Shown: one piece after another, positions 1 to 64,000 of the stretch | How the letters are laid out: each line of letters starts with the position of its first letter | How positions within the stretch are numbered: position 1 is the stretch's first letter | DNA from: Candidatus Marinacidobacterium sp. | GTDB lineage: Bacteria > Acidobacteriota > Vicinamibacteria > Marinacidobacterales > Marinacidobacteraceae | Assembly: GCA_965204755.1 (NCBI GenBank) | Contig: OZ242011.1 | Location: forward strand, 384,001-448,000 | DNA length: 64,000 nucleotides | Direction of reading: 5' to 3' | Program-made: the position numbers and the translations under genes | The notes under the pieces: generated by a model | The model's input: the letters and a program-made list of their open reading frames with translations, nothing else | Database searches by the model: none | What the model was told of the DNA's origin: nothing

Positions 1-484
1 GGGGCTCCTTGGCGAAGCGGTAGAGCAGGTCGCCCTTGACGCCGCCGCCGAACTCGTAGTTCGGGGTCATCTCGATGCAGTCGGTCGGACAGGGGAAGAC
101 GCAGAGTTGGCAGTAGCAGCAGAGCGACATGTCGATGTCGAACTGCACCACGGTCTGCTTGATCGCCGTTCCGTCGGCGGCGAAGATCGGCGGCGACTCC
201 CGCGAACGCTTCTCGTTCTCGATGTGGATGCAGTCCACCGGACAGGCCCGCTCGCACTGCTTGCAGCCGATGCAGTCCTCGATCTTCACATGGAGCCGCA
301 TCCGGGTGCGGTCCATGAGTTCGTCCTTGGGTATGTCGAGCGGGGAGCGCCAGCGCTCGCCCGGCAGTTCGTCGGCGGTGTACTGCTGGGTCACCGCCGG
401 CCGGAACAGGTGGCGGAAGGTGATCACCATCCCGGCGGCGACGGTGCTCACCGTCTCCCAGATGTCGAGGAAATATCTCTTCAC
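1..484 (-). CDS. nuoI: NADH-quinone oxidoreductase subunit I (runs off the left edge of the window)
   Basis: Minus-strand frame from GTG at 484 ([12 protein letters not shown]...) carries two 4Fe-4S motifs, [12 protein letters not shown] and [12 protein letters not shown]. It directly follows nuoH. Confidence 0.9.
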
Positions 485-498
485 GAACCGACTCCTCT

Positions 499-1659
499 TC
501 AGACGGCGCTGCGGAAGCCGGAGATGACGGCCACCGCCACGAGCAGGAAGAACGAAATGGGAATCACATACTTCCAGCAGACGGTCATCAACTGGTCCAC
601 GCGGAGCCGCGGCAGCGTCCAGCGAAGCCACATCTGCACGACGACCAGGCCGAACCCCTTGAGGAACAGGATCAGCGGGTTCGCCCCGAACGGCCCGACC
701 CACCCGCCGAGGAACAACAGCGCCGCCAGCATGGAGACCAGCAGCATGTTCCCGTATTCGGCCAGGAAGAAGAACGCGAACCGCATCCCGGTGTACTCGG
801 TGTGGAAACCGGCGACCAGTTCCGACTCCGCTTCCGGGATGTCGAACGGCGTCCGGTTCGTCTCGGCGAGCCCGCAGATGAAGAACAGGACGAAGGCGAT
901 CAGGTTCAGCGGGAACAGTCGGAAGATGAGCCAGTCCCCGACGCCGAGCAGCCCGCCCTGCTGGGCGGCCACGATCTCCGGCAGGCTCAGCGTGCCGACC
1001 TGCGCCACCACGACGAGCACCAGGATCGCCGTCGGGATCTCGTAACTCACCATCTGCGCCGCGGCGCGCATCCCGCCGTAGAGCGCGTACTTGTTGTTCG
1101 AGCCCCAGCCGGCCATGAGCACCGAGAGCGCCCCGAGCGAAGTGATGGCGATGAAGTAGAGGACGCCGATGTTCAGGTTGGAGACCGCGAGCACCGTCCC
1201 GTCCTCCCGGACTCCCCAGGGGACGATGGCGAACGCGGCGAACGCGCTCGCCACCGCGAGCGCCGGCGCGGTCCGGAACAGCACCCGGTCCGCGTCCTTC
1301 GGGACGATGTCCTCCTTGAAGAGCAACTTGATCCCGTCCGCGAAACTCTGGAGCAGACCGTGCCACCCGACGCGCATCGGCCCCAGGCGGTCCTGCACAT
1401 GGGCCGCCACCTTGCGTTCGAGCCAGATCGCGTAGATCGGGTTCAGCGCCAGGACGCCGATGAAGCCGGCGGTCCCGAGCGCCACCGTGATGAGTTTCTG
1501 GAGGCCGGGCGGCGCGAAGTCCCCGATGAGTTCGCCCACGGTCGTCGCGAGCAGCGGCAACGCGGCCATGAGCGCCAGCACGCCGACCGCCAGCGCGATC
1601 GGGATCGCCGAGAGCGGCCCCATGAGCCGCATCTCGATCTGGCGGAACCGGGTGATCAC
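499..1659 (-). CDS. nuoH: NADH-quinone oxidoreductase subunit H
   Basis: Motifs [50 protein letters not shown] and [11 protein letters not shown]. The GTG start overlaps the nuoD stop (GTGA). Confidence 0.95.
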
Positions 1660-2873
1660 CGGTCGATCTCCCCGAGCACGATGTCCAGACTGCCGATGAT
1701 GGCGATGACATCCGCGATCATCTCGCCGCGGGTGATTTCGTGGAACAGGCCCATGGCCACGAAGCAGGGCGACCGCCCCTTGACCCGGTAGGGAATCGGC
1801 TTCTTGGGTTCGGCGATCACATAGAAGCCGAGTTCGCCCCGGGGCGCTTCCGCCCGGAAGTACGCCTCGCCGCCGGCCGGGCGGATGAACTTGGGCACCT
1901 TCTCGTGGACATTCCCCTCGGCCGGCAACCGCTCCAATACCTGGCGCGCGATCTTCACGCTCTCGTACATCTCGCGGACCCGCACCCAGTAGCGGTCCCA
2001 GCAGGAGCCGATCGGGCCGTGCTCGCCGGAAGCGGCGATCACCTCGAAGTCGTAGTTCTCGTAACCGAGATAGGGATCGTCCCGGCGCAGGTCCCAGGAA
2101 ATCCCGGAACCGCGCAGGTTCGGCCCGGAGAGCGCGTAGTCGCGCGCCATCTCCGGCGTGATGACGCCGACATCGGCGGTTCGCCGGATGAAGATCTTGT
2201 TGCCGGTCAGCAGCCGGTCCACTTCGTCGAGCACCGGGACGAACTCGTCGAGGAACCGGCTGCAGCGGTCGGTCCAGCCCTCCGGCAGGTCGTGGGAGAC
2301 GCCCCCCACCCAGTTGTAGTTGTAGAGGAGCCGGGCGCCGCAGAGCCACTCGAACAGGTCGAGGATGCGCTCCCGCTGCTGGAAACAGAGCAGGAAGGGA
2401 GTGAAGGCGCCGATGTCCATCCCGTAGGTGCCCATCGCCAGCAGGTGGCTGGCGATCCGCTGCATCTCGCCGGTCAGCACGCGGATGGCGGCCACGCGCT
2501 CCCCCACTTCGATGCCGAGCAACTTCTCCACGGTCATGGCGTAGGTCATGCTGTTCGCCATCGAACCGACATAGTCCATGCGGTCGGTGAACGGGATGAC
2601 GCCCTGCCAATCGATGTTCTCCGCGTGCTTTTCGAAGTTGCGGTGGAGGTAGCCGATGTGGGGCCGGGCGTCGCGGATGATTTCGCCGTCGGTCTTGAGT
2701 TCCACCCGGAGGACGCCGTGCGTCGAAGGGTGCTGCGGCCCCATGTTGAGGATCATCTCGTCCTCTTCGAGATCCTCCGGGGAAAAGGCGTAAGAGTTGT
2801 CCGGCGGCAGGTCCTCGTCGTAGAGGGTGACGATCGGCGCGCCGTCGAATCCCCGGGTTCCGGTTTCGGCCAT
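1656..2873 (-). CDS. nuoD: NADH-quinone oxidoreductase subunit D
   Basis: Motifs [32 protein letters not shown] and C-terminal DIVLGEIDR. Confidence 0.97.
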
Positions 2874-2934
2874 GGTCAGTAGTGAACGGGGCCCGGTCGA
2901 AGGGTGCAGGCGAACGGCGTCCGGCGGGAATCGG

Positions 2935-3486
2935 TCAGTCGAAGGGGCCGACGCCGCTCATTTCGCCGCTCTCGGCGCGCTCGGTCATCTGCTGTCCGGG
3001 CCGGACCGGGATCTTGTGCCAGGTCTCGGGCCATTCCCAGTCCCGCAGCAGCGGATGCCCCGGCCAGTCGTTCGGCAGGAGGATGCGGCGGTGGTCGCTG
3101 TGCCCGTCGAAGCGGACGCCGAACAGGTCGAAGACCTCGCGTTCGTGCCAGTTCGCGGCCTTCCAGAACCCTTCCAGCGTGGGCAGGCGCCCGCCCTCCC
3201 GGGGGACGCGCGTCTTGAGCGCGATCCAGTGCTTCTTCGTCAGCGAGAACAGGTGGTAAACGACTTCGATCGCCGGCGGCTCGCCGCCCGGCCAATCCAC
3301 CCCGGAGACGCAGTGCAGCGTGTCGAAGTCGAGGTCGGGCTCGCCCTTGAGGAACGCCGCCGCCGCCGACAGGCGTTCCGCCGGGATCCGGATCCAGGGA
3401 TCCAAGGCCTCCGCGTCGGATTCGAAGGCGCCTTCTCCGAGTCCCAGCCCGGCGGCGAGCCGGTCGATGACTTCGGCGCCGGTCAA
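2935..3486 (-). CDS. nuoC: NADH-quinone oxidoreductase subunit C
   Basis: Motif [39 protein letters not shown]. The TTG start overlaps the nuoB stop. Confidence 0.93.
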
Positions 3487-4046
3487 CCGACCGCTCCTCC
3501 GGCGAGGGCCGGCGCCGCCGCGGCGGCGGGGGCGGTCCGGCCCGGACGCACCCGGCCCGGACGCGGATCCTCGAGCAGCGACTTCTCCCGGATGAGGTCC
3601 TGGAGGACCATGATCCCGTAGAGCAGCGCCTCCGGCCGAGGCGGGCAGCCCGGGACATACACATCCACCGGGATGATCTGGTCCACGCCCTTCACCACAT
3701 GGTATCCGTGCTGCCAGTAGGGCCCGCCGTTGTTGGCGCAACTCCCCATCGAGATCACATACTTGGGCTCCGGCATCTGGTCGAAGAGCCGCTTGATGCG
3801 GATCGCCATCTTGTGGGTGACGGTGCCGGCCACGATCATCAGGTCGGACTGGCGCGGGCTCGCGCGCGGGATCAACCCCAGGCGGTCCCAGTCGAAGCGG
3901 CTCGCCCCGGTGGCCATCATCTCGATGGCGCAGCAGGCGAGCCCGAAGGTCATCGGCCAGAGCGCGGAGAGCCGCGCCCAGTTGATGACGCTGCTGACCG
4001 TGGTCAGCGCGACCTGGTTGCGTCCGAGCGCGGGGATCAGGTCCAA
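3483..4046 (-). CDS. nuoB: NADH-quinone oxidoreductase subunit B
   Basis: Motifs [32 protein letters not shown] and [11 protein letters not shown]. Confidence 0.97.
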
Positions 4047-4095
4047 AGCGCCGACTCCGCCCGCTTCCCGCTCTCGGCCGCTCGCCCGGTCGCGG

Positions 4096-4605
4096 TCAGC
4101 CGGCCGCTCCGGGAACCGGGGACTGCGCCGCCGGCGCCTCGGCCGTCGCGACAGGCGCGGCCGGCGCGACAGGCGCGGCCGGCGCGACAGCGGGCGCGGC
4201 CGGCGCGGCGGAGGCCCGCGTCTCCTTCAACCGGCGCCGCTCCTCGCCCCGGACCCACTCCAGGTCGCCCTTCACCCAGACATCGGCCAAGCCGAGCACC
4301 AGCATCCCCAGGAACAGCAGCCCGGCGACGAGAGCGCCGAGCCCCAGATCGAGGTAGGCCAGCGCCCAGGGGAGGAGCATGACCGCCTCCACATCGAAGA
4401 TCAGGAAGACCAGGGCGAACACATAGAAGCGGATGTTGAACCGGACGCCCCACGGGTTGCCCACCGGGTTCTCGCCGCATTCGTAGGGGCGCGACTTGGC
4501 GGCCAGCGGCAGCGACGGGCGGACCAGCGAGGAGACGAGCAGGGTCACGCTCACGAACAGGACGCCGGCCCCGATCGCGAACAGCGGCCCCAAGTACTCG
4601 CCCAT
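4096..4605 (-). CDS. nuoA: NADH-quinone oxidoreductase subunit A with Ala/Pro-rich C-terminal tail
   Basis: Motifs [23 protein letters not shown] and KGDLEW; three hydrophobic segments. Confidence 0.95.
4147..4208. repeat. 18-bp tandem repeat (cgcgacaggcgcggccgg, about 3 copies) in the nuoA 3' tail
   Basis: Read directly; encodes (PAAPVA)n. Confidence 0.8.
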
Positions 4606-4757
4606 GGTGAAAGTCTCGTTGCGCCCCGCCGGAGACGGCGTCGGAAACGCCCTCGGAGCGGGCAGAATTCTACCCGCCGAGCCGTCGGCGGGTAAAGACC
4701 CGGCCGCCCTTCCCGGGATCGGCCCGACGCCGAGCAGAGCACCCCCGAGACCCGGAA

Positions 4758-5504
4758 TTGGAACGCCCGCCGCACCGGTCGAAGGCCGACCCGGGCCTCT
4801 CCGTGGTGATTCCGACCCTGGACGCCGAGGCCACGGTCGCCGAAGCCATCGGTTCGGCCCCGGCCGGGGCCGAGGTGGTCGTCGTGGACGGCGGGAGCGC
4901 CGACGCCACGGTCGAGACCGCGGCCCGGGCGCTGGAGGCCTCCTCCCCCGGGCCCCCGCAGGTGCTGGTCACCGCCCCCGGACGGGCGGCGCAGTTGAAC
5001 CGGGGCGCGGCCGCCGCGCGCGGGCGGACCCTCCTGTTCCTCCACGCCGACTGCGTCCTGCCGCCGCGCGCCGGGGCGGAGATCCGCCGGATCCTGAAGG
5101 CGTCGGAAGTCGTCGGCGGCTGGTTCCCGCAGGCGCCCCCGGAGGACACGCCGCTCTTCCGGGTGGCGGCGGCCGGGGCGAACCGGAGGGCGGCGGCCCT
5201 CTCCCTGCCCTACGGCGACCAGGCGATGTTCGTCCGCCGGACCGCGTTCGAGCGCGTGGGCGGGTTCCCGACGGCGCCGATCATGGAGGACGCCGGGCTC
5301 GCCCGGAGGCTCCGCCCGCTCGGCCGCCTCCGTCCGGCTTCGTCCCGCGTGCGGATCGGCGGCGGGCACTGGCGGCGGCTGGGCGTGCCGCTCACCGCGG
5401 CGCTCGACCTGGCCACCCTGGCGGCCTGGCTCCTCGGCGCCCCCCCGGAGCGGATCGCCCCGATCTACGGTCGGCTGCACGGCGGCCGCCGGCGCCGGGG
5501 TTAG
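4758..5504 (+). CDS. Family 2 glycosyltransferase (TIGR04283-like)
   Basis: Motifs SVVIPTL, VVDGGSAD, GRAAQLNRGA, FLHAD, LPYGDQAMF and IMED. Confidence 0.85.
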   Translation: MERPPHRSKADPGLSVVIPTLDAEATVAEAIGSAPAGAEVVVVDGGSADATVETAARALEASSPGPPQVLVTAPGRAAQLNRGAAAARGRTLLFLHADCVLPPRAGAEIRRILKASEVVGGWFPQAPPEDTPLFRVAAAGANRRAAALSLPYGDQAMFVRRTAFERVGGFPTAPIMEDAGLARRLRPLGRLRPASSRVRIGGGHWRRLGVPLTAALDLATLAAWLLGAPPERIAPIYGRLHGGRRRRG

Positions 5505-5725
5505 CAGCCCGTGGAAAAAGCGCCCCGCCGTCCACTCCTCGACGCGAGGGCGCCGAGTCCCCGTTCGGTTTCGCGGCGGGGCGCTCTTCCCACGAGCCGG
5601 CGGCGCGAATCGCTGCGCGATTCCCCCCGCCATCTATCGCGGGGAGGGGGCCACCCCCTCCCCGCACCCCTCCCCGGTCGGCGCTTCGCGCCGACGAGGG
5701 CTTCCCGGACTTTCTCCACGGGCTG
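5505..5725. mobile_element. MITE-like element of about 220 bp with 16-bp terminal inverted repeats and internal hairpins
   Basis: cagcccgtggaaaaag (5505-5520) matches the reverse complement of ctttctccacgggctg (5710-5725) at 15/16 positions. Internal hairpins lie at 5639-5665 and 5678-5694. No transposase is encoded. Confidence 0.7.
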
Positions 5726-5761
5726 TCAGGCCGCCGGCGGCGGCCGCGTCCCCGCGGGGGG

Positions 5762-8041
5762 TCAGCCCTGAAGGGGCAGGAGGGGCCTGGGCCCGCCGAC
5801 CTGCTGGGACTCGACGACGGCGATCGCGGCCACATTCACGATCTCCTCCACTTCGGCGCCGCGCTGCAGGACATGCACCGGCCGGCGGAGCCCGGTGACG
5901 ATCGGCCCGATGGCCTGCGCGCCGCCCAGCCGCTGCAACAACTTGTAGGCCACATTGCCGGCTTCGAGGCTGGGGAAGACCAGCACATTCGCCGAGCCGC
6001 CGAGCCGGGAGAACGGGAAGTTCCGGGTGAGCAGGTCGCCCACCACCGCGGTGTCCGCCTGCATCTCCCCGTCCACCACCAGCGACGGCGCCCGCTCGCG
6101 GACGATTTCCACCGCCCGCCGGACCTTCCGGGAGCGCTCGTGGGGGGCGCTCCCGAAGTTGGAGAAGGAGAGCATCGCCACCCGGGGCTCCACATCGAAC
6201 CGCCGGGCCACCCCCGCCGCCTGGATCGCGATGTCCGCGAGATCCTCCGGCCCGGGATCGATGTTCACGGTGGCGTCGGCGAAGAACTTGATGTCCGAGT
6301 CGAACACCATCAGGTACACGCCGGCCACCCGGCGGACGCCGCCCCGCATCCGGACGATCTGGAGCGCCGGGCGGATCGTGTCCGGGTAGTTGCGGGTGAG
6401 GCCCGACACCATGGTGTCGGCGTCGCCGATATTCACCATCATCGCCCCGAACACATTGGGGTCCTTGAGCAGTTCGCGCGCTTTCCCCGGCCCCACGCCC
6501 CGCCGCTGGCGCAGTTCGGAGAGCGCCCGGGCATAGGACTCGGCGCGGTCGGACTCCGCCGGATCCACCACTACCGCCCCGGAGATCTCCACCCCCAGCG
6601 ACTCGCACTGTTCCCGGATGACTTCCGGACGGCCGAGCAGCACCGGGGAGGCGATCTTCTCGTCGAGCAGGCGCTGCGAAGCGCGCAGGATCCGCGGCTC
6701 CTCCCCCTCCGGGAAGACCACGGAGCGCGAGGCCTGCCGGGCGCGCCCGATCACCTGCCGCATGACCCCCCGGCCGAGGCCGAGCCGGGCTTCGAGCCGG
6801 TCGCGGTAGGTGTCGAGGTCGAGCGCGAGCCGGGCGACGCCGCTCTCCATCGCGGCGCGGGCGACCGCCGGCGCTTCCCACAGGAGGACCCGGGAGTCGA
6901 ACGGGGACGGGATCAGGTACTCCGGGCCGAACCGCATCCGCTCCCGCCCGTGCGCCCGCATCACCGAGTCCGGCACATCCTCCTCGGCGAGCGCCGCCAG
7001 CGCCCGGGCCGCCGCGAGTTTCATCCCCATGTCGATCGTGCGGGCGCGCACATCGAGCGCTCCCCGGAAGATGAAGGGGAAGCCCAGGACATTGTTGACC
7101 TGGTTCGGGTAGTCGGAACGCCCGGTCGCCATGAACACATCGCCGCGGGCGTCCATGGCGTCCTCCCAGGAGATCTCCGGGTCCGGGTTCGCCATCGCCA
7201 GCACCAGCGGCCGGTCGTTCATGGAGCGCACCATGTCCTTCGACACGGCGTCCTTGACCGAGAGGCCCATGAAGACATCGGCGCCGCGCAGGGCGTCCCC
7301 GAGGGTCCGCATCGGCGTGTCCAGCGCGTAGCGCTCCTTGAACTCGTTCATCCCCCGGTCCCGGCCGGCGTGGATGACGCCTCGGGAGTCGCACATCACG
7401 ATGTGCTCGCGCCGGACGCCCAGACTCTCCGCCAACTCGGCGCAGGCGATGCCGGCGGCCCCGGCGCCGTTGATGACCAGCCGCGTTTCCGCCGGGTCCT
7501 TGTCCGTCAACTGCAGCCAGTTCAGGACGGCCGCCCCGGAGATGATCGCGGTGCCGTGCTGGTCGTCGTGGAAGACCGGGATCTCCATCTCTTCCCGCAG
7601 TTTCGACTCGATGTGGAAGCAGTCCGGCGCCTTGATGTCCTCGAGGTTGATCCCGCCGAAGGTCGGCTCCAGCGCCTTCACCACCCGCACCACTTCTTCG
7701 GGGTCGGTGACGCCCAACTCGATGTCGAACACATCGATGTCGGCGAACCGCTTGAACAGCACGCCCTTCCCTTCCATGACCGGCTTGGCGGCCAGCGGGC
7801 CGATGTTCCCGAGCCCGAGGACGGCGGTCCCGTTCGAGACGACCGCCACCAGGTTGCCCTTGGCGGTGTAGTCGAACACCGCGTCGGCGCGCTCTTCGAT
7901 CTCCCGGCAGGGCTCGGCGACGCCGGGGCTGTACGCGAGCGACAGGTCGCGCTGCGTCTGGGTGGGCTTGGTGGGCCGGACCTCGAGTTTCCCGGGCCGG
8001 CCGGTCTTGTGGTAGTCCAGCGCGTCCTGTCGTCGTATCAA
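5762..8041 (-). CDS. maeB: NADP-dependent malic enzyme with C-terminal phosphotransacetylase-like domain
   Basis: Motifs [30 protein letters not shown] and [12 protein letters not shown]; PTA domain motif DGEMQAD...GNVAYKLLQ. Probable TTG start at 8041. Confidence 0.95.
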
Positions 8042-8169
8042 GTGGGCGCCCCTCCGTAACAAAGGCTCACCGGCGGCCCCGGCATCCGGGACCGCCGCGC
8101 CGCCGCCGGGCGGCGAAACGGCGCGGAGTCTAGAACGGTCGCCGCCGCCCGCCGCCGCGCCGGCGGTTC

Positions 8170-10311
8170 TCAGTCCGGCGGCGGGGTCGTCGGTTCCCGG
8201 CCCCCGGCGCCGGCGTCGTGGGCGCGGAACCAGGCCAGGATGCGCTCGGAGACATCCATCAGGAACTTGGGTTCGCGCGGGCCGTGGGGGGTGCGCGGAT
8301 AGACGACCATCTCGGTGGGAACGCCCCGGCGGTCGAGCGCCCGGTAGAACTCCTGCCCCTGGGTGAAGGGCACGCGCAGGTCCTCCGCGCCGTGGATCAC
8401 CTGCGTCGGGGTGCTCACTTCCGCGATCCGGTAGATGGCCGAGTGGCCCTCGTACATCTCGTAGTCCTCCCAGTAGTCCCCGCCCATGTGCGCCGCCAGG
8501 TAGTCCTGGATGTCCGTGGTGGTGACCATGCTGATGAGGTTGGGAAGCCCGGCGCCCATGCTGGCGGCGCGGAACCGGTCGGTGCGGGTCACCGCGAAGG
8601 AGGTGATGTAGCCGCCGTAACTCCAGCCCATCAGGAACAGGCGGTCCGGATCGGCGACCCCCTCCTCGACCAGCAGGTCCACCCCGGCCAGCAGGTCGTC
8701 GAGGTCGGAGAACCCCCACTCCATGACATTCGCGTAGCGGAACTCCTTGCCGTAGCCGGTCGAGCCCCGGGGGTTCGGGCGCAGCACGGCGAACCCCTCC
8801 CGGGCGAAGTACTGCAGCATGTAGATCGAAGGACCGCCGGTGAAGGTCTCCGAGTACACCCCGGCGGGGCCGCCGTGGACATTCAGGATCAGCGGCGCCG
8901 GAGTCCCCGGCCGGTGGTCCGCGGGAAGCGTCAGCAGCCCCTCGATCTCCATGCCGTCGGGGGCGCTCCAGGTCCGGAGGGAGGTCGGCCCCATCGCCGG
9001 CCGGGGGACGCCGGAGTGGAGGTTGGTCAGCCGCCGCATCTCGAAGGACGGGGCCGGCCCCCCGCCGGGCGCCAGGTCGGCGGCGAAGACCTCCCAGGGC
9101 GTGTCCGGCGTCTCGTGGACGAACGCCAGCACATCGGCTTCCCGCGCGACCGCAGCGGAGCGGAAGACCCCGCCGCCCGGAGTGAGGGCGACCGGCGCGC
9201 CCCCGTCCGCCGGCAGCGCGAACACCCGCCGCGAAGTGCGGTGCGCTTCGGCGACATACACGAACGACCCGTCCCGGGCCCACCCGAGGATCCCCGGGCT
9301 GCGGTCGGGCGTCTCCGCCAGGCGGGTCCGTTCGCCGCCCATCACCGGCATCCGGTACACATCGCCGAGCCCCACCGGCTCGACCCGGTCCCCGGTCGAG
9401 CGGAAGGCCACGGTGGCGCCGTCGGGCGAGACCACCGGGGAACTCTCCACGCCCCCGCCGCCGTGGAGCAGCCGGACCGCGCCGTCCGCGAGGTGGACCA
9501 CCGAAAGGTCGCCGGCCCGCCGGTTGGTGTTGATCCGGGGATCGGGCTGGTGGGCGAAGACGATCCGGTCGCTGCTCGACCAGTCGAACCCGGTCACCGA
9601 GAAGTCGCCCTGGGTCAGCCGCCGGTCCTCGCCCTCGGGATCCGGGGTGTCCGTTACGAGGGCGGCATACAGGTGGACATATCGGAAGTTCCGGTCCACG
9701 AGTTCCACATCCCGCTTCTCCTTCTTCCGCTTCTTCTCTTCCTCGGTTTCCGGGTCGGTCATCGTGTAGGCGACGCTCCGGCCGTCCGGCGAGAACCGGA
9801 ACGAGCGGACGCCGGCCTCGGCGCGGGTCAGCGGGCGGGCCTCGCCGCCGGCCAGCGGGAGCAGCCAGACCTGCTGCTCGCCGTCCCCCCGCGAGGAGAG
9901 GAAGCCGAGGTAGGCGCCGTCGGGAGAGAACGCCGGCGCCGAAGCGGACTCGGTGTCCCGGGTGTAGGTGACGGTCTCGCCCCCGGCGGTGGGGACGACC
10001 CGGATGCGGCTCCGGTACTCGGACTGCTCGCCCTCCATGAGCGGCTCGGTCACCACGAACGCGGCGAGCGAACCGTCGGGGGAAACGGCGGTCCCGGAGA
10101 CCCGGTGGTAGCGCATGGAAAGCGCCGGGGTCCAGCGGTCGGGCTCCTCCGCTTCCGGGCTGCCGGCCGCGGGCGCGCCCGCGCCGAGGACGGCAGGGAC
10201 GGCAAGGACGGCAGGGACGGCAAGGACGGCAGGGACGGCGAACGCGCCGAGCCGGCGGTTCCTGCCCGCGCGCGGCGCGGGGGTCCGGGTTCCCCTCGAG
10301 GTGTCGCTCAT
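8170..10311 (-). CDS. Secreted S9 family peptidase (acylaminoacyl-/dipeptidyl-peptidase-like)
   Basis: Signal peptide, PD40-like repeats (SPDG), VHGGP, nucleophile motif [15 protein letters not shown]. Confidence 0.92.
10187..10240. repeat. 9-bp tandem repeat x6 (rggacggca) in the signal peptide of the S9 peptidase
   Basis: Read directly; encodes (AVPAVL)3. Confidence 0.85.
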
Positions 10312-10509
10312 GGTGCTCTCCCTCCTCCTTCTTCGTCGTGTTCGAGGCGGGCGATGGTCGGACGCGCCCCGGGATTCCGCCGCACCCGGCGGGCGGGCGC
10401 CCGCGCGGGGGTCGGCGGCCGCCGCATCCTACCGGAGCGCGCCCCGGCCTTCCCGACGGGCGGCGACGCCGCGGGAACCGCGGGGCGCTCCATCTCGTAG
10501 GCTTCCCGC

Positions 10510-11739
10510 GTGGACCTCGCAGCGCCGGAACTCACGGCGCCGGAAGCGGCCCGGCCCCCGGCGCGAAGCGGCAAGCCCGCCGCCCGGACCGGGCTCGACC
10601 GGCTGCCGGAAACCGGCGAACTGCTGAGCGGGCTGCGGGTCGGCCTCATCGCCAACCCGTCGTCGGTGGACGCCTCGTTCCGGCACGCCCGGGAAGTGGT
10701 CGCCGGACTCCCCGGCGCGCGGCTCGCGGCGCTGTTCGCCCCGGAGCACGGTTTCGACGCGGTGGAGCAGGACCTGGTCGAGATCGAGGACGCCGGGGCC
10801 GCGCTGCCGATCCGCAGCCTCTACGGCCCGACCCGGAAACCCACCGCGGCGATGCTGGAGGGGCTCGACGCCCTGGTCTTCGACATCCAGGACATCGGGT
10901 CGCGCTACTACACCTACATCTGGACGATGGCCCACGCGCTCGAAGCCTGCGCCGAACACGGCCGGCGCCTCGTCGTGCTCGACCGCCCCAATCCCATCGG
11001 CGGCGCCGTGGAAGGCAACTCGATCGAGGACGACCACCGCTCCTTCGTCGGGCTCTACCCCCTGCCCAACCGCCACGGCCTGACCGCCGGGGAGATCGCC
11101 GGCCACCTGAACCGGGAACACGGGATCGGCGCGGACCTGGTGGTGGTCGGCGTGAGCGGCTGGCGCCGGAGCGAGTGGCTGGACGACGCCGGACTGCCGT
11201 TCGTCCCCCCCTCCCCGAACATGCCCACCCTGGACACCGCGGCGGTCTATCCCGGCGCATGCCTGCTCGAAGGGACGATCCTCTCGGAGGGCCGGGGAAC
11301 GACCCGTCCGTTCGAGACCTGCGGCGCCCCCTGGGTCTCCGGGGAGCGGCTCGCGGCGGCGCTCGCCGAAGAGGGGCTGCCCGGCGTGGCCTTCCGCCCG
11401 GCGCGGTTCCGTCCGACCTTCCAGAAGTTCGCCGGCGTCGAGTGCGGCGGCGTGATGCAGCACCTCACCGACCGCGCCGAGTACCGCCCCTGGCGCGCGG
11501 GGATCGCGCTCCTCTCCGCCTTCCGCCGGCTGTGGCCGGCCGAGTTCGCCTGGCGGCAGCCGCCCTACGAGTACGAGACGGAGCGGCTCCCCATCGACAT
11601 CCTGGCCGGGAGCCCGCGGCTGCGGGAGGGGATCGAAGCCGGTGTTCCCGCCGCGGAACTCGCCGACGCCCTCGAGGCCGAACGCGCGGCCAACCACCGG
11701 GACGAAGCCGCCCGCCGCCGCGCCCGCCTCTACGACTGA
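10510..11739 (+). CDS. namZ: Exo-beta-N-acetylmuramidase NamZ family (DUF1343)
   Basis: Motifs [39 protein letters not shown] and [17 protein letters not shown] lies 6 nt before the GTG start. Confidence 0.9.
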
Positions 11740-11794
11740 GCCGGGACCGGCCGGCGACCCCTTCCCCCGGCGCGGGGACGCCCCGAACCCGGCG

Positions 11795-13024
11795 TCACCC
11801 TCCCCGCTGCGTGAGGAGATAGACCGCGAAACTGCCGAGCCAGTGGCTTCCGGTGTAGTTCTCCGGGTCCACCCCGGCGAGCCCGGCCTCCGCGTTTCGC
11901 ACCGCGAGAGCGGTCAACCCCGCCCGCCGGGGATCCTCCGCCGGAAGCGCCCCGGCGACCGCCCGCATCATCCAGGCGCGGCTCAGGTGGAGGCCGTGGA
12001 GGTGCCCGAAGGCGTCTTCGCGGTCCTCCGGCACGAACACCGGTTCGAGCGTGGGGCCCGGCCCCGCCGGCAGGAAGCCGTCGAACCACGCGGCGAACTC
12101 GACGGACGGGAGCGCCCGCCGCAGGAAGTCCGCCTCGGCGAGGCAGGGCGAGAGGAAGTCCTGCCCGGAAGGCTCGTAGGCGACCGGACAGTCCCGATCC
12201 CCGCCGAACCAGACCCGGGCGCGGGCCGCCAGCAGGTCCCGCATCTCCCGGGCCCCGACCGAGACCGCCCAGTCGTGGATCAGCCCGGCGGAGAACGCCG
12301 TCTGCTTGTGCTCCCCCACCCGCACCGGGTGCTCCAGTTTCTCGAAGAACTCGGTGATCCGCTCCGCCGCGTTCGCGACCAGCGGCGCGAGCGTCTCCCG
12401 CCAGCGCGCCGCCCGCTCCCGGTCGCCGGCGGCCGCCGACCCGTCCCCGGCCCACTCCGCCAGTTCGGCGTCGAGTTGCAGGAGCCAGGCGAGCCCGTAG
12501 GGACGCTCGAAGCCCCGCCGCCCCTCCACCGAGACATAGGCGATTTCTCCGGCCACCCGCTCCGGCGTGAAGTTCCGGTCGAGCGCCCCCCGCGCTTCGT
12601 CGGCGAACCCCGCCCCGGAGAACCGGCGGGTGAGCCGGGCCAGCAGCCAGTGCCCATGCACCGCGGAGTGCCAGTCGAAGCACCCGTAGAAGACCGGGGT
12701 GAGTTCGCGCGGCGGCGCGAGGTCTTCGTCCTGCTCCAGCCGCAGCGCGACCTTGTTCGGGTACTCCTTCACCACGCAGTCGAGCGCGAGCGCCGCGAAG
12801 GCCCCGGCCGCCGACTCCGTGAGCCGTTCCGGCCCGAAGTCGGCGAGCCTCTCCGCGGCCTCCGCCGTCTCGGCGGGCGCGGGCCGATCCACCGGTTCAC
12901 TCCCGCAGCCGGCGATCCCGCAGGACGCCGCGAAGAGGGCGGCAACGGGCCCGACCCGCCGAAGCGTCTTCCGGCGGGAGAGGTTCGGCTTCGGGTCGTG
13001 GTTCTCGCAAGGGGTCGCAGGCAT
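11795..13024 (-). CDS. DUF2891 family lipoprotein
   Basis: Motifs EYPNK, FYGCFDWHSAVHGHW, FERPYGLAW, EPSGQDFLSP and HWLGSFA; lipobox IAGC. Confidence 0.85.
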   Translation of the reverse strand: MPATPCENHDPKPNLSRRKTLRRVGPVAALFAASCGIAGCGSEPVDRPAPAETAEAAERLADFGPERLTESAAGAFAALALDCVVKEYPNKVALRLEQDEDLAPPRELTPVFYGCFDWHSAVHGHWLLARLTRRFSGAGFADEARGALDRNFTPERVAGEIAYVSVEGRRGFERPYGLAWLLQLDAELAEWAGDGSAAAGDRERAARWRETLAPLVANAAERITEFFEKLEHPVRVGEHKQTAFSAGLIHDWAVSVGAREMRDLLAARARVWFGGDRDCPVAYEPSGQDFLSPCLAEADFLRRALPSVEFAAWFDGFLPAGPGPTLEPVFVPEDREDAFGHLHGLHLSRAWMMRAVAGALPAEDPRRAGLTALAVRNAEAGLAGVDPENYTGSHWLGSFAVYLLTQRGG

Positions 13025-13050
13025 GGCGCATTCTCCCTCCCGCCTCCGGC

Positions 13051-13779
13051 TCAGTCCGCGCCGCGGGCCGCCGCCGAAACCCGGCCCGCGGCGGCGTCGG
13101 CGCGGCGGGTCGGCTCCGGCAGCCGGTATCCGGCGCCGCAGCGGAGGACGGTCCGCTCCGCGGTCGGGAGGTCCATCAGGTGGCCGGCGCTCACGAAGAC
13201 CGGCCGGACGCCGTCCCGCGTCCGGAGCGCGGTCCCCACCCGCTCGCCCCGGTGGACGAGGGGCGAGCGCTCGCCCCGGCGCGGGCCGGGAGGTTCCGCG
13301 TCCCCCACCAGCCGGCTCTTCGCGCACCCGATCGAAGGCAGTCCGGCGAGCAGCCCGAGGTGACAGGCGAGGCCGAAGCGGAGCGGATGGGCCCTCCCCT
13401 GCCCGTCGCAGAGGATGCAATCCACCGGCGAATCGAGCGCGGCGAGGGCGGCCAGCGCCGCCGGCCCCTCCCGGAACGACAGCAGTCCGGGGACATAGGG
13501 GAAGGTCACCGGCAGCCGGACGATCCGCTCCTCCACCACCCGGCGTTCCGCGAGATCCCAGACCACCGCCGCCGCCGCGCACTCCCGCGCGTCGCCGCGC
13601 CCTCGCGTCCGGGTTCCGCCGGTCCGCGGAAACGCGGCGTCCACCCCCGCAACGAAACGCGGTTCGAAGCCCTCCGGCCGCGCCCCCACGACCTGCCCCG
13701 CCAACTCGCGCTGCAGCGCCCGCGCGGCCGGCGGGTCGGTCGGCCACGGTCCGGATCGCAGGTCGAGCGTGTCCGGCAC
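13051..13779 (-). CDS. nfi: Endonuclease V (deoxyinosine 3'-endonuclease)
   Basis: Motifs VAGVDAAF, FPYVPGLLSFRE, DGQGRAHP, GCAKSRL, VFVSAGH and YRLPEPTRRAD. Confidence 0.95.
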   Translation of the reverse strand: MPDTLDLRSGPWPTDPPAARALQRELAGQVVGARPEGFEPRFVAGVDAAFPRTGGTRTRGRGDARECAAAAVVWDLAERRVVEERIVRLPVTFPYVPGLLSFREGPAALAALAALDSPVDCILCDGQGRAHPLRFGLACHLGLLAGLPSIGCAKSRLVGDAEPPGPRRGERSPLVHRGERVGTALRTRDGVRPVFVSAGHLMDLPTAERTVLRCGAGYRLPEPTRRADAAAGRVSAAARGAD

Positions 13780-13818
13780 GGGGGGCGGTATCGTAGGAGC
13801 CGCCCCGCCGGGAACTCC

Positions 13819-14235
13819 GTGCCGACCGCCCCCGCCGCTTCGGACCGCCCGCCCTCCCGTCCCCCCGCGCGCGCCGGGAACGGGAAGTTCGCCGCGGTGC
13901 ACGACCTGGTTCGGCGCATCCCGAAGGGCCGGGTGGCGACCTACGGGTGGATCGCCCGCGAAGTCAGCGCCGGCGGGTCCCCCCTTTCCGCCCGCGCCGC
14001 CGGCTGGGCGCTCGGCGCGTCGCCTCCCGGCGTCCCGTGGCACCGGGTGGTGAACGCCGAGGGAGCGCTCTCGGCGGAACGGAGCGGCCGCTGCCCGGCC
14101 GGGCGGCAGCGCTCCCTGCTCGAAGGCGAGGGCGTCCGCTTCGACGAACGGGGCCGCGTCCCGCTCGCCCGCTACCTCTGGCCGCCCGCCGGAGGCGCGG
14201 GCGAACTCTCGGCGCCCCCGGAGGACTTCCGATGA
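13819..14235 (+). CDS. Alkyltransferase-like protein (ATL, MGMT family)
   Basis: Motifs IPKGRVATYG, PWHRVVNA (Trp replaces the catalytic Cys of PCHRV) and QRSLLEGEGV. The start is uncertain. Confidence 0.85.
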   Translation: MPTAPAASDRPPSRPPARAGNGKFAAVHDLVRRIPKGRVATYGWIAREVSAGGSPLSARAAGWALGASPPGVPWHRVVNAEGALSAERSGRCPAGRQRSLLEGEGVRFDERGRVPLARYLWPPAGGAGELSAPPEDFR

Positions 14236-16166
14236 ACGACCGAACCCCGACTCGGTGGCGCGGCGGCATCAGCCGCCGGGACTTCCTGTCCGGCATGCCG
14301 GTGGCCCTCACCGGAGCGGCGCTCGCCTGCCGCCAGGTGCCGGAGTTCCGCGCCGAGATCGAGCGCGAGGGCGCCGCCCCCTACCCGCCGCTCCGCACCG
14401 GGATGCGCGGCTCGCACCCCGGCTCGTTCGAGACGGCGCACGCCTTCGCCCACGAAGGCCGGCGGTGGGACGCGGAGGACACCGGCGAGCGGTACGACCT
14501 GGTCGTCGTCGGCGCCGGCATCTCCGGGCTCGCCGCCGCCCACTACTTCCGCAAGGAGGCGGGGCCGGAGGCCCGCGTCCTGCTGCTCGACAACCACGAC
14601 GACTTCGGCGGCCACGCCAAGCGCAACGAGTTCCGGCTGGGCGGGCGCGCGTTCCTGATGAACGGCGGCACGCTGAATGTGGAAGCGCCTTCGCAGTTCG
14701 GCGAAGTCGCCGGCGGGCTGCTCACCGAGTTGGGGATCGACGCCGCGGCGTATCTCGACAGTCTCGAAGGCGTGCGGAACACCTACCGCGACCTCGGCAT
14801 GGGGAGCGGCATGTTCTTCGACCGCGAGACCTTCGGCGAAGACCGGTTGGTCGCCGGACTGCGGGGCCGTCCGCTGGCGGAATTCCTCGCCGGGTCGCCG
14901 ATGCCGGCGAAGGCCCGCGAAGACCTCGCGCGGCTCCACGCGGAACCGCAGCCCGACTACCTCCCCGACCTCTCGCCGGCGGAGAAGAAGCGCTACCTCG
15001 CCTCGATCAGTTACGCCGACTTCCTGACCCGCCACGCGGAGTGCGACCCGGCGGCGCTGTGGTTCTTCGACCACCGGCCGCGCAGCATCTTCTGCACCGG
15101 CATCGACGCCTTCCCGGCGCGCTACGCCTGGGAGGAAGGCTGGCCGGGGTTCTCCGGGATGGAGATCCCGCCGACGCCGCGCGAAAACCTGGCCGACGAA
15201 CCCGGCGGCCAGCACGGACGCGAGAACCAGGCGCGCGCCGACGAAGGCCTTCCCGACCTCTACTTTCCCGACGGCAACGCCACCATCGCGCGGCTGCTCG
15301 CGCGGCGGCTGCTCCCCGGCGCCGTTCCCGGATCGAGTTTCGAGGATGTGGTCACCGCGCCGGTGGACTACACCGCGCTCGACCGCGAGGAATCCCCGGC
15401 GCGGATCCGGCTGTCCTCCACCGTGATCGGAGTGGCGCCGGAGGCCGGCGGCCCGGTGCGGGTCACCTATGTGAAGGACGGCCGGGGGCGGAGCGTCCGG
15501 GCGGAGCGGGTGGTCCTCGCCTGCTGGCACAACATGATCCCCTACCTGGTCCCCTCGCTCCCGAAAGCGCAGCGCGACGCCCTCGCCTGGCCGGTGAAGT
15601 CGCCGCTCCAATACACGAGCGTCCTGCTCCGCCAGTGGCGCCCCTTCGTCGAAGCGGGAACCTCCACGATCTACGCCCCGGCGAGTTACTGCACCACGGT
15701 GGCGCTCGCGCCCCCGCTCGTCCTCGGTGACTACCGCACTTCGACTTCCCCGGACGAACCGCTGGTCCTGCGCATGAACCGCTACCCCGGGGAAGCGGGG
15801 CTCTCCCGCCGCGAACAGCACCGGATCGGCCGGATGGAACTCCTCTCCACCACCTTCGAACAGGTGGAGGCCCGCCTGCGCGACCAGTTGACCCGGATGC
15901 TCGGCGGCCGCGGGTTCGACTTCGACCGCGATGTGGCGGCGATCACCGCGAACCGCTGGCCGCACGGCTACACCTACTCCTACAACCCGCTCTTCGACCC
16001 CCCGGAATGGGCCTTCGAGGCCGGCGACGACCGCCCGGTGGTCACGGCGCGCCAACCCTTCGGCCGCATCGCCATCGCCGGCGCGGACGCCGCGGCGAGC
16101 CCCCACACCGACGCCGCCATCCGCGAAGCGCACCGCGCCGTCCACGAAGTCCTCGCCGCCGACTGA
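14232..16166 (+). CDS. Tat-exported FAD-dependent oxidoreductase, spermidine dehydrogenase (SpdH)-like
   Basis: Tat motif SRRDFL; motifs YPPLRTGMRGSHPGSFE, VVGAGISG, DNHDDFGGHAKRNEF, FPDGNATIAR and NRWPHGY. Confidence 0.8.
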   Translation: MNDRTPTRWRGGISRRDFLSGMPVALTGAALACRQVPEFRAEIEREGAAPYPPLRTGMRGSHPGSFETAHAFAHEGRRWDAEDTGERYDLVVVGAGISGLAAAHYFRKEAGPEARVLLLDNHDDFGGHAKRNEFRLGGRAFLMNGGTLNVEAPSQFGEVAGGLLTELGIDAAAYLDSLEGVRNTYRDLGMGSGMFFDRETFGEDRLVAGLRGRPLAEFLAGSPMPAKAREDLARLHAEPQPDYLPDLSPAEKKRYLASISYADFLTRHAECDPAALWFFDHRPRSIFCTGIDAFPARYAWEEGWPGFSGMEIPPTPRENLADEPGGQHGRENQARADEGLPDLYFPDGNATIARLLARRLLPGAVPGSSFEDVVTAPVDYTALDREESPARIRLSSTVIGVAPEAGGPVRVTYVKDGRGRSVRAERVVLACWHNMIPYLVPSLPKAQRDALAWPVKSPLQYTSVLLRQWRPFVEAGTSTIYAPASYCTTVALAPPLVLGDYRTSTSPDEPLVLRMNRYPGEAGLSRREQHRIGRMELLSTTFEQVEARLRDQLTRMLGGRGFDFDRDVAAITANRWPHGYTYSYNPLFDPPEWAFEAGDDRPVVTARQPFGRIAIAGADAAASPHTDAAIREAHRAVHEVLAAD

Positions 16167-16256
16167 CCCGGACTTCGTCCGGCCCTCTCCGTTCCCGCCC
16201 GCCCGCCCCCGAAGGGATGACCGTTTTCGTCTCGCTGCCCGGCTACGGTTCGTCCC

Positions 16257-17939
16257 GTGCCTGAAAGCGCGGCGGCCCCGAACTCGCCGAAGGCCCGCGG
16301 GGCCTACTACTCGCCGAGGCGGGTCGCCGCCGCCCTGGTCCGCTGGGCCGTCCGCCGCCCGGACGACCGCCTGCTCGACCCGGCGTGCGGCGACGGCCGG
16401 TTCCTGGCGATGCATTCCCCGAGCGCCGGCGTGGACTGCAGCGATTCGGCGGTCCGGGCGGCGAGGGCGGCCGCGCCGGGCAGCGTCGTCCACGCCGCCG
16501 ACTTCTTCGAATGGGCGGCCTCCGCCCGCGAGAGATTCGACTGCGCGGCCGGGAACCCGCCGTTCATCCGCTACCAACGGTTTCGCGGCGCCGTAAGGGC
16601 GCGCGCCCGCCGACTTTCCGCCGCCCAAGGCGCCCCCCTTTCCGGGCTCGCGTCCTCCTGGGCCCCGTATCTCGTCGTAACGGCGTCGCTCCTCCGCCCC
16701 GGCGGTCGCATGGCGTTCCTCGTTCCGGCCGAAATCGGGCACGCCCCCTACGCCGCCCCCCTCCTGTCGTGGCTGGCGAGCCGGTTCGATTCCGTGCGCG
16801 TGGTCGCGGTTCGCCACAAGATCTTCCCGAAGTTGTCCGAGGATGTCTGGGGGCTCTACGCCGAGGGTTTCGGCGGCGCGACGGACGCCCTGACCTTTGC
16901 CGCGACGGAGACTTTCGAGCCGCCGGACGCCGAACCGTCCGGCATGCGCGTTTCGCTCGAAGAGTGGAAGAGTTGGAACTGCCGCCTCCGTCCGCTGCTC
17001 CTTCCCGCGCGGGTAACGGCCGAGTACCGCCGCCTGCTCGCGCAGTCGGGGACGGCGCGGCTCGGCGACCTGGCCTCCGTCGGGATCGGGTATGTCTCCG
17101 GGGACAACGACTTCTTCCACTTGAGCCCCTCGCGGGCGGCCTCGCTCGCCATCCCGGAAGCGGACCTGGCGCCGACGGTGCGTCGAACCCGCGACCTGCA
17201 GGACGGGGCGGTCACCTCCGGGACCGTCGAACGATGGAGAGTCGAAGACCGCCCCAACTTCCTGCTCCGCCTCCGCGCCCGCCGACCGCTCGCGGCCGGA
17301 GTCCGAAGGTACCTGGAGTCCGAAGAGGGACAGCGGGCGCGCGGGCGCTACAAGTGCCGAGTACGGGAGCCGTGGTACTCGGTGCCCAATGTGACCGCGC
17401 CGGACTTCTTCCTCGCCTACCTGAGCAGCGGCCAGCCCGCCCTGGCGCGGAACCGCACCGACTGCGCCTGCGCCAACGCCATCCACGCGGTACACCTCCG
17501 CAACGGCCGGTCGCCCGCCGCGCTGCTGCGGCAATGGGATTCGCCGCTGACCGCCCTCAGTTGCGAGATCGAAGGGCATCCCCTCGGCGGCGGCGCCCTC
17601 AAACTCGAACCCCGCGAAGCGCGGCGCGTCGCCGTGGACAACGGGCGGCTCGGCGCGGAGACGAAGACGCTGCTCCGGGAAGGCGCAGAGGTCCTGCGCC
17701 GCTGGCGAAATGGCGATCGCGCCGTTGCGCCCGCCGAGTCCGATGACGATTCGACCGGCCCCCGACAGCCCGTTGCGGCTCGATACCCTCTTCGACCGAC
17801 TGCATCGAGAGTGCGACCGGCGGTATGGCTTCGCCGCGCCTCGCCCGGCCACGCGGACCGAGCGTCTCGTCTGGCGGGCGGACTCGCCGGCGCTCCTCGA
17901 ACCGGTGGCGGAACACTGCGCACCCGGAAACGATGGTGA
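16257..17939 (+). CDS. Amino-DNA methyltransferase (N6-adenine/N4-cytosine, gamma-type, Eco57I/TaqI-like); apparently orphan
   Basis: GAYYSP, motif I LDPACGDGRF, motif IV GNPPFIRYQ and C-terminal EIEGHPLGGGALKLEPRE. The last ~75 aa look like low-complexity run-on. Confidence 0.85.
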   Translation: MPESAAAPNSPKARGAYYSPRRVAAALVRWAVRRPDDRLLDPACGDGRFLAMHSPSAGVDCSDSAVRAARAAAPGSVVHAADFFEWAASARERFDCAAGNPPFIRYQRFRGAVRARARRLSAAQGAPLSGLASSWAPYLVVTASLLRPGGRMAFLVPAEIGHAPYAAPLLSWLASRFDSVRVVAVRHKIFPKLSEDVWGLYAEGFGGATDALTFAATETFEPPDAEPSGMRVSLEEWKSWNCRLRPLLLPARVTAEYRRLLAQSGTARLGDLASVGIGYVSGDNDFFHLSPSRAASLAIPEADLAPTVRRTRDLQDGAVTSGTVERWRVEDRPNFLLRLRARRPLAAGVRRYLESEEGQRARGRYKCRVREPWYSVPNVTAPDFFLAYLSSGQPALARNRTDCACANAIHAVHLRNGRSPAALLRQWDSPLTALSCEIEGHPLGGGALKLEPREARRVAVDNGRLGAETKTLLREGAEVLRRWRNGDRAVAPAESDDDSTGPRQPVAARYPLRPTASRVRPAVWLRRASPGHADRASRLAGGLAGAPRTGGGTLRTRKRW

Positions 17940-17942
17940 CCA

Positions 17943-18299
17943 GTGACTTCTCCCCGAGCCGCCGACTACGGCGAGTACGCGCCGCTCCATCGGTGGTTCG
18001 CCGCTTGGCCGGAGCGCCGCTGCCGGTTGTCCTTCACGCAGATCGAGCAGATCCTCGGGTTCGGACTGCCGCGCGCCGCGCGGGTCTCTCCGGAGTGGTG
18101 GTCGAGCGGCGACAGCCGCAACCATGCGCGCGCCTGGGAGGCCGCGGGGTTCAACGCGCGGCTGCTTCCCGAGGAAGAGGCCGCGCTCTTCCTCCGGCGC
18201 GTCGATCTCGACCGCGAATGGCCGATCCTGTCGGAGAATCCCTGGCCGCCGGGGTTCACCGCCTCGCGTTGTCAACTCTACGACGATGACGGTCGCTGA
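17943..18299 (+). CDS. Small DUF7662-like protein with antitoxin-like C-terminal tail
   Basis: Pattern YAPLHRW...LSFTQIEQILGFGLP...WWS...HARAWEAAGF; tail PWPPGFTASRCQLYDDDGR. Confidence 0.6.
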   Translation: MTSPRAADYGEYAPLHRWFAAWPERRCRLSFTQIEQILGFGLPRAARVSPEWWSSGDSRNHARAWEAAGFNARLLPEEEAALFLRRVDLDREWPILSENPWPPGFTASRCQLYDDDGR

Positions 18300-19743
18300 C
18301 CGGCGCCGGTTCGCGGGCCCGAAACGGGCCGGCGCGCGGCGGAGCGCGGAAGCGGCGGGGAATGCCGCGGCCGGTCCGCGGGAGGGGCTTTCGCGGCGGG
18401 AGGTGTTGGCCGGGGCCGCCGGGACTTCGGCGCTGCTGGCCGGCGGGGCCGGGGCGGTGGCTTCGCAGGCGAGGCCCGAGCCGGCGACTCCGGCGGCGCC
18501 GGAACTCTTGGCCGCGCCTCCGATTCCGACGGTGCGGATCGGGTTCGTCGGGGTCGGCGGGATGGGCTCGGTGCATGTGAAGAACCTGTTGGAAGTCGGG
18601 CGGGTGTCTCCCGGAGTCGAGATCCGGGCGGTCTGCGACATCCGCTCCGAACACGCGGAGCGCGCCCGGGAGTGGATCCGCGAGGCGGGCGGGCCCGAAC
18701 CGACCCTCTACACCCGGGGCGAACGCGACTACGAGCGGATGTGCTCGGAGGAGGAACTCGACCTCGTCTTCACCGCGACGCCGTGGCGGTTCCATGCGCC
18801 GGTCTGCCTCGCCGCGATGGAGGCCGGGAAACACGCCGCCACGGAAGTGCCGGCGGCCACGACCATCGAGGACTGTTGGGCGCTCGTGGAGACCGCGGAG
18901 CGGACGCGCCGCCACTGCGTGATGATGGAGAACTGCAACTACGGGCGATGGGAAATGCTGGTCTTCCACCTCGTGCGGCTCGGCGTCCTCGGCGAAGTCC
19001 TGCACGCCGAAGGCGGCTACCTGCACGACCTGCGCGAGGTCAAGTTCTCCGACCGCGGCGAAGGGCTCTGGCGCCGCGCCCATTCCCGGCGGCGGAACGG
19101 GAACCTCTACCCGACCCACGGCCTCGGGCCGGTGGCGAACTGCCTGGACATCGGCCGCGGCGACCGCTTCGACTACCTGGTCTCCATGAGCGGGCCTTCC
19201 CGCGGCCTGCAGGACTACGCGAGGGAGCACTTTCCCGCGGGCGCGCCGGAACGCGGGGAGACCTTCGCCCTCGGCGATGTCAACACGAGCCTGATCCGCA
19301 CCGCCCGCGGGCGGACGATCACCGTAGTCCACGACACGAACCTCCCGCGGCCGTACAGCCGCATCCATTTGGTGCAGGGGACGAAGGGCCTGTTCTCCGG
19401 GTATCCGAACCGGGCGTACATCGAAGGGCGGAGCCCCGAACACCGCTGGGAAGACGCGGAAACCCTGCTCGAGGAATACGAACATCCGCTCTGGCGCGCC
19501 GCTACCGGGGAAGGCGCCGGCGGCGGCCACGGCCGGATGGACTACCTGGAGGACTACCGGCTCGTCCGCTGTCTCCAGGAAGGCCTGCCGACCGAGATGA
19601 ATGTGTACGACGCCGCCGCGCTGAGCGCCGTTACCGACCTGAGCGAACGGTCGGTGGCCGACCGCAGCCGCCCCGCCGACTTCCCCGACTTCACGCGCGG
19701 CGCGTGGGAGCGGTTCCCTCCCCTGCCCGTCGTTACCGGGTAA
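18286..19743 (+). CDS. Tat-exported Gfo/Idh/MocA oxidoreductase, GH109 alpha-N-acetylgalactosaminidase-like
   Basis: Tat motif SRREVL; motifs GFVGVGGMG, ATPWRFH, EVPAA, MMENCNY, NLYPTHGLGP and GHGRMD. Confidence 0.88.
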   Translation: MTVADRRRFAGPKRAGARRSAEAAGNAAAGPREGLSRREVLAGAAGTSALLAGGAGAVASQARPEPATPAAPELLAAPPIPTVRIGFVGVGGMGSVHVKNLLEVGRVSPGVEIRAVCDIRSEHAERAREWIREAGGPEPTLYTRGERDYERMCSEEELDLVFTATPWRFHAPVCLAAMEAGKHAATEVPAATTIEDCWALVETAERTRRHCVMMENCNYGRWEMLVFHLVRLGVLGEVLHAEGGYLHDLREVKFSDRGEGLWRRAHSRRRNGNLYPTHGLGPVANCLDIGRGDRFDYLVSMSGPSRGLQDYAREHFPAGAPERGETFALGDVNTSLIRTARGRTITVVHDTNLPRPYSRIHLVQGTKGLFSGYPNRAYIEGRSPEHRWEDAETLLEEYEHPLWRAATGEGAGGGHGRMDYLEDYRLVRCLQEGLPTEMNVYDAAALSAVTDLSERSVADRSRPADFPDFTRGAWERFPPLPVVTG

Positions 19744-19815
19744 CCGCGCGGGGCGCGGCGGCCGCGGCTCGTCGTCCGGCCCGACTCGCCCCCGGCCGTT
19801 CCGGCCGGAGCGCCG

Positions 19816-21276
19816 CTACTCGATCCCCGGCCCCGGACGCGCGCGGAGCGCCGGCGGCGTCGGAGCGACCGCGCCGTTCCGCACCACCCAGTAGCCGTCG
19901 CGGAACACTTCCGCCACATTGGCCAGCGCGCCGAGATCGGTGAGCGGGTCGCCTTCGACGATCAGCAGGTCGGCCAACTTCCCGACCTCGATGGTCCCGA
20001 GTTTGTCGTCCATTCCCAGGATGCGGGCGCTGTCCCGCGTGGCGGCGACGAGCGCCTCCGAAGCGGTGAAACCGGCCTCCCGGTACGCCTCGAGTTCCCA
20101 AATGTAGGCGCGCGGCAGGTCGCGGAAGTTCTCGAGGATGAGATCGGTGCCGACGCCGATGAGGATGCCCGCTTCCTTGAGGCGCCGGAGCATCGCCCGG
20201 CTGATGTCGCCGTCGAGTTCGAACCGGCGCGAAGTCGAGCCGTGGTAACTGCCGCGTTCGTTGAAGATGTAGTCGTAGGTGATGATCGTCGGTACGGACG
20301 CCGTGCCGTACTGCGCCATCATCCGGATCACTTCGTCGGTGCGCGGCAGCGGGTGTTCGATGGTGTCCGCTCCGGCCTCCACCGCCCAGCCGGTGTAGAA
20401 GGTCTCCGAGTCCACGGTCACCTTGAGGCCGAGCGCGTGGGCTTCGTCCACCGCCGCTTCGATCTCTTCCTGACTGTAGTGGCTCGCGACCTTGATGAAG
20501 TCGGCGCCGAGTTTGAACTGTTGGCGCACCGCCTCCCGGAAGCCGTCGGCGCCCGACGCTTCGACGATCCCGCCGTAGAGCGGGTGGTGGATCGACAGAC
20601 CTTCGGCGCCGTGTCCGCCGGTCCCGGTGATCAGCGACCCGGCGGCGAAGACCCGCGGCCCCGGAATCCGGTTCTCGTTCACCCACTCTTTGAGGATGAA
20701 CGGCGCCGTCCCCGCCGAACCGGTATCCCGTATGGAAGTGATTCCCGAACCGAGGAAGACATGCAGCCGCTCCAGCGCGCGCAGCGTGGCGTGGACCGGA
20801 TCTATGGCGAGCGCCTGCGGGACTCCCGGTTCCGTATAAGTGAGATGGGTATGGAGATCGATCAGGCCGGGGAGCACGGTGTGCCCGGCGACTTCGAGCA
20901 CCAGAGAGTCCGCCGGCCAACCGCGCTCGCCGGCGGGCCAGCCGGTCTCCTCCGGCCCGAGCACCGCGGCGATGCGGTTCCGCTCGAAGACCACCGTCGC
21001 GATCTGCGGCTCGGCGCCCGAACCGTCGAACACGAAGCCGCCCACGAGGACGGTCGTTCGATCCGGGCCGCGCTCGCCGGGCGGCGCCGGCACCCGGCGG
21101 GGATCGTCGGAAGTGGGAACCTCGTTCAGGAACGGGCGGCGGTCCACGAGTTGCCGCCCGGTCCCGGGTTGCGCGGCGGCGGACGCCGCGCCGAACACCA
21201 AGCCGAGCGACAACCACCCGGCGGCCCGGCCGACGCCCGCCGGCCGGGCCGAAACCCGGGAAGACCGCGCCGTCAA
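19816..21276 (-). CDS. Secreted amidohydrolase family protein (Xaa-Pro dipeptidase-like)
   Basis: Motifs LPGLIDLHTH, TGGHG, GADFIK, GTD and GTIEVGKLADLLIVEGDPL. The TTG start overlaps the upstream stop. Confidence 0.85.
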   Translation of the reverse strand: MTARSSRVSARPAGVGRAAGWLSLGLVFGAASAAAQPGTGRQLVDRRPFLNEVPTSDDPRRVPAPPGERGPDRTTVLVGGFVFDGSGAEPQIATVVFERNRIAAVLGPEETGWPAGERGWPADSLVLEVAGHTVLPGLIDLHTHLTYTEPGVPQALAIDPVHATLRALERLHVFLGSGITSIRDTGSAGTAPFILKEWVNENRIPGPRVFAAGSLITGTGGHGAEGLSIHHPLYGGIVEASGADGFREAVRQQFKLGADFIKVASHYSQEEIEAAVDEAHALGLKVTVDSETFYTGWAVEAGADTIEHPLPRTDEVIRMMAQYGTASVPTIITYDYIFNERGSYHGSTSRRFELDGDISRAMLRRLKEAGILIGVGTDLILENFRDLPRAYIWELEAYREAGFTASEALVAATRDSARILGMDDKLGTIEVGKLADLLIVEGDPLTDLGALANVAEVFRDGYWVVRNGAVAPTPPALRARPGPGIE

Positions 21277-22982
21277 ACCTGGTGCATCGTCTTGCCGCCG
21301 ACCACGGTGCGGTGGACGACGATCTGCTTGATCCGGTCGGGGTCGCTCAGGGCCACCTCGTGCGGGTCCTCCTCGAGCATCACGAAGTCGGCCAGTTTGC
21401 CGTTCTCGATGCTGCCCTTGAGGCGCTCCTCGAACGAGGCGTAGGCGCCGTTGATCGTGCCGATGCGGAGCGCTTCGTCCATGTTGACCCGCTGGTTCTC
21501 GCCCCACACCCGGCCTTCGGTGTCCTTCCGGGTCACCATCGCCTGGAGCGCCATCATCGGCTCGTAGGGCCCCGGCACATAGTCCGAGGCGCCCGCGACC
21601 CGGATGTCGTAGTCGAGGAACGACTTGTGGGCGAACATCCACTTCATCTTCTCTGCGCCGTACTCCACCCACTTGTTCCCGTGGTAGTGGACATAGGTCC
21701 AGAACGGGGTCGGGATGGAGCCGGTGTCCCGGATCCGCGCCAGGAGGTCCGGGTTCACGAGGGAGCAGTGTTCGATCCGGTGCCGGGCGTCGCGGGGTGC
21801 GTCGGCGAGGACCTTCTCGTAGGCGTCGAGGACATACCCGATGGTCAGGTCGCCGTTCGCGTGGATCCCGATGTGGAAGTCGTACGCGTGGGACTCTTCG
21901 ACCGCCTCCATGATCTCCTCGGGAGTCATGGTGAGGATGCCGTGGTCGTCGGTGCCCTCGTACGGCGTGCTCATGTACATCGTCCGCCCCGAAGCGGAGC
22001 CGTCCGCGCCGTACTTGACCGCGCCGATCCGCAGCCACTCGTTGCCGAAACCGCGGTGGATCCCCGCCGTCTTGAGCGCGCTGTAGAGGTCGGAAGCGGC
22101 GGAGGCGAAGTAGTACATCCGGTAGCGGAGTTCCCCGGCGGCGTAGGCGTCTTCGAGGGCGCGCAGCCCGTCGGAGTCGCCGCCGGTCTGGTGGACGCTG
22201 GTGATCCCGGCGGCCGTCATGAGTTTCGACATGTGGGCGACGCCCCGGCGGAACTCGTCCCGGCCGTACTCCCGGCGCATCCCCACGCCCCGGAAGACAT
22301 CCTGCGCCTTCTCCTCGACGAGACCGGTCAACTCCCCGTCCGCGTCCTTCTCGAACCTCCCGCCGGGAGGATCGCCGATGTTCCGGTCCACGCCGGCCAT
22401 CTCGAACGCCTTGCTGTTGTACCAGGCGATGTGTCCGCCGCGGTGGGACACCCGAACCGGGTGGTTCGGCGCCGCCTCGTCGAGGTCGTGGCGGTTGATG
22501 CGCCGGTACTCGCCGTTCTCGGTGACCTTGGTGTCGTCGTACTTGAAGCCGTCCACCCAGTAGCCGGCCTCGGTGTCCGCGGCGGCGGCGCGAATGGCGA
22601 GTTTGATGTCCTCGATGGTGCGCACATCGAGGTTCACCTCGAAGAGGTCGCGCATCCCGCCGGGATGGCAGTGGGCGTCGATGAAGCCCGGGACGACGGT
22701 CATCCCCCCGGCGTCCACGACCTCCACGCCCGGGCCGGCGAGGTTCGCGATCTCGTCGTCGCTGCCGACCGCGGAGAAACGGCCGTGCTGCACGGCGAAC
22801 GCTTCGGCGGTCTCCATGGTCTCCGCCCCATCGGCGTACTTCGAGGTGTACACCCGGGCGTTCCGCACGATGAGGTCCGGGCGGGCGGAGCCTCCGGGCG
22901 AACAGCCGGCGGCGGTGGTGAGCCCGGCCGCCGCGGCGGCCCCGCTCAACTTGAGGAACTCGGCTCGGGTCAAGGCCGGCAT
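21273..22982 (-). CDS. Amidohydrolase-3 family (YtcJ-like), Tat/lipoprotein signal
   Basis: Motifs TRAEFLK, PGFIDAHCH, DGSASGRT, HANGD, RIEH and GSIENGKLADFV. RBS CAGGAGG precedes ATG 22982. Confidence 0.88.
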   Translation of the reverse strand: MPALTRAEFLKLSGAAAAAGLTTAAGCSPGGSARPDLIVRNARVYTSKYADGAETMETAEAFAVQHGRFSAVGSDDEIANLAGPGVEVVDAGGMTVVPGFIDAHCHPGGMRDLFEVNLDVRTIEDIKLAIRAAAADTEAGYWVDGFKYDDTKVTENGEYRRINRHDLDEAAPNHPVRVSHRGGHIAWYNSKAFEMAGVDRNIGDPPGGRFEKDADGELTGLVEEKAQDVFRGVGMRREYGRDEFRRGVAHMSKLMTAAGITSVHQTGGDSDGLRALEDAYAAGELRYRMYYFASAASDLYSALKTAGIHRGFGNEWLRIGAVKYGADGSASGRTMYMSTPYEGTDDHGILTMTPEEIMEAVEESHAYDFHIGIHANGDLTIGYVLDAYEKVLADAPRDARHRIEHCSLVNPDLLARIRDTGSIPTPFWTYVHYHGNKWVEYGAEKMKWMFAHKSFLDYDIRVAGASDYVPGPYEPMMALQAMVTRKDTEGRVWGENQRVNMDEALRIGTINGAYASFEERLKGSIENGKLADFVMLEEDPHEVALSDPDRIKQIVVHRTVVGGKTMHQV

Positions 22983-23061
22983 GGCGGTGTCCTCCTGGTG
23001 GTCAGGAACAGATGTCGGTTCGGGTCGCGGTAACTCGGTGCTGCTCACCCTCGGGGGCGCA

Positions 23062-26000
23062 TCAATCGCGCTCCGGTCGGGGCGTGAGGCGGGGCGGGCC
23101 GTCGGCGCGGAGCGCCTCGTTCAGGGAAGCGATCTCGGAGCGGACGGCGCCCCAGGCGGAGAGCCGCTCGTCGAGTTCGCTCTCGAAGCCGGCGATCCGC
23201 GCCCGCGTCGCTTCGTCGGGCGCCTCGGTGTAGTTGTCGAGGTTCCGCGCGGCGGCGGCGATGCGGGCGAAGAGCGGGCGGGGCCGCGCGCCGCCGCCCC
23301 GGGCGCCCTCCGCGCGGGACAGCCGGCGCGCCGCCTCTTCCGCCCGCTCGCGAAACGCCGTAACCCGCGCCTTGAGATCGCCGTCCGGCGCCGACTCGAA
23401 CGCCTCCTCGAGGGCCTCCGCCTCTTCGGCGGTGGCCTCCGCCAGGGAGTGCTCCTCATGCATCGTCCCGAGCATTCCCGCGAGCCGGCGGAGCGCGTCG
23501 TAGTTCGCGCGCCGGTCGGCGTCGGAGATGCCGAGCCGGGGATCCTCCCGAACGGTCAGCGCCGCCTCGGCGGAACTCCCGCCCAGCCGGACCCGCGCGG
23601 TGTACGCGCCGGGCAGCGCGCGCGGGCCGGGAGGCGGCGCGCGGAACCCGACCCCGGCGCCGGGAATCGGCGAGTCGTGGCGCAGGTTCCAACTGGCGCG
23701 GTTGAGCCCGGGTTCGACTTCCAACTTCGCCGAGTACACCGCCGACCCGGCGGCCGGCCCGGCGTCGGCGACCACTTCGATCTCCGCTTCGCCGGCCTCG
23801 GCCGCGTAGATGTGGAGCAGCGCCCCTTCCGGCGGATTCTCCGCGACGAAGAACTCGTGCCCGGTGTTCCCCTTGTGGTTGTACATCCGCCAGGCCACCG
23901 CGTCCCGGATCGGGAACAGGTGCGCCTTCTTCTCGAAGACGGCGGCGTCGAGGGTGGAGAGCGGCGCGATGTCGTCGGCGATCCAGATGCTCCGGCCGTG
24001 GGTCCCCAGGATCAGGTCGTTCTCGCGCGGATGGAACGCCAGGTCGTCCACCGGCACGGTCGGGACCTGCCCGCCGATCCGGCGCCAGGTCTCGCCCCGG
24101 TCGAGCGTCACATACGCGCCGAACTCGCCGCCGGCGGCGAGCAGCGAGGGGTTGTCGTGGTGCTCGCGGATCACATTCAGCGCCGCCTCTTCCGGCAGCG
24201 TGGCCGCGAGCGAACGGAAACTCCCGCCGAAGTCTTCGCTGGCGAAGACATAGGTCGCGTAGTCGTCGTTCCGGTGCCCGTCGAGGGTGACATAGACCCG
24301 TCCGGCTTCGTGCGCCGAAGCGATCACGCGGGTCACATAAGTGCGCTCCGGAACGCCGGGCAGGTTCGCGGTGAGGTCCTCCCAAGTCGCGCCGCCGTCG
24401 CGCGTCCGCTGGAGGTTCCCGTCGTCGGCGCCCACATAGATCGTCTGCGGGTCGAGCGGCGAGAGCGCGATGGTGACGATCTGCCCGTAGGTGGAGATCC
24501 CGTCGTTGGCCGAGAGCGTCTCTTCGGTGACCGGTTTCCCCATGATCGGGATCTCGTCCCGGTCGAGCCGTTTGGTCAGGTCCGGCGAAGCCGTCCAGGC
24601 ATCGCCGCGATTCGTCGAGGAGAACAACCGGTTGCCGCCGTAGAGCACCAGGTTCGGGTCGTGGTCGGAAACCACGATGGGACTGTTCCAGTCGAACCGG
24701 TAGGGAGTCTCCTCGTCGTCCGGCTGCGGGCGGATGAGTTTGGTCTCGCCGGTCTTCCGGTTCAGCCGCCGCAGGTTGCCGTTCTGCGACTCGATGTAGA
24801 TGGTGGACGGGTCGCCGGGAACGACCTGCGTGTAGAAGCCGTCCCCGCCGCCGATCCGGAACCAGTCCTCGTTGCTGATGCCTTGCCGGAAGGTCGTCCG
24901 CGACGGGCCGCCCCAACTGCCGTTGTCCTGGAGGCCGCCGTAGACGCCGTAGGGCGTCTCGAGGTCGTAGCCGATCTCGTAGAACTGGCCGAGCGCGATC
25001 GTGTTCACGAAGTCCCAGGTGAGGCCCCGATCCCAGGAGAAGTGGATGCCGCCGTCCGATCCGAGGAACATGTGGTCGGAGTTCGCCGGGTCGATCCACA
25101 GCGCGTGGTGGTCCCCGTGGATCCGCTGCACCCGGTCGGTGACGAAAGTGCGGCCGCCGTCTTCGGAGTTGTACATCCGGGCGCCGAGCACCCAGATGCG
25201 CCGGTCGTTGTTCGGGTCTATGTGGATGTGGCTGTAGTACATCGGGCGCGGGTTGGTGTCGCTCATCCGCTCCCAGGTCAGCCCGCGGTCTTCCGACCGG
25301 AAGACGCCGCCGTCCGCGTTTTCCACGATCGCGTACACGATCCGCGGGTCGCTGCGGTAGATGTCGAGCCCGATCCGTCCGGTGTCGCCTTCCGGCAGCC
25401 CCTCTTCCAGTTTCGACCAGGTGTCGCCGCCGTCCGTCGTCCGGTGGATGCCGCTGCCGGGGCCGCCGCCGGCGAAGCCGTGGGCGCGGCGGCGGCGCTG
25501 GTAGAGCGCGGCGTAGAGGATGTTCGGGCTGCCCTCCTCCATCACCATTTCCACCGCGCCGGTGTTTTCGTCGCGGTAGAGGACGCGCGTCCAGGTCTCC
25601 CCGCCGTCCGTGGTGCGGAAGACGCCGCGCTCTTCGTTCGGCCCCCACAGGTGCCCCAGCGCCGCGACATAAACCGTGTCCGGATCCGTCGGATGGACGA
25701 TCACCCGGCCGATGTGGTGGGTGTCTTCGAGGCCCCGGTGCGTCCAGGTGGTCCCGCCGTCGCGGGAGACATACACGCCGTTCCCCCACGAACTGCTCTG
25801 CCGGTTCGCCGGCTCGCCGGTCCCGACCCAGACCACCTGGGGATTCGACGGAGCGACCGCGACGGCCCCGATGGAGGAAACCGCCTCGTGCTGGAACTGG
25901 GGGGTCCAGGTGACGCCGTGGTTCTCGGTCTTCCACAGGCCCGCCGAGGCGGTGGCCACCCACAGGGTGCGCGGGTCGGACTCCACGACCGCCACATCGT

Positions 26001-26199
26001 CTATGCGGCCGCCCATGATCGCCGGCCCGATGTTGCGCCACTCCAGCCGGTTCAGGACCGAGTCCACCTGCGCCGCCGTCTGCGCGCCGGCCGCCGCCCC
26101 CATCCCGAACGCGGTCCCGAGCGCCAGGCCCAAGGCGGAGCAGAGCGCCCACCGACGCAGCGCGCGGCAGCCGCGCCGCCGTACAGTGAAAGAAGCCAT
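23062..26199 (-). CDS. Large secreted BNR/VPS10 (sortilin-like) beta-propeller protein, glycosyl-hydrolase-like
   Basis: Signal peptide, WRNIGPAIMGGRI, many SxDGGxTW BNR repeats, GGLQDNG and GTHGRS. Confidence 0.85.
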   Translation of the reverse strand: MASFTVRRRGCRALRRWALCSALGLALGTAFGMGAAAGAQTAAQVDSVLNRLEWRNIGPAIMGGRIDDVAVVESDPRTLWVATASAGLWKTENHGVTWTPQFQHEAVSSIGAVAVAPSNPQVVWVGTGEPANRQSSSWGNGVYVSRDGGTTWTHRGLEDTHHIGRVIVHPTDPDTVYVAALGHLWGPNEERGVFRTTDGGETWTRVLYRDENTGAVEMVMEEGSPNILYAALYQRRRRAHGFAGGGPGSGIHRTTDGGDTWSKLEEGLPEGDTGRIGLDIYRSDPRIVYAIVENADGGVFRSEDRGLTWERMSDTNPRPMYYSHIHIDPNNDRRIWVLGARMYNSEDGGRTFVTDRVQRIHGDHHALWIDPANSDHMFLGSDGGIHFSWDRGLTWDFVNTIALGQFYEIGYDLETPYGVYGGLQDNGSWGGPSRTTFRQGISNEDWFRIGGGDGFYTQVVPGDPSTIYIESQNGNLRRLNRKTGETKLIRPQPDDEETPYRFDWNSPIVVSDHDPNLVLYGGNRLFSSTNRGDAWTASPDLTKRLDRDEIPIMGKPVTEETLSANDGISTYGQIVTIALSPLDPQTIYVGADDGNLQRTRDGGATWEDLTANLPGVPERTYVTRVIASAHEAGRVYVTLDGHRNDDYATYVFASEDFGGSFRSLAATLPEEAALNVIREHHDNPSLLAAGGEFGAYVTLDRGETWRRIGGQVPTVPVDDLAFHPRENDLILGTHGRSIWIADDIAPLSTLDAAVFEKKAHLFPIRDAVAWRMYNHKGNTGHEFFVAENPPEGALLHIYAAEAGEAEIEVVADAGPAAGSAVYSAKLEVEPGLNRASWNLRHDSPIPGAGVGFRAPPPGPRALPGAYTARVRLGGSSAEAALTVREDPRLGISDADRRANYDALRRLAGMLGTMHEEHSLAEATAEEAEALEEAFESAPDGDLKARVTAFRERAEEAARRLSRAEGARGGGARPRPLFARIAAAARNLDNYTEAPDEATRARIAGFESELDERLSAWGAVRSEIASLNEALRADGPPRLTPRPERD

Positions 26200-26358
26200 G
26201 CGCGTCACCGTCCCGGTCGTCCCCGGTGGTTTCCTGGTTCGCCCCCGCTCCCGCCCGGCCCTCTCCCACCGGGCGAACGGGCGAACGAGGATATCAAGCC
26301 TCGATATCAGGCCTCGACATCGGGCCTCCCGGACGCGCGGGCCGCCGCCGGAAGCGGT

Positions 26359-28086
26359 TCAGCGGGTGGCGTCCACCTGCACGGTGACGATGTCCACATC
26401 GTGGTACTTCTGGTGGCGGACCGAACTGGCGTAGTGCCGCAGCAGGCGGAGCGAGACCTCGCTCTCGCCGGCGGACTCGCCGATCTCCGCCAGCAGGGCG
26501 AGCCGGTCCTCGATGTTCGCCTCGCCGGCGGCGGCCACGAATTCCAGTTCCGCCGAGCGCCGGTCGGCGCGGGCGGTGAGCCGCACCTGCCGCTCGGCGC
26601 CGCCGCCCGCCTCCTGGAGCGTCAGCAGCGCCTCCTCCCCGGCGGACCGCAGCCGCTCCGCCGAGCGCCGGTTCCACCGCTTGGCCTCCGCCAGGGCGCT
26701 CAGCAGGTCGTCGGTCTTCGGGCCGGCGGAGTCGAGCGGCGCCGTCAGCGAGCGCCGCCGCGCCCCGGTCCACTCGACGAACAGGGTGAGGACGATCGCG
26801 GCGAGCGCCCCGGTGGCCATCCCGTTCCCGAGCAGTTTGCTCCACCAGTCGCCCAGGCTGTCCGCGAAGATCGCGCCGTTCTGGAAGCCCACGCCCAGCC
26901 AGAAGGAGATGCCGACGATCGTCGCCTTGCGGACATCCATGCCGTCCTGCACCACCATCCGCATCCCGAGGACGAACAGCAGCCCGAGCACGGTCAGCAG
27001 GTAGGCCGCCACCACCGGGTTCGGGATCGCCAGGAAGAACGCCGCGAACTTCGGCAGGAAGGCGGTGCCGACGAACAGGCAGCCGACGAAGACCCCGATG
27101 CGGCTCGCCGCCACGCCGGTGAGTTCGGCCATGGCGATGCTGCTCGAGTAGGTGGTGTTCGGCACCGTGCCGGCGAGGCCCGACAGCAGGTTCCCGGCGC
27201 CGTCCGCGGCCACCGCGCCCTGCACCACCCGGTAGTCCGGCGCCTTCGGCTTGCGCCAGGAGACGCGCTGGATGGCGATGGAGTCGCCCACGGTTTCGAT
27301 CGCGCCGACGAAGGTCACGAAGACGAACGCCGGCAGGAGCGCCCAGAACGCGCCGCCGAAGTCCAGGTCCAGCGCCGGCCAGCCGGCGAACGGCACGCCC
27401 ACCCAGTCCGCCGAGGCGACGGTCTCGAAGTCGTAGATGCCGAACAGCGCGGCCGCCGCCGACCCGAAGAGGATCCCGAGGAACGGCGCCCACAGCCGCA
27501 GCGCCCCGCCGCCGCGCAGGGCGACGCCGGCGATGACGGCGAGCGTCGAGGCGAACACCGCCGGCCCGGCGTACCCCGGCGCGCCGGCGGGAAGGTCGGC
27601 GAGCGCGGAGAACACGATCGGCATCACCGTTACCGCGATCAGCATGATCACCGTCCCGGCGACCACCGGGGTGATGACGCGCCGCAGCCAAGAGAGACGC
27701 GAGGCCAGGGCGAACTGGAAGAGCGAGGAGGCGACCACCAGGGTGGCGAGGAGCCCCGGCCCGCCTTCGACCAGGGCGGTAACCGAGACCGCGATGAAGA
27801 CCCCGGAGGTGCCCATGAGCAGGATGTGCCCCGCCCCGATCCGCCCGACCCGCCTGGCCTGCAGCACGGTGGTGACCCCGCTGACGGCGAGCGCGGCGAA
27901 CACCGCCCAGGACAGGTAGGGCTCGCCGAGCCCGGCCGCCCGGATCACGATCACCGGCGTCAGGACGATCCCGGCCACCATCATCGCCCCGGACTGGAGG
28001 GCGAGCCCGAGCGAAAGGGCGAAGGGCGGACGCTCGTTCGGTTCGTAGAGGATGTCCGCTTCCCGGCGGGCGGCGGCGTCACTCAT
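26359..28086 (-). CDS. NCS2/NAT (xanthine-uracil) permease fused to a C-terminal RsbW/HATPase-like domain
   Basis: Many TM segments with ITPVVAGTV, IETVGD, ADGAGN, PNTTYSS and PKFAAFFLAIPNPV, followed by a ~130-aa soluble tail. Confidence 0.8.
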   Translation of the reverse strand: MSDAAARREADILYEPNERPPFALSLGLALQSGAMMVAGIVLTPVIVIRAAGLGEPYLSWAVFAALAVSGVTTVLQARRVGRIGAGHILLMGTSGVFIAVSVTALVEGGPGLLATLVVASSLFQFALASRLSWLRRVITPVVAGTVIMLIAVTVMPIVFSALADLPAGAPGYAGPAVFASTLAVIAGVALRGGGALRLWAPFLGILFGSAAAALFGIYDFETVASADWVGVPFAGWPALDLDFGGAFWALLPAFVFVTFVGAIETVGDSIAIQRVSWRKPKAPDYRVVQGAVAADGAGNLLSGLAGTVPNTTYSSSIAMAELTGVAASRIGVFVGCLFVGTAFLPKFAAFFLAIPNPVVAAYLLTVLGLLFVLGMRMVVQDGMDVRKATIVGISFWLGVGFQNGAIFADSLGDWWSKLLGNGMATGALAAIVLTLFVEWTGARRRSLTAPLDSAGPKTDDLLSALAEAKRWNRRSAERLRSAGEEALLTLQEAGGGAERQVRLTARADRRSAELEFVAAAGEANIEDRLALLAEIGESAGESEVSLRLLRHYASSVRHQKYHDVDIVTVQVDATR

Positions 28087-28130
28087 CGCGGCGGCGGAAA
28101 CTACCAGTACGGCGGCGCCGGCGGGCGGCG

Positions 28131-29204
28131 CTACTCCGCGCTCCCGGACGGCGCGGGCTCGAGGGTCACGCCGCTGCGCAGGTAGAGGTTGCGGATCGGG
28201 TACGGGATCTCGATTCCGGCGTCCTCGTAGCGGCGGTGGAGCGTCTTGACGAAGGCGTTGACCACCGGGAAGCGGTCGATCGGCTTGGCCGCCTGCAGGA
28301 CCGCGTCGAAGGTGATCGCGGAGTCGCCGAAGGCGGTCCACCGCACATCCCCGGCGAAACCCGGAACCGCGCCCTCGGTCGTCTCCTGGACTTCGCGGAT
28401 CACCTCCCGGGCGAGGGCCTCCGCGCGCTCGAGGTCGGTGTCGTAGTGGACGCCCACCGCGATGGTCACCCGGATCCGCGGATCGGGGGTATGGAAGTTC
28501 GTGAGGACCGAATCGGCGAGGACCGAGTTCGGGATGACCACATAGTTGTCGAGCAGCGTGCGGAGCGTCGTGGTGCGCCACCCGATGTCCGTGACATAGC
28601 CCTCGACCTCGGCGTCGTTCACCCGCAGGAAGTCGCCCACCTGGAACTGCCCGGCGGCGACCAACTGGATGCCGGCGAAGATGTTGCCGAGGGTGGGCTG
28701 GAGCGCGAGGGCCAGCGCCAGCGCCCCGACGCCGAGCGTGGCGAGCAGCGGCGCCACGGAGACCCCCACCTGGTCGAGGATCAGCAGCGCCCCGCAGACC
28801 AGCGCGACGGTGATGACCGTGTTCCGCAGGATCGAGACGCCCTGGCGCCCGATGCGCTGCTGGCGAACCCGCAGCGTGGCGAGCCCGAGGTCCACGAAGA
28901 CCCGGATCGCCGCGAGCACCAGGATCACCTGGAGACCGGTGGTGATCAGCGGCGCGACCGCCTCCGCCGGCGGGACGAGCGCCATGAGCAGCCGGGTGGC
29001 CGCCACCGCCAGGACGAGCGAGGGGACGAGGTGGAAGGCGTGCCCCGCCACCCAGTCGTCCCATTCGCTCTCCGTCCGCTCCGCCCAGCGCCGGAGCCCG
29101 CCTCGCGCGGCCCGCTCCACCAGGAGACCGACGAAGAAGCCCGCGGCCAGGACCAGGAAGTAGAGCGCCGCCGCGTAGAGGGCGCCGTCCATCGCCCCGT
29201 TCAT
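28131..29204 (-). CDS. Small-conductance mechanosensitive channel (MscS family)
   Basis: Motifs LGVGALALALALQPTLGNIFAG, EGYVTDIGWRTT, IPNS and GIEIPYP. Confidence 0.9.
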   Translation of the reverse strand: MNGAMDGALYAAALYFLVLAAGFFVGLLVERAARGGLRRWAERTESEWDDWVAGHAFHLVPSLVLAVAATRLLMALVPPAEAVAPLITTGLQVILVLAAIRVFVDLGLATLRVRQQRIGRQGVSILRNTVITVALVCGALLILDQVGVSVAPLLATLGVGALALALALQPTLGNIFAGIQLVAAGQFQVGDFLRVNDAEVEGYVTDIGWRTTTLRTLLDNYVVIPNSVLADSVLTNFHTPDPRIRVTIAVGVHYDTDLERAEALAREVIREVQETTEGAVPGFAGDVRWTAFGDSAITFDAVLQAAKPIDRFPVVNAFVKTLHRRYEDAGIEIPYPIRNLYLRSGVTLEPAPSGSAE

Positions 29205-30043
29205 CGCCCCGCCGACTCCCGTTCGTCCGTTCGCCGGCGGAACGCGCCCCACATCTCCTCGAAGAGTTCGTCCCGGCGGTCGGTGAGCCGGTGGTCGCCG
29301 TCGGCGATCTCGACGAGGTCGGCGGCCGGGGCGGAGGCGGCGAAGTCCCGCGAGAGACCGACCGGGACGACGGCGTCGGCGTCGCCGTGGAGCAGCAGGG
29401 CCGGCGTCTCGAGGGCCGCCGCCAGCCGGTCGTCCGGATAGTTCCGCTCGTCGGCGACCGCGCCCCAGCCGAATTCCAGGACGAGGTCCCCGATCGGGAC
29501 GGGGTAGTAGCCGCGGCGCGCCCAGTCCTCCCGCTCCGCCTGGGAGAGGCTCGCGGCGAAGCGGGCGGTCATCCCGAAGGCCGGCGCGACGGCGAACACC
29601 TGGGCGACGGCCCCGGGGTGGAGCGCGGCATACCAGAGCGCGGCGATCCCGCCCATCGAAGACCCGATCAGGACGACTTCCGCGCCGGGGCGCTCCGCGC
29701 CGACGAACTCGACGGCGCGGCCGGCGTCCTCGAGGTTCCGGGAAAGGGTCAGCCCCCGGCAGTCGCCGCCGGACTCGCCGTGGCCGGTGAAGTCGAAGGA
29801 GAGGAAGCCGTGGCCCCGCGAGACCACCCACTCGCGGAACCGGGTGGCCTTGGATCCCGACCGGTCGGCGCCGAGCCCGTGCAGGAAGATCCAGACCGGC
29901 GGCGGGGCCGAGAAACCGGAGGGGCCGCCCGGCGGCGGCGTCCAGGAGAAGGCGAGCCGGGCGCGGCCCGGCGCTTCCGGCTCGAGGAAGAGCGGCGCGT
30001 CCGGCCCCGGCCCCGCACTCTCCGGCCCCGGCGCCCAAGACAT
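29201..30043 (-). CDS. Alpha/beta hydrolase
   Basis: Motifs FLHG, FDFTGHGES, GSSMGG, HGDAD and GDHRL. Confidence 0.88.
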   Translation of the reverse strand: MSWAPGPESAGPGPDAPLFLEPEAPGRARLAFSWTPPPGGPSGFSAPPPVWIFLHGLGADRSGSKATRFREWVVSRGHGFLSFDFTGHGESGGDCRGLTLSRNLEDAGRAVEFVGAERPGAEVVLIGSSMGGIAALWYAALHPGAVAQVFAVAPAFGMTARFAASLSQAEREDWARRGYYPVPIGDLVLEFGWGAVADERNYPDDRLAAALETPALLLHGDADAVVPVGLSRDFAASAPAADLVEIADGDHRLTDRRDELFEEMWGAFRRRTDERESAGR

Positions 30044-30059
30044 CGTTCGGGTTCGTACC

Positions 30060-30764
30060 TTACCGAGCGCCGTCCGCCGGATCGGCGGCGTCCGCGAGCC
30101 GCCGGGCCTCGGCGAAGACCCGATGGAACATGGGCCGGGTGAGGCGTCCGGTGAAGGTGTTCTGCTGGCTGGGGTGGTAACTGGCGAGCAGGTGCAGCCG
30201 GCCGAGCCGGGCGCCGGCGCCGTGGGCGAAGCGCGGCGCCGGGCGGGGAACGGCGCCGCCCCCGGCCCGCCGGGCGGCGAGGAACGCCCGGAACGCCACC
30301 GCGCCGAGGGCGACGACCACCCGCAGCCGGGCCCCCGCCGCGGCGAGTTCCTCGACGAGGAACGGCCGGCAGGCCGCGAGTTCCTCCGGGGCGGGCCGGT
30401 TGTCCGGCGGGGCGCAGTGGGCGGCGGCGGTGATCCGGGCGTCGAGCAGCCGCAGGCCGTCCCGCGGGTCGGGGGAGTGCCCGGCGGTCGAGAAGCCGAA
30501 CCGGTGGAGGGCCTCGTAGAGCCACTCGCCCGAGCGGTCCCCGGTGAACATCCGCCCGGTGCGGTTCGCCCCGTGGGCGGCGGGGGCGAGCCCGACGACG
30601 AGCAGCCGCGGGCAGGCCGCGCCGAACGAGGGGACCGGCTTCGCCCAGTAGGCCGCGCCCCGGTGGCGGCGCGGAGGGTCCGCGGCGACGGCCTCCCGGT
30701 GGGCGGCGAGGCGCGGACAGCGCCGGCACGCCGCCACCCGCGCATGGAAGTCGGCGTCGGTCAA
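30060..30764 (-). CDS. Uracil-DNA glycosylase family 5 (UdgB-like, 4Fe-4S)
   Basis: Motifs CRRCPRL, GLAPAAHGANRTGRMFTGDRSG, HCAPPDNRP and YHPSQQN. Confidence 0.92.
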   Translation of the reverse strand: MTDADFHARVAACRRCPRLAAHREAVAADPPRRHRGAAYWAKPVPSFGAACPRLLVVGLAPAAHGANRTGRMFTGDRSGEWLYEALHRFGFSTAGHSPDPRDGLRLLDARITAAAHCAPPDNRPAPEELAACRPFLVEELAAAGARLRVVVALGAVAFRAFLAARRAGGGAVPRPAPRFAHGAGARLGRLHLLASYHPSQQNTFTGRLTRPMFHRVFAEARRLADAADPADGAR

Positions 30765-30794
30765 CGGGAATCCGGGGCGGGCCGGAGTGCCGGA

Positions 30795-31856
30795 ATGAGT
30801 CCGAACCGGGCGATCCCGCCGGAGACGCCGGAGCGGCCGCGCCCGCGAGGCGAGCGTACCCTCCCCGCCGGGCGGACGAGATTGACCGAACCGAACGGCC
30901 CCGCCGCTTCCCTCCGGATCCGGATCGCGGTCTCCGCCTGCCTCCTCGGCGAGCCGGTCCGCTACGACGGGGCCCACTCCCGCTCCGCCTTCGTCACCGA
31001 AGCGCTCGGCGCCTGCTTCGAGTTGCTGCCCGACTGCCCGGAGATGGGCATCGGGCTCGGCGCGCCGCGGCCGAAGATCGGGCTGGAAGCGACGGCGGGC
31101 GGCGTCCGGCTCCGGGACTCCGGCGGCGCCGACCTGACCGGGGTCATGCGGCGCTACGCCGCCGAAGCGGCCCGGGCCTTCGCCGGGCGCGGCGTCGCCG
31201 GAGTCGTCCTCAAGTCGAAGTCCCCGAGTTGCGGAACCGGCGACGCGGCGGTGATCGGGCAAGACGGCGTCCGCCGCCGGGACGGGACCGGGATCTACGC
31301 CGCGGAACTCGCCGCCGCCCTCCCCGACGCGGCGGTGATTTCCGAAGCGGGCCTCCTCGAACCGGAACGCCGCGACCACTGGCTCACCCGCGTCTTCGCC
31401 GCCGGGGAACTCGCGGAACTCGCGGCCCGCTCGCCCACACGGGAGGCGTTGCGCCGGTTCGCCGGAAGATGGCGGACGACCCTCCTCGCCCACGGGACGC
31501 CCGACGGCGGCGCCGGCAGCGGCCCCGTCCCGCTCTCGGGGCCGCCGGAACGGTGGGCGCGCGCTCTGCGGCGCCGCCTCCGGGACGGGCTCACCCCACC
31601 GCCGTCCGCCGCCGGCCACCGGCGGGTGCTCGACCGCTACGCCGCCCGGCTCCGCGCGGCGGGAGTCGGGGGCGGCGTGAGCGACGCCCACGACCGGATC
31701 GACGCGTTCGCGGCCGGCCGAGCCCCCCTCGCCGAGGCGGTCCGCACGATCGCCCGGCTGGCGGAAGGAGCGGGCGACCCGGAACTGCGCGACCAGGCCT
31801 ACCTCGCACCGAGACCCGCGCCGCTCCGCTACCGCGAAGACCTCTACCGGGAGTAG
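30795..31856 (+). CDS. DUF523 (thiouracil desulfurase-like) + DUF1722 protein (YbgA family)
   Basis: Motifs VSACLLGEPVRYDGAH, CPEMGIGLGAPR, LKSKSPSCG and C-terminal DQAYLAP. The start is uncertain (30795 or 30882). Confidence 0.85.
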   Translation: MSPNRAIPPETPERPRPRGERTLPAGRTRLTEPNGPAASLRIRIAVSACLLGEPVRYDGAHSRSAFVTEALGACFELLPDCPEMGIGLGAPRPKIGLEATAGGVRLRDSGGADLTGVMRRYAAEAARAFAGRGVAGVVLKSKSPSCGTGDAAVIGQDGVRRRDGTGIYAAELAAALPDAAVISEAGLLEPERRDHWLTRVFAAGELAELAARSPTREALRRFAGRWRTTLLAHGTPDGGAGSGPVPLSGPPERWARALRRRLRDGLTPPPSAAGHRRVLDRYAARLRAAGVGGGVSDAHDRIDAFAAGRAPLAEAVRTIARLAEGAGDPELRDQAYLAPRPAPLRYREDLYRE

Positions 31857-31963
31857 CGAAACCGTCCGTCCCGACCGGTCTTCCCCGCCGCAGACGGGAC
31901 GGCGCCGGTCGGCACATGCATTGCAGCGGCCCCTCCAAAAACTACGCTCAGGAGGGCGAACTC

Positions 31964-32875
31964 ATGACGCGGATCGCAACTCTCATCATCATCGGCGCGC
32001 TCGCCGCGGTTCCGGCCGCGGGCGCGCAGCCGGACCGAGCGGCCGACGACGGGGCGAAGAACCGGCAGGCGAAGAACCGGCAGGCGAAGAACTGGGAAGT
32101 CCAGGTCTTCGCCAGCCCGGGCTGGAACGCGCTCCGAACCTCGGCGGAAGACGGCTTCGCGCTGAACCTCGGCCCGGCGGCGGTTTCCCCGACCCGGATC
32201 AGCGGTTCCCGGCTGTCCTCGGACTTCGGCTGGGGCGCCGGCGCGCGGCTCTCCCGAGGCGACTGGGGCGTGGAAGCGGCCTACCGCCGCCTCCGGAGCC
32301 AGGACCTGACGCCGGGCCACCTCCTCGTGGACACCGGCGCCTACGACGGCCTCCTCGAAGCGGTCACCGCCGACGACGCCGGGGGCTCGTTCACGACGCC
32401 GGCGGCGCCGGATGCGGGCATCACCGAGGCGGCGGCGCCCCACGCGAACGGCAACCTGTTCTTCGGGCAGGTGTTCCGCAGCGTGCGCCTCGGGCGGGGA
32501 ACCTCCCTCTCGATCGGTCTCGGCGGCGGGTACCTGCGCGTCAGGGACGAGTTCACCGACGACCTCGTCGCGCGCGACTGGGGCTCGCTCCCGCTCCCGG
32601 ACGGCCTGTCCGACTTCTTCGACATCGAGACCGGCTTCCAGGCCACCCGGGACAGTTTCGTGTACGGCGGATCACTGGCGCTCACCAAGGAGATGGGCCG
32701 GTTCCTCGTTCGACCGCGCCTCGATGTCATGGTCCCGACGCGGCGGTTCACCACGGGCTTCGACTACGCGATGACCATCACCGACGACGCCGCCCGGGAA
32801 CTCGCCGGCGAAGTCACCACGAGCCTCCGACCGGTCCTCTTCCTCGCATCCCTCGAAATCGGACTCCGCCACTGA
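31964..32875 (+). CDS. Uncharacterised secreted protein, probable outer-membrane beta-barrel (paralogue 1 of 3)
   Basis: RBS CAGGAGG, signal peptide, alternating hydrophobic/Gly strands; clear similarity to 61902-62774 and 62878-63738. Confidence 0.7.
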   Translation: MTRIATLIIIGALAAVPAAGAQPDRAADDGAKNRQAKNRQAKNWEVQVFASPGWNALRTSAEDGFALNLGPAAVSPTRISGSRLSSDFGWGAGARLSRGDWGVEAAYRRLRSQDLTPGHLLVDTGAYDGLLEAVTADDAGGSFTTPAAPDAGITEAAAPHANGNLFFGQVFRSVRLGRGTSLSIGLGGGYLRVRDEFTDDLVARDWGSLPLPDGLSDFFDIETGFQATRDSFVYGGSLALTKEMGRFLVRPRLDVMVPTRRFTTGFDYAMTITDDAARELAGEVTTSLRPVLFLASLEIGLRH

Positions 32876-32882
32876 CCTGACC

Positions 32883-32939
32883 GCGGGGAGGGCGCCCACC
32901 CCTCCCCGCACTCCCTCCCGGCCCGCTCGCCGGGCCGGG
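32883..32939. repeat. REP-like double hairpin between convergent genes, related to the interior of the MITE at 5505-5725
   Basis: gcggggaggg-N7-ccctccccgc followed by a second hairpin cccggcccg/cgggccggg; same first stem as 5639-5665. Confidence 0.6.
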
Positions 32940-32967
32940 GAACGACGGAGCCGGCCGCCGCCGACGC

Positions 32968-34107
32968 TCAGCCGACCGGTGCCGCTTCCCGCGCGAGGAC
33001 GCGCTCGTAGAGCGACTCGTATCTCGGCAGCACCGCCTCGCGGGCGAACAGCCGCTTCGCCCGCTCCCTCCCGGCGCGGCCCATCGCGCGGCGCCGCTCC
33101 TCGTCGCGCAGCAGGGCCGCGGAAGCCCGGGCCATCGCGGCGACTTCGCCGACCGGGAACAGGAAGCCGGAGACGCCATCCTCCACCACTTCCGGCAGAC
33201 CGCCGATCGTCGTGGCGACGACCGGCACCCGGGCCACCATCGCCTCGAGCGCGGTCAGCCCGAAACTCTCCTGCTCGCTGGGCAGGAGCAGCAGGTCGGC
33301 GCAACCGAGCGGCCCCTGGATGTCGTCCTGCTGGCCGAGGAAGATCACATCCTCGCCGAGTTCGAGTTCGCGCACGAGTTGCTGGGCGAACAGCCGCTCC
33401 GGGCCTTCCCCGATCAGGACCAGTTTCGCCGGCGTCCCGGCCCGCACCGAGGCGAAGATCCGCACCACATCGCTGATCCGCTTGACCGGGCGGAAGTTGG
33501 AAGCGTGCATCAGGATGGGCTCGCCGTTCGGCGCCCAGGCGTCCCGGGCGCACCGTTCGGGCCCCGGCGGCGGCAGGTCGGTGTTCACGAAGTTGGGGAT
33601 GACCTCGATCGGCAACTCCGGGGTGAAGTCGCGCCGGGTGCGCTCCGCGAGGTAGGAAGACACCGCCGTAACCGCGTCGGAGCGCTCGAGGACGAAGCGG
33701 ATCACCCGGTCGAAGGACTTGTCCGCGCCCACCAGGGTGATGTCGGTGCCGTGGAGGGTGGTCACCAGCCGCGTCCGTCCGCCGCCGATGATTTCGCAGG
33801 CCAGGAAGCCGCTCACCGCGTTCGGCACCGCGTAGTGGGCGTGGATCAGGTCGAGCCCGCCCTCGTTCGCCACCTCGGCCAGTTTCGTGGCGAGACCCAG
33901 GGTGTACGGCGGGTAGCGGAACAGCGGATACGAGGCGATCTCCACCTCGTGCAGGCGGATTCCCGGATGGAACCGCTGCAGCCGGAACGGCACCGCGTAA
34001 CTCACCACATGGACATCGTGGCCGCCCTCCGCCAGCCCCACGGCGAGTTCCGAGGCCACGACCCCGCTGCCGCCGTGCGTGGGGTAACAGACGATGGCGA
34101 TCCGCAA
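32968..34107 (-). CDS. bshA: N-acetyl-alpha-D-glucosaminyl L-malate synthase (bacillithiol biosynthesis, GT4)
   Basis: Motifs IVCYPTHGGSGVVASELA, HAHYAVP, TTLHGTDITLVG, SNFRPVKR and ESFGLTALEAM. TTG start. Confidence 0.9.
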   Translation of the reverse strand: MRIAIVCYPTHGGSGVVASELAVGLAEGGHDVHVVSYAVPFRLQRFHPGIRLHEVEIASYPLFRYPPYTLGLATKLAEVANEGGLDLIHAHYAVPNAVSGFLACEIIGGGRTRLVTTLHGTDITLVGADKSFDRVIRFVLERSDAVTAVSSYLAERTRRDFTPELPIEVIPNFVNTDLPPPGPERCARDAWAPNGEPILMHASNFRPVKRISDVVRIFASVRAGTPAKLVLIGEGPERLFAQQLVRELELGEDVIFLGQQDDIQGPLGCADLLLLPSEQESFGLTALEAMVARVPVVATTIGGLPEVVEDGVSGFLFPVGEVAAMARASAALLRDEERRRAMGRAGRERAKRLFAREAVLPRYESLYERVLAREAAPVG

Positions 34108-34530
34108 GACGAGGAGGGGGCGCGGCGGGCGGCGGGCCGCCGCCGGGCGGTGAGGGTAACCGGCGGGCGGGCCCGCCGGCCCGGAGGGGACCGCCCGCGC
34201 CGGCCCGGCGAGGCGCTCCGAAGAACGGCCCGGCCGGCCTTCGGTCGGCGCCCCGCCGCGCAGCGGCGTCCGGCCCCGCGAGGCGCCGGGCGTCGGCCCG
34301 GACCCGGCGGCGCGGCACGGCCGGGCGGGGTCGTCGTTGCGCTCGGCCCGGCGTTTTTGCGAGAATCCCGCCTCCGGGGAGGCGGCGCCTCCTTCGGCGG
34401 CAGGGGCCGGGAGAGGCATCCCGCCGGAAAGTTCCCGCGGGCGCTTTCCGGGCGCGCCGGGCAGACCGGCGCGGCGGTCCCTCTTGCCGGTGAGGACGAG
34501 AACCTCCGAGAACCGCCCCCGGAGAATTCC

Positions 34531-34971
34531 ATGGAAGACTCACTGCTCAAGATCAGCCATCGGCCGGCCACCAGCGTGGCGCCCGGCGAGACGATCTGCG
34601 ACGCCGTGGAGGTCATGGTGGACGCCGGAGTCGGCGCGGTCGCCGTGCTGCAGCCGGACGGCTCGCTGGCCGGGATGTTCACCGAGCGCGACCTCATGAC
34701 CCGGGTCGTGGCCCGGCACAAGGATCCGGAGACCACGACCGTGCAGGAGGCGATGACCAAGGACCCGGTCACCGTGCCCGAATCCACGCCCCTCGAACAG
34801 GCGCTGGAGATCATGGTGACCAACGACTTCCGGCATCTCCCCATCATGGACGGCGACCGGGTCCTCGGCATCGCCTCCGTGCGCCGCGTCCTGAAACACA
34901 AACTCGACGAGGAAAAAGAAGAACTCGAAGCCGTCGTCAGTTTCTTCAGTGCCGACGGCATCGGCGGCTGA
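34531..34971 (+). CDS. CBS-pair domain protein
   Basis: Motifs GMFTERDLMTRVVA, VQEAMTKDP and FRHLPI. Confidence 0.88.
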   Translation: MEDSLLKISHRPATSVAPGETICDAVEVMVDAGVGAVAVLQPDGSLAGMFTERDLMTRVVARHKDPETTTVQEAMTKDPVTVPESTPLEQALEIMVTNDFRHLPIMDGDRVLGIASVRRVLKHKLDEEKEELEAVVSFFSADGIGG

Positions 34972-37900
34972 CCCCGCCGGCGGCCGGCGTCCCCGCCGCC
35001 GCCGAACGGCGCGGCTCGCCGCGCTCCTCCTCGCCCTCGCGGCCCCGCTCCCGCTCGGCGGAGCGCCCTCCCCGGCCCCCGCCGAGGAGAAGTTCGCCGC
35101 CCTGCGCTGGCGCCACATCGGCCCGGTGGGGAACCGCGTCTCCGCCGTCCACGGCGTCCCCGGCGACCCGAACACCTACTACTTCGGCGCCGCCTCCGGA
35201 GGGGTCTTCCGCAGCCGGGACGGCGGCGTCCGCTGGACCCCGGTCTTCGACGACCAGCCGGTGCTCTCGATCGGCGCCCTCGCCGTCTCCGCCGCCGACC
35301 CGCAGGTCGTCTGGGCGGGCACGGGCGAGGCCCACATCCGCAGCAATGTCTCGCTGGGCAACGGGGTGTACCGCTCCACGGACGGCGGCGACACCTGGAC
35401 CCACGCCGGGCTCGAGGCCACCGGGCGCATCTCCCGGATCGCGACGCACCCCGACGACCCGGACACCGCCTGGGTGGCGGCGCTCGGCCACCTCTACGGC
35501 CCGCAGCCGGAGCGCGGCGTCTTCCGCACCGAGGACGGCGGCGCCTCCTGGGAGCGCGTCCTCTTCGTGGACGAACACACCGGCGCCTCCGAGATCGTGG
35601 TCAGCCCGGCCAACCCGCGGCTCCTGTTCGCCGGGATGTGGCAGATGCGGATGTGGACCTGGGGCCGGGAGAGCGGCGGCCCGGGCAGCGGCATCTTCGT
35701 GAGCCGCGACTCCGGGGACACCTGGGAGCGCCTCGCGGGAAACGGCCTCCCCGCCCCGCCTTGGGGGAAGGTCGCGCTGGCCATGACCCCGGCCGACCCC
35801 CGCCGGCTCTACGCGCTCATCGAAACGAGTTCCAACGAGGACTTCGCCCCGCTCGACGAACAGGACGGCGTGCTCTGGCGCTCGGACGACGCCGGCGCGA
35901 CTTGGGACTTGGTGAGCCGCGACCACACGCTGATGCAGCGGCCGCACTACTACACCCGGGTCGTCGCGGCCCCGGACGACGCGGACGAAGCGCACTTCCT
36001 GGCCACGCGCCACACGACCACCCTGGACGGCGGCCTCACCACCTTCCTGAACGACTCCGGCGGCGACCACCACGACATGTGGATCGCCCCCGACCGGCCC
36101 GACCGGATGATCGTCGGACACGACGGCGGCGTCAGCATCTCCACGAACCGGGGAGAGACCTGGCTCCGCCCCAGGCTCCCGATCGCCCAGATGTACCATG
36201 TGTACGCCGACGACCGCATCCCCTATTCGGTCATGGGAAACCGTCAGGACGGCCCCTCGTCGCGCGGGCCGTCCAACAGCCTGACCGGCGGCCCGATCCC
36301 CGTCGGGGAGTGGCGCGCGGTCGGCGGCTGCGAATCGGGCTTCGCCATCCCCGACCCGAGCGACGCCGGCGTCATCTGGTCGGGCTGCTACGAAGGCATC
36401 CTCGAGAGGTTCGACGAGCGGACCGGCCAAGCGCGGAATGTGAGCGTCTGGCCGGACAACCCGGAGGGGTGGGCGGCGGCGGAACTCCGCGACCGGTTCC
36501 AGTGGACCTTCCCGGTGCACATCTCGCCGCATGACTCCGACCGGGTGTACGCCGGCAGCCAGCGGGTGCACCGCACCACGAACGGCGGCCAGAGTTGGGA
36601 GGCGATCAGCCCCGACCTGACCGACGACGACCCGGCGCTCCAGCAGAAGACCGGCGGCCTCACCTTCGACGATGTGAGCCCGACCTACGCCGCGGTCCTG
36701 TTCTCGATCGCCGAGTCGCCGCACACCGCCGGCGTCCTCTGGGCCGGCAGCAACGACGGGAAACTCCATGTCTCGCGAGACGACGGAGCGACTTGGACCG
36801 ATGTCTCCGACCGCCTGCCCGGCCTGCCCCCGCTCGGGACCTTCAGCAACATCGAACCCTCGCGCCGCGCCGCCGGAACCGCCTATGTGACCGTGGACCT
36901 CCACCAGGTCGGCGACACGACGACCTACGCCTACCGGACCACCGACTTCGGGGCGAGTTGGCGCCGGCTCGGCGAAGACCTGCCGAAGACCACCCACGGC
37001 TACGCCCACACCATCCGCGAAGACCCCGCCCGGCCGGGCCTCCTCTACCTCGGCACGGAGAACGCCGTCCGGGTCTCCTTCGACGACGGCGCGACTTTCG
37101 AGTCGCTGCAGTCCAACCTGCCCCACGCCCCGGTCCACTGGTTGACCGTGCAGGAGCGCTTCTCCGACCTGGTCGCCGCGACCTACGGCCGGGGCTTCTG
37201 GATCCTCGACGACCTGACCCCGCTCCGGGAGTGGGGCGAAGAGGTGGAGAGCGCCGACATCCACCTCTTCCAGCCCCGCGAGGCCTGGCGGTTCCGGATG
37301 CGGCAGGCGGCGATGTCCCAGCCCGAGGACCCCGGCGCCGGCGAGAACCCGCCCTACGGCGCCGCGCTCCACTACCGGCTGGGCGAGGCCCGGCCCGGCG
37401 GCGTCTCGCTGACGATCCTGGACAGCGAAGGCAACACCGTCCGCGCGCTCTCCGGCAGCGGCGAGGCCGGCCTCCACCGGGTGCATTGGGACCTGCGGAA
37501 CGAGCCCACCCGCCGCCCCCGGCTCCGGACGCCGCCGCTCGGCAGCAGGGAAGTCATCCTCCCGGCGCGCGGCTTCCGGCTGCTCACCGAGTCCCGCCCG
37601 GTCGCCACGCTGATGCCGCCGGGCCGCTACACCGTCCGGCTCACCGCCGGCGAAGTGACCGAGGAGCGGCCCCTCGAAGTGCGGGCCGACCCCGACTCGC
37701 CCGCCGGAGGCGCCGAGATCGCCGGCCAGGTCGAAGTCCTGCTACGGATCCAGGAGATGGTCACCCGGGTCGGGGAGATGATCGAGGAGATCGAGTGGCT
37801 GCGCCGCCAGACGGCGGAACGCCGGGCGGTCGGCGCGGCGCGGGTCTCCGCCGTGGAGACCGCCGCCGAAGAGTACGAGAGCGCGCTCCGGGAACTCGAA

Positions 37901-38194
37901 GCGCGGTTCTTCGAGTTGCGCCTCACCGGCGGGAACGCCGGACAGGACACGCTGAGATGGCCCCGCCGCCTCCACGCCAAACTGTCGAGCCTCCACGGGT
38001 ACATCGGCGGCAGCGACCACCGCCCGACCGACCAGCACCTCGAAGTGCTGGCGCTCTACGAAGCGGAACTCGCCGAAACCGAAGCGATGCTCGCCCGCCT
38101 CGCCGGCGACGAACTGGCCGCGTTCAACCAGCAACTCGCCGAATCCGACCTCCCCCCGGTCGTCCGAACCTCCACCGAAGAACCCCCGCGCTGA
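34949..38194 (+). CDS. Large secreted BNR/VPS10 beta-propeller protein, glycosyl-hydrolase-like (second copy)
   Basis: Signal peptide, WRHIGPVGNRV, repeated SxDGGxTW, GNRQDG and ATYGRGFWILDD. Confidence 0.85.
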   Translation: MPTASAADPAGGRRPRRRRTARLAALLLALAAPLPLGGAPSPAPAEEKFAALRWRHIGPVGNRVSAVHGVPGDPNTYYFGAASGGVFRSRDGGVRWTPVFDDQPVLSIGALAVSAADPQVVWAGTGEAHIRSNVSLGNGVYRSTDGGDTWTHAGLEATGRISRIATHPDDPDTAWVAALGHLYGPQPERGVFRTEDGGASWERVLFVDEHTGASEIVVSPANPRLLFAGMWQMRMWTWGRESGGPGSGIFVSRDSGDTWERLAGNGLPAPPWGKVALAMTPADPRRLYALIETSSNEDFAPLDEQDGVLWRSDDAGATWDLVSRDHTLMQRPHYYTRVVAAPDDADEAHFLATRHTTTLDGGLTTFLNDSGGDHHDMWIAPDRPDRMIVGHDGGVSISTNRGETWLRPRLPIAQMYHVYADDRIPYSVMGNRQDGPSSRGPSNSLTGGPIPVGEWRAVGGCESGFAIPDPSDAGVIWSGCYEGILERFDERTGQARNVSVWPDNPEGWAAAELRDRFQWTFPVHISPHDSDRVYAGSQRVHRTTNGGQSWEAISPDLTDDDPALQQKTGGLTFDDVSPTYAAVLFSIAESPHTAGVLWAGSNDGKLHVSRDDGATWTDVSDRLPGLPPLGTFSNIEPSRRAAGTAYVTVDLHQVGDTTTYAYRTTDFGASWRRLGEDLPKTTHGYAHTIREDPARPGLLYLGTENAVRVSFDDGATFESLQSNLPHAPVHWLTVQERFSDLVAATYGRGFWILDDLTPLREWGEEVESADIHLFQPREAWRFRMRQAAMSQPEDPGAGENPPYGAALHYRLGEARPGGVSLTILDSEGNTVRALSGSGEAGLHRVHWDLRNEPTRRPRLRTPPLGSREVILPARGFRLLTESRPVATLMPPGRYTVRLTAGEVTEERPLEVRADPDSPAGGAEIAGQVEVLLRIQEMVTRVGEMIEEIEWLRRQTAERRAVGAARVSAVETAAEEYESALRELEARFFELRLTGGNAGQDTLRWPRRLHAKLSSLHGYIGGSDHRPTDQHLEVLALYEAELAETEAMLARLAGDELAAFNQQLAESDLPPVVRTSTEEPPR

Positions 38195-38292
38195 CCGGCC
38201 CGGCCGCTCGCGCGGCGACCGGACACGATGCGGACGCCGAACTACGCCCCGTCCACGAAATCGGGACAGCCTCACCTTCGCGGAGAAGGCGC

Positions 38293-38853
38293 ATGCGAAC
38301 AATCGAGATCCGGGAGTCCACCTACGAACGCCTCCAAAAACACGGGAAGCCGTTCGAAGACACGCCGGAGGCGGTGATCAACCGGGCGTTGGACGCGCTC
38401 GAGGAGCCGACGCCGACCCCGGACGAACCGGTCAGCGTCAGCGAGGAGCGCGTGTTCGGGCCTGCAGATCTGCCCGAAGTGATGCACACGGCGGTAACGG
38501 AGGCCGTCATCGACGGCCGGCGCATTCCCTCGCCCAACTGGCAGGTGCTCGCCAGAGAGATGTTGCTCCTCGCGGCGGGCCGCGCGAGCGGCCCCGACGA
38601 ACTCCGGAAGATGTGGCGACTGAACTCGGTCGAAGGCCGGAGGACCGACAGCGGCTACACCCACCTCCCCGGCGTCGATCTCTCGCTGCAGGCGACGGGC
38701 GCCGACACGGCGGCAGGCGCGCTGGTCGAGGCGGCGCAGTACTGGGGCATCGGCCTCGAAATCCGCTTCCGGTAGCGAAACAAGAAGGCGGCCGCACACC
38801 CCGGGGAGCACGGCTGTATCCGGGTGGCCCGCGCGGGAATCACCGCGCGGTAG
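38293..38853 (+). pseudogene. SepA/SeqA-N-like hypothetical protein interrupted by an in-frame TAG at 38773-38775
   Basis: N-terminus MRTIEIRESTYERLQKHGKPFEDTPEAVINRALD. After IRFR* the frame continues RNKKAAAHPGEHG to TAG at 38851. From memory, the family C-terminus reads F-x-W-R-x-K-x-x-A-A-H-P-G. Confidence 0.55.
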
Positions 38854-38940
38854 GAGCGACGGACGCCGAACCGGGCAGTCCGTCAGCGGCAAGCGGATCC
38901 GGGGGAGCGCCGCGCGGCGGCGCCGGCCCGGCGGGCGGGG

Positions 38941-40833
38941 TCAGCCGGAGAGGCGTTCGGCGAGGAGGCCGCGGGCGATGAGGGTGAAGTCGTGTTCGGT
39001 GACGATGCCGACCAGGCGGCCGTCTTCCACCACCGGGAGGGCGCCGACGCCTCGGTCGTTCATCAACTGGATGGCGTCCACCGAGAGGGTGGACGGGGCG
39101 ATCGTGACGACATCGGTCTTCATCGCTTCGCGGACGGAGAGCAACTCGTCTTCCTCGAGGCCGCTCTCCGCCACCAACTTGATGATCGTGCGGTAGGAGA
39201 TCAGGCCGACCAGGCGGTCGTCCTCCTCCACCGGGATGTGGCGGATGCGGCCCCAGTCCATGAGGATCGCCGCCCGGCGCACCGACTCGTCGGGATGGAC
39301 GGTGCGGAGGTCGGTGGTCATGAACTGCTCCACCCGCAGGTAGTGGTGCTTCCAGCCGCCGGAGTCGCCGACCACCGGGAGGTCCCACTGCGCCACCGGG
39401 ACGCCTTCCCCCTGCTGCCGCCGCGCGGCGCCGGTGATCGCGCTCAACCGCTCGGACGCGGAGGCCTGGTTCGAGAGCGCCGAGAAACCGTCCAGCATCC
39501 AGCGGGCGCCGCTCCGGCCGGTCTTCACCCGTTCCTCCACGATGCCGACATAGCGGTCCACATCGCCGGGGGCCACTTCCTTCCGGGCGAGCCCGTCCCG
39601 GACGCGCGGCAGCAGTTCCTCGGTCAGCAGTTCGCGCGCCCGCCAGTGCTTGCCGTCGAGCCAGGTCAACTCGGACATCAGGCCGAGGCGGCTCGCGGCC
39701 AGGAAGTTCTCGAGCACTTCGGGGAACGAGAGCGCTTCGGAAGGATCCACGCCGTCGCCGGAGAGCGAACTCAGCAGGCCGAGCCAGACGGCGGCGTTCG
39801 CCACTTCGTCCGGCAGCGTCGGCCCGGAGGGCAGGTAGCGCGACTCGATGCGCAGGTGGGGTTTCCCGTCGGTCGCCCCGTAGCAGGGCCGGTTCCACCG
39901 CCACACCGTCCCGTTGTGCAGGGTGAGCGCGGGAAGCCGCGGCGGGTCGGCCTCGTCTTCTTCTTCGTCGCCGGCGTCGAGGAGCACCGGGTGGTGCGAG
40001 ATGTTCTCCCGCAGCAACTCGATGATCCCGCCGCGCACCCAGTCCCGGCCGAACGAACCCCGCGCCGCCTGCTCCCGGGTGTTCGGGCGGAGGCTCCTCG
40101 TATCGATGCTCTGCTGGAAGAGGCCGATCCGGGTCTCCCGCCAGAGGCGTCGCCCGAACAGCAGCGGCGAGTTCGTGGAACACGCCAGCAGCGGCGCGGT
40201 GACCAACTGCGCCAGGTTGTAGATCCGGGAGAACTCCTCGGCCCCCACCTGCAGGTGGATCTGGAAACTGGCGTTCGCCGCCTCCAGCATCACATTCCCG
40301 TGGGTCGCGTGGATTTCGTCCGCGCCGGACAGGTGCAGGTGGTACGGCTCGCCGCCGCGCAGCCGCGCCAGGGCCTCGTTCAGCACCCGGTAGCGCGGCA
40401 GCGGCGTCATGTTCTCGAGGTTCAGGTCCGAGAGTTTCAGCGTCGGGAGGATCCCGGTGAGCAGCACATCGGCCCCCACCCGCCGCGCGGCGTCCGAAGC
40501 CCGGGTCATCACTTCCTCGAGGCTCGCCTCCATCCGCGACAGGAGGTCCCCCGACAGCGGCAGCGGGTCGAGGTTCGCCTCCAGGTTGAACCGGGCGATC
40601 TCGGTGGTGAACCGGGGGTCGTCCAGTTCGCGCAGCACTTCCATCGCCAGCGGCGCCGGACGGTGGGCGTCGCCGATCAGGAACATCTCCTGTTCGACGC
40701 CGACCCGGTACACCCCTTCCTCGATCCGCCCGTCGGCGATCATCCGGTTGAGCGTCCGGAGGTCGCGGAACAGGCGCTTCTCGAATCGGCGCAGTTCCTC
40801 GCCGGAGACGGCGCGGGTGTCCAGGCGGCCCAT
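38941..40833 (-). CDS. Glutamate-cysteine ligase family 2 (GCS2) domain fused to C-terminal CBS pair
   Basis: Motifs GVEQE, TEIARFNLE, NASFQIHLQV, NSPLLFG, HNGTVWRWNRPCY and RIESRYLPSGPT; CBS motifs IRHIPV and GIVTEHDF. Confidence 0.85.
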   Translation of the reverse strand: MGRLDTRAVSGEELRRFEKRLFRDLRTLNRMIADGRIEEGVYRVGVEQEMFLIGDAHRPAPLAMEVLRELDDPRFTTEIARFNLEANLDPLPLSGDLLSRMEASLEEVMTRASDAARRVGADVLLTGILPTLKLSDLNLENMTPLPRYRVLNEALARLRGGEPYHLHLSGADEIHATHGNVMLEAANASFQIHLQVGAEEFSRIYNLAQLVTAPLLACSTNSPLLFGRRLWRETRIGLFQQSIDTRSLRPNTREQAARGSFGRDWVRGGIIELLRENISHHPVLLDAGDEEEDEADPPRLPALTLHNGTVWRWNRPCYGATDGKPHLRIESRYLPSGPTLPDEVANAAVWLGLLSSLSGDGVDPSEALSFPEVLENFLAASRLGLMSELTWLDGKHWRARELLTEELLPRVRDGLARKEVAPGDVDRYVGIVEERVKTGRSGARWMLDGFSALSNQASASERLSAITGAARRQQGEGVPVAQWDLPVVGDSGGWKHHYLRVEQFMTTDLRTVHPDESVRRAAILMDWGRIRHIPVEEDDRLVGLISYRTIIKLVAESGLEEDELLSVREAMKTDVVTIAPSTLSVDAIQLMNDRGVGALPVVEDGRLVGIVTEHDFTLIARGLLAERLSG

Positions 40834-40900
40834 TTGCGGGCGGGATTCTAGGGGCGGGAGGGGAGGCGGGGGCGGCCCCCTCCCGGCGGCGACCGGGGGG

Positions 40901-41590
40901 TCAGGCCGAGGGCGGGGCGTCCACGATGCGGCCGTCGAACAGGTGGATCGTCCGGACGGCGCGGTCGGCGTAGCGGGGGTCGTGGGTGACCATGCAGATC
41001 GTCGCCCCGGCTTCGTGGAGCGAGTCCAGCATGTTCATCACCTCCGTCCCGTTCTTGGAGTCGAGGTTCCCGGTCGGCTCGTCCGCCAGCAGGATCGAGG
41101 GTTCGCCCACCACCGCGCGGGCCACCGCCACCCGCTGCTGCTGCCCGCCGGAGAGTTGCGACGGGTAGTGCTTCCTCCGGTGCGACATCCCCACCTTCTC
41201 CAGCGCCGCCAGCGCCCGCTCCTTCCGCTCCGCCCCGGCGGTCCCCCGGTACACCAGCGGGAGTTCCACATTCTCGTACACCGTCAGGTCGCCGATCAGG
41301 TTGAACGCCTGGAAGATGAACCCCACCTCCCGGTTGCGGATCCGGGCGCGCTCCGCGAGTCCCAGGTTCGCCACCGCCTTCCCGTTCAGCGTGTACTCGC
41401 CGGAGTTCGGCGTGTCCAGCAGGCCGAGGATCGAGAGCAGCGTGGACTTCCCGCAGCCGGACGGGCCGGCCACCGCCACATAGTCCCCCGGCTCGAAACT
41501 CAGGCTCACTTCGGAGAGGGCGTGGGTCTCCACCTCGTCCGTCGTGAAGATCTTGCTGATGTTCTGGAGTTGGATCACGGGTTCGGCCAT
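40901..41590 (-). CDS. ABC transporter ATP-binding protein (MacB/LolD-type)
   Basis: Walker A GPSGCGKS, signature LSGGQQQRV, LADEPTGNLD and VTHD. Confidence 0.95.
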   Translation of the reverse strand: MAEPVIQLQNISKIFTTDEVETHALSEVSLSFEPGDYVAVAGPSGCGKSTLLSILGLLDTPNSGEYTLNGKAVANLGLAERARIRNREVGFIFQAFNLIGDLTVYENVELPLVYRGTAGAERKERALAALEKVGMSHRRKHYPSQLSGGQQQRVAVARAVVGEPSILLADEPTGNLDSKNGTEVMNMLDSLHEAGATICMVTHDPRYADRAVRTIHLFDGRIVDAPPSA

Positions 41591-41697
41591 GGGGTTCTCC
41601 TTCCGGGGTTCTCCTCCGGCAGTGCGCCGGTCAGTACAACACGCCGCGCCGCATCCGGTTCCCCGGGGCCGCCCGGCGGGTCAGCGCGGCCTCCCGG

Positions 41698-42951
41698 TCA
41701 CCGGAGACGGATCCGGTCGTAGCCCTCCCAGGCGGAGGTGTCCGAGAGGATGACCGTGTCCCCGACGGAGAGCCCCTCGACGATCTCCACCGTGTTCACC
41801 GAGGTCCGCCCCAGCCGGACGCGGACGCGGTAGCCGTACTCCTCCTCCGGGTCGAGCCGGAACATCTCGATCTCGCCCCCCTCTTCGCCGAAGGCGGGGC
41901 GGCCCACATGGAGCGCCTCGTCCAGCCGCTCGATCTCGATCAGCCCGTCCACCGAGAGTTCGCTCCGGGCGCCCCGCGGCAGGGCCCCGACGATCTCCAC
42001 ATCCACGGTGACCGCCCCGTCCCGCACCGCCGGATCCACCCGGGAGACCCGGCCGGCGGCGATCCCGCCGCGGGTGTCCACCTGCGCGGTCTGCCCCACC
42101 TCGATGTCCCGGGCCAGGACTTCGGCGATCCGCAGTTCCGCCTTCAACTCCCGGGGCTCCGCGATCCGCGCCAGGTCGTCCCCCGGCGCCACCTGCTGCC
42201 CGGCCTCCACGAACACCTCCTGCAGCACCCCGCCGATCCCGGCCCGCACCTCGAGGCCGGCGACCAGTTCCCGCTTCAGCGCGGCGGCAGTGCGCAACCG
42301 GTCCACCGCGGCCGTCTCCGCCCGGAGACTCGCCTCCGCCGCTTCCTCGCTCAGCCGCAGCCGCTCCGCCTCGCGCGCCGCCCGCCCGGCGAGTTCGTCG
42401 GCGGCCGCCCGGCTGTCCCGGAGGGCGAGGTCGCCGATGATCCCCTCGCCGTGGATCTCCGCGTCGGCCTCGGCGTCGAGCGCCGCCTGCCGGGACTCCG
42501 CCTCCACCCCGGCGAGCGCCGACCGCTGGTTCAGGACGCCGCGGCGCAACTGCACCCGCCGGTCGTCGAGGTTCGCCTCGGCGGCCGCGAGTTCCAGGTC
42601 GGCGGCGGAGAGTTCCTGCGCGAGCGAGGCGTTTTCCAGGGTCAGGATCACGGTGTCCGCCTCCACCCGGGTCCCCGCGAGGACTTCCACCCGGACCACC
42701 CGCCCGGCGGCCCGCGCCGAGAGGCGCCGCTCCAGCACCGGGACCAGCGTTCCCGGCCCCCGGACGCTCCGCAGCATCTCCCCGCGCCGCACCTGGTCGA
42801 GGAACACCGTCCCCCGATCCACGGTCGGCGCCGCCGGGCCGAGCCGGAGCGCCAGGACGGCGAGGAGCAGCACGAGGACGGCGCCGCCGCCGATGAGCAG
42901 GTTCCGCCGGCGGCGCCGAGCCTCGGCGACGCCCTCGCGGGTGACATCCAT
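41698..42951 (-). CDS. HlyD/efflux periplasmic adaptor (membrane fusion protein)
   Basis: N-terminal TM, VRGPGTLVP, coiled coil, RIAEPRELKAELRI and GDTVILSD. Confidence 0.88.
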   Translation of the reverse strand: MDVTREGVAEARRRRRNLLIGGGAVLVLLLAVLALRLGPAAPTVDRGTVFLDQVRRGEMLRSVRGPGTLVPVLERRLSARAAGRVVRVEVLAGTRVEADTVILTLENASLAQELSAADLELAAAEANLDDRRVQLRRGVLNQRSALAGVEAESRQAALDAEADAEIHGEGIIGDLALRDSRAAADELAGRAAREAERLRLSEEAAEASLRAETAAVDRLRTAAALKRELVAGLEVRAGIGGVLQEVFVEAGQQVAPGDDLARIAEPRELKAELRIAEVLARDIEVGQTAQVDTRGGIAAGRVSRVDPAVRDGAVTVDVEIVGALPRGARSELSVDGLIEIERLDEALHVGRPAFGEEGGEIEMFRLDPEEEYGYRVRVRLGRTSVNTVEIVEGLSVGDTVILSDTSAWEGYDRIRLR

Positions 42952-43015
42952 CGTGGGTTCGTTCCGGCGTCGGCGAAGGCCCGGGTCGAGTCCGGCCCCG
43001 CCGGCCGAAGGGAGC

Positions 43016-45088
43016 CTACCGGTTCCCCTCGTTCTCCCGTCCGGCTCCGGGAACCACGAGCGGCGCGTCCGCGAGGAGCGACCGGCCGGGAAGCGCCGGG
43101 TCCGGGGGGATCCCCAGCAGGTCGAGGGCGGTGGGCAGCACCTCGAGCGCGCTCGACCGGGGCCACGCCCCCGGCGCGACCCTCGGCCCCCAGGCGGCGA
43201 ACACCGCCAGCATGTCCAGCCGGGTGGACAGGAACCCGTGGCCGCCGGCCGGGGGCGCCGGCGCTACCACCTCCGGCGCCGGGAGGGGCGACGACCTAAG
43301 GCCGGGAGCGAGGATCGGGAAGAGGTCCCCGGTCGAGTCCCCGCCGAACCGCACCGCCCCGTTGTCGGAAGGCTCCAGGAACCCGGTGACCACCGGGCCG
43401 CCCTCCGGCGTCCGCAGGGCGAGCAGCGCTTCCCGCGCGGCCCGCAGCACATCCGCCTCTCCCGCGCTCCCGACCACGCCGCCGGGGCGGAAGGCGCGGT
43501 TCACCGCGACGCTCCCGTCCCCGGTGGAGAGGAGGAGCGCCTCGGTGCGGGAGAGATCGGGAAGACCGTCCGCGCCGAAGGCGAGGAGTCCCGCCCGCTC
43601 CAGCGCCACATTCAGGTGCGCCCGGCGGTCCGTTCCCGCCATGCCGTGGTCGCCGACCACCAGCAGGTGGGCGCCGGCGCGCTCGGCCACCGCGAACGCC
43701 CGCCCGAGCACCCGATCCACTTCCCGGAAGGCGCCGACGAACAGCGGACGCAGGGCCGCGGCGCGCTCGGGGTCGTACGAGGGAAGCCCCTCGTCCAAGT
43801 ACCCGTAAGTCAGGTGCGCCATCTCGTCGGCGAAGGGGAGGTAGAGGGCGAGGAGGCCCCAGTCCGGTATCGCCGCGCCGGCGGCCAAGTGTTCGACGGC
43901 AGTGTCCGCGAGCGCCTCCACGATCTCCAGCAGGCGGCCGACCGCGACTCCCGGCCCGCCGCCGGCGGCGTCCTTCCCGGCGGCCGGGGTCTCCCGCCGC
44001 GGCCCCAGGCGGCCGGAAGCGAACTCGGCCGGCCCGATCGTCCCGGAGTAGAAGGGCGCGCCCAAGCGCTCCCGCCACGCCTCCTCCGGGTGCGCCGCCA
44101 CCGCCCGCGCGCCGCTGCGAAAGACCACGAACCGCCCGGCCGCCTCCGCCGAGGGCGCGCGGGCGGCGAAGGCGCGGATCCGGAAGTCGGCCCGCCGGCC
44201 CCCGGCCCACGCGGCAAGCGGAATCGAGAACTCCCCTTCCCCGCCGACGCGGATGCGGGCGAGCAGGAGCGGGGGAGCGCCCGCGCCGGGCGCCGGCCCT
44301 CTGCCGCCCCGCGCTTCGTCCGGCAGGACGCCCAGCGTGTCCCAGCCGGAACCGGCGAGCGCCGGGTCGTCGAAGAGGACGCCCAGGAACCGGCTGTCGC
44401 CGACCCGGAAGCGGAAGAACCCGGCCCCGTCGCCGAATCCGGCCCCGACCGCCGCCGGCCGCGCCGCGAGGAGCGGGCTGCTCTTCTCGTCCAGCGTCGC
44501 CGGCGGAAGCCGGAGGTCCGTGTAGCCGGTGAGCAGGAAGAGGCGCTCCCGACCCCGCGCATCGAGCCGGGCGAGCGCCGGTTCGAGCGGGAAGGTGTGG
44601 GTGGCGTGGAGGGCGACGGCGCGAACCCCGGCCCGCGCCGCCCGCACCCAGAGCGGATCCGTCCGGAGCGTCCCCGCGGAGAAGCCGTCCCGGGTCTCCA
44701 GCAGCGAGAAGGACTCGGCGGGAGTCGCCAGCACGGTGTTGCCGGTCACGCCGGTCTCGGCGCCGGGCAGCCCGTTCCAGATCATGGCGAAGGACGGCGC
44801 CGTGCGCGAGGGGTGCGCCGGAATCAACCCGTCGGAGAACGCCCCCTCCCGCCGCAGCCGGGCGAAGTTGGGCAACTCGCCGGCGGCGAGCAGCCGCTCG
44901 ACCAGCAGCCGCCCCGCCCCGTCCACCGCGAGCACCACGAGCCGCGGCCGGGCCGCCGCCGCGCCGTTCCCGGTCCCGGCGATCGAAGCCGCCGCCGCTG
45001 CCGCGAACGCGAGCGCCGCAAGCGCCCACGCGCCCGCCGCGAGCGCGAACGCCGCGGAGAGCCCGGGCGAGGAGGAGCGGCGGATCAT
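43016..45088 (-). CDS. Secreted alkaline phosphatase / nucleotide pyrophosphatase-phosphodiesterase superfamily protein
   Basis: Motifs LVVLAVDG, PSRTAP (Thr nucleophile), DEMAH, VGDHGM and GGHG. Confidence 0.75.
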   Translation of the reverse strand: MIRRSSSPGLSAAFALAAGAWALAALAFAAAAAASIAGTGNGAAAARPRLVVLAVDGAGRLLVERLLAAGELPNFARLRREGAFSDGLIPAHPSRTAPSFAMIWNGLPGAETGVTGNTVLATPAESFSLLETRDGFSAGTLRTDPLWVRAARAGVRAVALHATHTFPLEPALARLDARGRERLFLLTGYTDLRLPPATLDEKSSPLLAARPAAVGAGFGDGAGFFRFRVGDSRFLGVLFDDPALAGSGWDTLGVLPDEARGGRGPAPGAGAPPLLLARIRVGGEGEFSIPLAAWAGGRRADFRIRAFAARAPSAEAAGRFVVFRSGARAVAAHPEEAWRERLGAPFYSGTIGPAEFASGRLGPRRETPAAGKDAAGGGPGVAVGRLLEIVEALADTAVEHLAAGAAIPDWGLLALYLPFADEMAHLTYGYLDEGLPSYDPERAAALRPLFVGAFREVDRVLGRAFAVAERAGAHLLVVGDHGMAGTDRRAHLNVALERAGLLAFGADGLPDLSRTEALLLSTGDGSVAVNRAFRPGGVVGSAGEADVLRAAREALLALRTPEGGPVVTGFLEPSDNGAVRFGGDSTGDLFPILAPGLRSSPLPAPEVVAPAPPAGGHGFLSTRLDMLAVFAAWGPRVAPGAWPRSSALEVLPTALDLLGIPPDPALPGRSLLADAPLVVPGAGRENEGNR

Positions 45089-45222
45089 CGGTCCGGGGAA
45101 TTGTCCCCCCGCCTGCCCGCTCCCGCCCGGCCGCCCGTCGCTCGGCCGCGCCCGGCGCCTCCCCTGCCTCGGCGCTCCGGCGCCGCGGGACCTCCGGGCT
45201 GCTAGGCTAGAAAGGAATCCCG

Positions 45223-45621
45223 TTGCGGCAGGAAACCTTCTCGTCCACCGCCATGACGCGCGGGATCCGTGTCGACGCGGAGTCGAGATTCGCCGACGAG
45301 CGGCGCGAGCCCGACCATGCGTGGCTCTTCCAGTACGACATCTCCATCACGAACGAGTCCGACGAGCCGGTGCAGTTGCTCAGCCGCCACTGGGTGATCG
45401 AACACGGCGAAGGCCAGGTGCAGGAAGTCCGGGGCCGGGGCGTCGTCGGCGCCCAGCCGACCATCGTCCCCGGCGACTCCTTCCACTACGCCTCCTGGTG
45501 CCCGCTGCTCGCGCCGTTCGGCACGATGCAGGGCACCTACCTCATGGAGAGCGCCGACGGCACGCGGTTCCGGGCGAAGATCGCCCGGTTCACCCTCAGC
45601 CAGCCGGTCACCCTCCACTGA
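45223..45621 (+). CDS. apaG: ApaG protein
   Basis: Motifs FQYDISITN, QLLSRHWVI, VRGRGVVGAQP and GTMQGTY. Confidence 0.93.
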   Translation: MRQETFSSTAMTRGIRVDAESRFADERREPDHAWLFQYDISITNESDEPVQLLSRHWVIEHGEGQVQEVRGRGVVGAQPTIVPGDSFHYASWCPLLAPFGTMQGTYLMESADGTRFRAKIARFTLSQPVTLH

Positions 45622-45638
45622 GGGTCGTTGGCGGCGCC

Positions 45639-46454
45639 GTGGCCCGGAGCAGGCGGCGGCGTCCGCCGGAGGCGGAGCGGGCCGACCGTTACGACCTCTA
45701 CCAGAACTCGGTCCAGGACGCCCCCGCGGACGCCGCCTTCCTCGACGACGAGTTCGAACGCCGCCGCGGCCGCCGACCGAAGTCCTTCCGCGAAGACTTC
45801 TGCGGCACCGCCGCGCTCTCCTGCGAGTTCGCGGCCCGGCGCCCCGACAACACCGCGATCGGCGTGGACCTCGACCCGGACCCGCTCGCCTGGGGGCGCG
45901 AGCACAACCTCTCCCGCCTCGGGCGCGCCGGCGCGAAGCGCGTCGAACTCGTCGAGAGCGATGTCCTCGATGTCCGGGAGCCCCGGGTGGACCTCGTCGC
46001 GGCGATGAACTTCAGTTACTGGACCTTCGACACGCGGGCCCGGATGCTCACCTACTTCGAGCGCGTCCGCGCCTCGCTCGCGCCGGACGGGCTCTTCTTC
46101 GCCGACGCCTACGGCGGCTCGGACTGCCACGAGGAGCGCGAATACGCCCGGGAGGAAGACGGTTTCGACTTCATTTGGGACCAGGTCGCGTTCGACCCGA
46201 TCAGCGGACGGATGAAGTGCGCCATCCACTACGAGTTCCCCGACGGCAGCCGGATGGAGAACGCGTTCCGCTACCAGTGGCGGTTCTGGTCGCTCCCCGA
46301 ACTCCGCGAGTTGCTGGCCGAGGCCGGATTCCGCCGGACGGCGGTCCTCTGGGAAGGCGCCGACGAGAACGGCGACGGGAACGGCGAGTTCGAGGAAGTG
46401 ACCGAAGGGTCCGCCGACGAAACCTGGATCGCCTACCTGGTGAGCGAACCCTGA
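45639..46454 (+). CDS. Class I SAM-dependent methyltransferase
   Basis: Motifs LYQNSVQ, REDFCGTA, GVDLD and AMNFSY. The GTG start is inferred. Confidence 0.8.
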   Translation: MARSRRRRPPEAERADRYDLYQNSVQDAPADAAFLDDEFERRRGRRPKSFREDFCGTAALSCEFAARRPDNTAIGVDLDPDPLAWGREHNLSRLGRAGAKRVELVESDVLDVREPRVDLVAAMNFSYWTFDTRARMLTYFERVRASLAPDGLFFADAYGGSDCHEEREYAREEDGFDFIWDQVAFDPISGRMKCAIHYEFPDGSRMENAFRYQWRFWSLPELRELLAEAGFRRTAVLWEGADENGDGNGEFEEVTEGSADETWIAYLVSEP

Positions 46455-46491
46455 GGCCGGACGAGGCGCCGCGCGCGAAGCCGTCACAACG

Positions 46492-47238
46492 ATGCCCGCT
46501 CCCGCTGCCGCCGGCCGGCAGACCGCGGCGCTCCTCGTCATCGGCAACGAAATCCTGTCCGGCAAGATCGCCGACACGAACACGCAGGCATTGGCCCGCC
46601 TCCTCCGGAAGAAGGGCGCGGCGCTTCGCCGCGTGGTGACCATCGGCGACGACCCCGCCGCCATCGCCACGGAGGTCGCCTCGCTCCGGGCCGACCACGA
46701 CCTGGTCTTCACTTCCGGCGGCGTGGGCGGCACCCACGACGATGTGACGATGGAGGGCGTCGCCCGCGCGTTCGGCGTCGGCGTCGTCCTCCATCCCGAG
46801 TTCCTGGAGGCCCTGCGCCGGCGCGGCCTCGGGGAACACCACCGCAGCCTCGCCCGCGCCCCGGAGGGCGCCGTCCTGCGGCGCGCCGAAGGCGCCGGCT
46901 TCCCGGTCGTGGTGATGGAGGAGGTCTGGATCCTCCCGGGCCTGCCACCCGCGTTCCGGCAGAAACTGGAGGTGCTCGACGCGTGCCTCCCGGACGGCGC
47001 GGCCTACGCCTGCGACGAGGAACGGGTCCCCGGCCCCGAGGAACACCTGATCCCGCTCCTGAACCGGGTCGTGGAGCAACACCCGGAGGTGCAGATCGGC
47101 TCCTACCCCGGAGACACGGAAACCCGCATCACCTTCGACGCCGACGACGAAGACTCGGTGCGCCGGGCCGCCGCCGCGTTCCGCGAGTCCCTGCGGGAGC
47201 GGAGCGCCGGCGCGGAGACGCGGGCAGGCGCGGTATGA
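46492..47238 (+). CDS. Molybdopterin-binding / CinA N-terminal-like protein
   Basis: Motifs IGNEILSGKIADTN, TSGGVGGTHDDVT, LPGLP and IGSYP. Confidence 0.85.
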   Translation: MPAPAAAGRQTAALLVIGNEILSGKIADTNTQALARLLRKKGAALRRVVTIGDDPAAIATEVASLRADHDLVFTSGGVGGTHDDVTMEGVARAFGVGVVLHPEFLEALRRRGLGEHHRSLARAPEGAVLRRAEGAGFPVVVMEEVWILPGLPPAFRQKLEVLDACLPDGAAYACDEERVPGPEEHLIPLLNRVVEQHPEVQIGSYPGDTETRITFDADDEDSVRRAAAAFRESLRERSAGAETRAGAV

Positions 47239-49346
47239 CGGGCCTTCTCACCGGGCGCGACCCGACACGGCGCGCAAGGTTCGCCTTCGCCGCGGCGGCC
47301 ATCTCCCTGCCCTTCGTTGCTGCAACTCCCGCCGCAACGCAGGACGCCCTCCCCCTGAGCGACACCCACCGCCAGTGGCTGGAAGAGGAAGTCATCTACA
47401 TCATCAGCGACAGGGAAAAGGACGCGTTCGGCCAACTCCAATCGGAGGCGGAACGCGAAGCCTTCATCGAAGCCTTCTGGCGCCGCCGCGACCCGGAACC
47501 GCTCACCCCGGAAAACGAGTTCCGCACCGAACACTACGAGCGCATCGCCTACGCCAACTCCCGCCTCGGCGGCGAAACCGCCATCCCCGGCTGGATGACC
47601 GACCGCGGCCGCCTCTGGATCACCTTGGGCGAACCGGACGAGCGCGACACTTTCGTATCCGTACCGGGTCTCTACCCGGCAGAACTCTGGTTCTACCTCC
47701 AAAACGACGAGTACCTGCTGCCTCCGCTCTACATCCTTTTCTTCCGGGAGTACAACGCCGGCCCGTTCATCCAGTTCAACCACCTGATCCACCTGCCGGA
47801 GGAACTGCTACCGGCACAATCCTTTTCGGAAGGGGATTCTCGTGACGAGGCATTCGTCACACTCCAAGAGATCTCTCCGCACCTCGCGCACGCCACTATC
47901 ACCATGCGGGCCGATCGTGGAGTCACGACCGGACTGGCCCTGCCGGACATCGCCCAGTTGGAAACACAGACGCTGCTCCAAGACATCACCCGCGCGCCGC
48001 ATCGTCTCCTCGACACGAGTTGGGTTACTGGGGCCGACGCCGGACGCGGTCTCGTCGAGACTGAGTACCTGTTCAACTTCGTCCCGAGCGCCGGCGTAGC
48101 TCGTCTCTTTCCAGGCCCTGCCTCCGGCCCCCCATCGTGGTTCGTCCACTACGCCGTTGAGATCGAGCCCCAGTACTTCACCCTCGCCCGCGAAGAAGGC
48201 GGCACCGACTACTTCACCCGGTTCGACATCCAAGGACAAGTAACCGACGAAGACGGCGCAGTCGTGTACGACTTCGCGACGAGACCGTTCCTGCGTCTGA
48301 CCGGGAGCGAACTTCGGGAGGTCGGCGCGCGGCCCTTCGCTTGGCGAGGAATGTTCCCCCTGATTCCCGGAGAGTTTCGGCTGCGCATCGTCGTCAAGAA
48401 CGAGGCCCGCGCCGAATACACCGTCTTCGAGGACAAACTCACACCTCCCGCTCCTGACGCGCCCCTCCTGTCACGCCCCCTATTGCTCCATGCCGTCAGG
48501 GAGGAGGACACTGACGCGTACGCATCGTGGTCTCCCGAGGAGATTCTCTTGGTGCCCAACGGCCGGGGCGTCGCTCCTCTTGGCGCCCTTCTTCTCGTCG
48601 CGACGGCAACCGAAGGGCACGGAATCGTAAAGTACCGCGTCGTTCCCTGGACCGCGGGCGGAACGGGGGCCGGCGCCGCGCCCGTCGCCGAACAGGAGGT
48701 CACGGTCGAACGAGGGCTCGCGCAATGGACACCGCGGACAGACTCATGGAAGTCCGGTCGCTATGTTCTCACCGCTGTCGCGGGGGAGGAGGAAACCAGC
48801 ACTCTCTTTGACTTGACAGCCCGTGCAGGAGTCGCACGGCCATGGGGGCTCACTGACTCTTTCGATCCAACGGCGCCCGGCACCTTGGCGGCCGCCCTCG
48901 GCGAGCAGTGGCTCCGGGTTCGGGAGAGGGCGGCAGCCCGCGAGATGTTTCGCACTGCGTTGGAAGAAGCGCCGAATCTCCGGCGCGCGCGCCTCGTCCT
49001 CGGCCGGTTCGCGCTGGACGAGAACACGCCCCGGGAGGCCGTCAGCCTTCTCGAACCGGCTCTCGCCCAAGCACCCGACGACCCCGGGATCCTGCGCACT
49101 CTGGGAGACGCGCACCGCGAATCCGGCAACCCCTCCCGGGCAGCAGCCCTCTATGAGCGTTCGCTCGCCCTCCGAAGCCCGGATGTGGAACTCCTCAACG
49201 CGCTTGGATGGTCACTTGCGGCGGCCGGCGAACCGACGAGAGCCATCGGGTATCTGGAGCGCTCGCTTGAATTCGACCCAGAACAGGCGGAAGTCCGAGA
49301 ACTTCTGAAGACCGTTCGCGCGAGCGCGTCCCCGCCGAAGGGCTGA
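47235..49346 (+). CDS. GWxTD domain protein with C-terminal TPR repeats
   Basis: Motifs WLEEEVIYII, FWRRRDP, EHYERIAYAN and PGWMTDRGR; TPR-like helices at the C-terminus. Confidence 0.88.
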   Translation: MTGLLTGRDPTRRARFAFAAAAISLPFVAATPAATQDALPLSDTHRQWLEEEVIYIISDREKDAFGQLQSEAEREAFIEAFWRRRDPEPLTPENEFRTEHYERIAYANSRLGGETAIPGWMTDRGRLWITLGEPDERDTFVSVPGLYPAELWFYLQNDEYLLPPLYILFFREYNAGPFIQFNHLIHLPEELLPAQSFSEGDSRDEAFVTLQEISPHLAHATITMRADRGVTTGLALPDIAQLETQTLLQDITRAPHRLLDTSWVTGADAGRGLVETEYLFNFVPSAGVARLFPGPASGPPSWFVHYAVEIEPQYFTLAREEGGTDYFTRFDIQGQVTDEDGAVVYDFATRPFLRLTGSELREVGARPFAWRGMFPLIPGEFRLRIVVKNEARAEYTVFEDKLTPPAPDAPLLSRPLLLHAVREEDTDAYASWSPEEILLVPNGRGVAPLGALLLVATATEGHGIVKYRVVPWTAGGTGAGAAPVAEQEVTVERGLAQWTPRTDSWKSGRYVLTAVAGEEETSTLFDLTARAGVARPWGLTDSFDPTAPGTLAAALGEQWLRVRERAAAREMFRTALEEAPNLRRARLVLGRFALDENTPREAVSLLEPALAQAPDDPGILRTLGDAHRESGNPSRAAALYERSLALRSPDVELLNALGWSLAAAGEPTRAIGYLERSLEFDPEQAEVRELLKTVRASASPPKG

Positions 49347-49615
49347 ACCACCCCACAGGCGGCTCCACACCTCGGAGCAGTGCAACCCGGTCAATTCGAT
49401 ATTTTGGACGGCGACCCTACCCCACCCGGACGCCGGCCCCGGCCTGAATCGCCAGCCTCCCGAGACTCTCGGAGAACGGCCCGCCTCCGATGCATGGCAT
49501 AATCGTTGCCCGATCGCACCTCTCGGCCGTGCGAGAGCCGCCTCCCGCGACACCCGCAGGGCCCCTCATCTCGGCGACTCATTCTCGAGATCAACCTCAA
49601 TATCAAGGAGACCCA

Positions 49616-52600
49616 ATGCGAAAGCCCGCTTTCGCGCTGCTGCTCGCAGCGCTGCTCGCCGCTCCGACCCTTGCGTTCGGACAGGCGGGCGACTCCAGCC
49701 TTCGCGGCACGGTCCGCGACGACTCCGGCGCGGTGCTCCCCGGCGCGACGGTTACGGCGACCAGTCCGGCGCTGATCCAGCCCGCATCGACCGTTACAGA
49801 CAGCCAAGGCGCCTATCGGCTGGTGAACCTTCCCGCAGGCACCTACACACTGGAGGCGTCTCTTTCCGGCTTCAACACATTCCGACAAGAAGGCATCCTG
49901 CTGCGCGCCAGTTCGAACTTCGGCGTGGAGCCGGTGCTCTCAATCGGCGGTGTCGAAGAGACGATCACCGTCACGGCCGAGACCCCGATGCTCGAGGTCT
50001 CCCGTCCCGGCAACATCCTGACGATCGAGGGTGATCTGCAGCGCGATTTGCCGATCCAAGCGCGCGGCAACTGGAGCGACTTCCTCGAGTTGACCCCCGG
50101 CGTGAACGCCCGGCCCTTCGACGACGGCTCGGGCCGTATGGTTTATTTCGGCCATGCCACCGAGCACTTCTCCCATGTCATCCAGTTGGAAGGCATGGCC
50201 GCAGCGGGTTACACCGATTCGCAAGTCACATATGTCGGCATGAATGCCGACATGATGGAGGACATGTCGGTGAAGACTGGCGGCGCCGAAGCCAAGGATC
50301 CGATGGGCACCGGCCTGATCATCAATGTAATCACCAGGAGTGGCGGCAACGATCTCTCGGGCTCGGCAGCGTACGACCATCAGGAGTTCGACTGGGGCAC
50401 CGGCGACGATGACGGCTTGACTGGTTTCTTCGGCGACAACGAGGTTCCTCCCGGCTTCAACCCGTTTTCCGCCGAGAAGTCGAGCCTCGCCGGTCTCGAA
50501 CAGTATGGGAGTGGCGTCTACGATCCTGAGACTCAGGAAGGGAGAGCCGGTTCAACCGGCACTCCAACCGCCCATCTGGTGCGCCAAGCGGATTTCTCGT
50601 TCGGCGGCCCGATCATGCGCGACAAGGCGTGGTTCTTCGCGTCCTACCGATACGCCGATCTCTCGGCGCGGATCAGCCGTGGCGGAACCGATGTCGAACG
50701 CCTCACTGCCCTCTCCGGCATCGCCTTGGGCGGTCTCGGCGCCGCTCCGACCTACTCAGAGTTCCTGAACACGACCACGAGCCATCAGCCCTATCTCAAG
50801 ATCAGCGCCCAACTGAACTCGAGTCATGAACTGAACGCGTACTACCAGCGTGACACGACGGAGAACACTTCAAACCGCGAGTACGACCTCGCTTCGAGAC
50901 TCACTGTCCAGACCGGCGGTAACCTCTATGGTGCCAAACTGACATCGGTCTTCGGAGCGAACACAACCGGACAGTTCACTCTCTCCTACAACGACAAGGC
51001 ATCTCAGGTTCCCCTCGACCTCCAGCCGCAAGCGGGCGACCTACCGCTCTATCTGGAGATCCACAGCGGTTATTCGGTCAACAGCAGCGGAACGATCAGC
51101 GGGGGGGGGCGCCTCGCAGCCGCCGGCACCCCAAACGGCTCTGACCGGCCCGCGCGTCTCGTTCTTCTGCGGGGCGACATCACGCGCTATGTGGATGACT
51201 TGGCCGGTTCCCACGAGTTCGCTGTCGGTGTCTATGCGGCGCCTTGGAATCGCTATCCGAGCACAACTACCTACTCGTTGATGAACGGATGGTCCACCGA
51301 GCACCACGCCATGGTGGACGCCAACGGCAACATAACGGAAGATCTGGGTGCCGCGGCGGCTACCCGCTGGTTCTATCGGACCCGCACCGGCGACGAGTCC
51401 GGCCCGATCGCCACACTGCAGACGATCGACGCAACAGATAGTGATATCGGCGTCTATCTCCAAGACTCGTGGAAGCCAGCCGACCGGCTGACGCTGAATA
51501 TCGGGGTCCGCGCCGATTTCGTGCGACGCTCGGACGGGATTCGCAACTTCGACCGGATGAACACCGTGGCCATAGGCCCTCGTGCCGGCTTCGCCTACCA
51601 GGTCACCGCGGACGGCCGCAACATCCTCCGCGGCAGTTACGGCCGTGTACACGAACAGATGAACGGACGAGACGCGGTCACTCGGGTTCACGGCGGCGCC
51701 ACTGCCGGCAGTTACACGGAATATGACCACGACGGTGACGGTCTTCCGGATCACTCGGTGTACAACCCTCCGGTTGCCAGTCTGCCAAACGATGTGCTCT
51801 TCGACCCGGACATCGGGCAGCCGTTCGTGGACGAGTTCATCGGCGGCCTGCGGCGGCAGTTCGGCAGCCAGATTTCCGTGGACGCTGCGGTGATCCACCG
51901 CCGATACCAAGACAACTACGCGCTGCTCGATCAGAACGGGTACTACCCGTCCCAAGCACCGGCCCCGGTACCCTTGGGTGAGTTCCAGTTTGGCGCCGTC
52001 GACATTGAACAGGGTTCCATTCGCCAGCAGACGAACAACTCGTGGAGCCAGTTGCGCTATACGGCGATCGAGATCACGACGGCCCGCCGCACTGAGCGGA
52101 TGTCCGCCACGCTGAACTTCAGCCGCCAATGGCAGAGTTTCGGCGGCGACTGGAACCCCCACGACCCGGCCCGCTACATCCATCCGGAGAAGTTCGCATC
52201 CACCAAGGCCCTCTATATGCCGCGCGGCAACAACGAGCACAACACACTAAGGGCATCTACGGCGACCTCCTACGCGCCGACTTGGCGCCAGTGGTCACTG
52301 CGTGGCGGCATGAGTTATGTCATGCCTTACGACTTTACAGTCGCGGTGAGTTACACCGGGAACGCCGGACCGTGGACCGGTCCGCTTCTCCAGAGGCTGC
52401 CCAGCGACAGCCCAGATGTCGCGCAGTACGGCCCCGGCAGCGCGAACAACGGCAAGACGAATCCTCTGTCCACCAGGTACCGCGTCGTCGGGCCTGACCG
52501 AGGTGAACTGCAGGCCCAGGCGCCGACAGTCCACACGGTGGGGCTTTCGCTCGGGAAGATCCTCGACTTCGGCCCAGCACAACTCGAGTTGTCCGCCCAA

Positions 52601-52741
52601 GTCTTCAACCTGCTTGATGCCGCCAACCACAACCAGTTCACTTATAGTGGCGCGAATCGGACTTGGGTCCCGGCCTTTATGGAGTTGCGAAGCCGGCAGA
52701 ACGCGCGCACGATGCTCGTTCGAGGCACTCTCCGGTTCTAA
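49616..52741 (+). CDS. TonB-dependent receptor (carboxypeptidase-regulatory-like N-domain, Oar-type)
   Basis: RBS AAGGAG, signal peptide, GTVRDDSGAVLPGATVT, GGPIMRDKAWFF, YLQDSW and terminal LRF. Confidence 0.9.
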   Translation: MRKPAFALLLAALLAAPTLAFGQAGDSSLRGTVRDDSGAVLPGATVTATSPALIQPASTVTDSQGAYRLVNLPAGTYTLEASLSGFNTFRQEGILLRASSNFGVEPVLSIGGVEETITVTAETPMLEVSRPGNILTIEGDLQRDLPIQARGNWSDFLELTPGVNARPFDDGSGRMVYFGHATEHFSHVIQLEGMAAAGYTDSQVTYVGMNADMMEDMSVKTGGAEAKDPMGTGLIINVITRSGGNDLSGSAAYDHQEFDWGTGDDDGLTGFFGDNEVPPGFNPFSAEKSSLAGLEQYGSGVYDPETQEGRAGSTGTPTAHLVRQADFSFGGPIMRDKAWFFASYRYADLSARISRGGTDVERLTALSGIALGGLGAAPTYSEFLNTTTSHQPYLKISAQLNSSHELNAYYQRDTTENTSNREYDLASRLTVQTGGNLYGAKLTSVFGANTTGQFTLSYNDKASQVPLDLQPQAGDLPLYLEIHSGYSVNSSGTISGGGRLAAAGTPNGSDRPARLVLLRGDITRYVDDLAGSHEFAVGVYAAPWNRYPSTTTYSLMNGWSTEHHAMVDANGNITEDLGAAAATRWFYRTRTGDESGPIATLQTIDATDSDIGVYLQDSWKPADRLTLNIGVRADFVRRSDGIRNFDRMNTVAIGPRAGFAYQVTADGRNILRGSYGRVHEQMNGRDAVTRVHGGATAGSYTEYDHDGDGLPDHSVYNPPVASLPNDVLFDPDIGQPFVDEFIGGLRRQFGSQISVDAAVIHRRYQDNYALLDQNGYYPSQAPAPVPLGEFQFGAVDIEQGSIRQQTNNSWSQLRYTAIEITTARRTERMSATLNFSRQWQSFGGDWNPHDPARYIHPEKFASTKALYMPRGNNEHNTLRASTATSYAPTWRQWSLRGGMSYVMPYDFTVAVSYTGNAGPWTGPLLQRLPSDSPDVAQYGPGSANNGKTNPLSTRYRVVGPDRGELQAQAPTVHTVGLSLGKILDFGPAQLELSAQVFNLLDAANHNQFTYSGANRTWVPAFMELRSRQNARTMLVRGTLRF

Positions 52742-52789
52742 CGCCAACGCTTAGGGCTGCCTACTGAACTCGCAGCCATACCACGACAT

Positions 52790-52821
52790 TGTGGCGCTTG
52801 CCCTACGGGGTGAGCGCCACA
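52790..52821 (+). terminator. Stem-loop with cTACGg tetraloop downstream of the TonB-dependent receptor
   Basis: tgtggcgcttgccc-TACG-gggtgagcgccaca, with G-U pairs allowed; no clear U-tract. Confidence 0.55.
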
Positions 52822-52864
52822 CTCATGTACGCTGGAGGTGGGGAGGAATGCCGCGACCCCCGAT

Positions 52865-53113
52865 CTTGACTTCGACGGTTTGGCCTTGTAAGTAGTTAAC
52901 GGGTTGGGAACTTGGTTTCGTAGGCACACTACAACCGGGCGGAGTTCGGGGGTGGAACCGGCGTGGCCCGCCGGGGCAGTCGGAGGCCCACCGGCCGGTA
53001 GATCCGCTCCGCCTCCGGGGTAGCCTTCGAGGGCAGGAAGAACCGCTCGTTCGTGCCCCGGTCGCAGCCGTGGGAGACCTCCACACGGAGCAGTTCCCGC
53101 AGCAGCCGCTCCT
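52865..53113 (-). mobile_element. 3' end of an IS1634-like element (copy 1), truncated by IS21
   Basis: Transposase tail ERLLRELL...LPSKATPEAERIYR...L*, then TGTAGTG...GTCGAAGTCAAG terminus. Near-duplicate of 54414-54705. Confidence 0.65.
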
Positions 53114-53543
53114 TTTGAGCAGGCAAAAAAATGTCCCCACTTTTCGGCAACCAAAATGCCCCACCTGCCGGCCCGCGGGAGAGAAGCTTGTCTTGGCGCG
53201 GCATTACCTGAACTGGGGGCTGAGCCGTCGGTTCGGGGGTAAGCCGGCGGACGCTGGGGCGGTGGCTGGCGTCGGGGATCTGGTGGCGGAGCGGCAGGAG
53301 GCGGTTCGGTATCGGGATCGGCTCCCGGGTCCGACGGTTCTGGACGGGTATCGGGAGGAGTGGGGCCAAGTGCTGGGGGACGAGGTGATGGCGGCGGCGA
53401 TGCTGGATCGGCTGCTCCACCACGCCCACATCGTGAACATCCGGGGGAACAGCTACCGGCTCCGGCACCGGGAGGACCTCGTCAAGGTGTTCCGTCGGCG
53501 AACGGGAGAGGAGCCGGCGTCAGCCGGAACGGGCAACGCATGA
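53114..53543 (+). mobile_element. Internally deleted IS21-family element (IstA N-terminus fused in frame to IstB C-terminus)
   Basis: Subterminal repeats aaaatgtccccac/aaaatgccccac; IstA-like LVLARHYL..GLS; IstB C-terminal EWGQVLGDEVMAAAMLDRLLHHAHIVNIRGNSYRLR. Confidence 0.8.
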
Positions 53544-53598
53544 GGTCGGCCCGGCCCCTCCGCTTCACCCGGTTCCGGCGCCGGAGCACCGCCCCTCA

Positions 53599-53661
53599 GG
53601 TCGGTCGGGCCGCTGGCTCCCTCGGCCCTCCGGGCCTCCGTCCCAAGCGGCCCGACCGACC
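53599..53661. terminator. 16-bp perfect stem hairpin between the IS21 remnant and the peptide gene
   Basis: ggtcggtcgggccgct (53599-53614) pairs with agcggcccgaccgacc (53646-53661). Confidence 0.6.
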
Positions 53662-53673
53662 CGTCGGAGCCCT

Positions 53674-53958
53674 CTAGCACTCGTCGCAGCTGGGGCCGCC
53701 GCAGGTGTCGCAGGTGTCGGGGCAGGTGTGCCTCTCGTCGTCCGTCGGACCCGGGCAGCCGCCGCAGGTGTACCCGCAGGTCGGGCAGCAGGTCCGCGGG
53801 CAGGTCGGGTCGCAGGTGTTGTGGCCTCCGGCGGCATCCCCCATCTGGTCGTCGGTGAGGCTGACCAGGGGACGCTTCTTCAGGCGGAGCACCTGCTTCT
53901 TCTCGGTCTTCTCCTCGGCCGGCGGCCGCGGACCCGTCTCAGTGGCGGACTTTTTCAT
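53674..53958 (-). CDS. Putative RiPP (lanthipeptide-like) precursor: 45-aa double-Gly leader + 49-aa Thr-Cys-repeat core
   Basis: MKKSATETGPRPPAEEKTEKKQVLRLKKRPLVSLTDDQMGDAAGG|HNTCDPTCPRTCCPTCGYTCGGCPGPTDDERHTCPDTCDTCGGPSCDEC. RBS GGAGA and an upstream sigma70-like promoter. Confidence 0.8.
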   Translation of the reverse strand: MKKSATETGPRPPAEEKTEKKQVLRLKKRPLVSLTDDQMGDAAGGHNTCDPTCPRTCCPTCGYTCGGCPGPTDDERHTCPDTCDTCGGPSCDEC

Positions 53959-54034
53959 CGTCGTCTTCTCCCATGGAAGGAAACAGTGGACCAATCGGCC
54001 GGCTCTCGCTCGACCGCCCGGTGAACTGTTGGCC

Positions 54035-54063
54035 AGTATCCGGCTCGAGACGGGAGATGTCAA
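54035..54063 (-). promoter_or_regulatory. Sigma70-type promoter for the precursor peptide gene
   Basis: Minus strand reads TTGACA (54063-54058), 17-nt spacer, GATACT (54040-54035), about 75 nt upstream of ATG 53958. Confidence 0.7.
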
Positions 54064-54179
54064 ACGCGTAGTCGGGGACGAGACGGCAGGAGCCCGGAAC
54101 CTTCGAAACGGGGGTTGCTCCCCGCTCCCGGAGCGTCAGAAGGCCCGACCGCATTACCGTTCGGAACACACGCCTGCTT

Positions 54180-54413
54180 CAACAGCCCACGGAAGCACGC
54201 CAGGACGCCTCGGCCGGGGATCGCGGCAAGGCGAGTCGGTATCGGGTGTGGCGACCGGCGCCGGAGCGAGGGAGCGCGCCGAGGGTCACCAGCCCTGCGA
54301 GGTCGCAGGTCGCGGTGGCTGGAGTGGCGGCGGCGGTGCGGCGGTAGTTCCCGGCGCTGAGGCGGCCCTCGAGACCCTCCGGCCTCCGACCGGAACAGGC
54401 GGCGCAGCGCCTT
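54180..54413 (-). pseudogene. 3' (HTH) fragment of a second Fic gene, frameshifted
   Basis: Close DNA similarity to 60520-60735 (KALRRLF...GLSAGNYRR...GRHTRY). It ends exactly at the IS terminus at 54414. Confidence 0.8.
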
Positions 54414-54745
54414 CTTGACTTCGACGGTTTGGCTTTGTAAGTGGTTGACAGTTAGGGAGTTGGTTTCGTAGGCACACTACAACCGGGCGGAGTCCGGCGG
54501 GGAGTGTCGGGGGTCAGGCGACTTCGCGCGAGTCGCCTCGGGGGTGGAACCGGCGTAGCCCGCCGGGGCAGTCGGAGGCCCACCAGCCGGTAGATCCGCT
54601 CCGCCTCCGGGGTGGCCTTCGAGGGCAGGAAGAACCACTCGTTCGTGCCCCGGTCGCAGCCGTGGGAGGCCTCCACCCAGAGCAGTTCCCGCAGCAGCCG
54701 CTCCTCGCGCAGCGGCGCCTCCGGGTAGGCCCGGGCGTAGACGCC
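54414..54745 (-). mobile_element. 3' end of an IS1634-like element (copy 2)
   Basis: YARAYPEAPLREERLLRELL...PEAERIYRLVGLRLPRR plus the same terminus as copy 1, with about 40 bp extra relative to copy 1. Confidence 0.65.
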
Positions 54746-56274
54746 GTGGAGGCCGTCCGCCTCAGCCTCGAGGGCCGGAACCTCGTCGAACCCGGGGACG
54801 CCTTCCAGATCCTCCGCGCCCTCCCCCACGGCCACGCCGCCGCCGCCCTCGGAACCCTCAAGCGCCTCCGACTGCCGGGCCTCCTCGACCGCAAGCGCTT
54901 CCGACCCCCGCGACCTCGCCCTCGCCCTCATCGCCGCCCGACTCCTCGCCCCCCGCCCCAGACTCGCCACCGCCCGGACCCTCGCGCCGGAGACCGCCTC
55001 CGCCTCCCTCGGCACCCTCCTCGATCTCGGGGAAGTGCGGTTACAGCCGGGACCGCAGGAGCAACACCCTGCAGATCGTCTTCGGCCTGCTCTGCTCCAA
55101 GGAGGGCTGCCCGGTCGCCGTCGAGGTCTTCCCCGGCAACACCGCCGACCCCGAGACGGTGGCCGCCCAGGTGGCCAAACTCCGCGACCGCTTCGGCCTC
55201 CGCCAACTGGTCCTGGTCGGCGACCGGGGGATGCTCACCGCCCGGCGCATCCGCGAGGACCTGAGCCCGGAGGAGGGCTTCCGCTGGGTCACCGCGCTGC
55301 GCTCCGCCGATATCCGCGCCCTGGTCGAAGCCGGCGCGGTGAACCCCTCCCTGTTCGACCGGCGGGACCTGGCCGAGATCTCCTCCGACCGCTACCCCGG
55401 GGAGCGCCTGGTGGTCTGCTTCAACCCCCGGCTCGCCGAGGAGCGCCGCCGCAAGCGCGAAGACCTGCTCGCCGCCACCGAGAAAGCGGCTGGAAGCCAT
55501 CGCCGCCGCCACCCGGCGCGAGCGCCGACCGCTGCGCGGCGCCGCCCGCATCGGAAAGCGCGTCGGCGCCCTCATCGGCCGCTTCAAGGTCGAAAAGCAC
55601 TTCCTCACCGAGATCACCGACGACTCCTTCGCCTTCCGCCGGAACGAAGACGCCATCGCCCGGGAACGGGCCCTCGACGGCTTCTACATCCTCCGCACCA
55701 ACGCCGAGCCCGAACTGCTCTCCACCGAACAGACCGTCCGCGCCTACAAGTCCCTCGCCTCGGTGGAGACCGCCTTCCGCAGCATGAAGTCCCTCGACCT
55801 CCAGGTCCGCCCCATCCACCACCGCCGCCCCGACCGGGTCCGTTCCCACATCTTCCTGTGCATGCTCGCCTACTACCTGGAATGGCACATGCGCCAGGCG
55901 CTCGCCCCCGTCCTGTTCCAGGACCACGACCGGGAGGCCGCCGAGCGCGAGCGCCCCTCCCCGGTCCAGCCCGCGCAGCGCTCCCCGGCGGCCAAGGCCA
56001 AGGTCGCCGCCCGCCGCACCCCGGAGGGGCTGCCGCTGCACGACTTCCCGACGCTGATCCAGCACCTCGGGACCCTCACCCTCAACACCGTCCGCGCCCC
56101 CAGCCGGAACGCCACCTTCCAGATGCGCGCGAACCCCACCCGGCTCCAGGCAAAGGCCTTCGACCTGCTCCGCCTTCCCGCCTCCGCGTAGCCAGAACCG
56201 AACACCCCCCGCCGCGCGGATCCCCGGTCCGTTCTCGGGCTTCTGACCTTTTGCCCCTTGGAACTTCCGGCTAG
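54745..56274 (+). mobile_element. IS1634-family transposase pseudogene (5'-truncated, internal deletion, frameshifts) with right end
   Basis: Motifs AFQILRALPHGH, LVGDRGML, ALDGFYILRTN, YKSLASVETAFRSMKSLDLQVRPIHH and RVRSHIFLCMLAYY across different frames; end ...ggaacttccggctag. Confidence 0.85.
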
Positions 56275-56660
56275 TCTGTGTCGCCAACGCGGTCTCGGCG
56301 AACCACCGCAGCCACGGGGTAATGTCGAAGGAGCGGTTCACCCGTTCGATGACTTGGTAGTATGGTCGGCGGCGGGCGATCTCGCGGGAGGGTGCCGCCA
56401 GGCTCGAGCCGCCGAGGGCTCGCGCCAGCGCCTTTTCCGCCCAGGGCGCGGGCCATGCGTCCGCTACCGTTCTCGAAGGGATGGACGAAGACGAAGCCGA
56501 GATGGGCCACGCCGGCCGAAGTGACCCGTGGGAGCCCTTCCGCCGCGGATCTCTCGTACCAGCGGACGAATTGCTCCATTTCAGCCGGTAGCGCCCCTCG
56601 CCACTTTGCCGGAAGGTCCTGACTTCAGGGAGGTCGGTGACAGCCGGGCAGCAGGTGTCG
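56275..56660 (-). pseudogene. Middle fragment of the second Fic gene
   Basis: FVRWYERSAAE...HLGFVFVHPFENGSGRMAR and RSFDITPWLRWFAETA in shifted frames; homologous to 60830-61250. Confidence 0.8.
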
Positions 56661-56682
56661 ATACCGGTCGTATACTCGGCAC

Positions 56683-58137
56683 ATGAACCGTCGACGGAGA
56701 GAAGTGGAGATCGTTCCCTGGGTGCGCTACATCCGCCTTGGCGCCGTCGTCTGCGCGCTGGTCGGCTCGGTTTCCGGCTGCGGAGAGGATTCGGCCGCGC
56801 CCGCGACACCCGGCCCGGCGGCGCCGGCGCTCCTGCCTCCGGAGACGCGGCCCGAAGCCGTCGTTCCCGGAGAGATTCGCGCGTGGCTCGACGCGAATGT
56901 CCATCCGTTCGACGGCGCGCATCTCTCGCTGCCCCACACGGACATCGAGTTCCTGCGCGACTTGGTGGGCGACGCACGCGTGGTAGCGCTCGGCGAGGCC
57001 ACCCACGGCACTCGGGATTTCTTCGAAATGAAGGCGCGCATCCTCCGGTTCCTGGTCGAAGAAATGGGCTTCAACACCTTCGCCATCGAGGCCTCTTGGC
57101 CGGAGGCGATGCGCCTCGACCGCTATGTGCGCACCGGAGACGGCGATTCCGCCGTACTCCTGTCAGGGCTGTACTTCTGGACCTGGCGGACCGAGTCGGT
57201 GCTGGAGATGATCGAGTGGATGCGTGCCCACAACGAGGCGGGCGGGAACATCGGATTCCATGGCATAGACATGCAACTTCCCAGAATGGCCCTGCACATC
57301 GTGCGTGAATTCATCCGTTTCGTGGACCCCGCGCGCGTGGACGAGGTGGCCTCCCGGCTCGACTGCCTCGCTCGGCACGCCAATCAGCCGGATCGACTGC
57401 TGCCGCCAGTGAGTTATCGGGACCTGACGGACGCCGAGCGGGCGGAGTGCGGCGCCGCCCTGGAGGAAGTGGGGGCGCTTCTGGAGGCGAACCGCGCACG
57501 GTACGAGTTGGCCGGAGGCGTGAACACGGCAGCAGTCGCAGAGCGGAGCCTGCGCATCGCCTACCAGTATCACTTGGCAGAGGTCGGGAGGAGTGAAGGG
57601 GGACGGGCGCAAGGGGCGGCGCTTCGGGAAGGGTTCATGGCAGAGAACACCCTTTGGCTCAACGACCGCATCGGGCCTGAGGGTCGCATGGTGCTCTGGG
57701 CGCACAACCTCCATGTTGCGACCAAGCCCGGGAGACAGGGGCACTATCAGCGGGAGGCCCTCGGCGACGACATGGTGGTCATCGGTTTCAGCCACGAAGG
57801 CGGCCGCTTCACCGCCGGCGACCTGTCACGGAGCCCATTCATGCAGAGGGTGTTCGATCTGCCGCCCCCCGTGGAGAATTCCTTCGAGGCGATTCTGGCC
57901 GGGGCATCTCCTCCGAGGTTCGTCCTCGACCTGCGCCGGACCGCAGACGAGCCCGGAAGTGAGTGGTTGTTCGAACCTCGCCTGTTCCGCAACATCGGGT
58001 GCTGCTTCCACCCGGACTGGTCGACACGGTCGGTCTTCTCCCTGAGTCCGCTCCCGGATTGGTTCGACGCCATCATCCACTTCGAGTCCACTCGGCCGAC
58101 TGTCCTGCTGCCGTCGCGGCTGCCAAGTACTTGGTGA
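56683..58137 (+). CDS. Erythromycin esterase (EreA/EreB superfamily) lipoprotein
   Basis: Lipobox VSGC; motifs ALGEATHGTRDF, GFNTFAIEA, GIDMQ, MAEN, WAHNLH and FDAIIH. TATACT lies 6 nt before the ATG. Confidence 0.85.
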   Translation: MNRRRREVEIVPWVRYIRLGAVVCALVGSVSGCGEDSAAPATPGPAAPALLPPETRPEAVVPGEIRAWLDANVHPFDGAHLSLPHTDIEFLRDLVGDARVVALGEATHGTRDFFEMKARILRFLVEEMGFNTFAIEASWPEAMRLDRYVRTGDGDSAVLLSGLYFWTWRTESVLEMIEWMRAHNEAGGNIGFHGIDMQLPRMALHIVREFIRFVDPARVDEVASRLDCLARHANQPDRLLPPVSYRDLTDAERAECGAALEEVGALLEANRARYELAGGVNTAAVAERSLRIAYQYHLAEVGRSEGGRAQGAALREGFMAENTLWLNDRIGPEGRMVLWAHNLHVATKPGRQGHYQREALGDDMVVIGFSHEGGRFTAGDLSRSPFMQRVFDLPPPVENSFEAILAGASPPRFVLDLRRTADEPGSEWLFEPRLFRNIGCCFHPDWSTRSVFSLSPLPDWFDAIIHFESTRPTVLLPSRLPSTW

Positions 58138-58139
58138 AG

Positions 58140-60335
58140 ATGAACTGCCGCGCCGCGCGGTCGGTGGGAAGCCGGTTCGTGCGCCTGTCGATCGTCGCCG
58201 CCTTGGTGCTCGGAGGCTGCTCCGGCGAGTCGCCGACCCTGCCCGGTGCTCCTCCGACACCGAATGCACCACCCGCGACGGTCCCCGAACCGCCGACCGA
58301 AGCGCCAGCGACTGGCCGAATTTCCGTCACCGACGACGATCTCATTCTCGCCGAACTGATCTCGGGCGACATGACCGGCAGTCCTTTCGACCTGAACGGG
58401 AAGACACTGGTCTTCACACCGGACGGCTCGGGCGGGTATTCGCGCTCCGTCAACCCGGTGCTCTGGGAGGCAGATGTCGGCGACGATGTCTCTGTCCTCG
58501 CTCCCGTCGCGTTCCGGAACTTCCGGTTCGAGTTCTCCGGGCAGCGGTGGGACTCGTTCCACATCAGTCCGAGGGGAGTGCTGACTTTCGGCAGCCCTTA
58601 CATCGACTCGTACTGGGCCACGCAACGGTTTTCGACCATGCGCCAACTCGCAGCGCCCCTGTCCGACCAGCCCACCATCAGTGTCCTGTACAAACCACTC
58701 CTCTTGCGGCACGGTATCGGACCCTTCGTCTCGTACCGGCCGGACCGGGTAGTCGTTACTTGGCTGGCGAGGGAGCCCCTCTTTTATGTCGACGGCGTTC
58801 CTCCCAAGGAGCCTTCCCGCTTCCAAGCCGTCCTCGGCGCCGACGGGAGCATCCGGTTCAACTACCTCGATGTCGCCTTCGGCGACGGCGTCGTCGGTCT
58901 TTTCCCGGCGACGGCCCCTGAGAAGGGCGACCTCATCGCCAGCCTTACGGACGCGAGGGATCCCTCGCTTCCCGGTCATCTCGACCTCCTGGAAGCGGCC
59001 ATCTACGGGACCGACACCGCTGACCGGGTGATCGTGGAATTCACCGTGCGCGACACGATCCCCGATCCGGCCGCCGGTATCGCCATCACTTATGGTCTCC
59101 TGTTTGATACGGATGAACCGTACTGGACTTATTGGAGCAACGCAGATGAGGACTTCCGATTGTCCATACGCTTGGAAGACGGCGACACCCGAACCAGAGG
59201 AGGGTCACTGTTGCCTCGGGAGGCAGGCGATCGGATCGCGATGCTGGCCGATATCGGTTTCTCGGCCAGCATCATGGCCAGCGCCACGCAGTACGAACGC
59301 TCCGTCTGGGCCGCCGGCGACAGCACGACCCCGCGTGAGGTCACGGTGCCGGAGGCGACGACGGATCTGTCGAAATCTGAAGATGGGTTCACTACGAGGC
59401 CGCGCGAGGTCTTCCGCTATCGCGACGCCCCCGACCTCGCCGCCGTCGCGTGCCGCATCGTCGCAGAATTGGGCGACACTTTCGACTTGTTCGTGTTCCA
59501 CAGCGAGTTCCGGATAGATGTCCAAGAGAGCCTGTCGGACTGGCGGGCGTACGGGAGCAACGAGGGAGTGCGGGGAACCGGCATGGGGTACCAGAGTCCC
59601 GCTCCATGCGGCAGAGGTCGGCTGAAGGGTCATTGGAGGATCCCGAACTGGGTCAAGGGCGGGAATGTGTGGTCGAGGAGTCGCGCGGAGTCCGAAGTCG
59701 CTGCCGATGGATTCGATGCCGGCCGGTACCACTTCGCCCATGAGTTCGGACATACCTGGCTGGCGGTGGCCGGCTATGAAGAGAACGGCGTGCGCCGGGA
59801 ATTGTCTCGAACCGGACATTGGCTCCCCGGACTCCACGCGCCTACAGCGTTTCCGTGGCGGGAGAATGTGCGGTGCCGTCGCTCGCTTATGGGAGGGTGG
59901 TACTGGGTCGAAAACGAAGACGGGTCATTCACTCGGGAAAACTGCTACGGCGCCTCCGCCCGAGGCTTTTCGTGGTTGGATCTCTATCTCATGGGACTGG
60001 CTCGCGCCGATGAGGTTCCAGACATGTTCATCGTGCGGAACCTGCGGGAAATCGGAGAGTTGCGGTACTCCGGCGACAAGGAGGTGGTGTCGATCGAACA
60101 GATCATCGCTGCCGAGGGGCTACGCGAGCCGACTCCCGCGACATCGCAGAAGGACTTCAACGCCGGCTTCGTGTACCTGCTGGATCCTGGGCAGGTACCG
60201 GAGCCCGACCTGCTGGAGCGCCATGGGCGATTTCGGGACGCGGCCGTTGAGCACTGGGAGCACATCACGGGCGGGCGTTCCCGTATTACGACTGAAGTCG
60301 CCCGGGAAAATCGAGCAGCGGCCACGAGGAAGTGA
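58140..60335 (+). CDS. Large lipoprotein with C-terminal HExxH zinc-metallopeptidase-like domain
   Basis: Lipobox LGGC, Pro-rich linker, AHEFGHTWLA...GHW, SLMGG (Met-turn-like) and LDLYLMGL. Confidence 0.7.
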   Translation: MNCRAARSVGSRFVRLSIVAALVLGGCSGESPTLPGAPPTPNAPPATVPEPPTEAPATGRISVTDDDLILAELISGDMTGSPFDLNGKTLVFTPDGSGGYSRSVNPVLWEADVGDDVSVLAPVAFRNFRFEFSGQRWDSFHISPRGVLTFGSPYIDSYWATQRFSTMRQLAAPLSDQPTISVLYKPLLLRHGIGPFVSYRPDRVVVTWLAREPLFYVDGVPPKEPSRFQAVLGADGSIRFNYLDVAFGDGVVGLFPATAPEKGDLIASLTDARDPSLPGHLDLLEAAIYGTDTADRVIVEFTVRDTIPDPAAGIAITYGLLFDTDEPYWTYWSNADEDFRLSIRLEDGDTRTRGGSLLPREAGDRIAMLADIGFSASIMASATQYERSVWAAGDSTTPREVTVPEATTDLSKSEDGFTTRPREVFRYRDAPDLAAVACRIVAELGDTFDLFVFHSEFRIDVQESLSDWRAYGSNEGVRGTGMGYQSPAPCGRGRLKGHWRIPNWVKGGNVWSRSRAESEVAADGFDAGRYHFAHEFGHTWLAVAGYEENGVRRELSRTGHWLPGLHAPTAFPWRENVRCRRSLMGGWYWVENEDGSFTRENCYGASARGFSWLDLYLMGLARADEVPDMFIVRNLREIGELRYSGDKEVVSIEQIIAAEGLREPTPATSQKDFNAGFVYLLDPGQVPEPDLLERHGRFRDAAVEHWEHITGGRSRITTEVARENRAAATRK

Positions 60336-60500
60336 GTCCGGTCCCGCCACGGACGGCTCGGGGGACGCTCGCGTCCGACGGCGACTCCTCGCCGGAGGAC
60401 GGCAGACGAACGCGGACAGATGAGACGGCCGGCGACGACTGGCGCCGGAGACGCGGTGCGCAGACGCCGGTTCACCTGGTAACGCCATGTCGCCTCGATC

Positions 60501-61631
60501 TCACCAGCCCGCAGGCGCACGCGAGGACGCCTCGTCCAACGGTGGCGGCAAGGCGAGCAGGTATCGGGTGTGGCGACCGGCGCCGGAGCGGTGGAGCGCG
60601 CCGAGGGTCACCAGCCCCGCGAGGTCGCGGGTCGCGGTGGCCGGGGTGGCGCCGGTGATGCGGCGGTAGTTCCCGGCGCTGAGGCCGCCCTCGAAGCCCT
60701 CCGGTTCCGCGCGGAACAGGCGGCGCAGCGCCTTCGCCTCGCGGGGGCTCAATCGGTCGCCCAGCCGTCGGAACATCCGCGCCTGTTCCACCGAGCAGGC
60801 GACGCGGCGTTCGCTCCAGCGCTGGGCGGCCACCGCGGTCTCGGCGAACCACCGCAGCCACCGGGTGATGTCGAGGGAGCGGTTCGCCCGTTCGAGGACC
60901 TGGTAGTAGGCGCCGCGGCGGCAGGCGATCTCGCGGGAGAGCGCGATCAGGCTCGGGCAGCCGAGGGCGCGCGCCAGCGCCTTTTCCGCCACGGAGCGGG
61001 CGATGCGTCCGTTGCCGTCCTCGAAGGGATGGACGAAGACGAAGTCGAGGTGGGCCACGCCGGCCCAGGTGAGCGGGGGGAGCGCCTCCGCCGCGGACCT
61101 CTCGTACCAGCGGACGAATCGCGCCATTTCGGCCGGAACCCGCGCGGAAGGCGGCGCTTCGTAGTGAACTGCGGCGGCCGGGCCGGAGACGACCTGCATC
61201 GGTTGGCCGCCTCGCCGGAAGGCCCCGATCTGGGATAGATCGGAACGGCCACGCAAGAGACGCCGATGCCAGTCGCACAACCCGGAGAGCGCCAGCGGCC
61301 GGTCGAAGTCGGAGTAGAGGGCGACCATCAGGTCCGCCGCCCCGGTCTCCTCCGGAGTCGGACGCCGCTGCTTGCCCTTCCAGCCGAAGTGCTCCCGGAT
61401 GGAGGACTGCAACGAGTCGCGATCGAGGATCTCCCCCTCGATGGCCGAGGTCTCGACCGCCTCGTCGGTCAGGAACTCCACCCGGAGTTCCCGGCGTTCC
61501 TCCTCATCGAGATGCCACGCCGCTCCCAGCGACCGTTCCGCCGCGAGGCGGAAATCGGCCTCGAGCGGCGCGATCTCCGCTTCGTCCCAAGTGAACCGGG
61601 GCCACTCCGGCCGCTGCCGGATCCAGCGCAT
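60501..61631 (-). CDS. Fic family protein (DUF4172 N-terminus, Fic domain, C-terminal HTH)
   Basis: MRWIRQRPEWPRF, TSAIEGE, canonical HPFEDGNGRIAR and ATATRDL. Confidence 0.93.
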   Translation of the reverse strand: MRWIRQRPEWPRFTWDEAEIAPLEADFRLAAERSLGAAWHLDEEERRELRVEFLTDEAVETSAIEGEILDRDSLQSSIREHFGWKGKQRRPTPEETGAADLMVALYSDFDRPLALSGLCDWHRRLLRGRSDLSQIGAFRRGGQPMQVVSGPAAAVHYEAPPSARVPAEMARFVRWYERSAAEALPPLTWAGVAHLDFVFVHPFEDGNGRIARSVAEKALARALGCPSLIALSREIACRRGAYYQVLERANRSLDITRWLRWFAETAVAAQRWSERRVACSVEQARMFRRLGDRLSPREAKALRRLFRAEPEGFEGGLSAGNYRRITGATPATATRDLAGLVTLGALHRSGAGRHTRYLLALPPPLDEASSRAPAGW

Positions 61632-61685
61632 GAGCGATAGAAGCGCAATCTATCGCTCATGAAATGGCCGATTCGTGAGCGATAG
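61629..61685. promoter_or_regulatory. Inverted-repeat operator over the Fic start codon, plus a third half-site
   Basis: catgagcgatag-N9-ctatcgctcatg (61629-61661) and tgagcgatag (61676-61685). Confidence 0.65.
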
Positions 61686-61901
61686 GAAATTCCTGCGATC
61701 CGATGCCACCGGGGAGCACCGCGCTCCGGGCGAATCGGGGCTTCTTCCGTATCTGGTGTTCCCCGGCGCACCCGATCCTCACAACGCTGCTCTGGCGGCA
61801 GTCGAGGGAGCCGCCGGACCGGAGCGCGCCTCTCGATACTCCGCGGCCGAGACGCGGCGGCGCGGCGGACGATGCCCTCGCCCGAAACCGCCGGACCGGA
61901 G

Positions 61902-62774
61902 TCAGTTCCGGAGGCCGATCTCCAGGGTGGCGAGGAAGTAGATGGGGCGGAGGCTCGTGGCCACGCTCCCGCCGAGCGGGCCGCCGAGGACGGACGCGCC
62001 CACCGCGTAGTCCACCGAAGTCGTCAGCGCCCTCCCCGCGACGATCACATCCAGGCGCGGTCGGACCAGCATCGGGCCGACTTCCGCGGTCATGGCGAGC
62101 GAGCCGCCGTAGGCGACGGAGGTGCGGCGGGCGGCGAAGTCCGCGGTGAGGGCCGGCGAAGTGGCGAGCCGGGCCGGGAGGGGGAGCCCGCCCCAGTCGC
62201 GGGCCAGGAGGGCGTCCGTCTTGGCGTCGGTGACCCGCAGGAAGCCGCCGCCGACGCCGACGGAGAGCGACGCGCCGCGAACCAGCGGCACCCGGCGCAC
62301 GATCTGGCCGAAATACAGGTCGGTCCGGGCGCGGGGCGTCTCCGGCGAGGAGAAGTCCGCGAGCCGGGCGGCCGTTCCCGCGCCGGCCGGAGAGACCGAC
62401 AGGGACTGGATGAAGGTGTCGTAGGCGCCGGCGTCGGCCAGCAGGTAGGACGGGGTCAGGTCCCGGCTGCGGATGAACCGGTAGGCGGCCTCGACGCCCC
62501 AGTCCCCCCACATCGCCCGGCCCCCGGCGCCCCAGCCGAGGTCGAGGGCGTTGCGCGCGCCGCTGATCGTGGTGGAGAAAGTCTCGCCGCCGGCGGTCAG
62601 CCCGAAACCGTCTTCCGCCGAGGTGCGGAGCCCGTTCCAGGCCGGGCCGCCGAAGAGTTGCAATTCGATGCGGCGGCCACCCTGCGCGGCGGCGGGCGAG
62701 GCGCTCGCCGCGACGAGGGTGGCCGCGAAGAGGGCCGCTGCCGCGGCGGCGAGGCCGGAGGTCGGGGTCTTCAT
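61902..62774 (-). CDS. Uncharacterised probable outer-membrane beta-barrel (paralogue 2 of 3)
   Basis: Signal peptide; motifs PAWNGLRTSAEDGF, GDWGVEAAYR, RPRLDV and LEIGLRN. Confidence 0.7.
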   Translation of the reverse strand: MKTPTSGLAAAAAALFAATLVAASASPAAAQGGRRIELQLFGGPAWNGLRTSAEDGFGLTAGGETFSTTISGARNALDLGWGAGGRAMWGDWGVEAAYRFIRSRDLTPSYLLADAGAYDTFIQSLSVSPAGAGTAARLADFSSPETPRARTDLYFGQIVRRVPLVRGASLSVGVGGGFLRVTDAKTDALLARDWGGLPLPARLATSPALTADFAARRTSVAYGGSLAMTAEVGPMLVRPRLDVIVAGRALTTSVDYAVGASVLGGPLGGSVATSLRPIYFLATLEIGLRN

Positions 62775-62877
62775 GGGGTTGCCTCCCGGTCGGTATTGTC
62801 TCTTGGACGCGGGCCGGCCGAACGGCGCCGGGCGCAACCGACCGGCGGAGCGGGCGCCCGGCGCCGGGAGGAAGGCG

Positions 62878-63738
62878 TCAGTTCCGGCGCAGCCCGATCT
62901 CGAGCGACGCCAGCAGGAAGACCGGCCGGACGCTCGTCTCGAGCGCCCCGGTGACGGTCAGGCTGCTCCCCGGGGGAGCGAGCCGGGGGTAGTCGAACTC
63001 GAACGCGGTGGTGAGGGGCTCGGCAGTCAGGACGACATCCAGGCGAGGGCGGAGGAAGAGGGGGCCGGCCTGCACCGAGAGGGCCACCGAGCCGCCGTAG
63101 GCGAGCCCGTCCCGGTCGGCGCGGAAGGTCACCCGGTCGAAGGGAATCCCGTCCGCCACCGCCGGCAGGGCCACCTGCTCCCAGTCCTGGGCCAGCAGCC
63201 CCTTCGTGAACGAGTCGGTGACCCGCAGGTAGCCGGCGCCGGCGCCGACCGACAGCCGGGCCCCGCGGGCGAGCGCGATGCGATAGACGACCTGGCCGAA
63301 GTAGAGGTCCGCCCGGGAGCGCGGCAGTTCGGCCGGGCCGCCCGCCGGGCGGAACGCGGCGCCCTGAGCGGCGTAGGCGCCGATGTCGGCGAGCAGGTGC
63401 GACGGGGTGAGGTCGCGGCTGTCGATCCGGCGGTAGGCGGCTTCGATCCCCCACTGCCCCCATCCGAGGCGCAGGCCGCCGCCGTAGGCGAAGTCCGACG
63501 AGAGCCGCGAGCCGATGACCGTCGCGACGGGGCCGGCGGTCGTGTCGAGGCGGAGCGAGTCCTCGGCGGAGGCGCTGAGCGCGTTCCAGCCCGGCGTGCC
63601 GAAGATCTCGATGTAGAGACCGGTGTCGGGGCGCGGAGGCTGCGCGGCCGCGGCGGCGGGAACGGCGGCGAGCGCCAGGGCCGCCAGCGCGCCGGCGATC
63701 CGGCGCCGGCCCGGTCGAAACCCGACGGCTTTCTTCAT
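62878..63738 (-). CDS. Uncharacterised probable outer-membrane beta-barrel (paralogue 3 of 3)
   Basis: Signal peptide; motifs PGWNALSASAED, GQWGIEAAYR, RPRLDV and LEIGLRRN. Confidence 0.7.
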   Translation of the reverse strand: MKKAVGFRPGRRRIAGALAALALAAVPAAAAAQPPRPDTGLYIEIFGTPGWNALSASAEDSLRLDTTAGPVATVIGSRLSSDFAYGGGLRLGWGQWGIEAAYRRIDSRDLTPSHLLADIGAYAAQGAAFRPAGGPAELPRSRADLYFGQVVYRIALARGARLSVGAGAGYLRVTDSFTKGLLAQDWEQVALPAVADGIPFDRVTFRADRDGLAYGGSVALSVQAGPLFLRPRLDVVLTAEPLTTAFEFDYPRLAPPGSSLTVTGALETSVRPVFLLASLEIGLRRN

Positions 63739-64000
63739 GGTGATCGGCCCTCCCGGCGCCTCTCGGAGGGCCGGAGACTAGCAACCGGCGAGTCTTCCCG
63801 CCGCCGGTCGGCCGAGGGCGGACGCCCCCGGGGCGCGCCGCGGGGGGCTCGGCGGGCGCCCGGACGGGGCCGGAATCGGCGGCGCGAGGGGCGGGTCTCG
63901 TCTCGGCCGGCGCCGACTACACTCCGAAACCCCTTCCCGTTCCGGGCCGGCCGGCCCGGCGACCCTTCGACCGGAGGCGCCTCATGTCCCGATTCCCCGC

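Follow-up and report, generated by a model that had tools for sequence, protein, structure and literature searches.

The genome that contains the analysed window (the whole stretch of DNA under study, 64,000 bases, 71.1% G+C) belongs to a sponge-associated bacterium, and almost the entire chromosome has been recoded, at codon level and in part at the level of amino acids, such that the tetranucleotides ACGT and AGCT are avoided. The depletion is real and not a product of chance: approximately 13,000 expected coding sites have been cut to 274, over 96% of the codon pairs concerned use rare codons, and certain amino acid pairs are measurably lost, which places this genome among the most extreme cases documented here in which avoidance of short words has remodelled a cellular genome. 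Prolonged natural selection directed at the two words as such, that is, restriction-site avoidance (a term in use in the available portions of PMC6286503 and PMC4176335) carried near to completion, is the probable cause, and we infer a nuclease as the selecting agent.

Depletion of ACGT and AGCT

ACGT does not occur in the window, as compared with 168.7 copies expected from base composition and 109.3 under a maximal-order Markov model; AGCT occurs four times, at exactly 48098, 53185, 53451, and 53688, against 168.7 and 114.2, respectively. By our arithmetic, finding no copy when more than 100 are expected has a Poisson probability of less than 1e-40; the next scarcest 4-mer, CTAG, is present in seven copies (observed/expected ratio, O/E, 0.13). 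The exact counts agree with an earlier note on this DNA, which had reported no ACGT and four AGCT at these places, had estimated about 150 of each from composition, and had described other words as abundant, as our counts bear out (CCGG 1428, GGCC 752, GATC 411, TCGA 475, GTAC 112, ACCT 224, AGGT 243).

The loss extends across the source genome (G000; 3,975,858 bases), in which ACGT occurs 265 times against a Markov expectation of 7,146 (O/E 0.037) and AGCT 332 times against 7,446 (O/E 0.045); expectations per word range from approximately 7,100 to 10,200 across models. A codon model, conditioned on the encoded proteins and codon usage and covering 2,157 genes or 79% of the genome (gene calls are crude, with ORFs chosen by third-position GC and approximate starts), returned 137 of 5,977 expected coding ACGT (0.023) and 137 of 7,290 expected AGCT (0.019), with all three codon frames depleted (0.012–0.099). 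Outside called genes, 128 ACGT and 192 AGCT remain, each against approximately 2,204 expected (0.058 and 0.087). Both palindromes are depleted beyond composition, Markov, and codon-aware expectation, in every frame and outside genes, and not only via one mutation type. The C-to-T products of the missing words are in excess genome-wide (Markov O/E: ATGT 1.65, ACAT 1.68, AGTT 1.52, AACT 1.60); neighbouring words that are not C-to-T products are likewise in excess (AGCA and TGCT 2.03; ACGA and TCGT 1.55–1.58). The GAGCTC/CTCGAG ratio of this genome, 0.0135, is the lowest among 401 genomes of the phylum, the second lowest being 0.069.

Features of the window:
1–64000, unstranded: whole window; ACGT absent and AGCT in four copies, part of the genome-wide depletion, from exact counts against composition, Markov, and codon expectation.
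3655–3669, minus strand: recoding example in nuoB (gene 3483–3953, minus strand; Oxidored_q6, Pfam PF01058), GTG GAT GTG TAT GTC, in which Asp and Tyr before Val take the rare T-ending codon; the window reads the reverse complement of GTGGATGTGTATGTC.
15009–15014, plus strand: AGT TAC (Ser-Tyr) in gene 13947–16166, with AGT in place of AGC before T; likewise at 15684 and 46014.
45960–45974, plus strand: GAT GTC CTC GAT GTC, two Asp-Val pairs with GATGTC at 45960 and 45969, in frame with the ORF at 44529–46454 (plus strand) by arithmetic from the ORF start.
47001–53000, unstranded: lower-GC segment by composition (GC 0.61–0.67 vs. approximately 0.72 in the remainder of the window) that contains the AGCT at 48098; the remaining three copies (53185–53691) lie just past its right edge.
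48098–48101, unstranded: residual AGCT in the gene of a GWxTD/TPR protein (46983–49346), from the count and a family match; lower-GC stretch.
53185–53691, unstranded: three residual AGCT (53185, 53451, 53688) in a stretch without a family match; ORFs 52929–53468 (minus strand) and 53705–54418 (plus strand).

The codon examples of the earlier note (the nuoB stretch, both GATGTC, and the three AGTTAC) are all present. Separately, the segment at 47001–53000 carries the sole TTAA of the window and several TATA.

Codon and amino acid recoding

Asp before Val is written GAT in 98.6% of 2,144 cases genome-wide, as compared with 15.7% elsewhere, and Leu after xAG is written TTG in 96.5% of cases, as compared with 5.2% elsewhere; by our arithmetic, these shifts amount to a change in odds of roughly 400–500 fold. 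Before T, Ser takes AGC in 0.5% and AGT in 21.5% of cases; before other bases, the values are 23–29% and 1–6%. The main frame (NAC-GTN and NAG-CTN, the hyphen marking the codon boundary) holds 62–71% of expected sites, and the only synonymous escapes that the genetic code permits there are NAT-GTN, NAA-CTN, and NAG-TTG. Since the code offers no other synonymous route, these products would arise whatever the cause, and the excess of C-to-T neighbour words, a popular sign of deamination, does not discriminate between causes; the replacement by C-to-T products to which the earlier note pointed is therefore no evidence for m5C deamination.

Wherever the code leaves a choice, replacements track ordinary codon preference. 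Thr before T, where choice is free, is written ACC (.690), ACT (.244), ACA (.059), or ACG (.007), and the ACA:ACT ratio of 0.24 equals the TCA:TCT ratio for Ser in the same context. A-CGT occurs 34 times against 411 expected (G-CGT 1.00, A-CGC 0.83, T-CGT 2.95) and A-GCT 40 times against 404 (A-GCG 1.00, C-GCT 1.21), so that xxA-CGT and xxA-GCT are depleted about 10-fold although C-to-T there changes Arg or Ala. The proteins are affected as well: the O/E of [DNHY]-V dipeptides is 0.53 in the source genome and 0.56, 0.69, and 0.43 in its relatives G001, G005, and G007, as compared with 0.82 in five non-depleted relatives, and the loss is distributed over E-V, [DNHY]-L, and [DNHY]-I, not the deamination product alone. 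The code-forced products, the replacements by codon preference, the 10-fold loss at non-synonymous C-to-T sites, and the rarer [DNHY]-V pairs together favour selection over m5C deamination. The earlier note had inferred either two m5C methyltransferases or selection by nucleases; the near-complete recoding that it described stands, and nuclease selection fits best, whereas deamination products are not preferred where the code leaves a choice.

Surviving sites

The rRNA operon keeps six ACGT and 22 AGCT, the tRNA genes (6.2 kb) keep five and 27, respectively, and a repeated intergenic motif holds 70 AGCT; at least 119 AGCT are tolerated in RNA genes and motif arrays. Residual sites cluster, with 375 of 597 in 67 of the 796 5-kb bins, and mean GC of the residual-rich bins is 0.678 vs. 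0.725. Site-carrying islands have been acquired by the genome; with residual sites concentrated in these lower-GC islands, word counts can mark recently acquired DNA.

Distribution and age within the family

Comparison of the source genome with 40 relatives (41 genomes in all) indicates a patchy trait. ACGT loss is found in four separately assembled genomes (G000, G001, G005, and G007), spanning three of the seven genera of the family, and AGCT loss only in G000 and G001; these two constitute one genus, such that any genus-specific trait co-occurs with AGCT loss. The non-depleted genera g2, g4, and g6 keep their sites, although their genomes seem comparable in size and in the methylases that they encode. 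The escape route taken at conserved E/Q/K-Leu pairs is shared by G000 and G001 (187/52/37/54, odds ratio 5.2, p 2e-10), and AGCT loss is largely older than the split of the two species of the genus, dating at least to their common ancestor. Of the places that differ, G001 retains ACGT at 39, 20 of which read ACAT or ATGT in the source genome, and AGCT at 31, 10 of which read AGTT or AACT there. Values for [EQK]-F pairs are 0.97 in G000 and 0.95 in G001, vs. 0.68–0.81 in relatives.

The window was also found in sponge and marine metagenome runs. Contigs of one run (X1) show no differences from window positions 1–20000, and contigs of three other studies are approximately 99% identical to the window sequence without mass reversion: none of the 40 variants listed, from about 420, creates ACGT or AGCT, and A-to-G plus T-to-C changes total 44–57 per run, as compared with more than 100 sites expected. 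Since this sequence recurs in independently obtained metagenome contigs, the depletion is not an assembly artefact.

Methylases, vsr genes, and candidate operons

The genome contains six C5-methyltransferase genes (PF00145), with HhaI and HaeIII as PDB relatives and generic names for their homologues, and six vsr-like genes, five without a stop and most beside methylases; further methylase matches comprise 28 to PF01555 and nine to PF02384. The analysis turned up no nuclease or methylase with a proven specificity for ACGT or AGCT. Two operons outside the window, M3 (genome 1.256–1.264 Mb) and M6 (1.516–1.522 Mb), appear to be the best candidates for the selecting systems, M3 for AGCT and M6 for ACGT. 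Each has five genes, namely a C5-methyltransferase, three PDC-M33-like genes, and vsr, and both occupy syntenic sites in G000 and G001. Among the 41 genomes, an M3-type methylase (E ≤ 1e-30) occurs only in G000 and G001, and an M6-type methylase only in G000, G005 (78%), and G001 (43%); the internal genes of M6 are strongly divergent between G000 and G001 at the conserved site, reflecting cassette turnover.

Searched with the PDC-M33 models (PADLOC-DB 2.0.0 PDLC04582–04587), M3 contains adjacent A, B, and C genes (8.2e-93, 2.5e-40, and 9.9e-23) as PDC-M33 does; matches of M6 are weak (A 6.1e-6, B none, and C via DUF6339 at 7.9e-4, below the Pfam cut-off). The A and B proteins of both operons returned no Pfam, NCBIfam, or PDB sequence match, and the literature searched makes no mention of PDC-M33 or DUF6339. 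Within the family both operons co-occur with the trait, but homologues elsewhere do not predict site loss: across 50 loci in other genomes with M6 homologues (47–78% identity), ACGT was lost from the 20-kb surroundings at one, apparently G005; three genomes of the phylum with 53–60% M6 homologues have normal GACGTC counts; and two with 60–61% M3 homologues have ordinary GAGCTC ratios (0.46 and 0.48). G007 is ACGT-depleted, yet no C5-methylase was found in its assembly (86% complete, 410 contigs).

At a further locus, M1, a nuclease with EcoRII-N and EcoRII-C domains (1.7e-32 and 2.2e-54) adjoins a Dcm-like C5-methylase, with vsr nearby. CCWGG, the specificity assumed for this pair from the family name, has an O/E of 0.94 despite its residence. 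Intact CCWGG beside a Dcm/EcoRII-type pair suggests that m5C does not cause a general erosion of sites, and also that residence of such a system alone does not force depletion.

Probable restriction-site avoidance and alternative explanations

Under restriction-site avoidance, R-M systems cutting both 4-bp palindromes would be resident in the lineage or repeatedly re-enter it, and any unprotected copy, whether through a lag in methylation after replication or through gain or loss of a system, would be a potential double-strand break. Each ACGT or AGCT would then bear a small fitness cost, and over a long time any mutation destroying a copy would be favoured. Escape would be mostly synonymous (NAT-GTN, NAA-CTN, NAG-TTG, AGT-T, and ACC-T or ACT-T) and partly protein-changing, through fewer Asp/Asn/His/Tyr-Val pairs; copies would survive only under functional constraint (rRNA, tRNA, the repeated intergenic motif) or in DNA of lower GC that was gained recently.

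Mutational erosion, in which two resident 4-bp C5-methyltransferases would make Am5CGT and AGm5CT and deamination to T would outpace repair, appears improbable. Six C5-methyltransferase genes are indeed present, the four transition products stand at 1.5–1.7 times Markov expectation and replace some of the sites that G001 keeps, and [EQK]-F pairs, the outcome of CTC to TTC, are somewhat more frequent in G000 and G001 than in relatives. However, the products in excess are the sole synonymous options in the main frame; C-to-T products are not preferred where other synonymous options exist, as at the Thr position; sites do not persist where C-to-T is non-synonymous, as at xxA-CGT and xxA-GCT; lost [DNHY]-V pairs were not specifically replaced by [DNHY]-I or [DNHY]-M; the vsr-like genes are repair genes; CCWGG is uneroded; and the codon shifts would by our arithmetic require a rate excess of roughly 400–500 fold. 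In a very large population, the mutational load of hypermutable sites could itself select against xxA-CGT, so that the frame argument weakens the deamination model without abolishing it.

Unlikely, too, is a variant of nuclease selection in which the nucleases are not stably encoded: mobile 4-bp restriction systems, or nucleases delivered by phages or by neighbours in the dense sponge community, would invade repeatedly, site-poor chromosomes would survive better, and no resident cognate system would be needed today. The abundance of methylases, the depletion of G007 without a detectable C5-methylase, the turnover of the M6 cassette, the lack of any resident system tied to ACGT or AGCT outside the family, and the occurrence of the window in sponge and marine metagenomes are consistent with this account; sponge microbiomes are reportedly enriched in defence genes (available text of PMC5099237). 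Yet genera g2, g4, and g6 keep their sites, and a two-word specificity stable since before the split of G000 and G001 fits a steady agent better than a sporadic one. Very improbable, finally, are base-calling or assembly error at methylated motifs and selection at the RNA level on ACGU and AGCU, e.g., by a sequence-specific RNase. Methylated motifs can be miscalled in long-read assemblies, and palindromes are identical on both strands, such that strand tests cannot separate selection on DNA from selection on RNA; against these, the X1 contigs are identical over 20 kb and the other contigs create no site among the variants listed, four genomes assembled separately show the pattern, the great majority of the recoding is synonymous, with differences between codon frames, the depletion extends beyond called genes, and the most abundant RNAs, rRNA and tRNA, retain the words.

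Within restriction-site avoidance, a more specific and doubtful proposal is that M3 and M6, operons of unusual make-up whose three uncharacterised PDC-M33-type genes include DUF6339, are multi-subunit restriction systems targeting AGCT and ACGT, respectively, with a self-toxicity that forces long-term hosts to erase about 98% of targets, even at the price of changing proteins. If so, word counts would expose what a hitherto uncharacterised defence family targets, and similar reasoning might apply to the unexplained loss of AGCT from pandoraviruses. Word counts can, more generally, flag lineages long exposed to a given restriction specificity and point to candidate enzymes.

Comparison with known systems

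Restriction-site avoidance in prokaryotes with Type II R-M systems has reportedly been described by Gelfand and Koonin in 1997, by Rocha, Danchin and Viari in 2001, and by Rusinov et al. The present case is similar in that short palindromes of the Type II kind are lost beyond composition and codon usage, in a lineage-specific manner, from a methylase-rich genome. It differs from the usual case in its extent (two 4-bp words at approximately 2–4% of expectation across a 4-Mb chromosome), in the visible effect on dipeptides, in that the cognate enzymes are only candidates here, and in that an EcoRII-type system resident in the same genome leaves CCWGG untouched. Depletion driven by m5C is familiar from CpG in vertebrates and from the Dcm-site hot spots that Vsr counters in E. 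coli; this genome likewise has C5-methylases, vsr, and frequent words that arise by transition at the central C and G. Unlike m5C-driven depletion, the pattern here is explained by the genetic code, includes loss where C-to-T is non-synonymous, shows no product preference, and is far more extreme. The M3 operon resembles PADLOC PDC-M33 in its A, B, and C components beside a C5-methylase; unlike PDC-M33, both M3 and M6 also end in a vsr gene.

The closest published parallel is the absence of AGCT from clade-A pandoraviruses, as described in the available text of Poirot, Jeudy, Abergel and Claverie (bioRxiv 10.1101/712018). There too, according to that portion of the preprint, AGCT is nearly or wholly gone from a GC-rich, megabase-size genome, the loss follows phylogeny, replacement words are varied, and no responsible enzyme was found. 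Pandoraviruses differ in being amoeba viruses in which ACGT is abundant (5,822 and 6,165 copies), whereas ACGT is lost here as well, and their authors report in the same text having excluded R-M models experimentally, while the genome described here is that of a bacterium with many R-M genes. With the pandoravirus parallel unexplained, the present case is of interest beyond a routine example of site avoidance.

Loss of ACGT and AGCT from the window and genome

Exact counting over the 64,000 bases of the window (71.1% G+C) recovered no ACGT and four AGCT (48098, 53185, 53451, and 53688), as against 169 of each expected from base composition and 109 and 114, respectively, under a maximal-order Markov model. 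This bears out an earlier note, made from the sequence alone, which had reported window-wide loss of both words and the same four AGCT positions. The codon examples cited there are likewise present: 3655-3669, in nuoB, is the reverse complement of GTG GAT GTG TAT GTC; GATGTC occurs at 45960 and 45969; and AGTTAC occurs at 15009, 15684, and 46014. The next most depleted word in the window is CTAG, with 7 copies. Across the one-contig genome (G000; 3,975,858 bases, with the window at C1:384001-448000), ACGT occurs 265 times against a Markov expectation of 7,146 (observed/expected, O/E, 0.037) and AGCT 332 times against 7,446 (O/E 0.045); CTAG is again next (O/E 0.13). Several 6-mers are also low (Markov O/E: CTATAG 0.14, GTAGAC/GTCTAC 0.19, GTCGAC 0.20, GTATAC 0.38), and may be marks of further restriction specificities.

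An assembly artefact is ruled out by independent sequencing. Window 1-10000 is partly covered by 19 public runs from seven studies, with labels that include sponge and marine metagenomes; no RNA data set was found among the runs listed as covering part of this stretch. Contigs of one run (X1) show zero differences from window 1-20000, and contigs of three other studies (X3, X7, X11) are ~99% identical to it. Of ~420 variants in all, 40 were listed, and not one of these creates an ACGT or AGCT, as ~3% of random single changes would; A>G and T>C changes together number 44-57 per run, too few to bring back the >100 sites that 20 kb should hold. Three further genomes, each assembled separately, also show this codon pattern. 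Separately, window 5337-6003, which is intergenic, GC-rich, and contains inverted repeats, shows ~20-fold the contig depth of its surroundings in all four runs compared, with many joints, and is probably a multi-copy repeat; an Rfam search of the window, including this stretch, returned no RNA family.

Recoding of coding sequence

Genes were called crudely, as stop-to-stop ORFs picked by third-position G+C (2,157 genes, 79% of the genome), and expectations per frame were computed from the real amino acid sequences and genome-wide codon usage. The recoding claimed in the earlier note is real: under this codon model, both words are nearly absent from coding DNA and depleted in every frame.

Coding occurrences of each word, observed/expected under the codon model (a dot marks the codon boundary)
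ACGT: total 137/5,977; codon·N 33/1,859; xNN·NNx 70/3,706; xxN·NNN 34/411
AGCT: total 137/7,290; codon·N 35/1,691; xNN·NNx 62/5,195; xxN·NNN 40/404

Compensation for the lost words is almost exact, with NAT·GTN observed 4,410 times against 774 expected, NAA·CTN up by ~3,400, and NAG·TTG up by ~2,300. GAT accounts for 98.6% of Asp codons before Val (n = 2,144) versus 15.7% elsewhere, and Asn, His, and Tyr before Val behave like Asp (97.9-98.7% T-ending). TTG makes up 96.5% of Leu codons after GAG, CAG, or AAG (n = 2,183) versus 5.2% elsewhere. Before T, AGC falls to 0.5% and AGT reaches 21.5% of Ser codons, and ACG is 0.7% of Thr codons.

Selection and deamination

In the earlier note, surplus ATGT/ACAT and AGTT/AACT were read as a sign of m5C deamination. 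However, the middle frame (xNN·NNx) holds 62% of the expected coding sites for ACGT and 71% for AGCT, and the deamination products are the only synonymous escapes available there; their excess is thus uninformative as to cause. Where other escapes exist, they are used. Thr ACG before T has three, of which ACA alone is a deamination product, and the shares are.690 for ACC,.244 for ACT, and.059 for ACA; the ACA:ACT ratio (0.24) equals the TCA:TCT ratio of Ser codons before T. Words are also missing where C->T would alter Arg or Ala, with xxA·CGT at 0.08 and xxA·GCT at 0.10 of expectation, and neighboring contexts are normal (G·CGT 1.00, A·CGC 0.83, A·GCG 1.00, C·GCT 1.21). A trace is visible in the proteins themselves: Asp, Asn, His, or Tyr followed by Val has an O/E of 0.53, 0.56, 0.69, and 0.43 in G000, its congener G001, and the ACGT-depleted relatives G005 and G007, respectively, versus 0.82 in five non-depleted relatives. 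The deficit is spread over Glu-Val and over the same four residues followed by Leu or Ile, with no concentration in the pairs ending in Ile/Met.

These data suggest that the main force is, in all likelihood, selection against the words themselves, and they make a purely mutational origin, in which m5C deamination erodes ACGT and AGCT, improbable. The latter also sits poorly with a resident Dcm-like methylase and EcoRII-domain nuclease with vsr nearby, since CCWGG, their assumed target, nevertheless has an O/E of 0.94; with the six vsr-like genes of the genome, five of them without a stop; and with codon shifts that, by our arithmetic, alter the odds roughly 400-500 fold, which would be very large for a hypermutation factor. 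In a very large population, however, the load of hypermutable sites could itself select against them, so that the xxA·CGT and xxA·GCT test weakens the mutational model without abolishing it. Of the two causes proposed in the earlier note for the recoding, selection by nucleases is therefore favored, and m5C deamination is not needed.

Residual sites and intergenic elements

The remaining sites are clustered, with 375 of the 597 in 67 of the 796 5-kb bins; mean G+C is 0.678 in these bins and 0.725 in site-free bins, and the site-rich, lower-GC bins look like recently acquired DNA. Within the window, one AGCT lies inside a lower-GC stretch at 47-53 kb and three just past it, at 53.2-53.7 kb. In the single rRNA operon, 6 ACGT and 22 AGCT remain, and in the 68 tRNA/tmRNA genes (6.2 kb), 5 and 27. 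A further 70 AGCT come from a repeated intergenic element, each as part of its invariant word TTGTGTATAGCT. The words thus persist in constrained sequence, and well over 100 copies are tolerated by the cell.

Homologous intergenic elements carrying TTGTGTATAGCT, outside the window
G000:C1, nine elements, starts 357898, 756035, 1207954, 1659953, 2045503, 2895445, 2970770, 3119128, 3494179

These elements are ~400-500 bp long, 65-73% identical to one another, and contain 21% of all AGCT remaining in the genome. Each comprises two arrays in the same orientation, 150-330 bp apart, of 3-6 units of ~20-21 bp (some ~30 bp); the units carry 70 copies of TTGTGTATAGCT and 23 of a form ending in TATAGGT. 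The genes downstream of the nine are unrelated, and TTGTGTATAGCT was not seen in the relatives' sampled DNA.

Distribution among relatives and age

G000 and 40 relatives were scored by comparing GACGTC with the reversed word CTGCAG and GAGCTC with CTCGAG. GACGTC/CTGCAG counts are 45/946 in G000, 72/1491 in G001, 80/919 in G005, and 119/549 in G007, versus ratios of ~1.2-4.7 in most other relatives. GAGCTC is low against CTCGAG only in G000 (29/2146) and G001 (143/2060); the G000 ratio, 0.0135, is the lowest of 401 genomes of the phylum (a set including three unpublished genomes), the next being 0.069, 0.075, and 0.093.

Observed/expected 4-mers in sampled DNA of depleted relatives
G001 (400 kb sampled): ACGT 124/1020; AGCT 105/1020
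G005 (60 kb sampled): ACGT 11/182; AGCT 163/182
G007 (60 kb sampled): ACGT 16/149; AGCT 160/149

Counts are near normal in sampled DNA of G004, G006, G010, G014, and G015. The codon pattern agrees: NAT precedes GTN in 398/452 cases in G001, 78/82 in G005, and 45/51 in G007, versus 19/70 to 49/116 in other relatives. In G006, GACGTC is low (139 versus 285 for its control), yet ACGT is near normal (106/183), making this a 6-mer effect and suggesting avoidance of GACGTC as such. In the genus g2, AGCT is mildly reduced (GAGCTC/CTCGAG ~0.35-0.5; TTG after xAG 19/52 in G014).

An RpoB tree (C-terminal 716 residues, 38 rows; G003 without a match, the unpublished G033 left out, G007 partial) places G000 and G001 together on a branch that is sister to all other family members, and G007 and G005 as successive sisters of g2, which is non-depleted. 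This topology implies that ACGT loss does not form one clean clade; at least two gains, or gains and a loss, are required. In a 260 kb alignment of G000 and G001 (~75-80% nucleotide identity), 352 conserved Glu/Gln/Lys-Leu pairs escape AGCT by way of AA·CT in both genomes (187), AG·TT in both (54), or discordantly (52 + 37). Routes are shared above chance (odds ratio 5.2, p 2e-10), though the alignment was made at the nucleotide level and sharing is perhaps somewhat inflated. Because a switch of route would pass through a forbidden or doubly disfavored intermediate, the shared routes point to recoding before the split of G000 and G001.

Candidate operons and other methylases

Methylase-family hits in G000 number 6 for PF00145 (C5), 28 for PF01555 (25 over the cut-off), 9 for PF02384, and 1 for PF02086. 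Two operons outside the window, M3 for AGCT and M6 for ACGT, are the candidates.

Candidate operons in G000
M3, genome 1.256-1.264 Mb, minus strand: C5-methylase, three PDC-M33-type genes, vsr, Dam-like methylase
M6, genome 1.516-1.522 Mb, plus strand: same build as M3, with weak matches (A 6.1e-6; C, via DUF6339, 7.9e-4)

The M3 genes match PADLOC PDC-M33A/B/C at 8.2e-93, 2.5e-40, and 9.9e-23, C being DUF6339. M3 is syntenic in G001, with proteins 54-78% identical, and among the 41 genomes its methylase type (E<=1e-30) occurs in G000 and G001 only. A metagenome contig collection yielded four loci matching M3 but no close relative (three full-length matches at <=30% identity and a 36-residue fragment at 57%); a large protein collection yielded many relatives at 63-74% and one at 93%, all generically named. 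At G000:C1:1256536-1259155, a DDE transposase (560 aa) has an intact vsr (141 aa) on one side and, on the other, a second vsr copy that is partial and carries a TGA stop; the arrangement resembles an IS insertion accompanied by partial duplication.

The entire M6 operon is present in G005 (44-78% identity). At the M6 site in G001, chromosomal position and vsr are conserved (77-79% nucleotide identity), with a methylase only 43% identical; comparison of G000:C1:1516107-1521800 with the G001 locus gives 77% for the 5 kb upstream flank, 79% for vsr (both nucleotide), and 24% for the A protein; the defence cassette was apparently exchanged and the vsr next to it kept.

Within the family, the two operon types track the two depletions, G007 excepted; no C5-methylase was found in this genome (86% complete, 410 contigs). 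Outside the family, the link fails. Among 50 loci that encode M6 homologues (47-78% identity), a single one is ACGT-poor, and it coincides with G005; GACGTC ratios are normal (1.1-1.8) in three genomes of the phylum with 53-60% M6 homologues, and GAGCTC ratios ordinary (0.46 and 0.48) in two genomes with 60-61% M3 homologues. These outside homologues could be recent arrivals or of other specificities. Over residues 251-325, the target-recognition stretch of M6, identity is 68-84% in G005, and homologues from other phyla have medians of 36-66%. On this evidence, M3 and M6 are rated as candidate agents of the depletion, a role that we consider possible but doubtful. Sequence searches of the PDB with the A and B proteins returned no meaningful match, an Atlas search with B returned unnamed clusters alone, and a search of one literature library found no mention of PDC-M33 or DUF6339.

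A cross-genome comparison with the methylase regions of G000 recovered five loci common to all ACGT-depleted genomes (G000, G001, G005, and G007), none with a feature pointing to ACGT.

Methylase loci common to all ACGT-depleted genomes
1.159 Mb: Type I HsdMSR system (78% identity in G005 and G007)
2.357 Mb: orphan PF01555 gene among housekeeping genes
0.491 Mb: PF01555 gene adjacent to an AAA_21 ATPase and an uncharacterized 255-aa protein
2.901 Mb: large PF01555 protein
M3 locus: Dam-like gene

The Dcm-like methylase and EcoRII-domain nuclease mentioned above are adjacent at G000:C1:1048601-1051082, outside the window; the nuclease has both an EcoRII-N and an EcoRII-C domain, and the methylase, of C5 type, has orthologues in G006, G003, and G012. 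Within the window, a 560-aa ORF among housekeeping genes (16257-17939, plus strand) has M_Eco57I_C and weak N6_Mtase matches, by which it is a predicted Type IIG/IIL-like methylase gene or remnant. At 60501-61631 (minus strand) is a gene of the Fic/DOC family that encodes a DUF4172 domain, and a second Fic gene adjoins a methylase at genome 0.492 Mb.

Comparison with known cases

The loss of words in G000 belongs to restriction-site avoidance, a well-described kind of depletion, of which it is an extreme case; it differs from known examples in its degree in a cellular chromosome, in its protein-level trace, and in the missing cognate enzyme. A literature search for such avoidance of ACGT or AGCT returned a pandoravirus preprint (bioRxiv 10.1101/712018) as its sole relevant match. 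According to that preprint, clade-A pandoraviruses have lost AGCT, a loss that is left unexplained and for which the authors excluded restriction-modification models. These viruses are the nearest published parallel found, the likeness being the loss of AGCT; their genomes, however, are rich in ACGT, unlike that of G000.

What the first reader, a model, noticed from the sequence alone, without database searches (positions are those of the whole stretch)
53599..54063. Intact orphan RiPP precursor with a periodic Thr-Cys core and its own expression signals, inside an IS graveyard
Seen: a 94-aa ORF (ATG 53958) whose leader ends ...LRLKKRPLVSLTDDQMGDAAGG. The 49-aa core has 12 Cys, 9 Thr and 8 TC dipeptides; five recur exactly every 4 residues (TCDP-TCPR-TCCP-TCGY-TCGG), then a linker and a second block (TCPD-TCD-TCGG). 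It has an RBS, a TTGACA-17-GATACT promoter and a 16-bp hairpin downstream, while all its immediate neighbours are pseudogenes. Known: L(S/T)xxxLxxxxGG double-Gly leaders are cut by C39 peptidase ABC exporters, and LxLxKxxxxxL leaders with Thr/Cys-rich cores occur in class I lanthipeptide precursors. Inference: this is the precursor of an undescribed, densely cross-linked (methyl-lanthionine or radical-SAM thioether) peptide. Its maturation genes were either displaced by the IS21 immediately downstream or act in trans. Alternative: an exported metallothionein-like or disulfide-rich peptide.
Basis: partly seen in the sequence, partly recalled or inferred. Interest (0 to 1): 0.85.

Follow-up and report, generated by a model that had tools for sequence, protein, structure and literature searches.

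The report
Orphan class I lanthipeptide precursor gene
This small intact gene encodes the precursor of a thioether-bridged (lanthipeptide) natural product whose modifying enzymes and exporter lie almost a million bases away in the same genome, and it belongs to a small undescribed family from marine Acidobacteria.

Summary
A 94-aa ORF (53958..53674, minus strand) has a 45-aa leader ending in GG and a 49-aa core with 12 Cys, 9 Thr and 8 TC dipeptides. It has a sigma-70-like promoter, an RBS and a strong unique hairpin, and it sits among IS remnants.

It is a member of a small precursor family: 19 copies in 7 of 41 related genomes, and 79 representative clusters among 1.84 billion proteins. The leader carries the LxLxKx5L...GG motif described for Bacteroidetes class I lanthipeptides. 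Those 7 genomes are exactly the 7 of 41 that carry LanB.

The window's genome has one intact LanC-LanB-HlyD-PCAT cluster about 970 kb away, with its own paralogous precursor. It has a single C39 peptidase, no YcaO and no SPASM enzyme.

The IS-free orthologous locus in a congeneric genome (Fic, two precursors, convergent OMP, GWxTD-TPR) also lacks LanBC. The gene is therefore an ancestral orphan matured in trans, not a cluster broken by IS21.

New features are the periodic (S/T)Cxx core, the dispersal of precursors around one class I enzyme set, and a TonB-dependent-receptor-like outer-membrane protein gene next to 11 of 15 precursor loci. Expression, the modification chemistry and the function remain inferred.

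The parts
54035..54063 (-). sigma-70-like promoter, TTGACA-17-GATACT
   Evidence: the only such site in 1.2 kb, 0.1 expected. A TTGAC(N) box with a TAnnnT-like -10 lies about 96-121 nt upstream of the ATG in 5 of 13 precursor loci compared, one of them only approximately.
53965..53972 (-). ribosome-binding site GGGAGAAG
   Evidence: Read. A GAGGAG-like element at the same distance is seen in the paralogues.
53824..53958 (-). leader peptide coding part (aa 1-45), LxLxKx5L motif and GG cleavage site
   Evidence: NF038153 lant_leader_L1a matches residues 20-45 with E 0.0022 and 18.1 bits, below the 22-bit cut-off. 19 of 25 family members match it at E<=0.01.
53677..53823 (-). core peptide coding part (aa 46-94): 12 Cys, 9 Thr, 1 Ser, 8 TC dipeptides, C-terminal Cys
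   Evidence: Family-wide (S/T)Cxx periodicity is shown.
53674..53676 (-). stop codon TAG
53591..53670 (-). long GC-rich hairpin after the stop codon (putative transcript end or stabiliser)
   Evidence: z -6.1. Unique in the genome. No U-tract.
53355..53595 (+). 3' remnant of an IS21 (end of istB plus terminal sequence)
   Evidence: PF01695 positions 197-236 of 238. Matching fragments lie beside the other two precursor loci of the genome.
52849..53113 (.). copy of a roughly 300-bp multi-copy repeat (IS end or MITE-like)
   Evidence: about 80% identical to several full-length and several partial copies elsewhere in the genome, and to window 54413-54705.
54412..56274 (.). multi-copy IS-like DNA inserted into the Fic gene (second copy of the 300-bp repeat, then a 1.5-kb element)
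   Evidence: 95-98% identical copies at several genome sites. No Pfam hit for its ORFs.
54179..54414 (-). 3' piece of a broken Fic/DUF4172 gene
   Evidence: 87% identical to window 60501-60735, part of the intact paralogue.
56283..56588 (-). middle piece of the same broken Fic gene
   Evidence: 86% identical to window 60829-61136. PF02661 Fic hit.
49490..52741 (+). intact CarboxypepD_reg / TonB-dependent-receptor-like outer-membrane protein, convergent with the peptide gene
   Evidence: Pfam PF25183, PF13620 and weak PF00593. 75.6% identical over its full length to the OMP at the orthologous G002 locus.
46983..49346 (+). GWxTD/TPR protein, a synteny marker
   Evidence: 75.6% identical to the L012 orthologue.

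Best explanation
The ORF is a functional-looking orphan lanA gene. It encodes the precursor of a class I lanthipeptide from a small, undescribed family found in the Acidobacteriota family of Ca. Marinacidobacterium.

Proposed mechanism, all steps inferred:
1. The gene is transcribed from its own promoter.
2. The LxLxKx5L leader is recognised by the genome's single LanB, which dehydrates the core Thr and Ser residues. The single LanC then adds the Cys thiols to give up to ten (methyl)lanthionine rings along the (S/T)Cxx repeat.
3. The genome's single C39-peptidase ABC exporter (PCAT), working with its HlyD partners, cuts after Gly-Gly45 and exports the 49-residue product.

All of these enzymes are encoded about 970 kb away (G000:C1:1401296-1409851), beside a paralogous precursor. 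The orphan position is ancestral and was not made by the IS elements.

What is shown: the gene's anatomy, family membership, the linkage of family members to LanC-LanB-PCAT, phyletic co-occurrence, and synteny. What is inferred: expression, trans-processing of this copy, the ring pattern and the biological role.
For: 1. Leader. L24-x-L26-x-K28-x5-L34 ... G44G45 is the motif that Walker et al. 2020 (PMC7268733, passages read) report for Bacteroidetes class I LanAs that have C39 proteases in their clusters. NF038153 (class I lanthipeptide leader) matches 19 of 25 family members at E<=0.01, best 2e-5.

2. Paralogues in the same genome. Two were found (46% and 42% identity, E 2.4e-7 and 6e-6). One lies directly upstream of LanC (405 aa), LanB (1095 aa, PF04738 and PF14028) and a C39-ABC exporter (743 aa), with HlyD-like ORFs.

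3. Enzymes look intact. LanC keeps the HGxPG, WCYG and CHG motifs in alignment to PDB 8byk. The PCAT matches PCAT1 (4ry2) over its full length at E 5e-97 and shows the ECGLAC and HFVV motifs. That these motifs are the catalytic ones is recalled knowledge.

4. Only one candidate for each step. The genome has one intact LanB plus one fragment, one LanC and one C39 domain.

5. Co-occurrence. The precursor family is present in 7 of 41 related genomes. These are the same 7 of 41 that have LanB, and 34 of 41 have neither. In the 5 genomes outside the genus, the precursor lies 1.5-3 kb upstream of LanB on the same strand.

6. Dispersal is normal in the genus. The congeneric genome G002 (MAG OZ251549.1, labelled Ca. 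Marinacidobacterium sp.) has 10 precursor matches at 6 places but only one LanB.

7. Orthologous locus. G002 L012 carries Fic/DUF4172, precursor A, precursor B, a convergent OMP and GWxTD-TPR, with proteins 72.6-75.6% identical to the window's, and no LanBC or IS.

8. Core composition. Thr is near-invariant before each conserved Cys (T48, T52, T56, T64). Ser+Thr roughly equals Cys in most of the 19 precursors, with 9-16 Ser+Thr against 9-15 Cys.

9. The window copy fits the family well. It scores highest of the genome's three copies against the family profile: 117.6 bits against 96.9 and 95.5.

10. The gene looks maintained. GC3 is 0.93. Intact homologues of 92-94% identity exist in other assemblies. 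The exact stretch is held by contigs of runs from three studies.

11. Predicted LanB(1-760)-peptide complex. Weak support only: score 0.49 (runs 0.54, 0.49, 0.49), best of 3 controls 0.00, partner pLDDT 36, runs agreeing in at least 25% of contacts. By the tool's calibration the mark was reached by 58 of 80 solved complexes and 2 of 110 mismatched pairs, but scores of 0.60 or under came from only 7 of those 80 and from both passing mismatches. A NisB-leader complex has been solved (recalled), so the pass may reflect likeness rather than binding by this copy.
Against: - This copy's NF038153 score (18.1 bits) is below the curated cut-off of 22.
- No LanB or LanC lies within the window. The nearest is about 970 kb away, so trans-processing rests on leader similarity and on precedent.
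- The genome's own lan cluster has been rearranged. The OMP and a LanB fragment are left at 1.59 Mb, and the intact LanC-LanB sits next to an rve transposase at 1.40 Mb. Its expression is unknown.
- The core has 12 Cys but only 10 Ser/Thr, so at least two Cys cannot be in thioethers.
- The gene sits in a decaying, IS-ridden stretch, and the syntenic G002 locus has two precursors where the window has one.
- The genome is 89% complete by marker genes, although it is a single 3.98-Mb contig.
Confidence: 0.75

Rival explanations
1. A silent relic. The gene is intact by chance or only recently orphaned, and it is no longer expressed or no longer accepted by LanBC. It would be one more casualty of the IS-driven decay around it.
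For: The immediate neighbours are an IS21 remnant and a Fic gene broken by IS DNA. The syntenic locus in G002 has two precursors where the window has one. The genome's lan cluster is itself rearranged, with a LanB fragment left behind.
Against: The ORF is intact with GC3 0.93. The promoter, RBS and hairpin are retained, and a promoter box is seen at the same distance in 5 of 13 precursor loci. Its fit to the family profile is the best of the genome's three copies. Intact homologues of 92-94% identity exist in other assemblies. Orphan copies are the rule in G002.
Confidence: 0.12
2. An exported, unmodified Cys-rich peptide. It would be disulfide-rich or metal-binding (metallothionein-like), would use only the GG leader and the PCAT for secretion, and might be taken up again through the neighbouring TonB-dependent-receptor-like OMP.
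For: The core has 12 Cys, 2 His and 6 Asp, and more Cys than Ser+Thr. Most family cores begin with HPH. A TonB-dependent-receptor-like OMP gene lies next to 11 of 15 precursor loci.
Against: Thr before each Cys is near-invariant, which a pure metal or disulfide scaffold does not require. The family co-occurs perfectly with LanB (7 of 41 genomes have both, 34 of 41 neither). In each of the 7 genomes a precursor lies directly upstream of LanC-LanB. There is no Pfam match to any metallothionein family.
Confidence: 0.08
3. A substrate of a different RiPP chemistry: radical-SAM thioethers (sacti- or ranthipeptide) or YcaO azol(in)e formation on the TC dipeptides.
For: TC and SC dipeptides and Cys-rich cores also occur in ranthipeptide and azole-peptide precursors (recalled knowledge). 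GG leaders are shared between RiPP classes.
Against: There were 0 matches to SPASM (PF13186) and 0 to YcaO (PF02624) in the genome, while the positive controls gave hits. No such enzyme was seen in the clusters scanned in six other genomes.
Confidence: 0.02

Closest known systems
Bacteroidetes-type class I lanthipeptide precursors with LxLxKx5L...GG leaders (Walker et al. 2020, PMC7268733; that paper places the pinensins in its family I 17)
   Same: The same leader motif and Gly-Gly end. LanB plus LanC rather than LanM. A C39-peptidase ABC exporter in the cluster.
   Different: The phylum is Acidobacteriota (class Vicinamibacteria). The core is a periodic (S/T)Cxx repeat with 9-15 Cys. Precursors are dispersed away from LanBC. 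A TonB-dependent-receptor-like OMP gene is conserved next to the precursors. I did not see pinensin sequences, so no direct comparison of cores was made.
Prochlorosins and ProcM (class II lanthipeptides of marine cyanobacteria)
   Same: One enzyme set serves many precursors that share a leader, and many of them are encoded far from the enzyme. The passage in PMC7268733 read states this for the prochlorosins.
   Different: Here the enzymes are class I (separate LanB and LanC). The leader is LxLxK-GG rather than Nif11. The N-terminal half of the core is conserved rather than hypervariable. Copy numbers are smaller (3 and 10).
Nisin-type class I lanthipeptides (NisA, NisB, NisC)
   Same: The expected chemistry: LanB dehydration followed by LanC cyclisation. 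A Thr-Cys dipeptide inside intertwined rings occurs in nisin's rings D and E (recalled knowledge).
   Different: No FNLD box. No lipid II-binding motif was noted in the core. The leader is removed by a PCAT and not by a NisP-type protease. There are far more potential rings in a regular 4-residue register.
RiPP clusters with TonB-dependent transporters (methanobactin with MbnT; some proteobacterial lasso-peptide clusters), recalled and not checked here
   Same: A secreted modified peptide is encoded beside a TonB-dependent-type outer-membrane protein, which suggests uptake or sensing of the product.
   Different: No lanthipeptide example was found in the literature searches. Here the OMPs belong to the CarboxypepD_reg/OMP_b-brl_4 type, and a plug domain or TonB box could not be shown.

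Membership tests
Class I lanthipeptide precursor (LanA) | Leader with a class I recognition motif (FxLD, or LxLxKx5L in the Gram-negative type) | tested here: met
   L24-R-L26-K-K28-RPLVS-L34. The motif definition comes from the PMC7268733 passage.
Class I lanthipeptide precursor (LanA) | Score above the curated cut-off of NCBIfam NF038153 (lant_leader_L1a) | tested here: not met
   18.1 bits against a cut-off of 22, E 0.0022, covering model positions 2-32 of 32. 19 of 25 family members match at E<=0.01, best 2e-5.
Class I lanthipeptide precursor (LanA) | Core with Ser/Thr and Cys available for thioether rings | tested here: met
   10 Ser+Thr and 12 Cys in 49 residues. Across the 19 family cores, 9-16 Ser+Thr and 9-15 Cys.
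Class I lanthipeptide precursor (LanA) | LanB and LanC encoded in the genome and genetically linked to members of the precursor family | tested here: met
   A paralogue lies directly upstream of LanC-LanB. The same order is seen in 6 other genomes. Co-occurrence: 7 of 41 genomes have both and 34 of 41 have neither.
Class I lanthipeptide precursor (LanA) | LanB and LanC adjacent to this particular copy | tested here: not met
   The nearest LanB and LanC are about 970 kb away. The IS-free orthologous locus in G002 has none either.
Class I lanthipeptide precursor (LanA) | Dehydration and (methyl)lanthionine formation demonstrated | not testable with these tools
   Needs co-expression and mass spectrometry.
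Double-glycine leader peptides processed by PCAT exporters | Leader ending in GG, GA or GS, and a C39-peptidase ABC transporter in the genome | tested here: met
   G44G45. The corresponding position is GG or GA in all 25 aligned members. There is exactly one C39 domain in the genome, in the lan cluster's 743-aa PCAT, which matches PCAT1 4ry2 over its full length.
Radical-SAM (SPASM) thioether peptides (sacti- and ranthipeptides) | rSAM-SPASM maturase present | tested here: not met
   0 SPASM matches in the genome; the controls gave hits in 8 of 14 genomes.
Azol(in)e-containing peptides (TOMM) | YcaO cyclodehydratase present | tested here: not met
   0 YcaO matches in the genome.
Metallothionein | Match to a metallothionein family model | tested here: not met
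   No Pfam family at E<=10.
AviCys-containing lanthipeptides (LanD-dependent) | HFCD flavoprotein decarboxylase in the cluster, acting on a C-terminal Cys | tested here: inconclusive
   The peptide ends in Cys. The two PF02441 hits in the genome lie at 1,435,074 (about 25 kb from the cluster) and 2,613,881. None was seen in the clusters scanned.

The most novel reading that the evidence does not exclude
The family may be a modular peptide-plus-receptor system. Each (S/T)Cxx-ladder lanthipeptide gene travels with its own TonB-dependent-receptor-like outer-membrane protein. At least four OMP subfamilies take this position, and three of them sit directly upstream of the LanC-LanB-linked precursor in different genomes. 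All modules of a genome would be served in trans by one LanB/LanC/PCAT set, a class I counterpart of the prochlorosin system.

The secreted products would carry a zipper of overlapping methyllanthionine rings plus spare Cys and His residues. They would be taken up again or sensed through the cognate OMP, acting as metal carriers or signals rather than as antibiotics.
Probability: 0.2. Interest if true: 0.85.

Novelty: new variant of a known kind. Interest (0 to 1): 0.55.

Why it matters
Class I lanthipeptides are normally mined by looking within a few genes of LanB or LanC. Walker et al. limited their search to seven genes from the LanC-domain protein (passage read). Orphan precursors like this one are invisible to that approach.

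This genus carries 3 to 10 such genes per genome for a single enzyme set. The product repertoire of class I systems in uncultured Gram-negative bacteria may therefore be underestimated.

The regular (S/T)Cxx core predicts an unusually dense, possibly interlocked thioether ladder. That would be of interest as a rigid peptide scaffold.

The recurrent pairing with TonB-dependent-receptor-like outer-membrane proteins points to a physiological role other than killing competitors, such as uptake, metal handling or signalling. No such pairing with lanthipeptides turned up in my literature searches.

Tried and rejected
- Expression. The look-up of sequencing runs listed no RNA holder, so nothing can be said about transcription. 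Read laying used contigs only. It showed the identical stretch in runs X1, X2 and X4. In X5, labelled a sponge metagenome, a related contig appears to carry two window-like precursor stretches about 845 nt apart. It gave no transcript ends. I did not attempt dN/dS from it because the list of differences was cut short and mixes paralogues.
That P0002/P0007 and P0003/P0006 share a contig is only suggested by equal contig lengths.
- Metagenome scan. The metagenome-contig scan returned one short locus (L043, 1178 bp), which was not used.
- Window OMP structure. The predicted structure was poor (mean pLDDT 37.4, pTM 0.40), so no fold search was run. The profile search of the PDB matched a TonB-dependent receptor only over 84 barrel positions (6ofr, E 2e-8). 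NCBIfam gave nothing useful. Whether these OMPs have a plug domain or a TonB box is undecided.
- Peptide-OMP co-variation. I looked for it by comparing precursors with their OMP subfamilies and found no clear pattern, so I make no claim.
- ESM Atlas. It gave only weak leads (score 0.83), among them a cluster in which 63% of members carry PF28317 Lant_leader_dom. I treat this as a lead only.
- Rfam. Nothing meaningful in 53400-54300; the single hit was a chance miRNA match at E 0.63.
- Weak peptide matches. The two at G000 3112923 and 3417161 (E 0.03 and 0.13, inside 185- and 208-aa open frames) were not followed.
- Phylum sample. 5 of 300 other genomes had weak matches. G156 proved to be a different LxLxK class I cluster with a non-TC core and no OMP hit. 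The G099 match lies inside a 276-codon open frame and does not look like a precursor. G217 is a short LxLxK-GG peptide with no LanB or LanC hit within 18 kb. G275 was not examined.
- Literature. Searches for the core motifs, for Marinacidobacterium, for lanthipeptide with Acidobacteria or TonB, and for sponge Acidobacteriota found no description of this family. Only search listings were seen, except PMC7268733, from which I read passages. Supplements were not consulted and may list such precursors.
- Protein names. Cluster look-ups returned no names for 7 family proteins.
Full report
**1. The observation**

On the minus strand, ATG 53958 to TAG 53674-53676 encodes 94 residues. Residues 1-45 form a Lys/Glu-rich leader that ends ...LRLKKRPLVSLTDDQMGDAAGG.

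Residues 46-94 are HNTCDPTCPRTCCPTCGYTCGGCPGPTDDERHTCPDTCDTCGGPSCDEC. This core has 12 Cys, 9 Thr, 1 Ser and 8 TC dipeptides. Five of the TC dipeptides sit in an exact 4-residue register and are followed by a second block.

- Only 1 of 100,000 shuffles of the core reached 8 TC dipeptides. None reached the observed number of period-4 intervals.
- GC by codon position is 0.57/0.61/0.93, as expected for a real gene in this 71.7% GC genome.
- TTGACA-17-GATACT (54063..54035) is the only sigma-70-like site in 1.2 kb, with 0.1 expected.
- A GGGAGAAG ribosome-binding site lies at 53972-53965.
- Just after the stop codon a hairpin with a 17-18 bp main stem folds at -65 kcal/mol (91 nt folded), z -6.1, with 0 of 200 shuffles as stable. 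It is single-copy in the genome and has no U-tract.

The surroundings are indeed decayed.

- Downstream lies only the last 40 or so codons of an IS21 istB plus terminal DNA (about 53355-53595), followed by a roughly 300-bp multi-copy repeat (52849-53113).
- Upstream, a Fic/DUF4172 gene is split into two pieces (54179-54414 and 56283-56588) by another copy of that repeat and a 1.5-kb multi-copy element.
- The next gene beyond it, an outer-membrane protein (49490-52741), is intact.

**2. What it is**

*Family matches for the peptide.* Pfam gives nothing for the peptide. NCBIfam gives a sub-threshold match of residues 20-45 to NF038153, the "class I lanthipeptide" leader domain (18.1 bits, cut-off 22, E 0.0022). 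19 of 25 aligned relatives match that model at E<=0.01.

*The leader motif.* The leader reads L24-x-L26-x-K28-x5-L34 and ends in Gly-Gly. Walker et al. 2020 (PMC7268733; passages read) describe exactly this LxLxKx5L...GG leader for class I LanAs of Bacteroidetes, with a C39 protease often encoded in the cluster.

*The genome's own lanthipeptide genes.* The window's genome (G000; one 3.98-Mb contig, 89% complete by marker genes) contains two paralogues of the peptide.

- One (G000:C1:1409543-1409851) lies directly upstream of LanC (405 aa), LanB (1095 aa, both Pfam domains complete), HlyD-like adaptor ORFs and a 743-aa C39-ABC exporter.
- LanC keeps the HGxPG, WCYG and CHG motifs in alignment with a solved LanC.
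- The exporter matches PCAT1 over its full length (E 5e-97) and shows the ECGLAC and HFVV motifs of an active C39 domain. The meaning of these motifs is recalled knowledge.
- The genome has one intact LanB plus one fragment, one LanC and one C39 domain.
- It has no YcaO and no SPASM domain.
- Two HFCD flavoproteins exist, neither of them in the cluster.

*Size and range of the family.* The family is real but small.

- 22 other proteins were found by the word-indexed search, the closest at 94% and 92% identity.
- A full HMM scan of 1.84 billion representatives found 79 clusters at E<=1e-3 and 20 at E<=1e-10.
- None of the 7 members looked up carries a name.
- The alignment shows an invariant or near-invariant leader (L24, R29, L34, T35, Q38, M39, D41, A43, G44, G45). 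The conserved core start is (HPH)xTCxPTCPxTCCPTCPxTC, with Thr near-invariant before the Cys residues.

*Distribution among relatives.* Among 41 related genomes the precursor family occurs in 7. LanB occurs in the same 7, and 34 have neither. These genomes are kin, so this is not a formal test. In the five positive genomes outside the genus, the precursor lies 1.5-3 kb upstream of LanB on the same strand.

The cluster order, supported, is OMP, precursor, LanC, LanB, HlyD, PCAT. The HlyD and PCAT genes were scanned against Pfam in G024 only.

In a phylum-wide sample, only weak matches appeared in 5 of 300 other genomes. The one examined in detail (G156) is a different LxLxK class I cluster with a non-periodic core.

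All 19 precursors of the seven genomes have 9-15 Cys, 9-16 Ser+Thr, 4-11 (S/T)C dipeptides and 2-9 period-4 intervals.

**3. Orphan by descent, not by IS damage**

The congeneric genome G002 is a MAG labelled Ca. Marinacidobacterium sp. (Acidobacteriota, Vicinamibacteria). It has 10 precursor matches at six places but a single LanB.

One of those places, L012, is the orthologue of the window locus. It carries, in order:

- Fic/DUF4172 (72.6% identical to the window's intact Fic);
- two precursors;
- a convergent OMP (75.6% identical over its full length to the window OMP);
- a GWxTD-TPR protein (75.6% identical).

L012 has no IS and no LanBC. The window gene has therefore been separate from the enzymes since before the two species split. 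The IS elements may at most have removed a second precursor.

A TTGAC(N)-17/18-TAnnnT box sits about 96-121 nt upstream of the ATG in 5 of 13 precursor loci compared (one of them only approximately). These are the window copy and four G002 precursors. This supports a real promoter of the gene's own.

**4. Most likely mechanism**

The gene is transcribed on its own. The leader is bound by the single LanB, and the core Thr and Ser residues are dehydrated. LanC then forms up to ten (methyl)lanthionines. The PCAT cuts after G44G45 and exports the 49-mer. All of these steps are inferred.

A predicted complex of LanB residues 1-760 with the peptide gave weak support only:

- score 0.49 (runs 0.54, 0.49, 0.49), best of 3 controls 0.00;
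- partner pLDDT 36, with the runs agreeing in at least 25% of contacts;
- by the tool's calibration, 58 of 80 solved complexes and 2 of 110 mismatched pairs reach the mark, but only 7 of those 80, and both passing mismatches, score 0.60 or under.

A NisB-leader complex has been solved (recalled), so the pass may reflect likeness rather than binding by this copy.

The regular register allows two ring schemes. In the first, Dhb(i) links to Cys(i+5), giving overlapping rings like nisin's rings D and E (recalled). In the second, Cys(i) links to Dhb(i+3). With 12 Cys against 10 Ser+Thr, at least two Cys stay free or form a disulfide.

**5. Rivals**

- Silent relic (0.12). The decayed neighbourhood and the rearranged lan cluster speak for it. 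The cluster's OMP, a precursor copy and an internal LanB fragment remain at 1.59 Mb, while the intact LanC-LanB sits beside an rve transposase at 1.40 Mb. Against it stand the intact ORF and its signals, the best fit to the family profile among the three copies (117.6 against 96.9 and 95.5 bits), and near-identical intact homologues in other assemblies.
- Unmodified metal- or disulfide-binding peptide (0.08). The conserved Thr residues and the LanBC linkage argue against it.
- rSAM or YcaO chemistry (0.02). The genome contains no such enzymes.

**6. An unexpected regularity**

A gene for a CarboxypepD_reg/OMP_b-brl_4 protein, a TonB-dependent-receptor-like outer-membrane protein, lies next to the precursors.

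- In 11 of 15 precursor loci no intact gene lies in between.
- In one more locus only an IS21 istB ORF separates them.
- In two loci one or two other genes lie in between.
- In one locus, whose upstream side is now a transposase, no OMP is present.

G000 has only 38 CarboxypepD_reg matches in 3.98 Mb.

The OMPs fall into at least four subfamilies.

- Subfamily A is 74-81% identical across five genomes.
- Subfamily B links G017's cluster OMP with a G002 OMP that lies about 4 kb from an orphan precursor pair (76%).
- Subfamily C links G012's cluster OMP with a G002 orphan-locus OMP (71%).
- Subfamily D is the window and L012 pair (75%).

Three of these subfamilies (A, B and C) occupy the position upstream of the LanC-LanB-linked precursor in different genomes. 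The pairing is therefore not just inherited synteny.

I found no clear co-variation between peptide type and OMP type. I could not show a plug domain or a TonB box, because the structure model was poor (pLDDT 37) and the PDB profile match covers barrel positions only. No paper linking lanthipeptides with such receptors turned up.

**7. Verdict**

This is an intact orphan precursor of a class I lanthipeptide that is most likely matured in trans.

It belongs to a known kind, the LxLxKx5L-GG class I LanAs. It represents an undescribed variant in three respects: the periodic (S/T)Cxx cores, the dispersed precursors served by one class I enzyme set, and the constant OMP companion. Expression, chemistry and function are untested.

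Noticed in passing
G000:C1:1590491-1594811 (L010) and 1401296-1411339 (L009): The genome's lan cluster appears to have been split by IS activity. The subfamily-A OMP, a precursor copy (94% identical DNA to the cluster-linked copy) and an internal LanB fragment (87% identical to the intact gene) remain at 1.59 Mb. The intact precursor-LanC-LanB-HlyD-PCAT set sits at 1.40 Mb next to an rve transposase. IS21 istB remnants lie beside all three precursor loci.
   Followed up: partly
L011, L013, L014, L035, L037, L040, L041, L042 and window 49490-52741: A TonB-dependent-receptor-like OMP gene (CarboxypepD_reg + OMP_b-brl_4) lies next to the precursors in 11 of 15 loci. The OMPs belong to at least four subfamilies. 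This suggests peptide-plus-OMP modules.
   Followed up: partly
window 56683-58137; L011 5574-9310: An erythromycin-esterase-family gene (PF05139) lies near the window's peptide locus. Its closest G002 relatives (67-74% identity, two full copies and a third partial match) sit directly beside the G002 lan cluster, divergent from its first precursor.
   Followed up: no
window 60501-61631 against 54179-54414 and 56283-56588: There are two Fic/DUF4172 paralogues about 6 kb apart, one intact and one broken by IS insertion. In G002 a single Fic gene directly precedes the precursors.
   Followed up: partly
L014 10427-11218; L038 6049-7995: Multihaem (CXXCH) plus TPR proteins lie beside orphan precursors in two loci, in G002 and in G025.
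   Followed up: no
window 52849-53113 and 54412-54745: A roughly 300-bp repeat brackets the peptide gene in direct orientation. Several full-length and several partial copies occur elsewhere in the genome (about 80% identical to the first window copy, 89-96% to the second). It was not classified.
   Followed up: no
L049 (G156:C2:1680001-1698000): Another Acidobacteriota family has a different class I cluster. It has an LxLxK leader ending in AG, a short core without the (S/T)Cxx repeat, two LanC-like genes, one LanB and two PCAT-like genes. No OMP hit was found.
   Followed up: partly
window 57963-60335 and 61657-62511: Two sizeable ORFs (790 and 284 aa) have no Pfam or NCBIfam match.
   Followed up: no
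run X5 (labelled sponge metagenome): A related contig appears to hold two window-like precursor stretches about 845 nt apart (the end of one core, then a promoter-like region and the start of another copy). This points to tandem precursors in a relative. The exact window stretch is held by runs from three other studies.
   Followed up: partly
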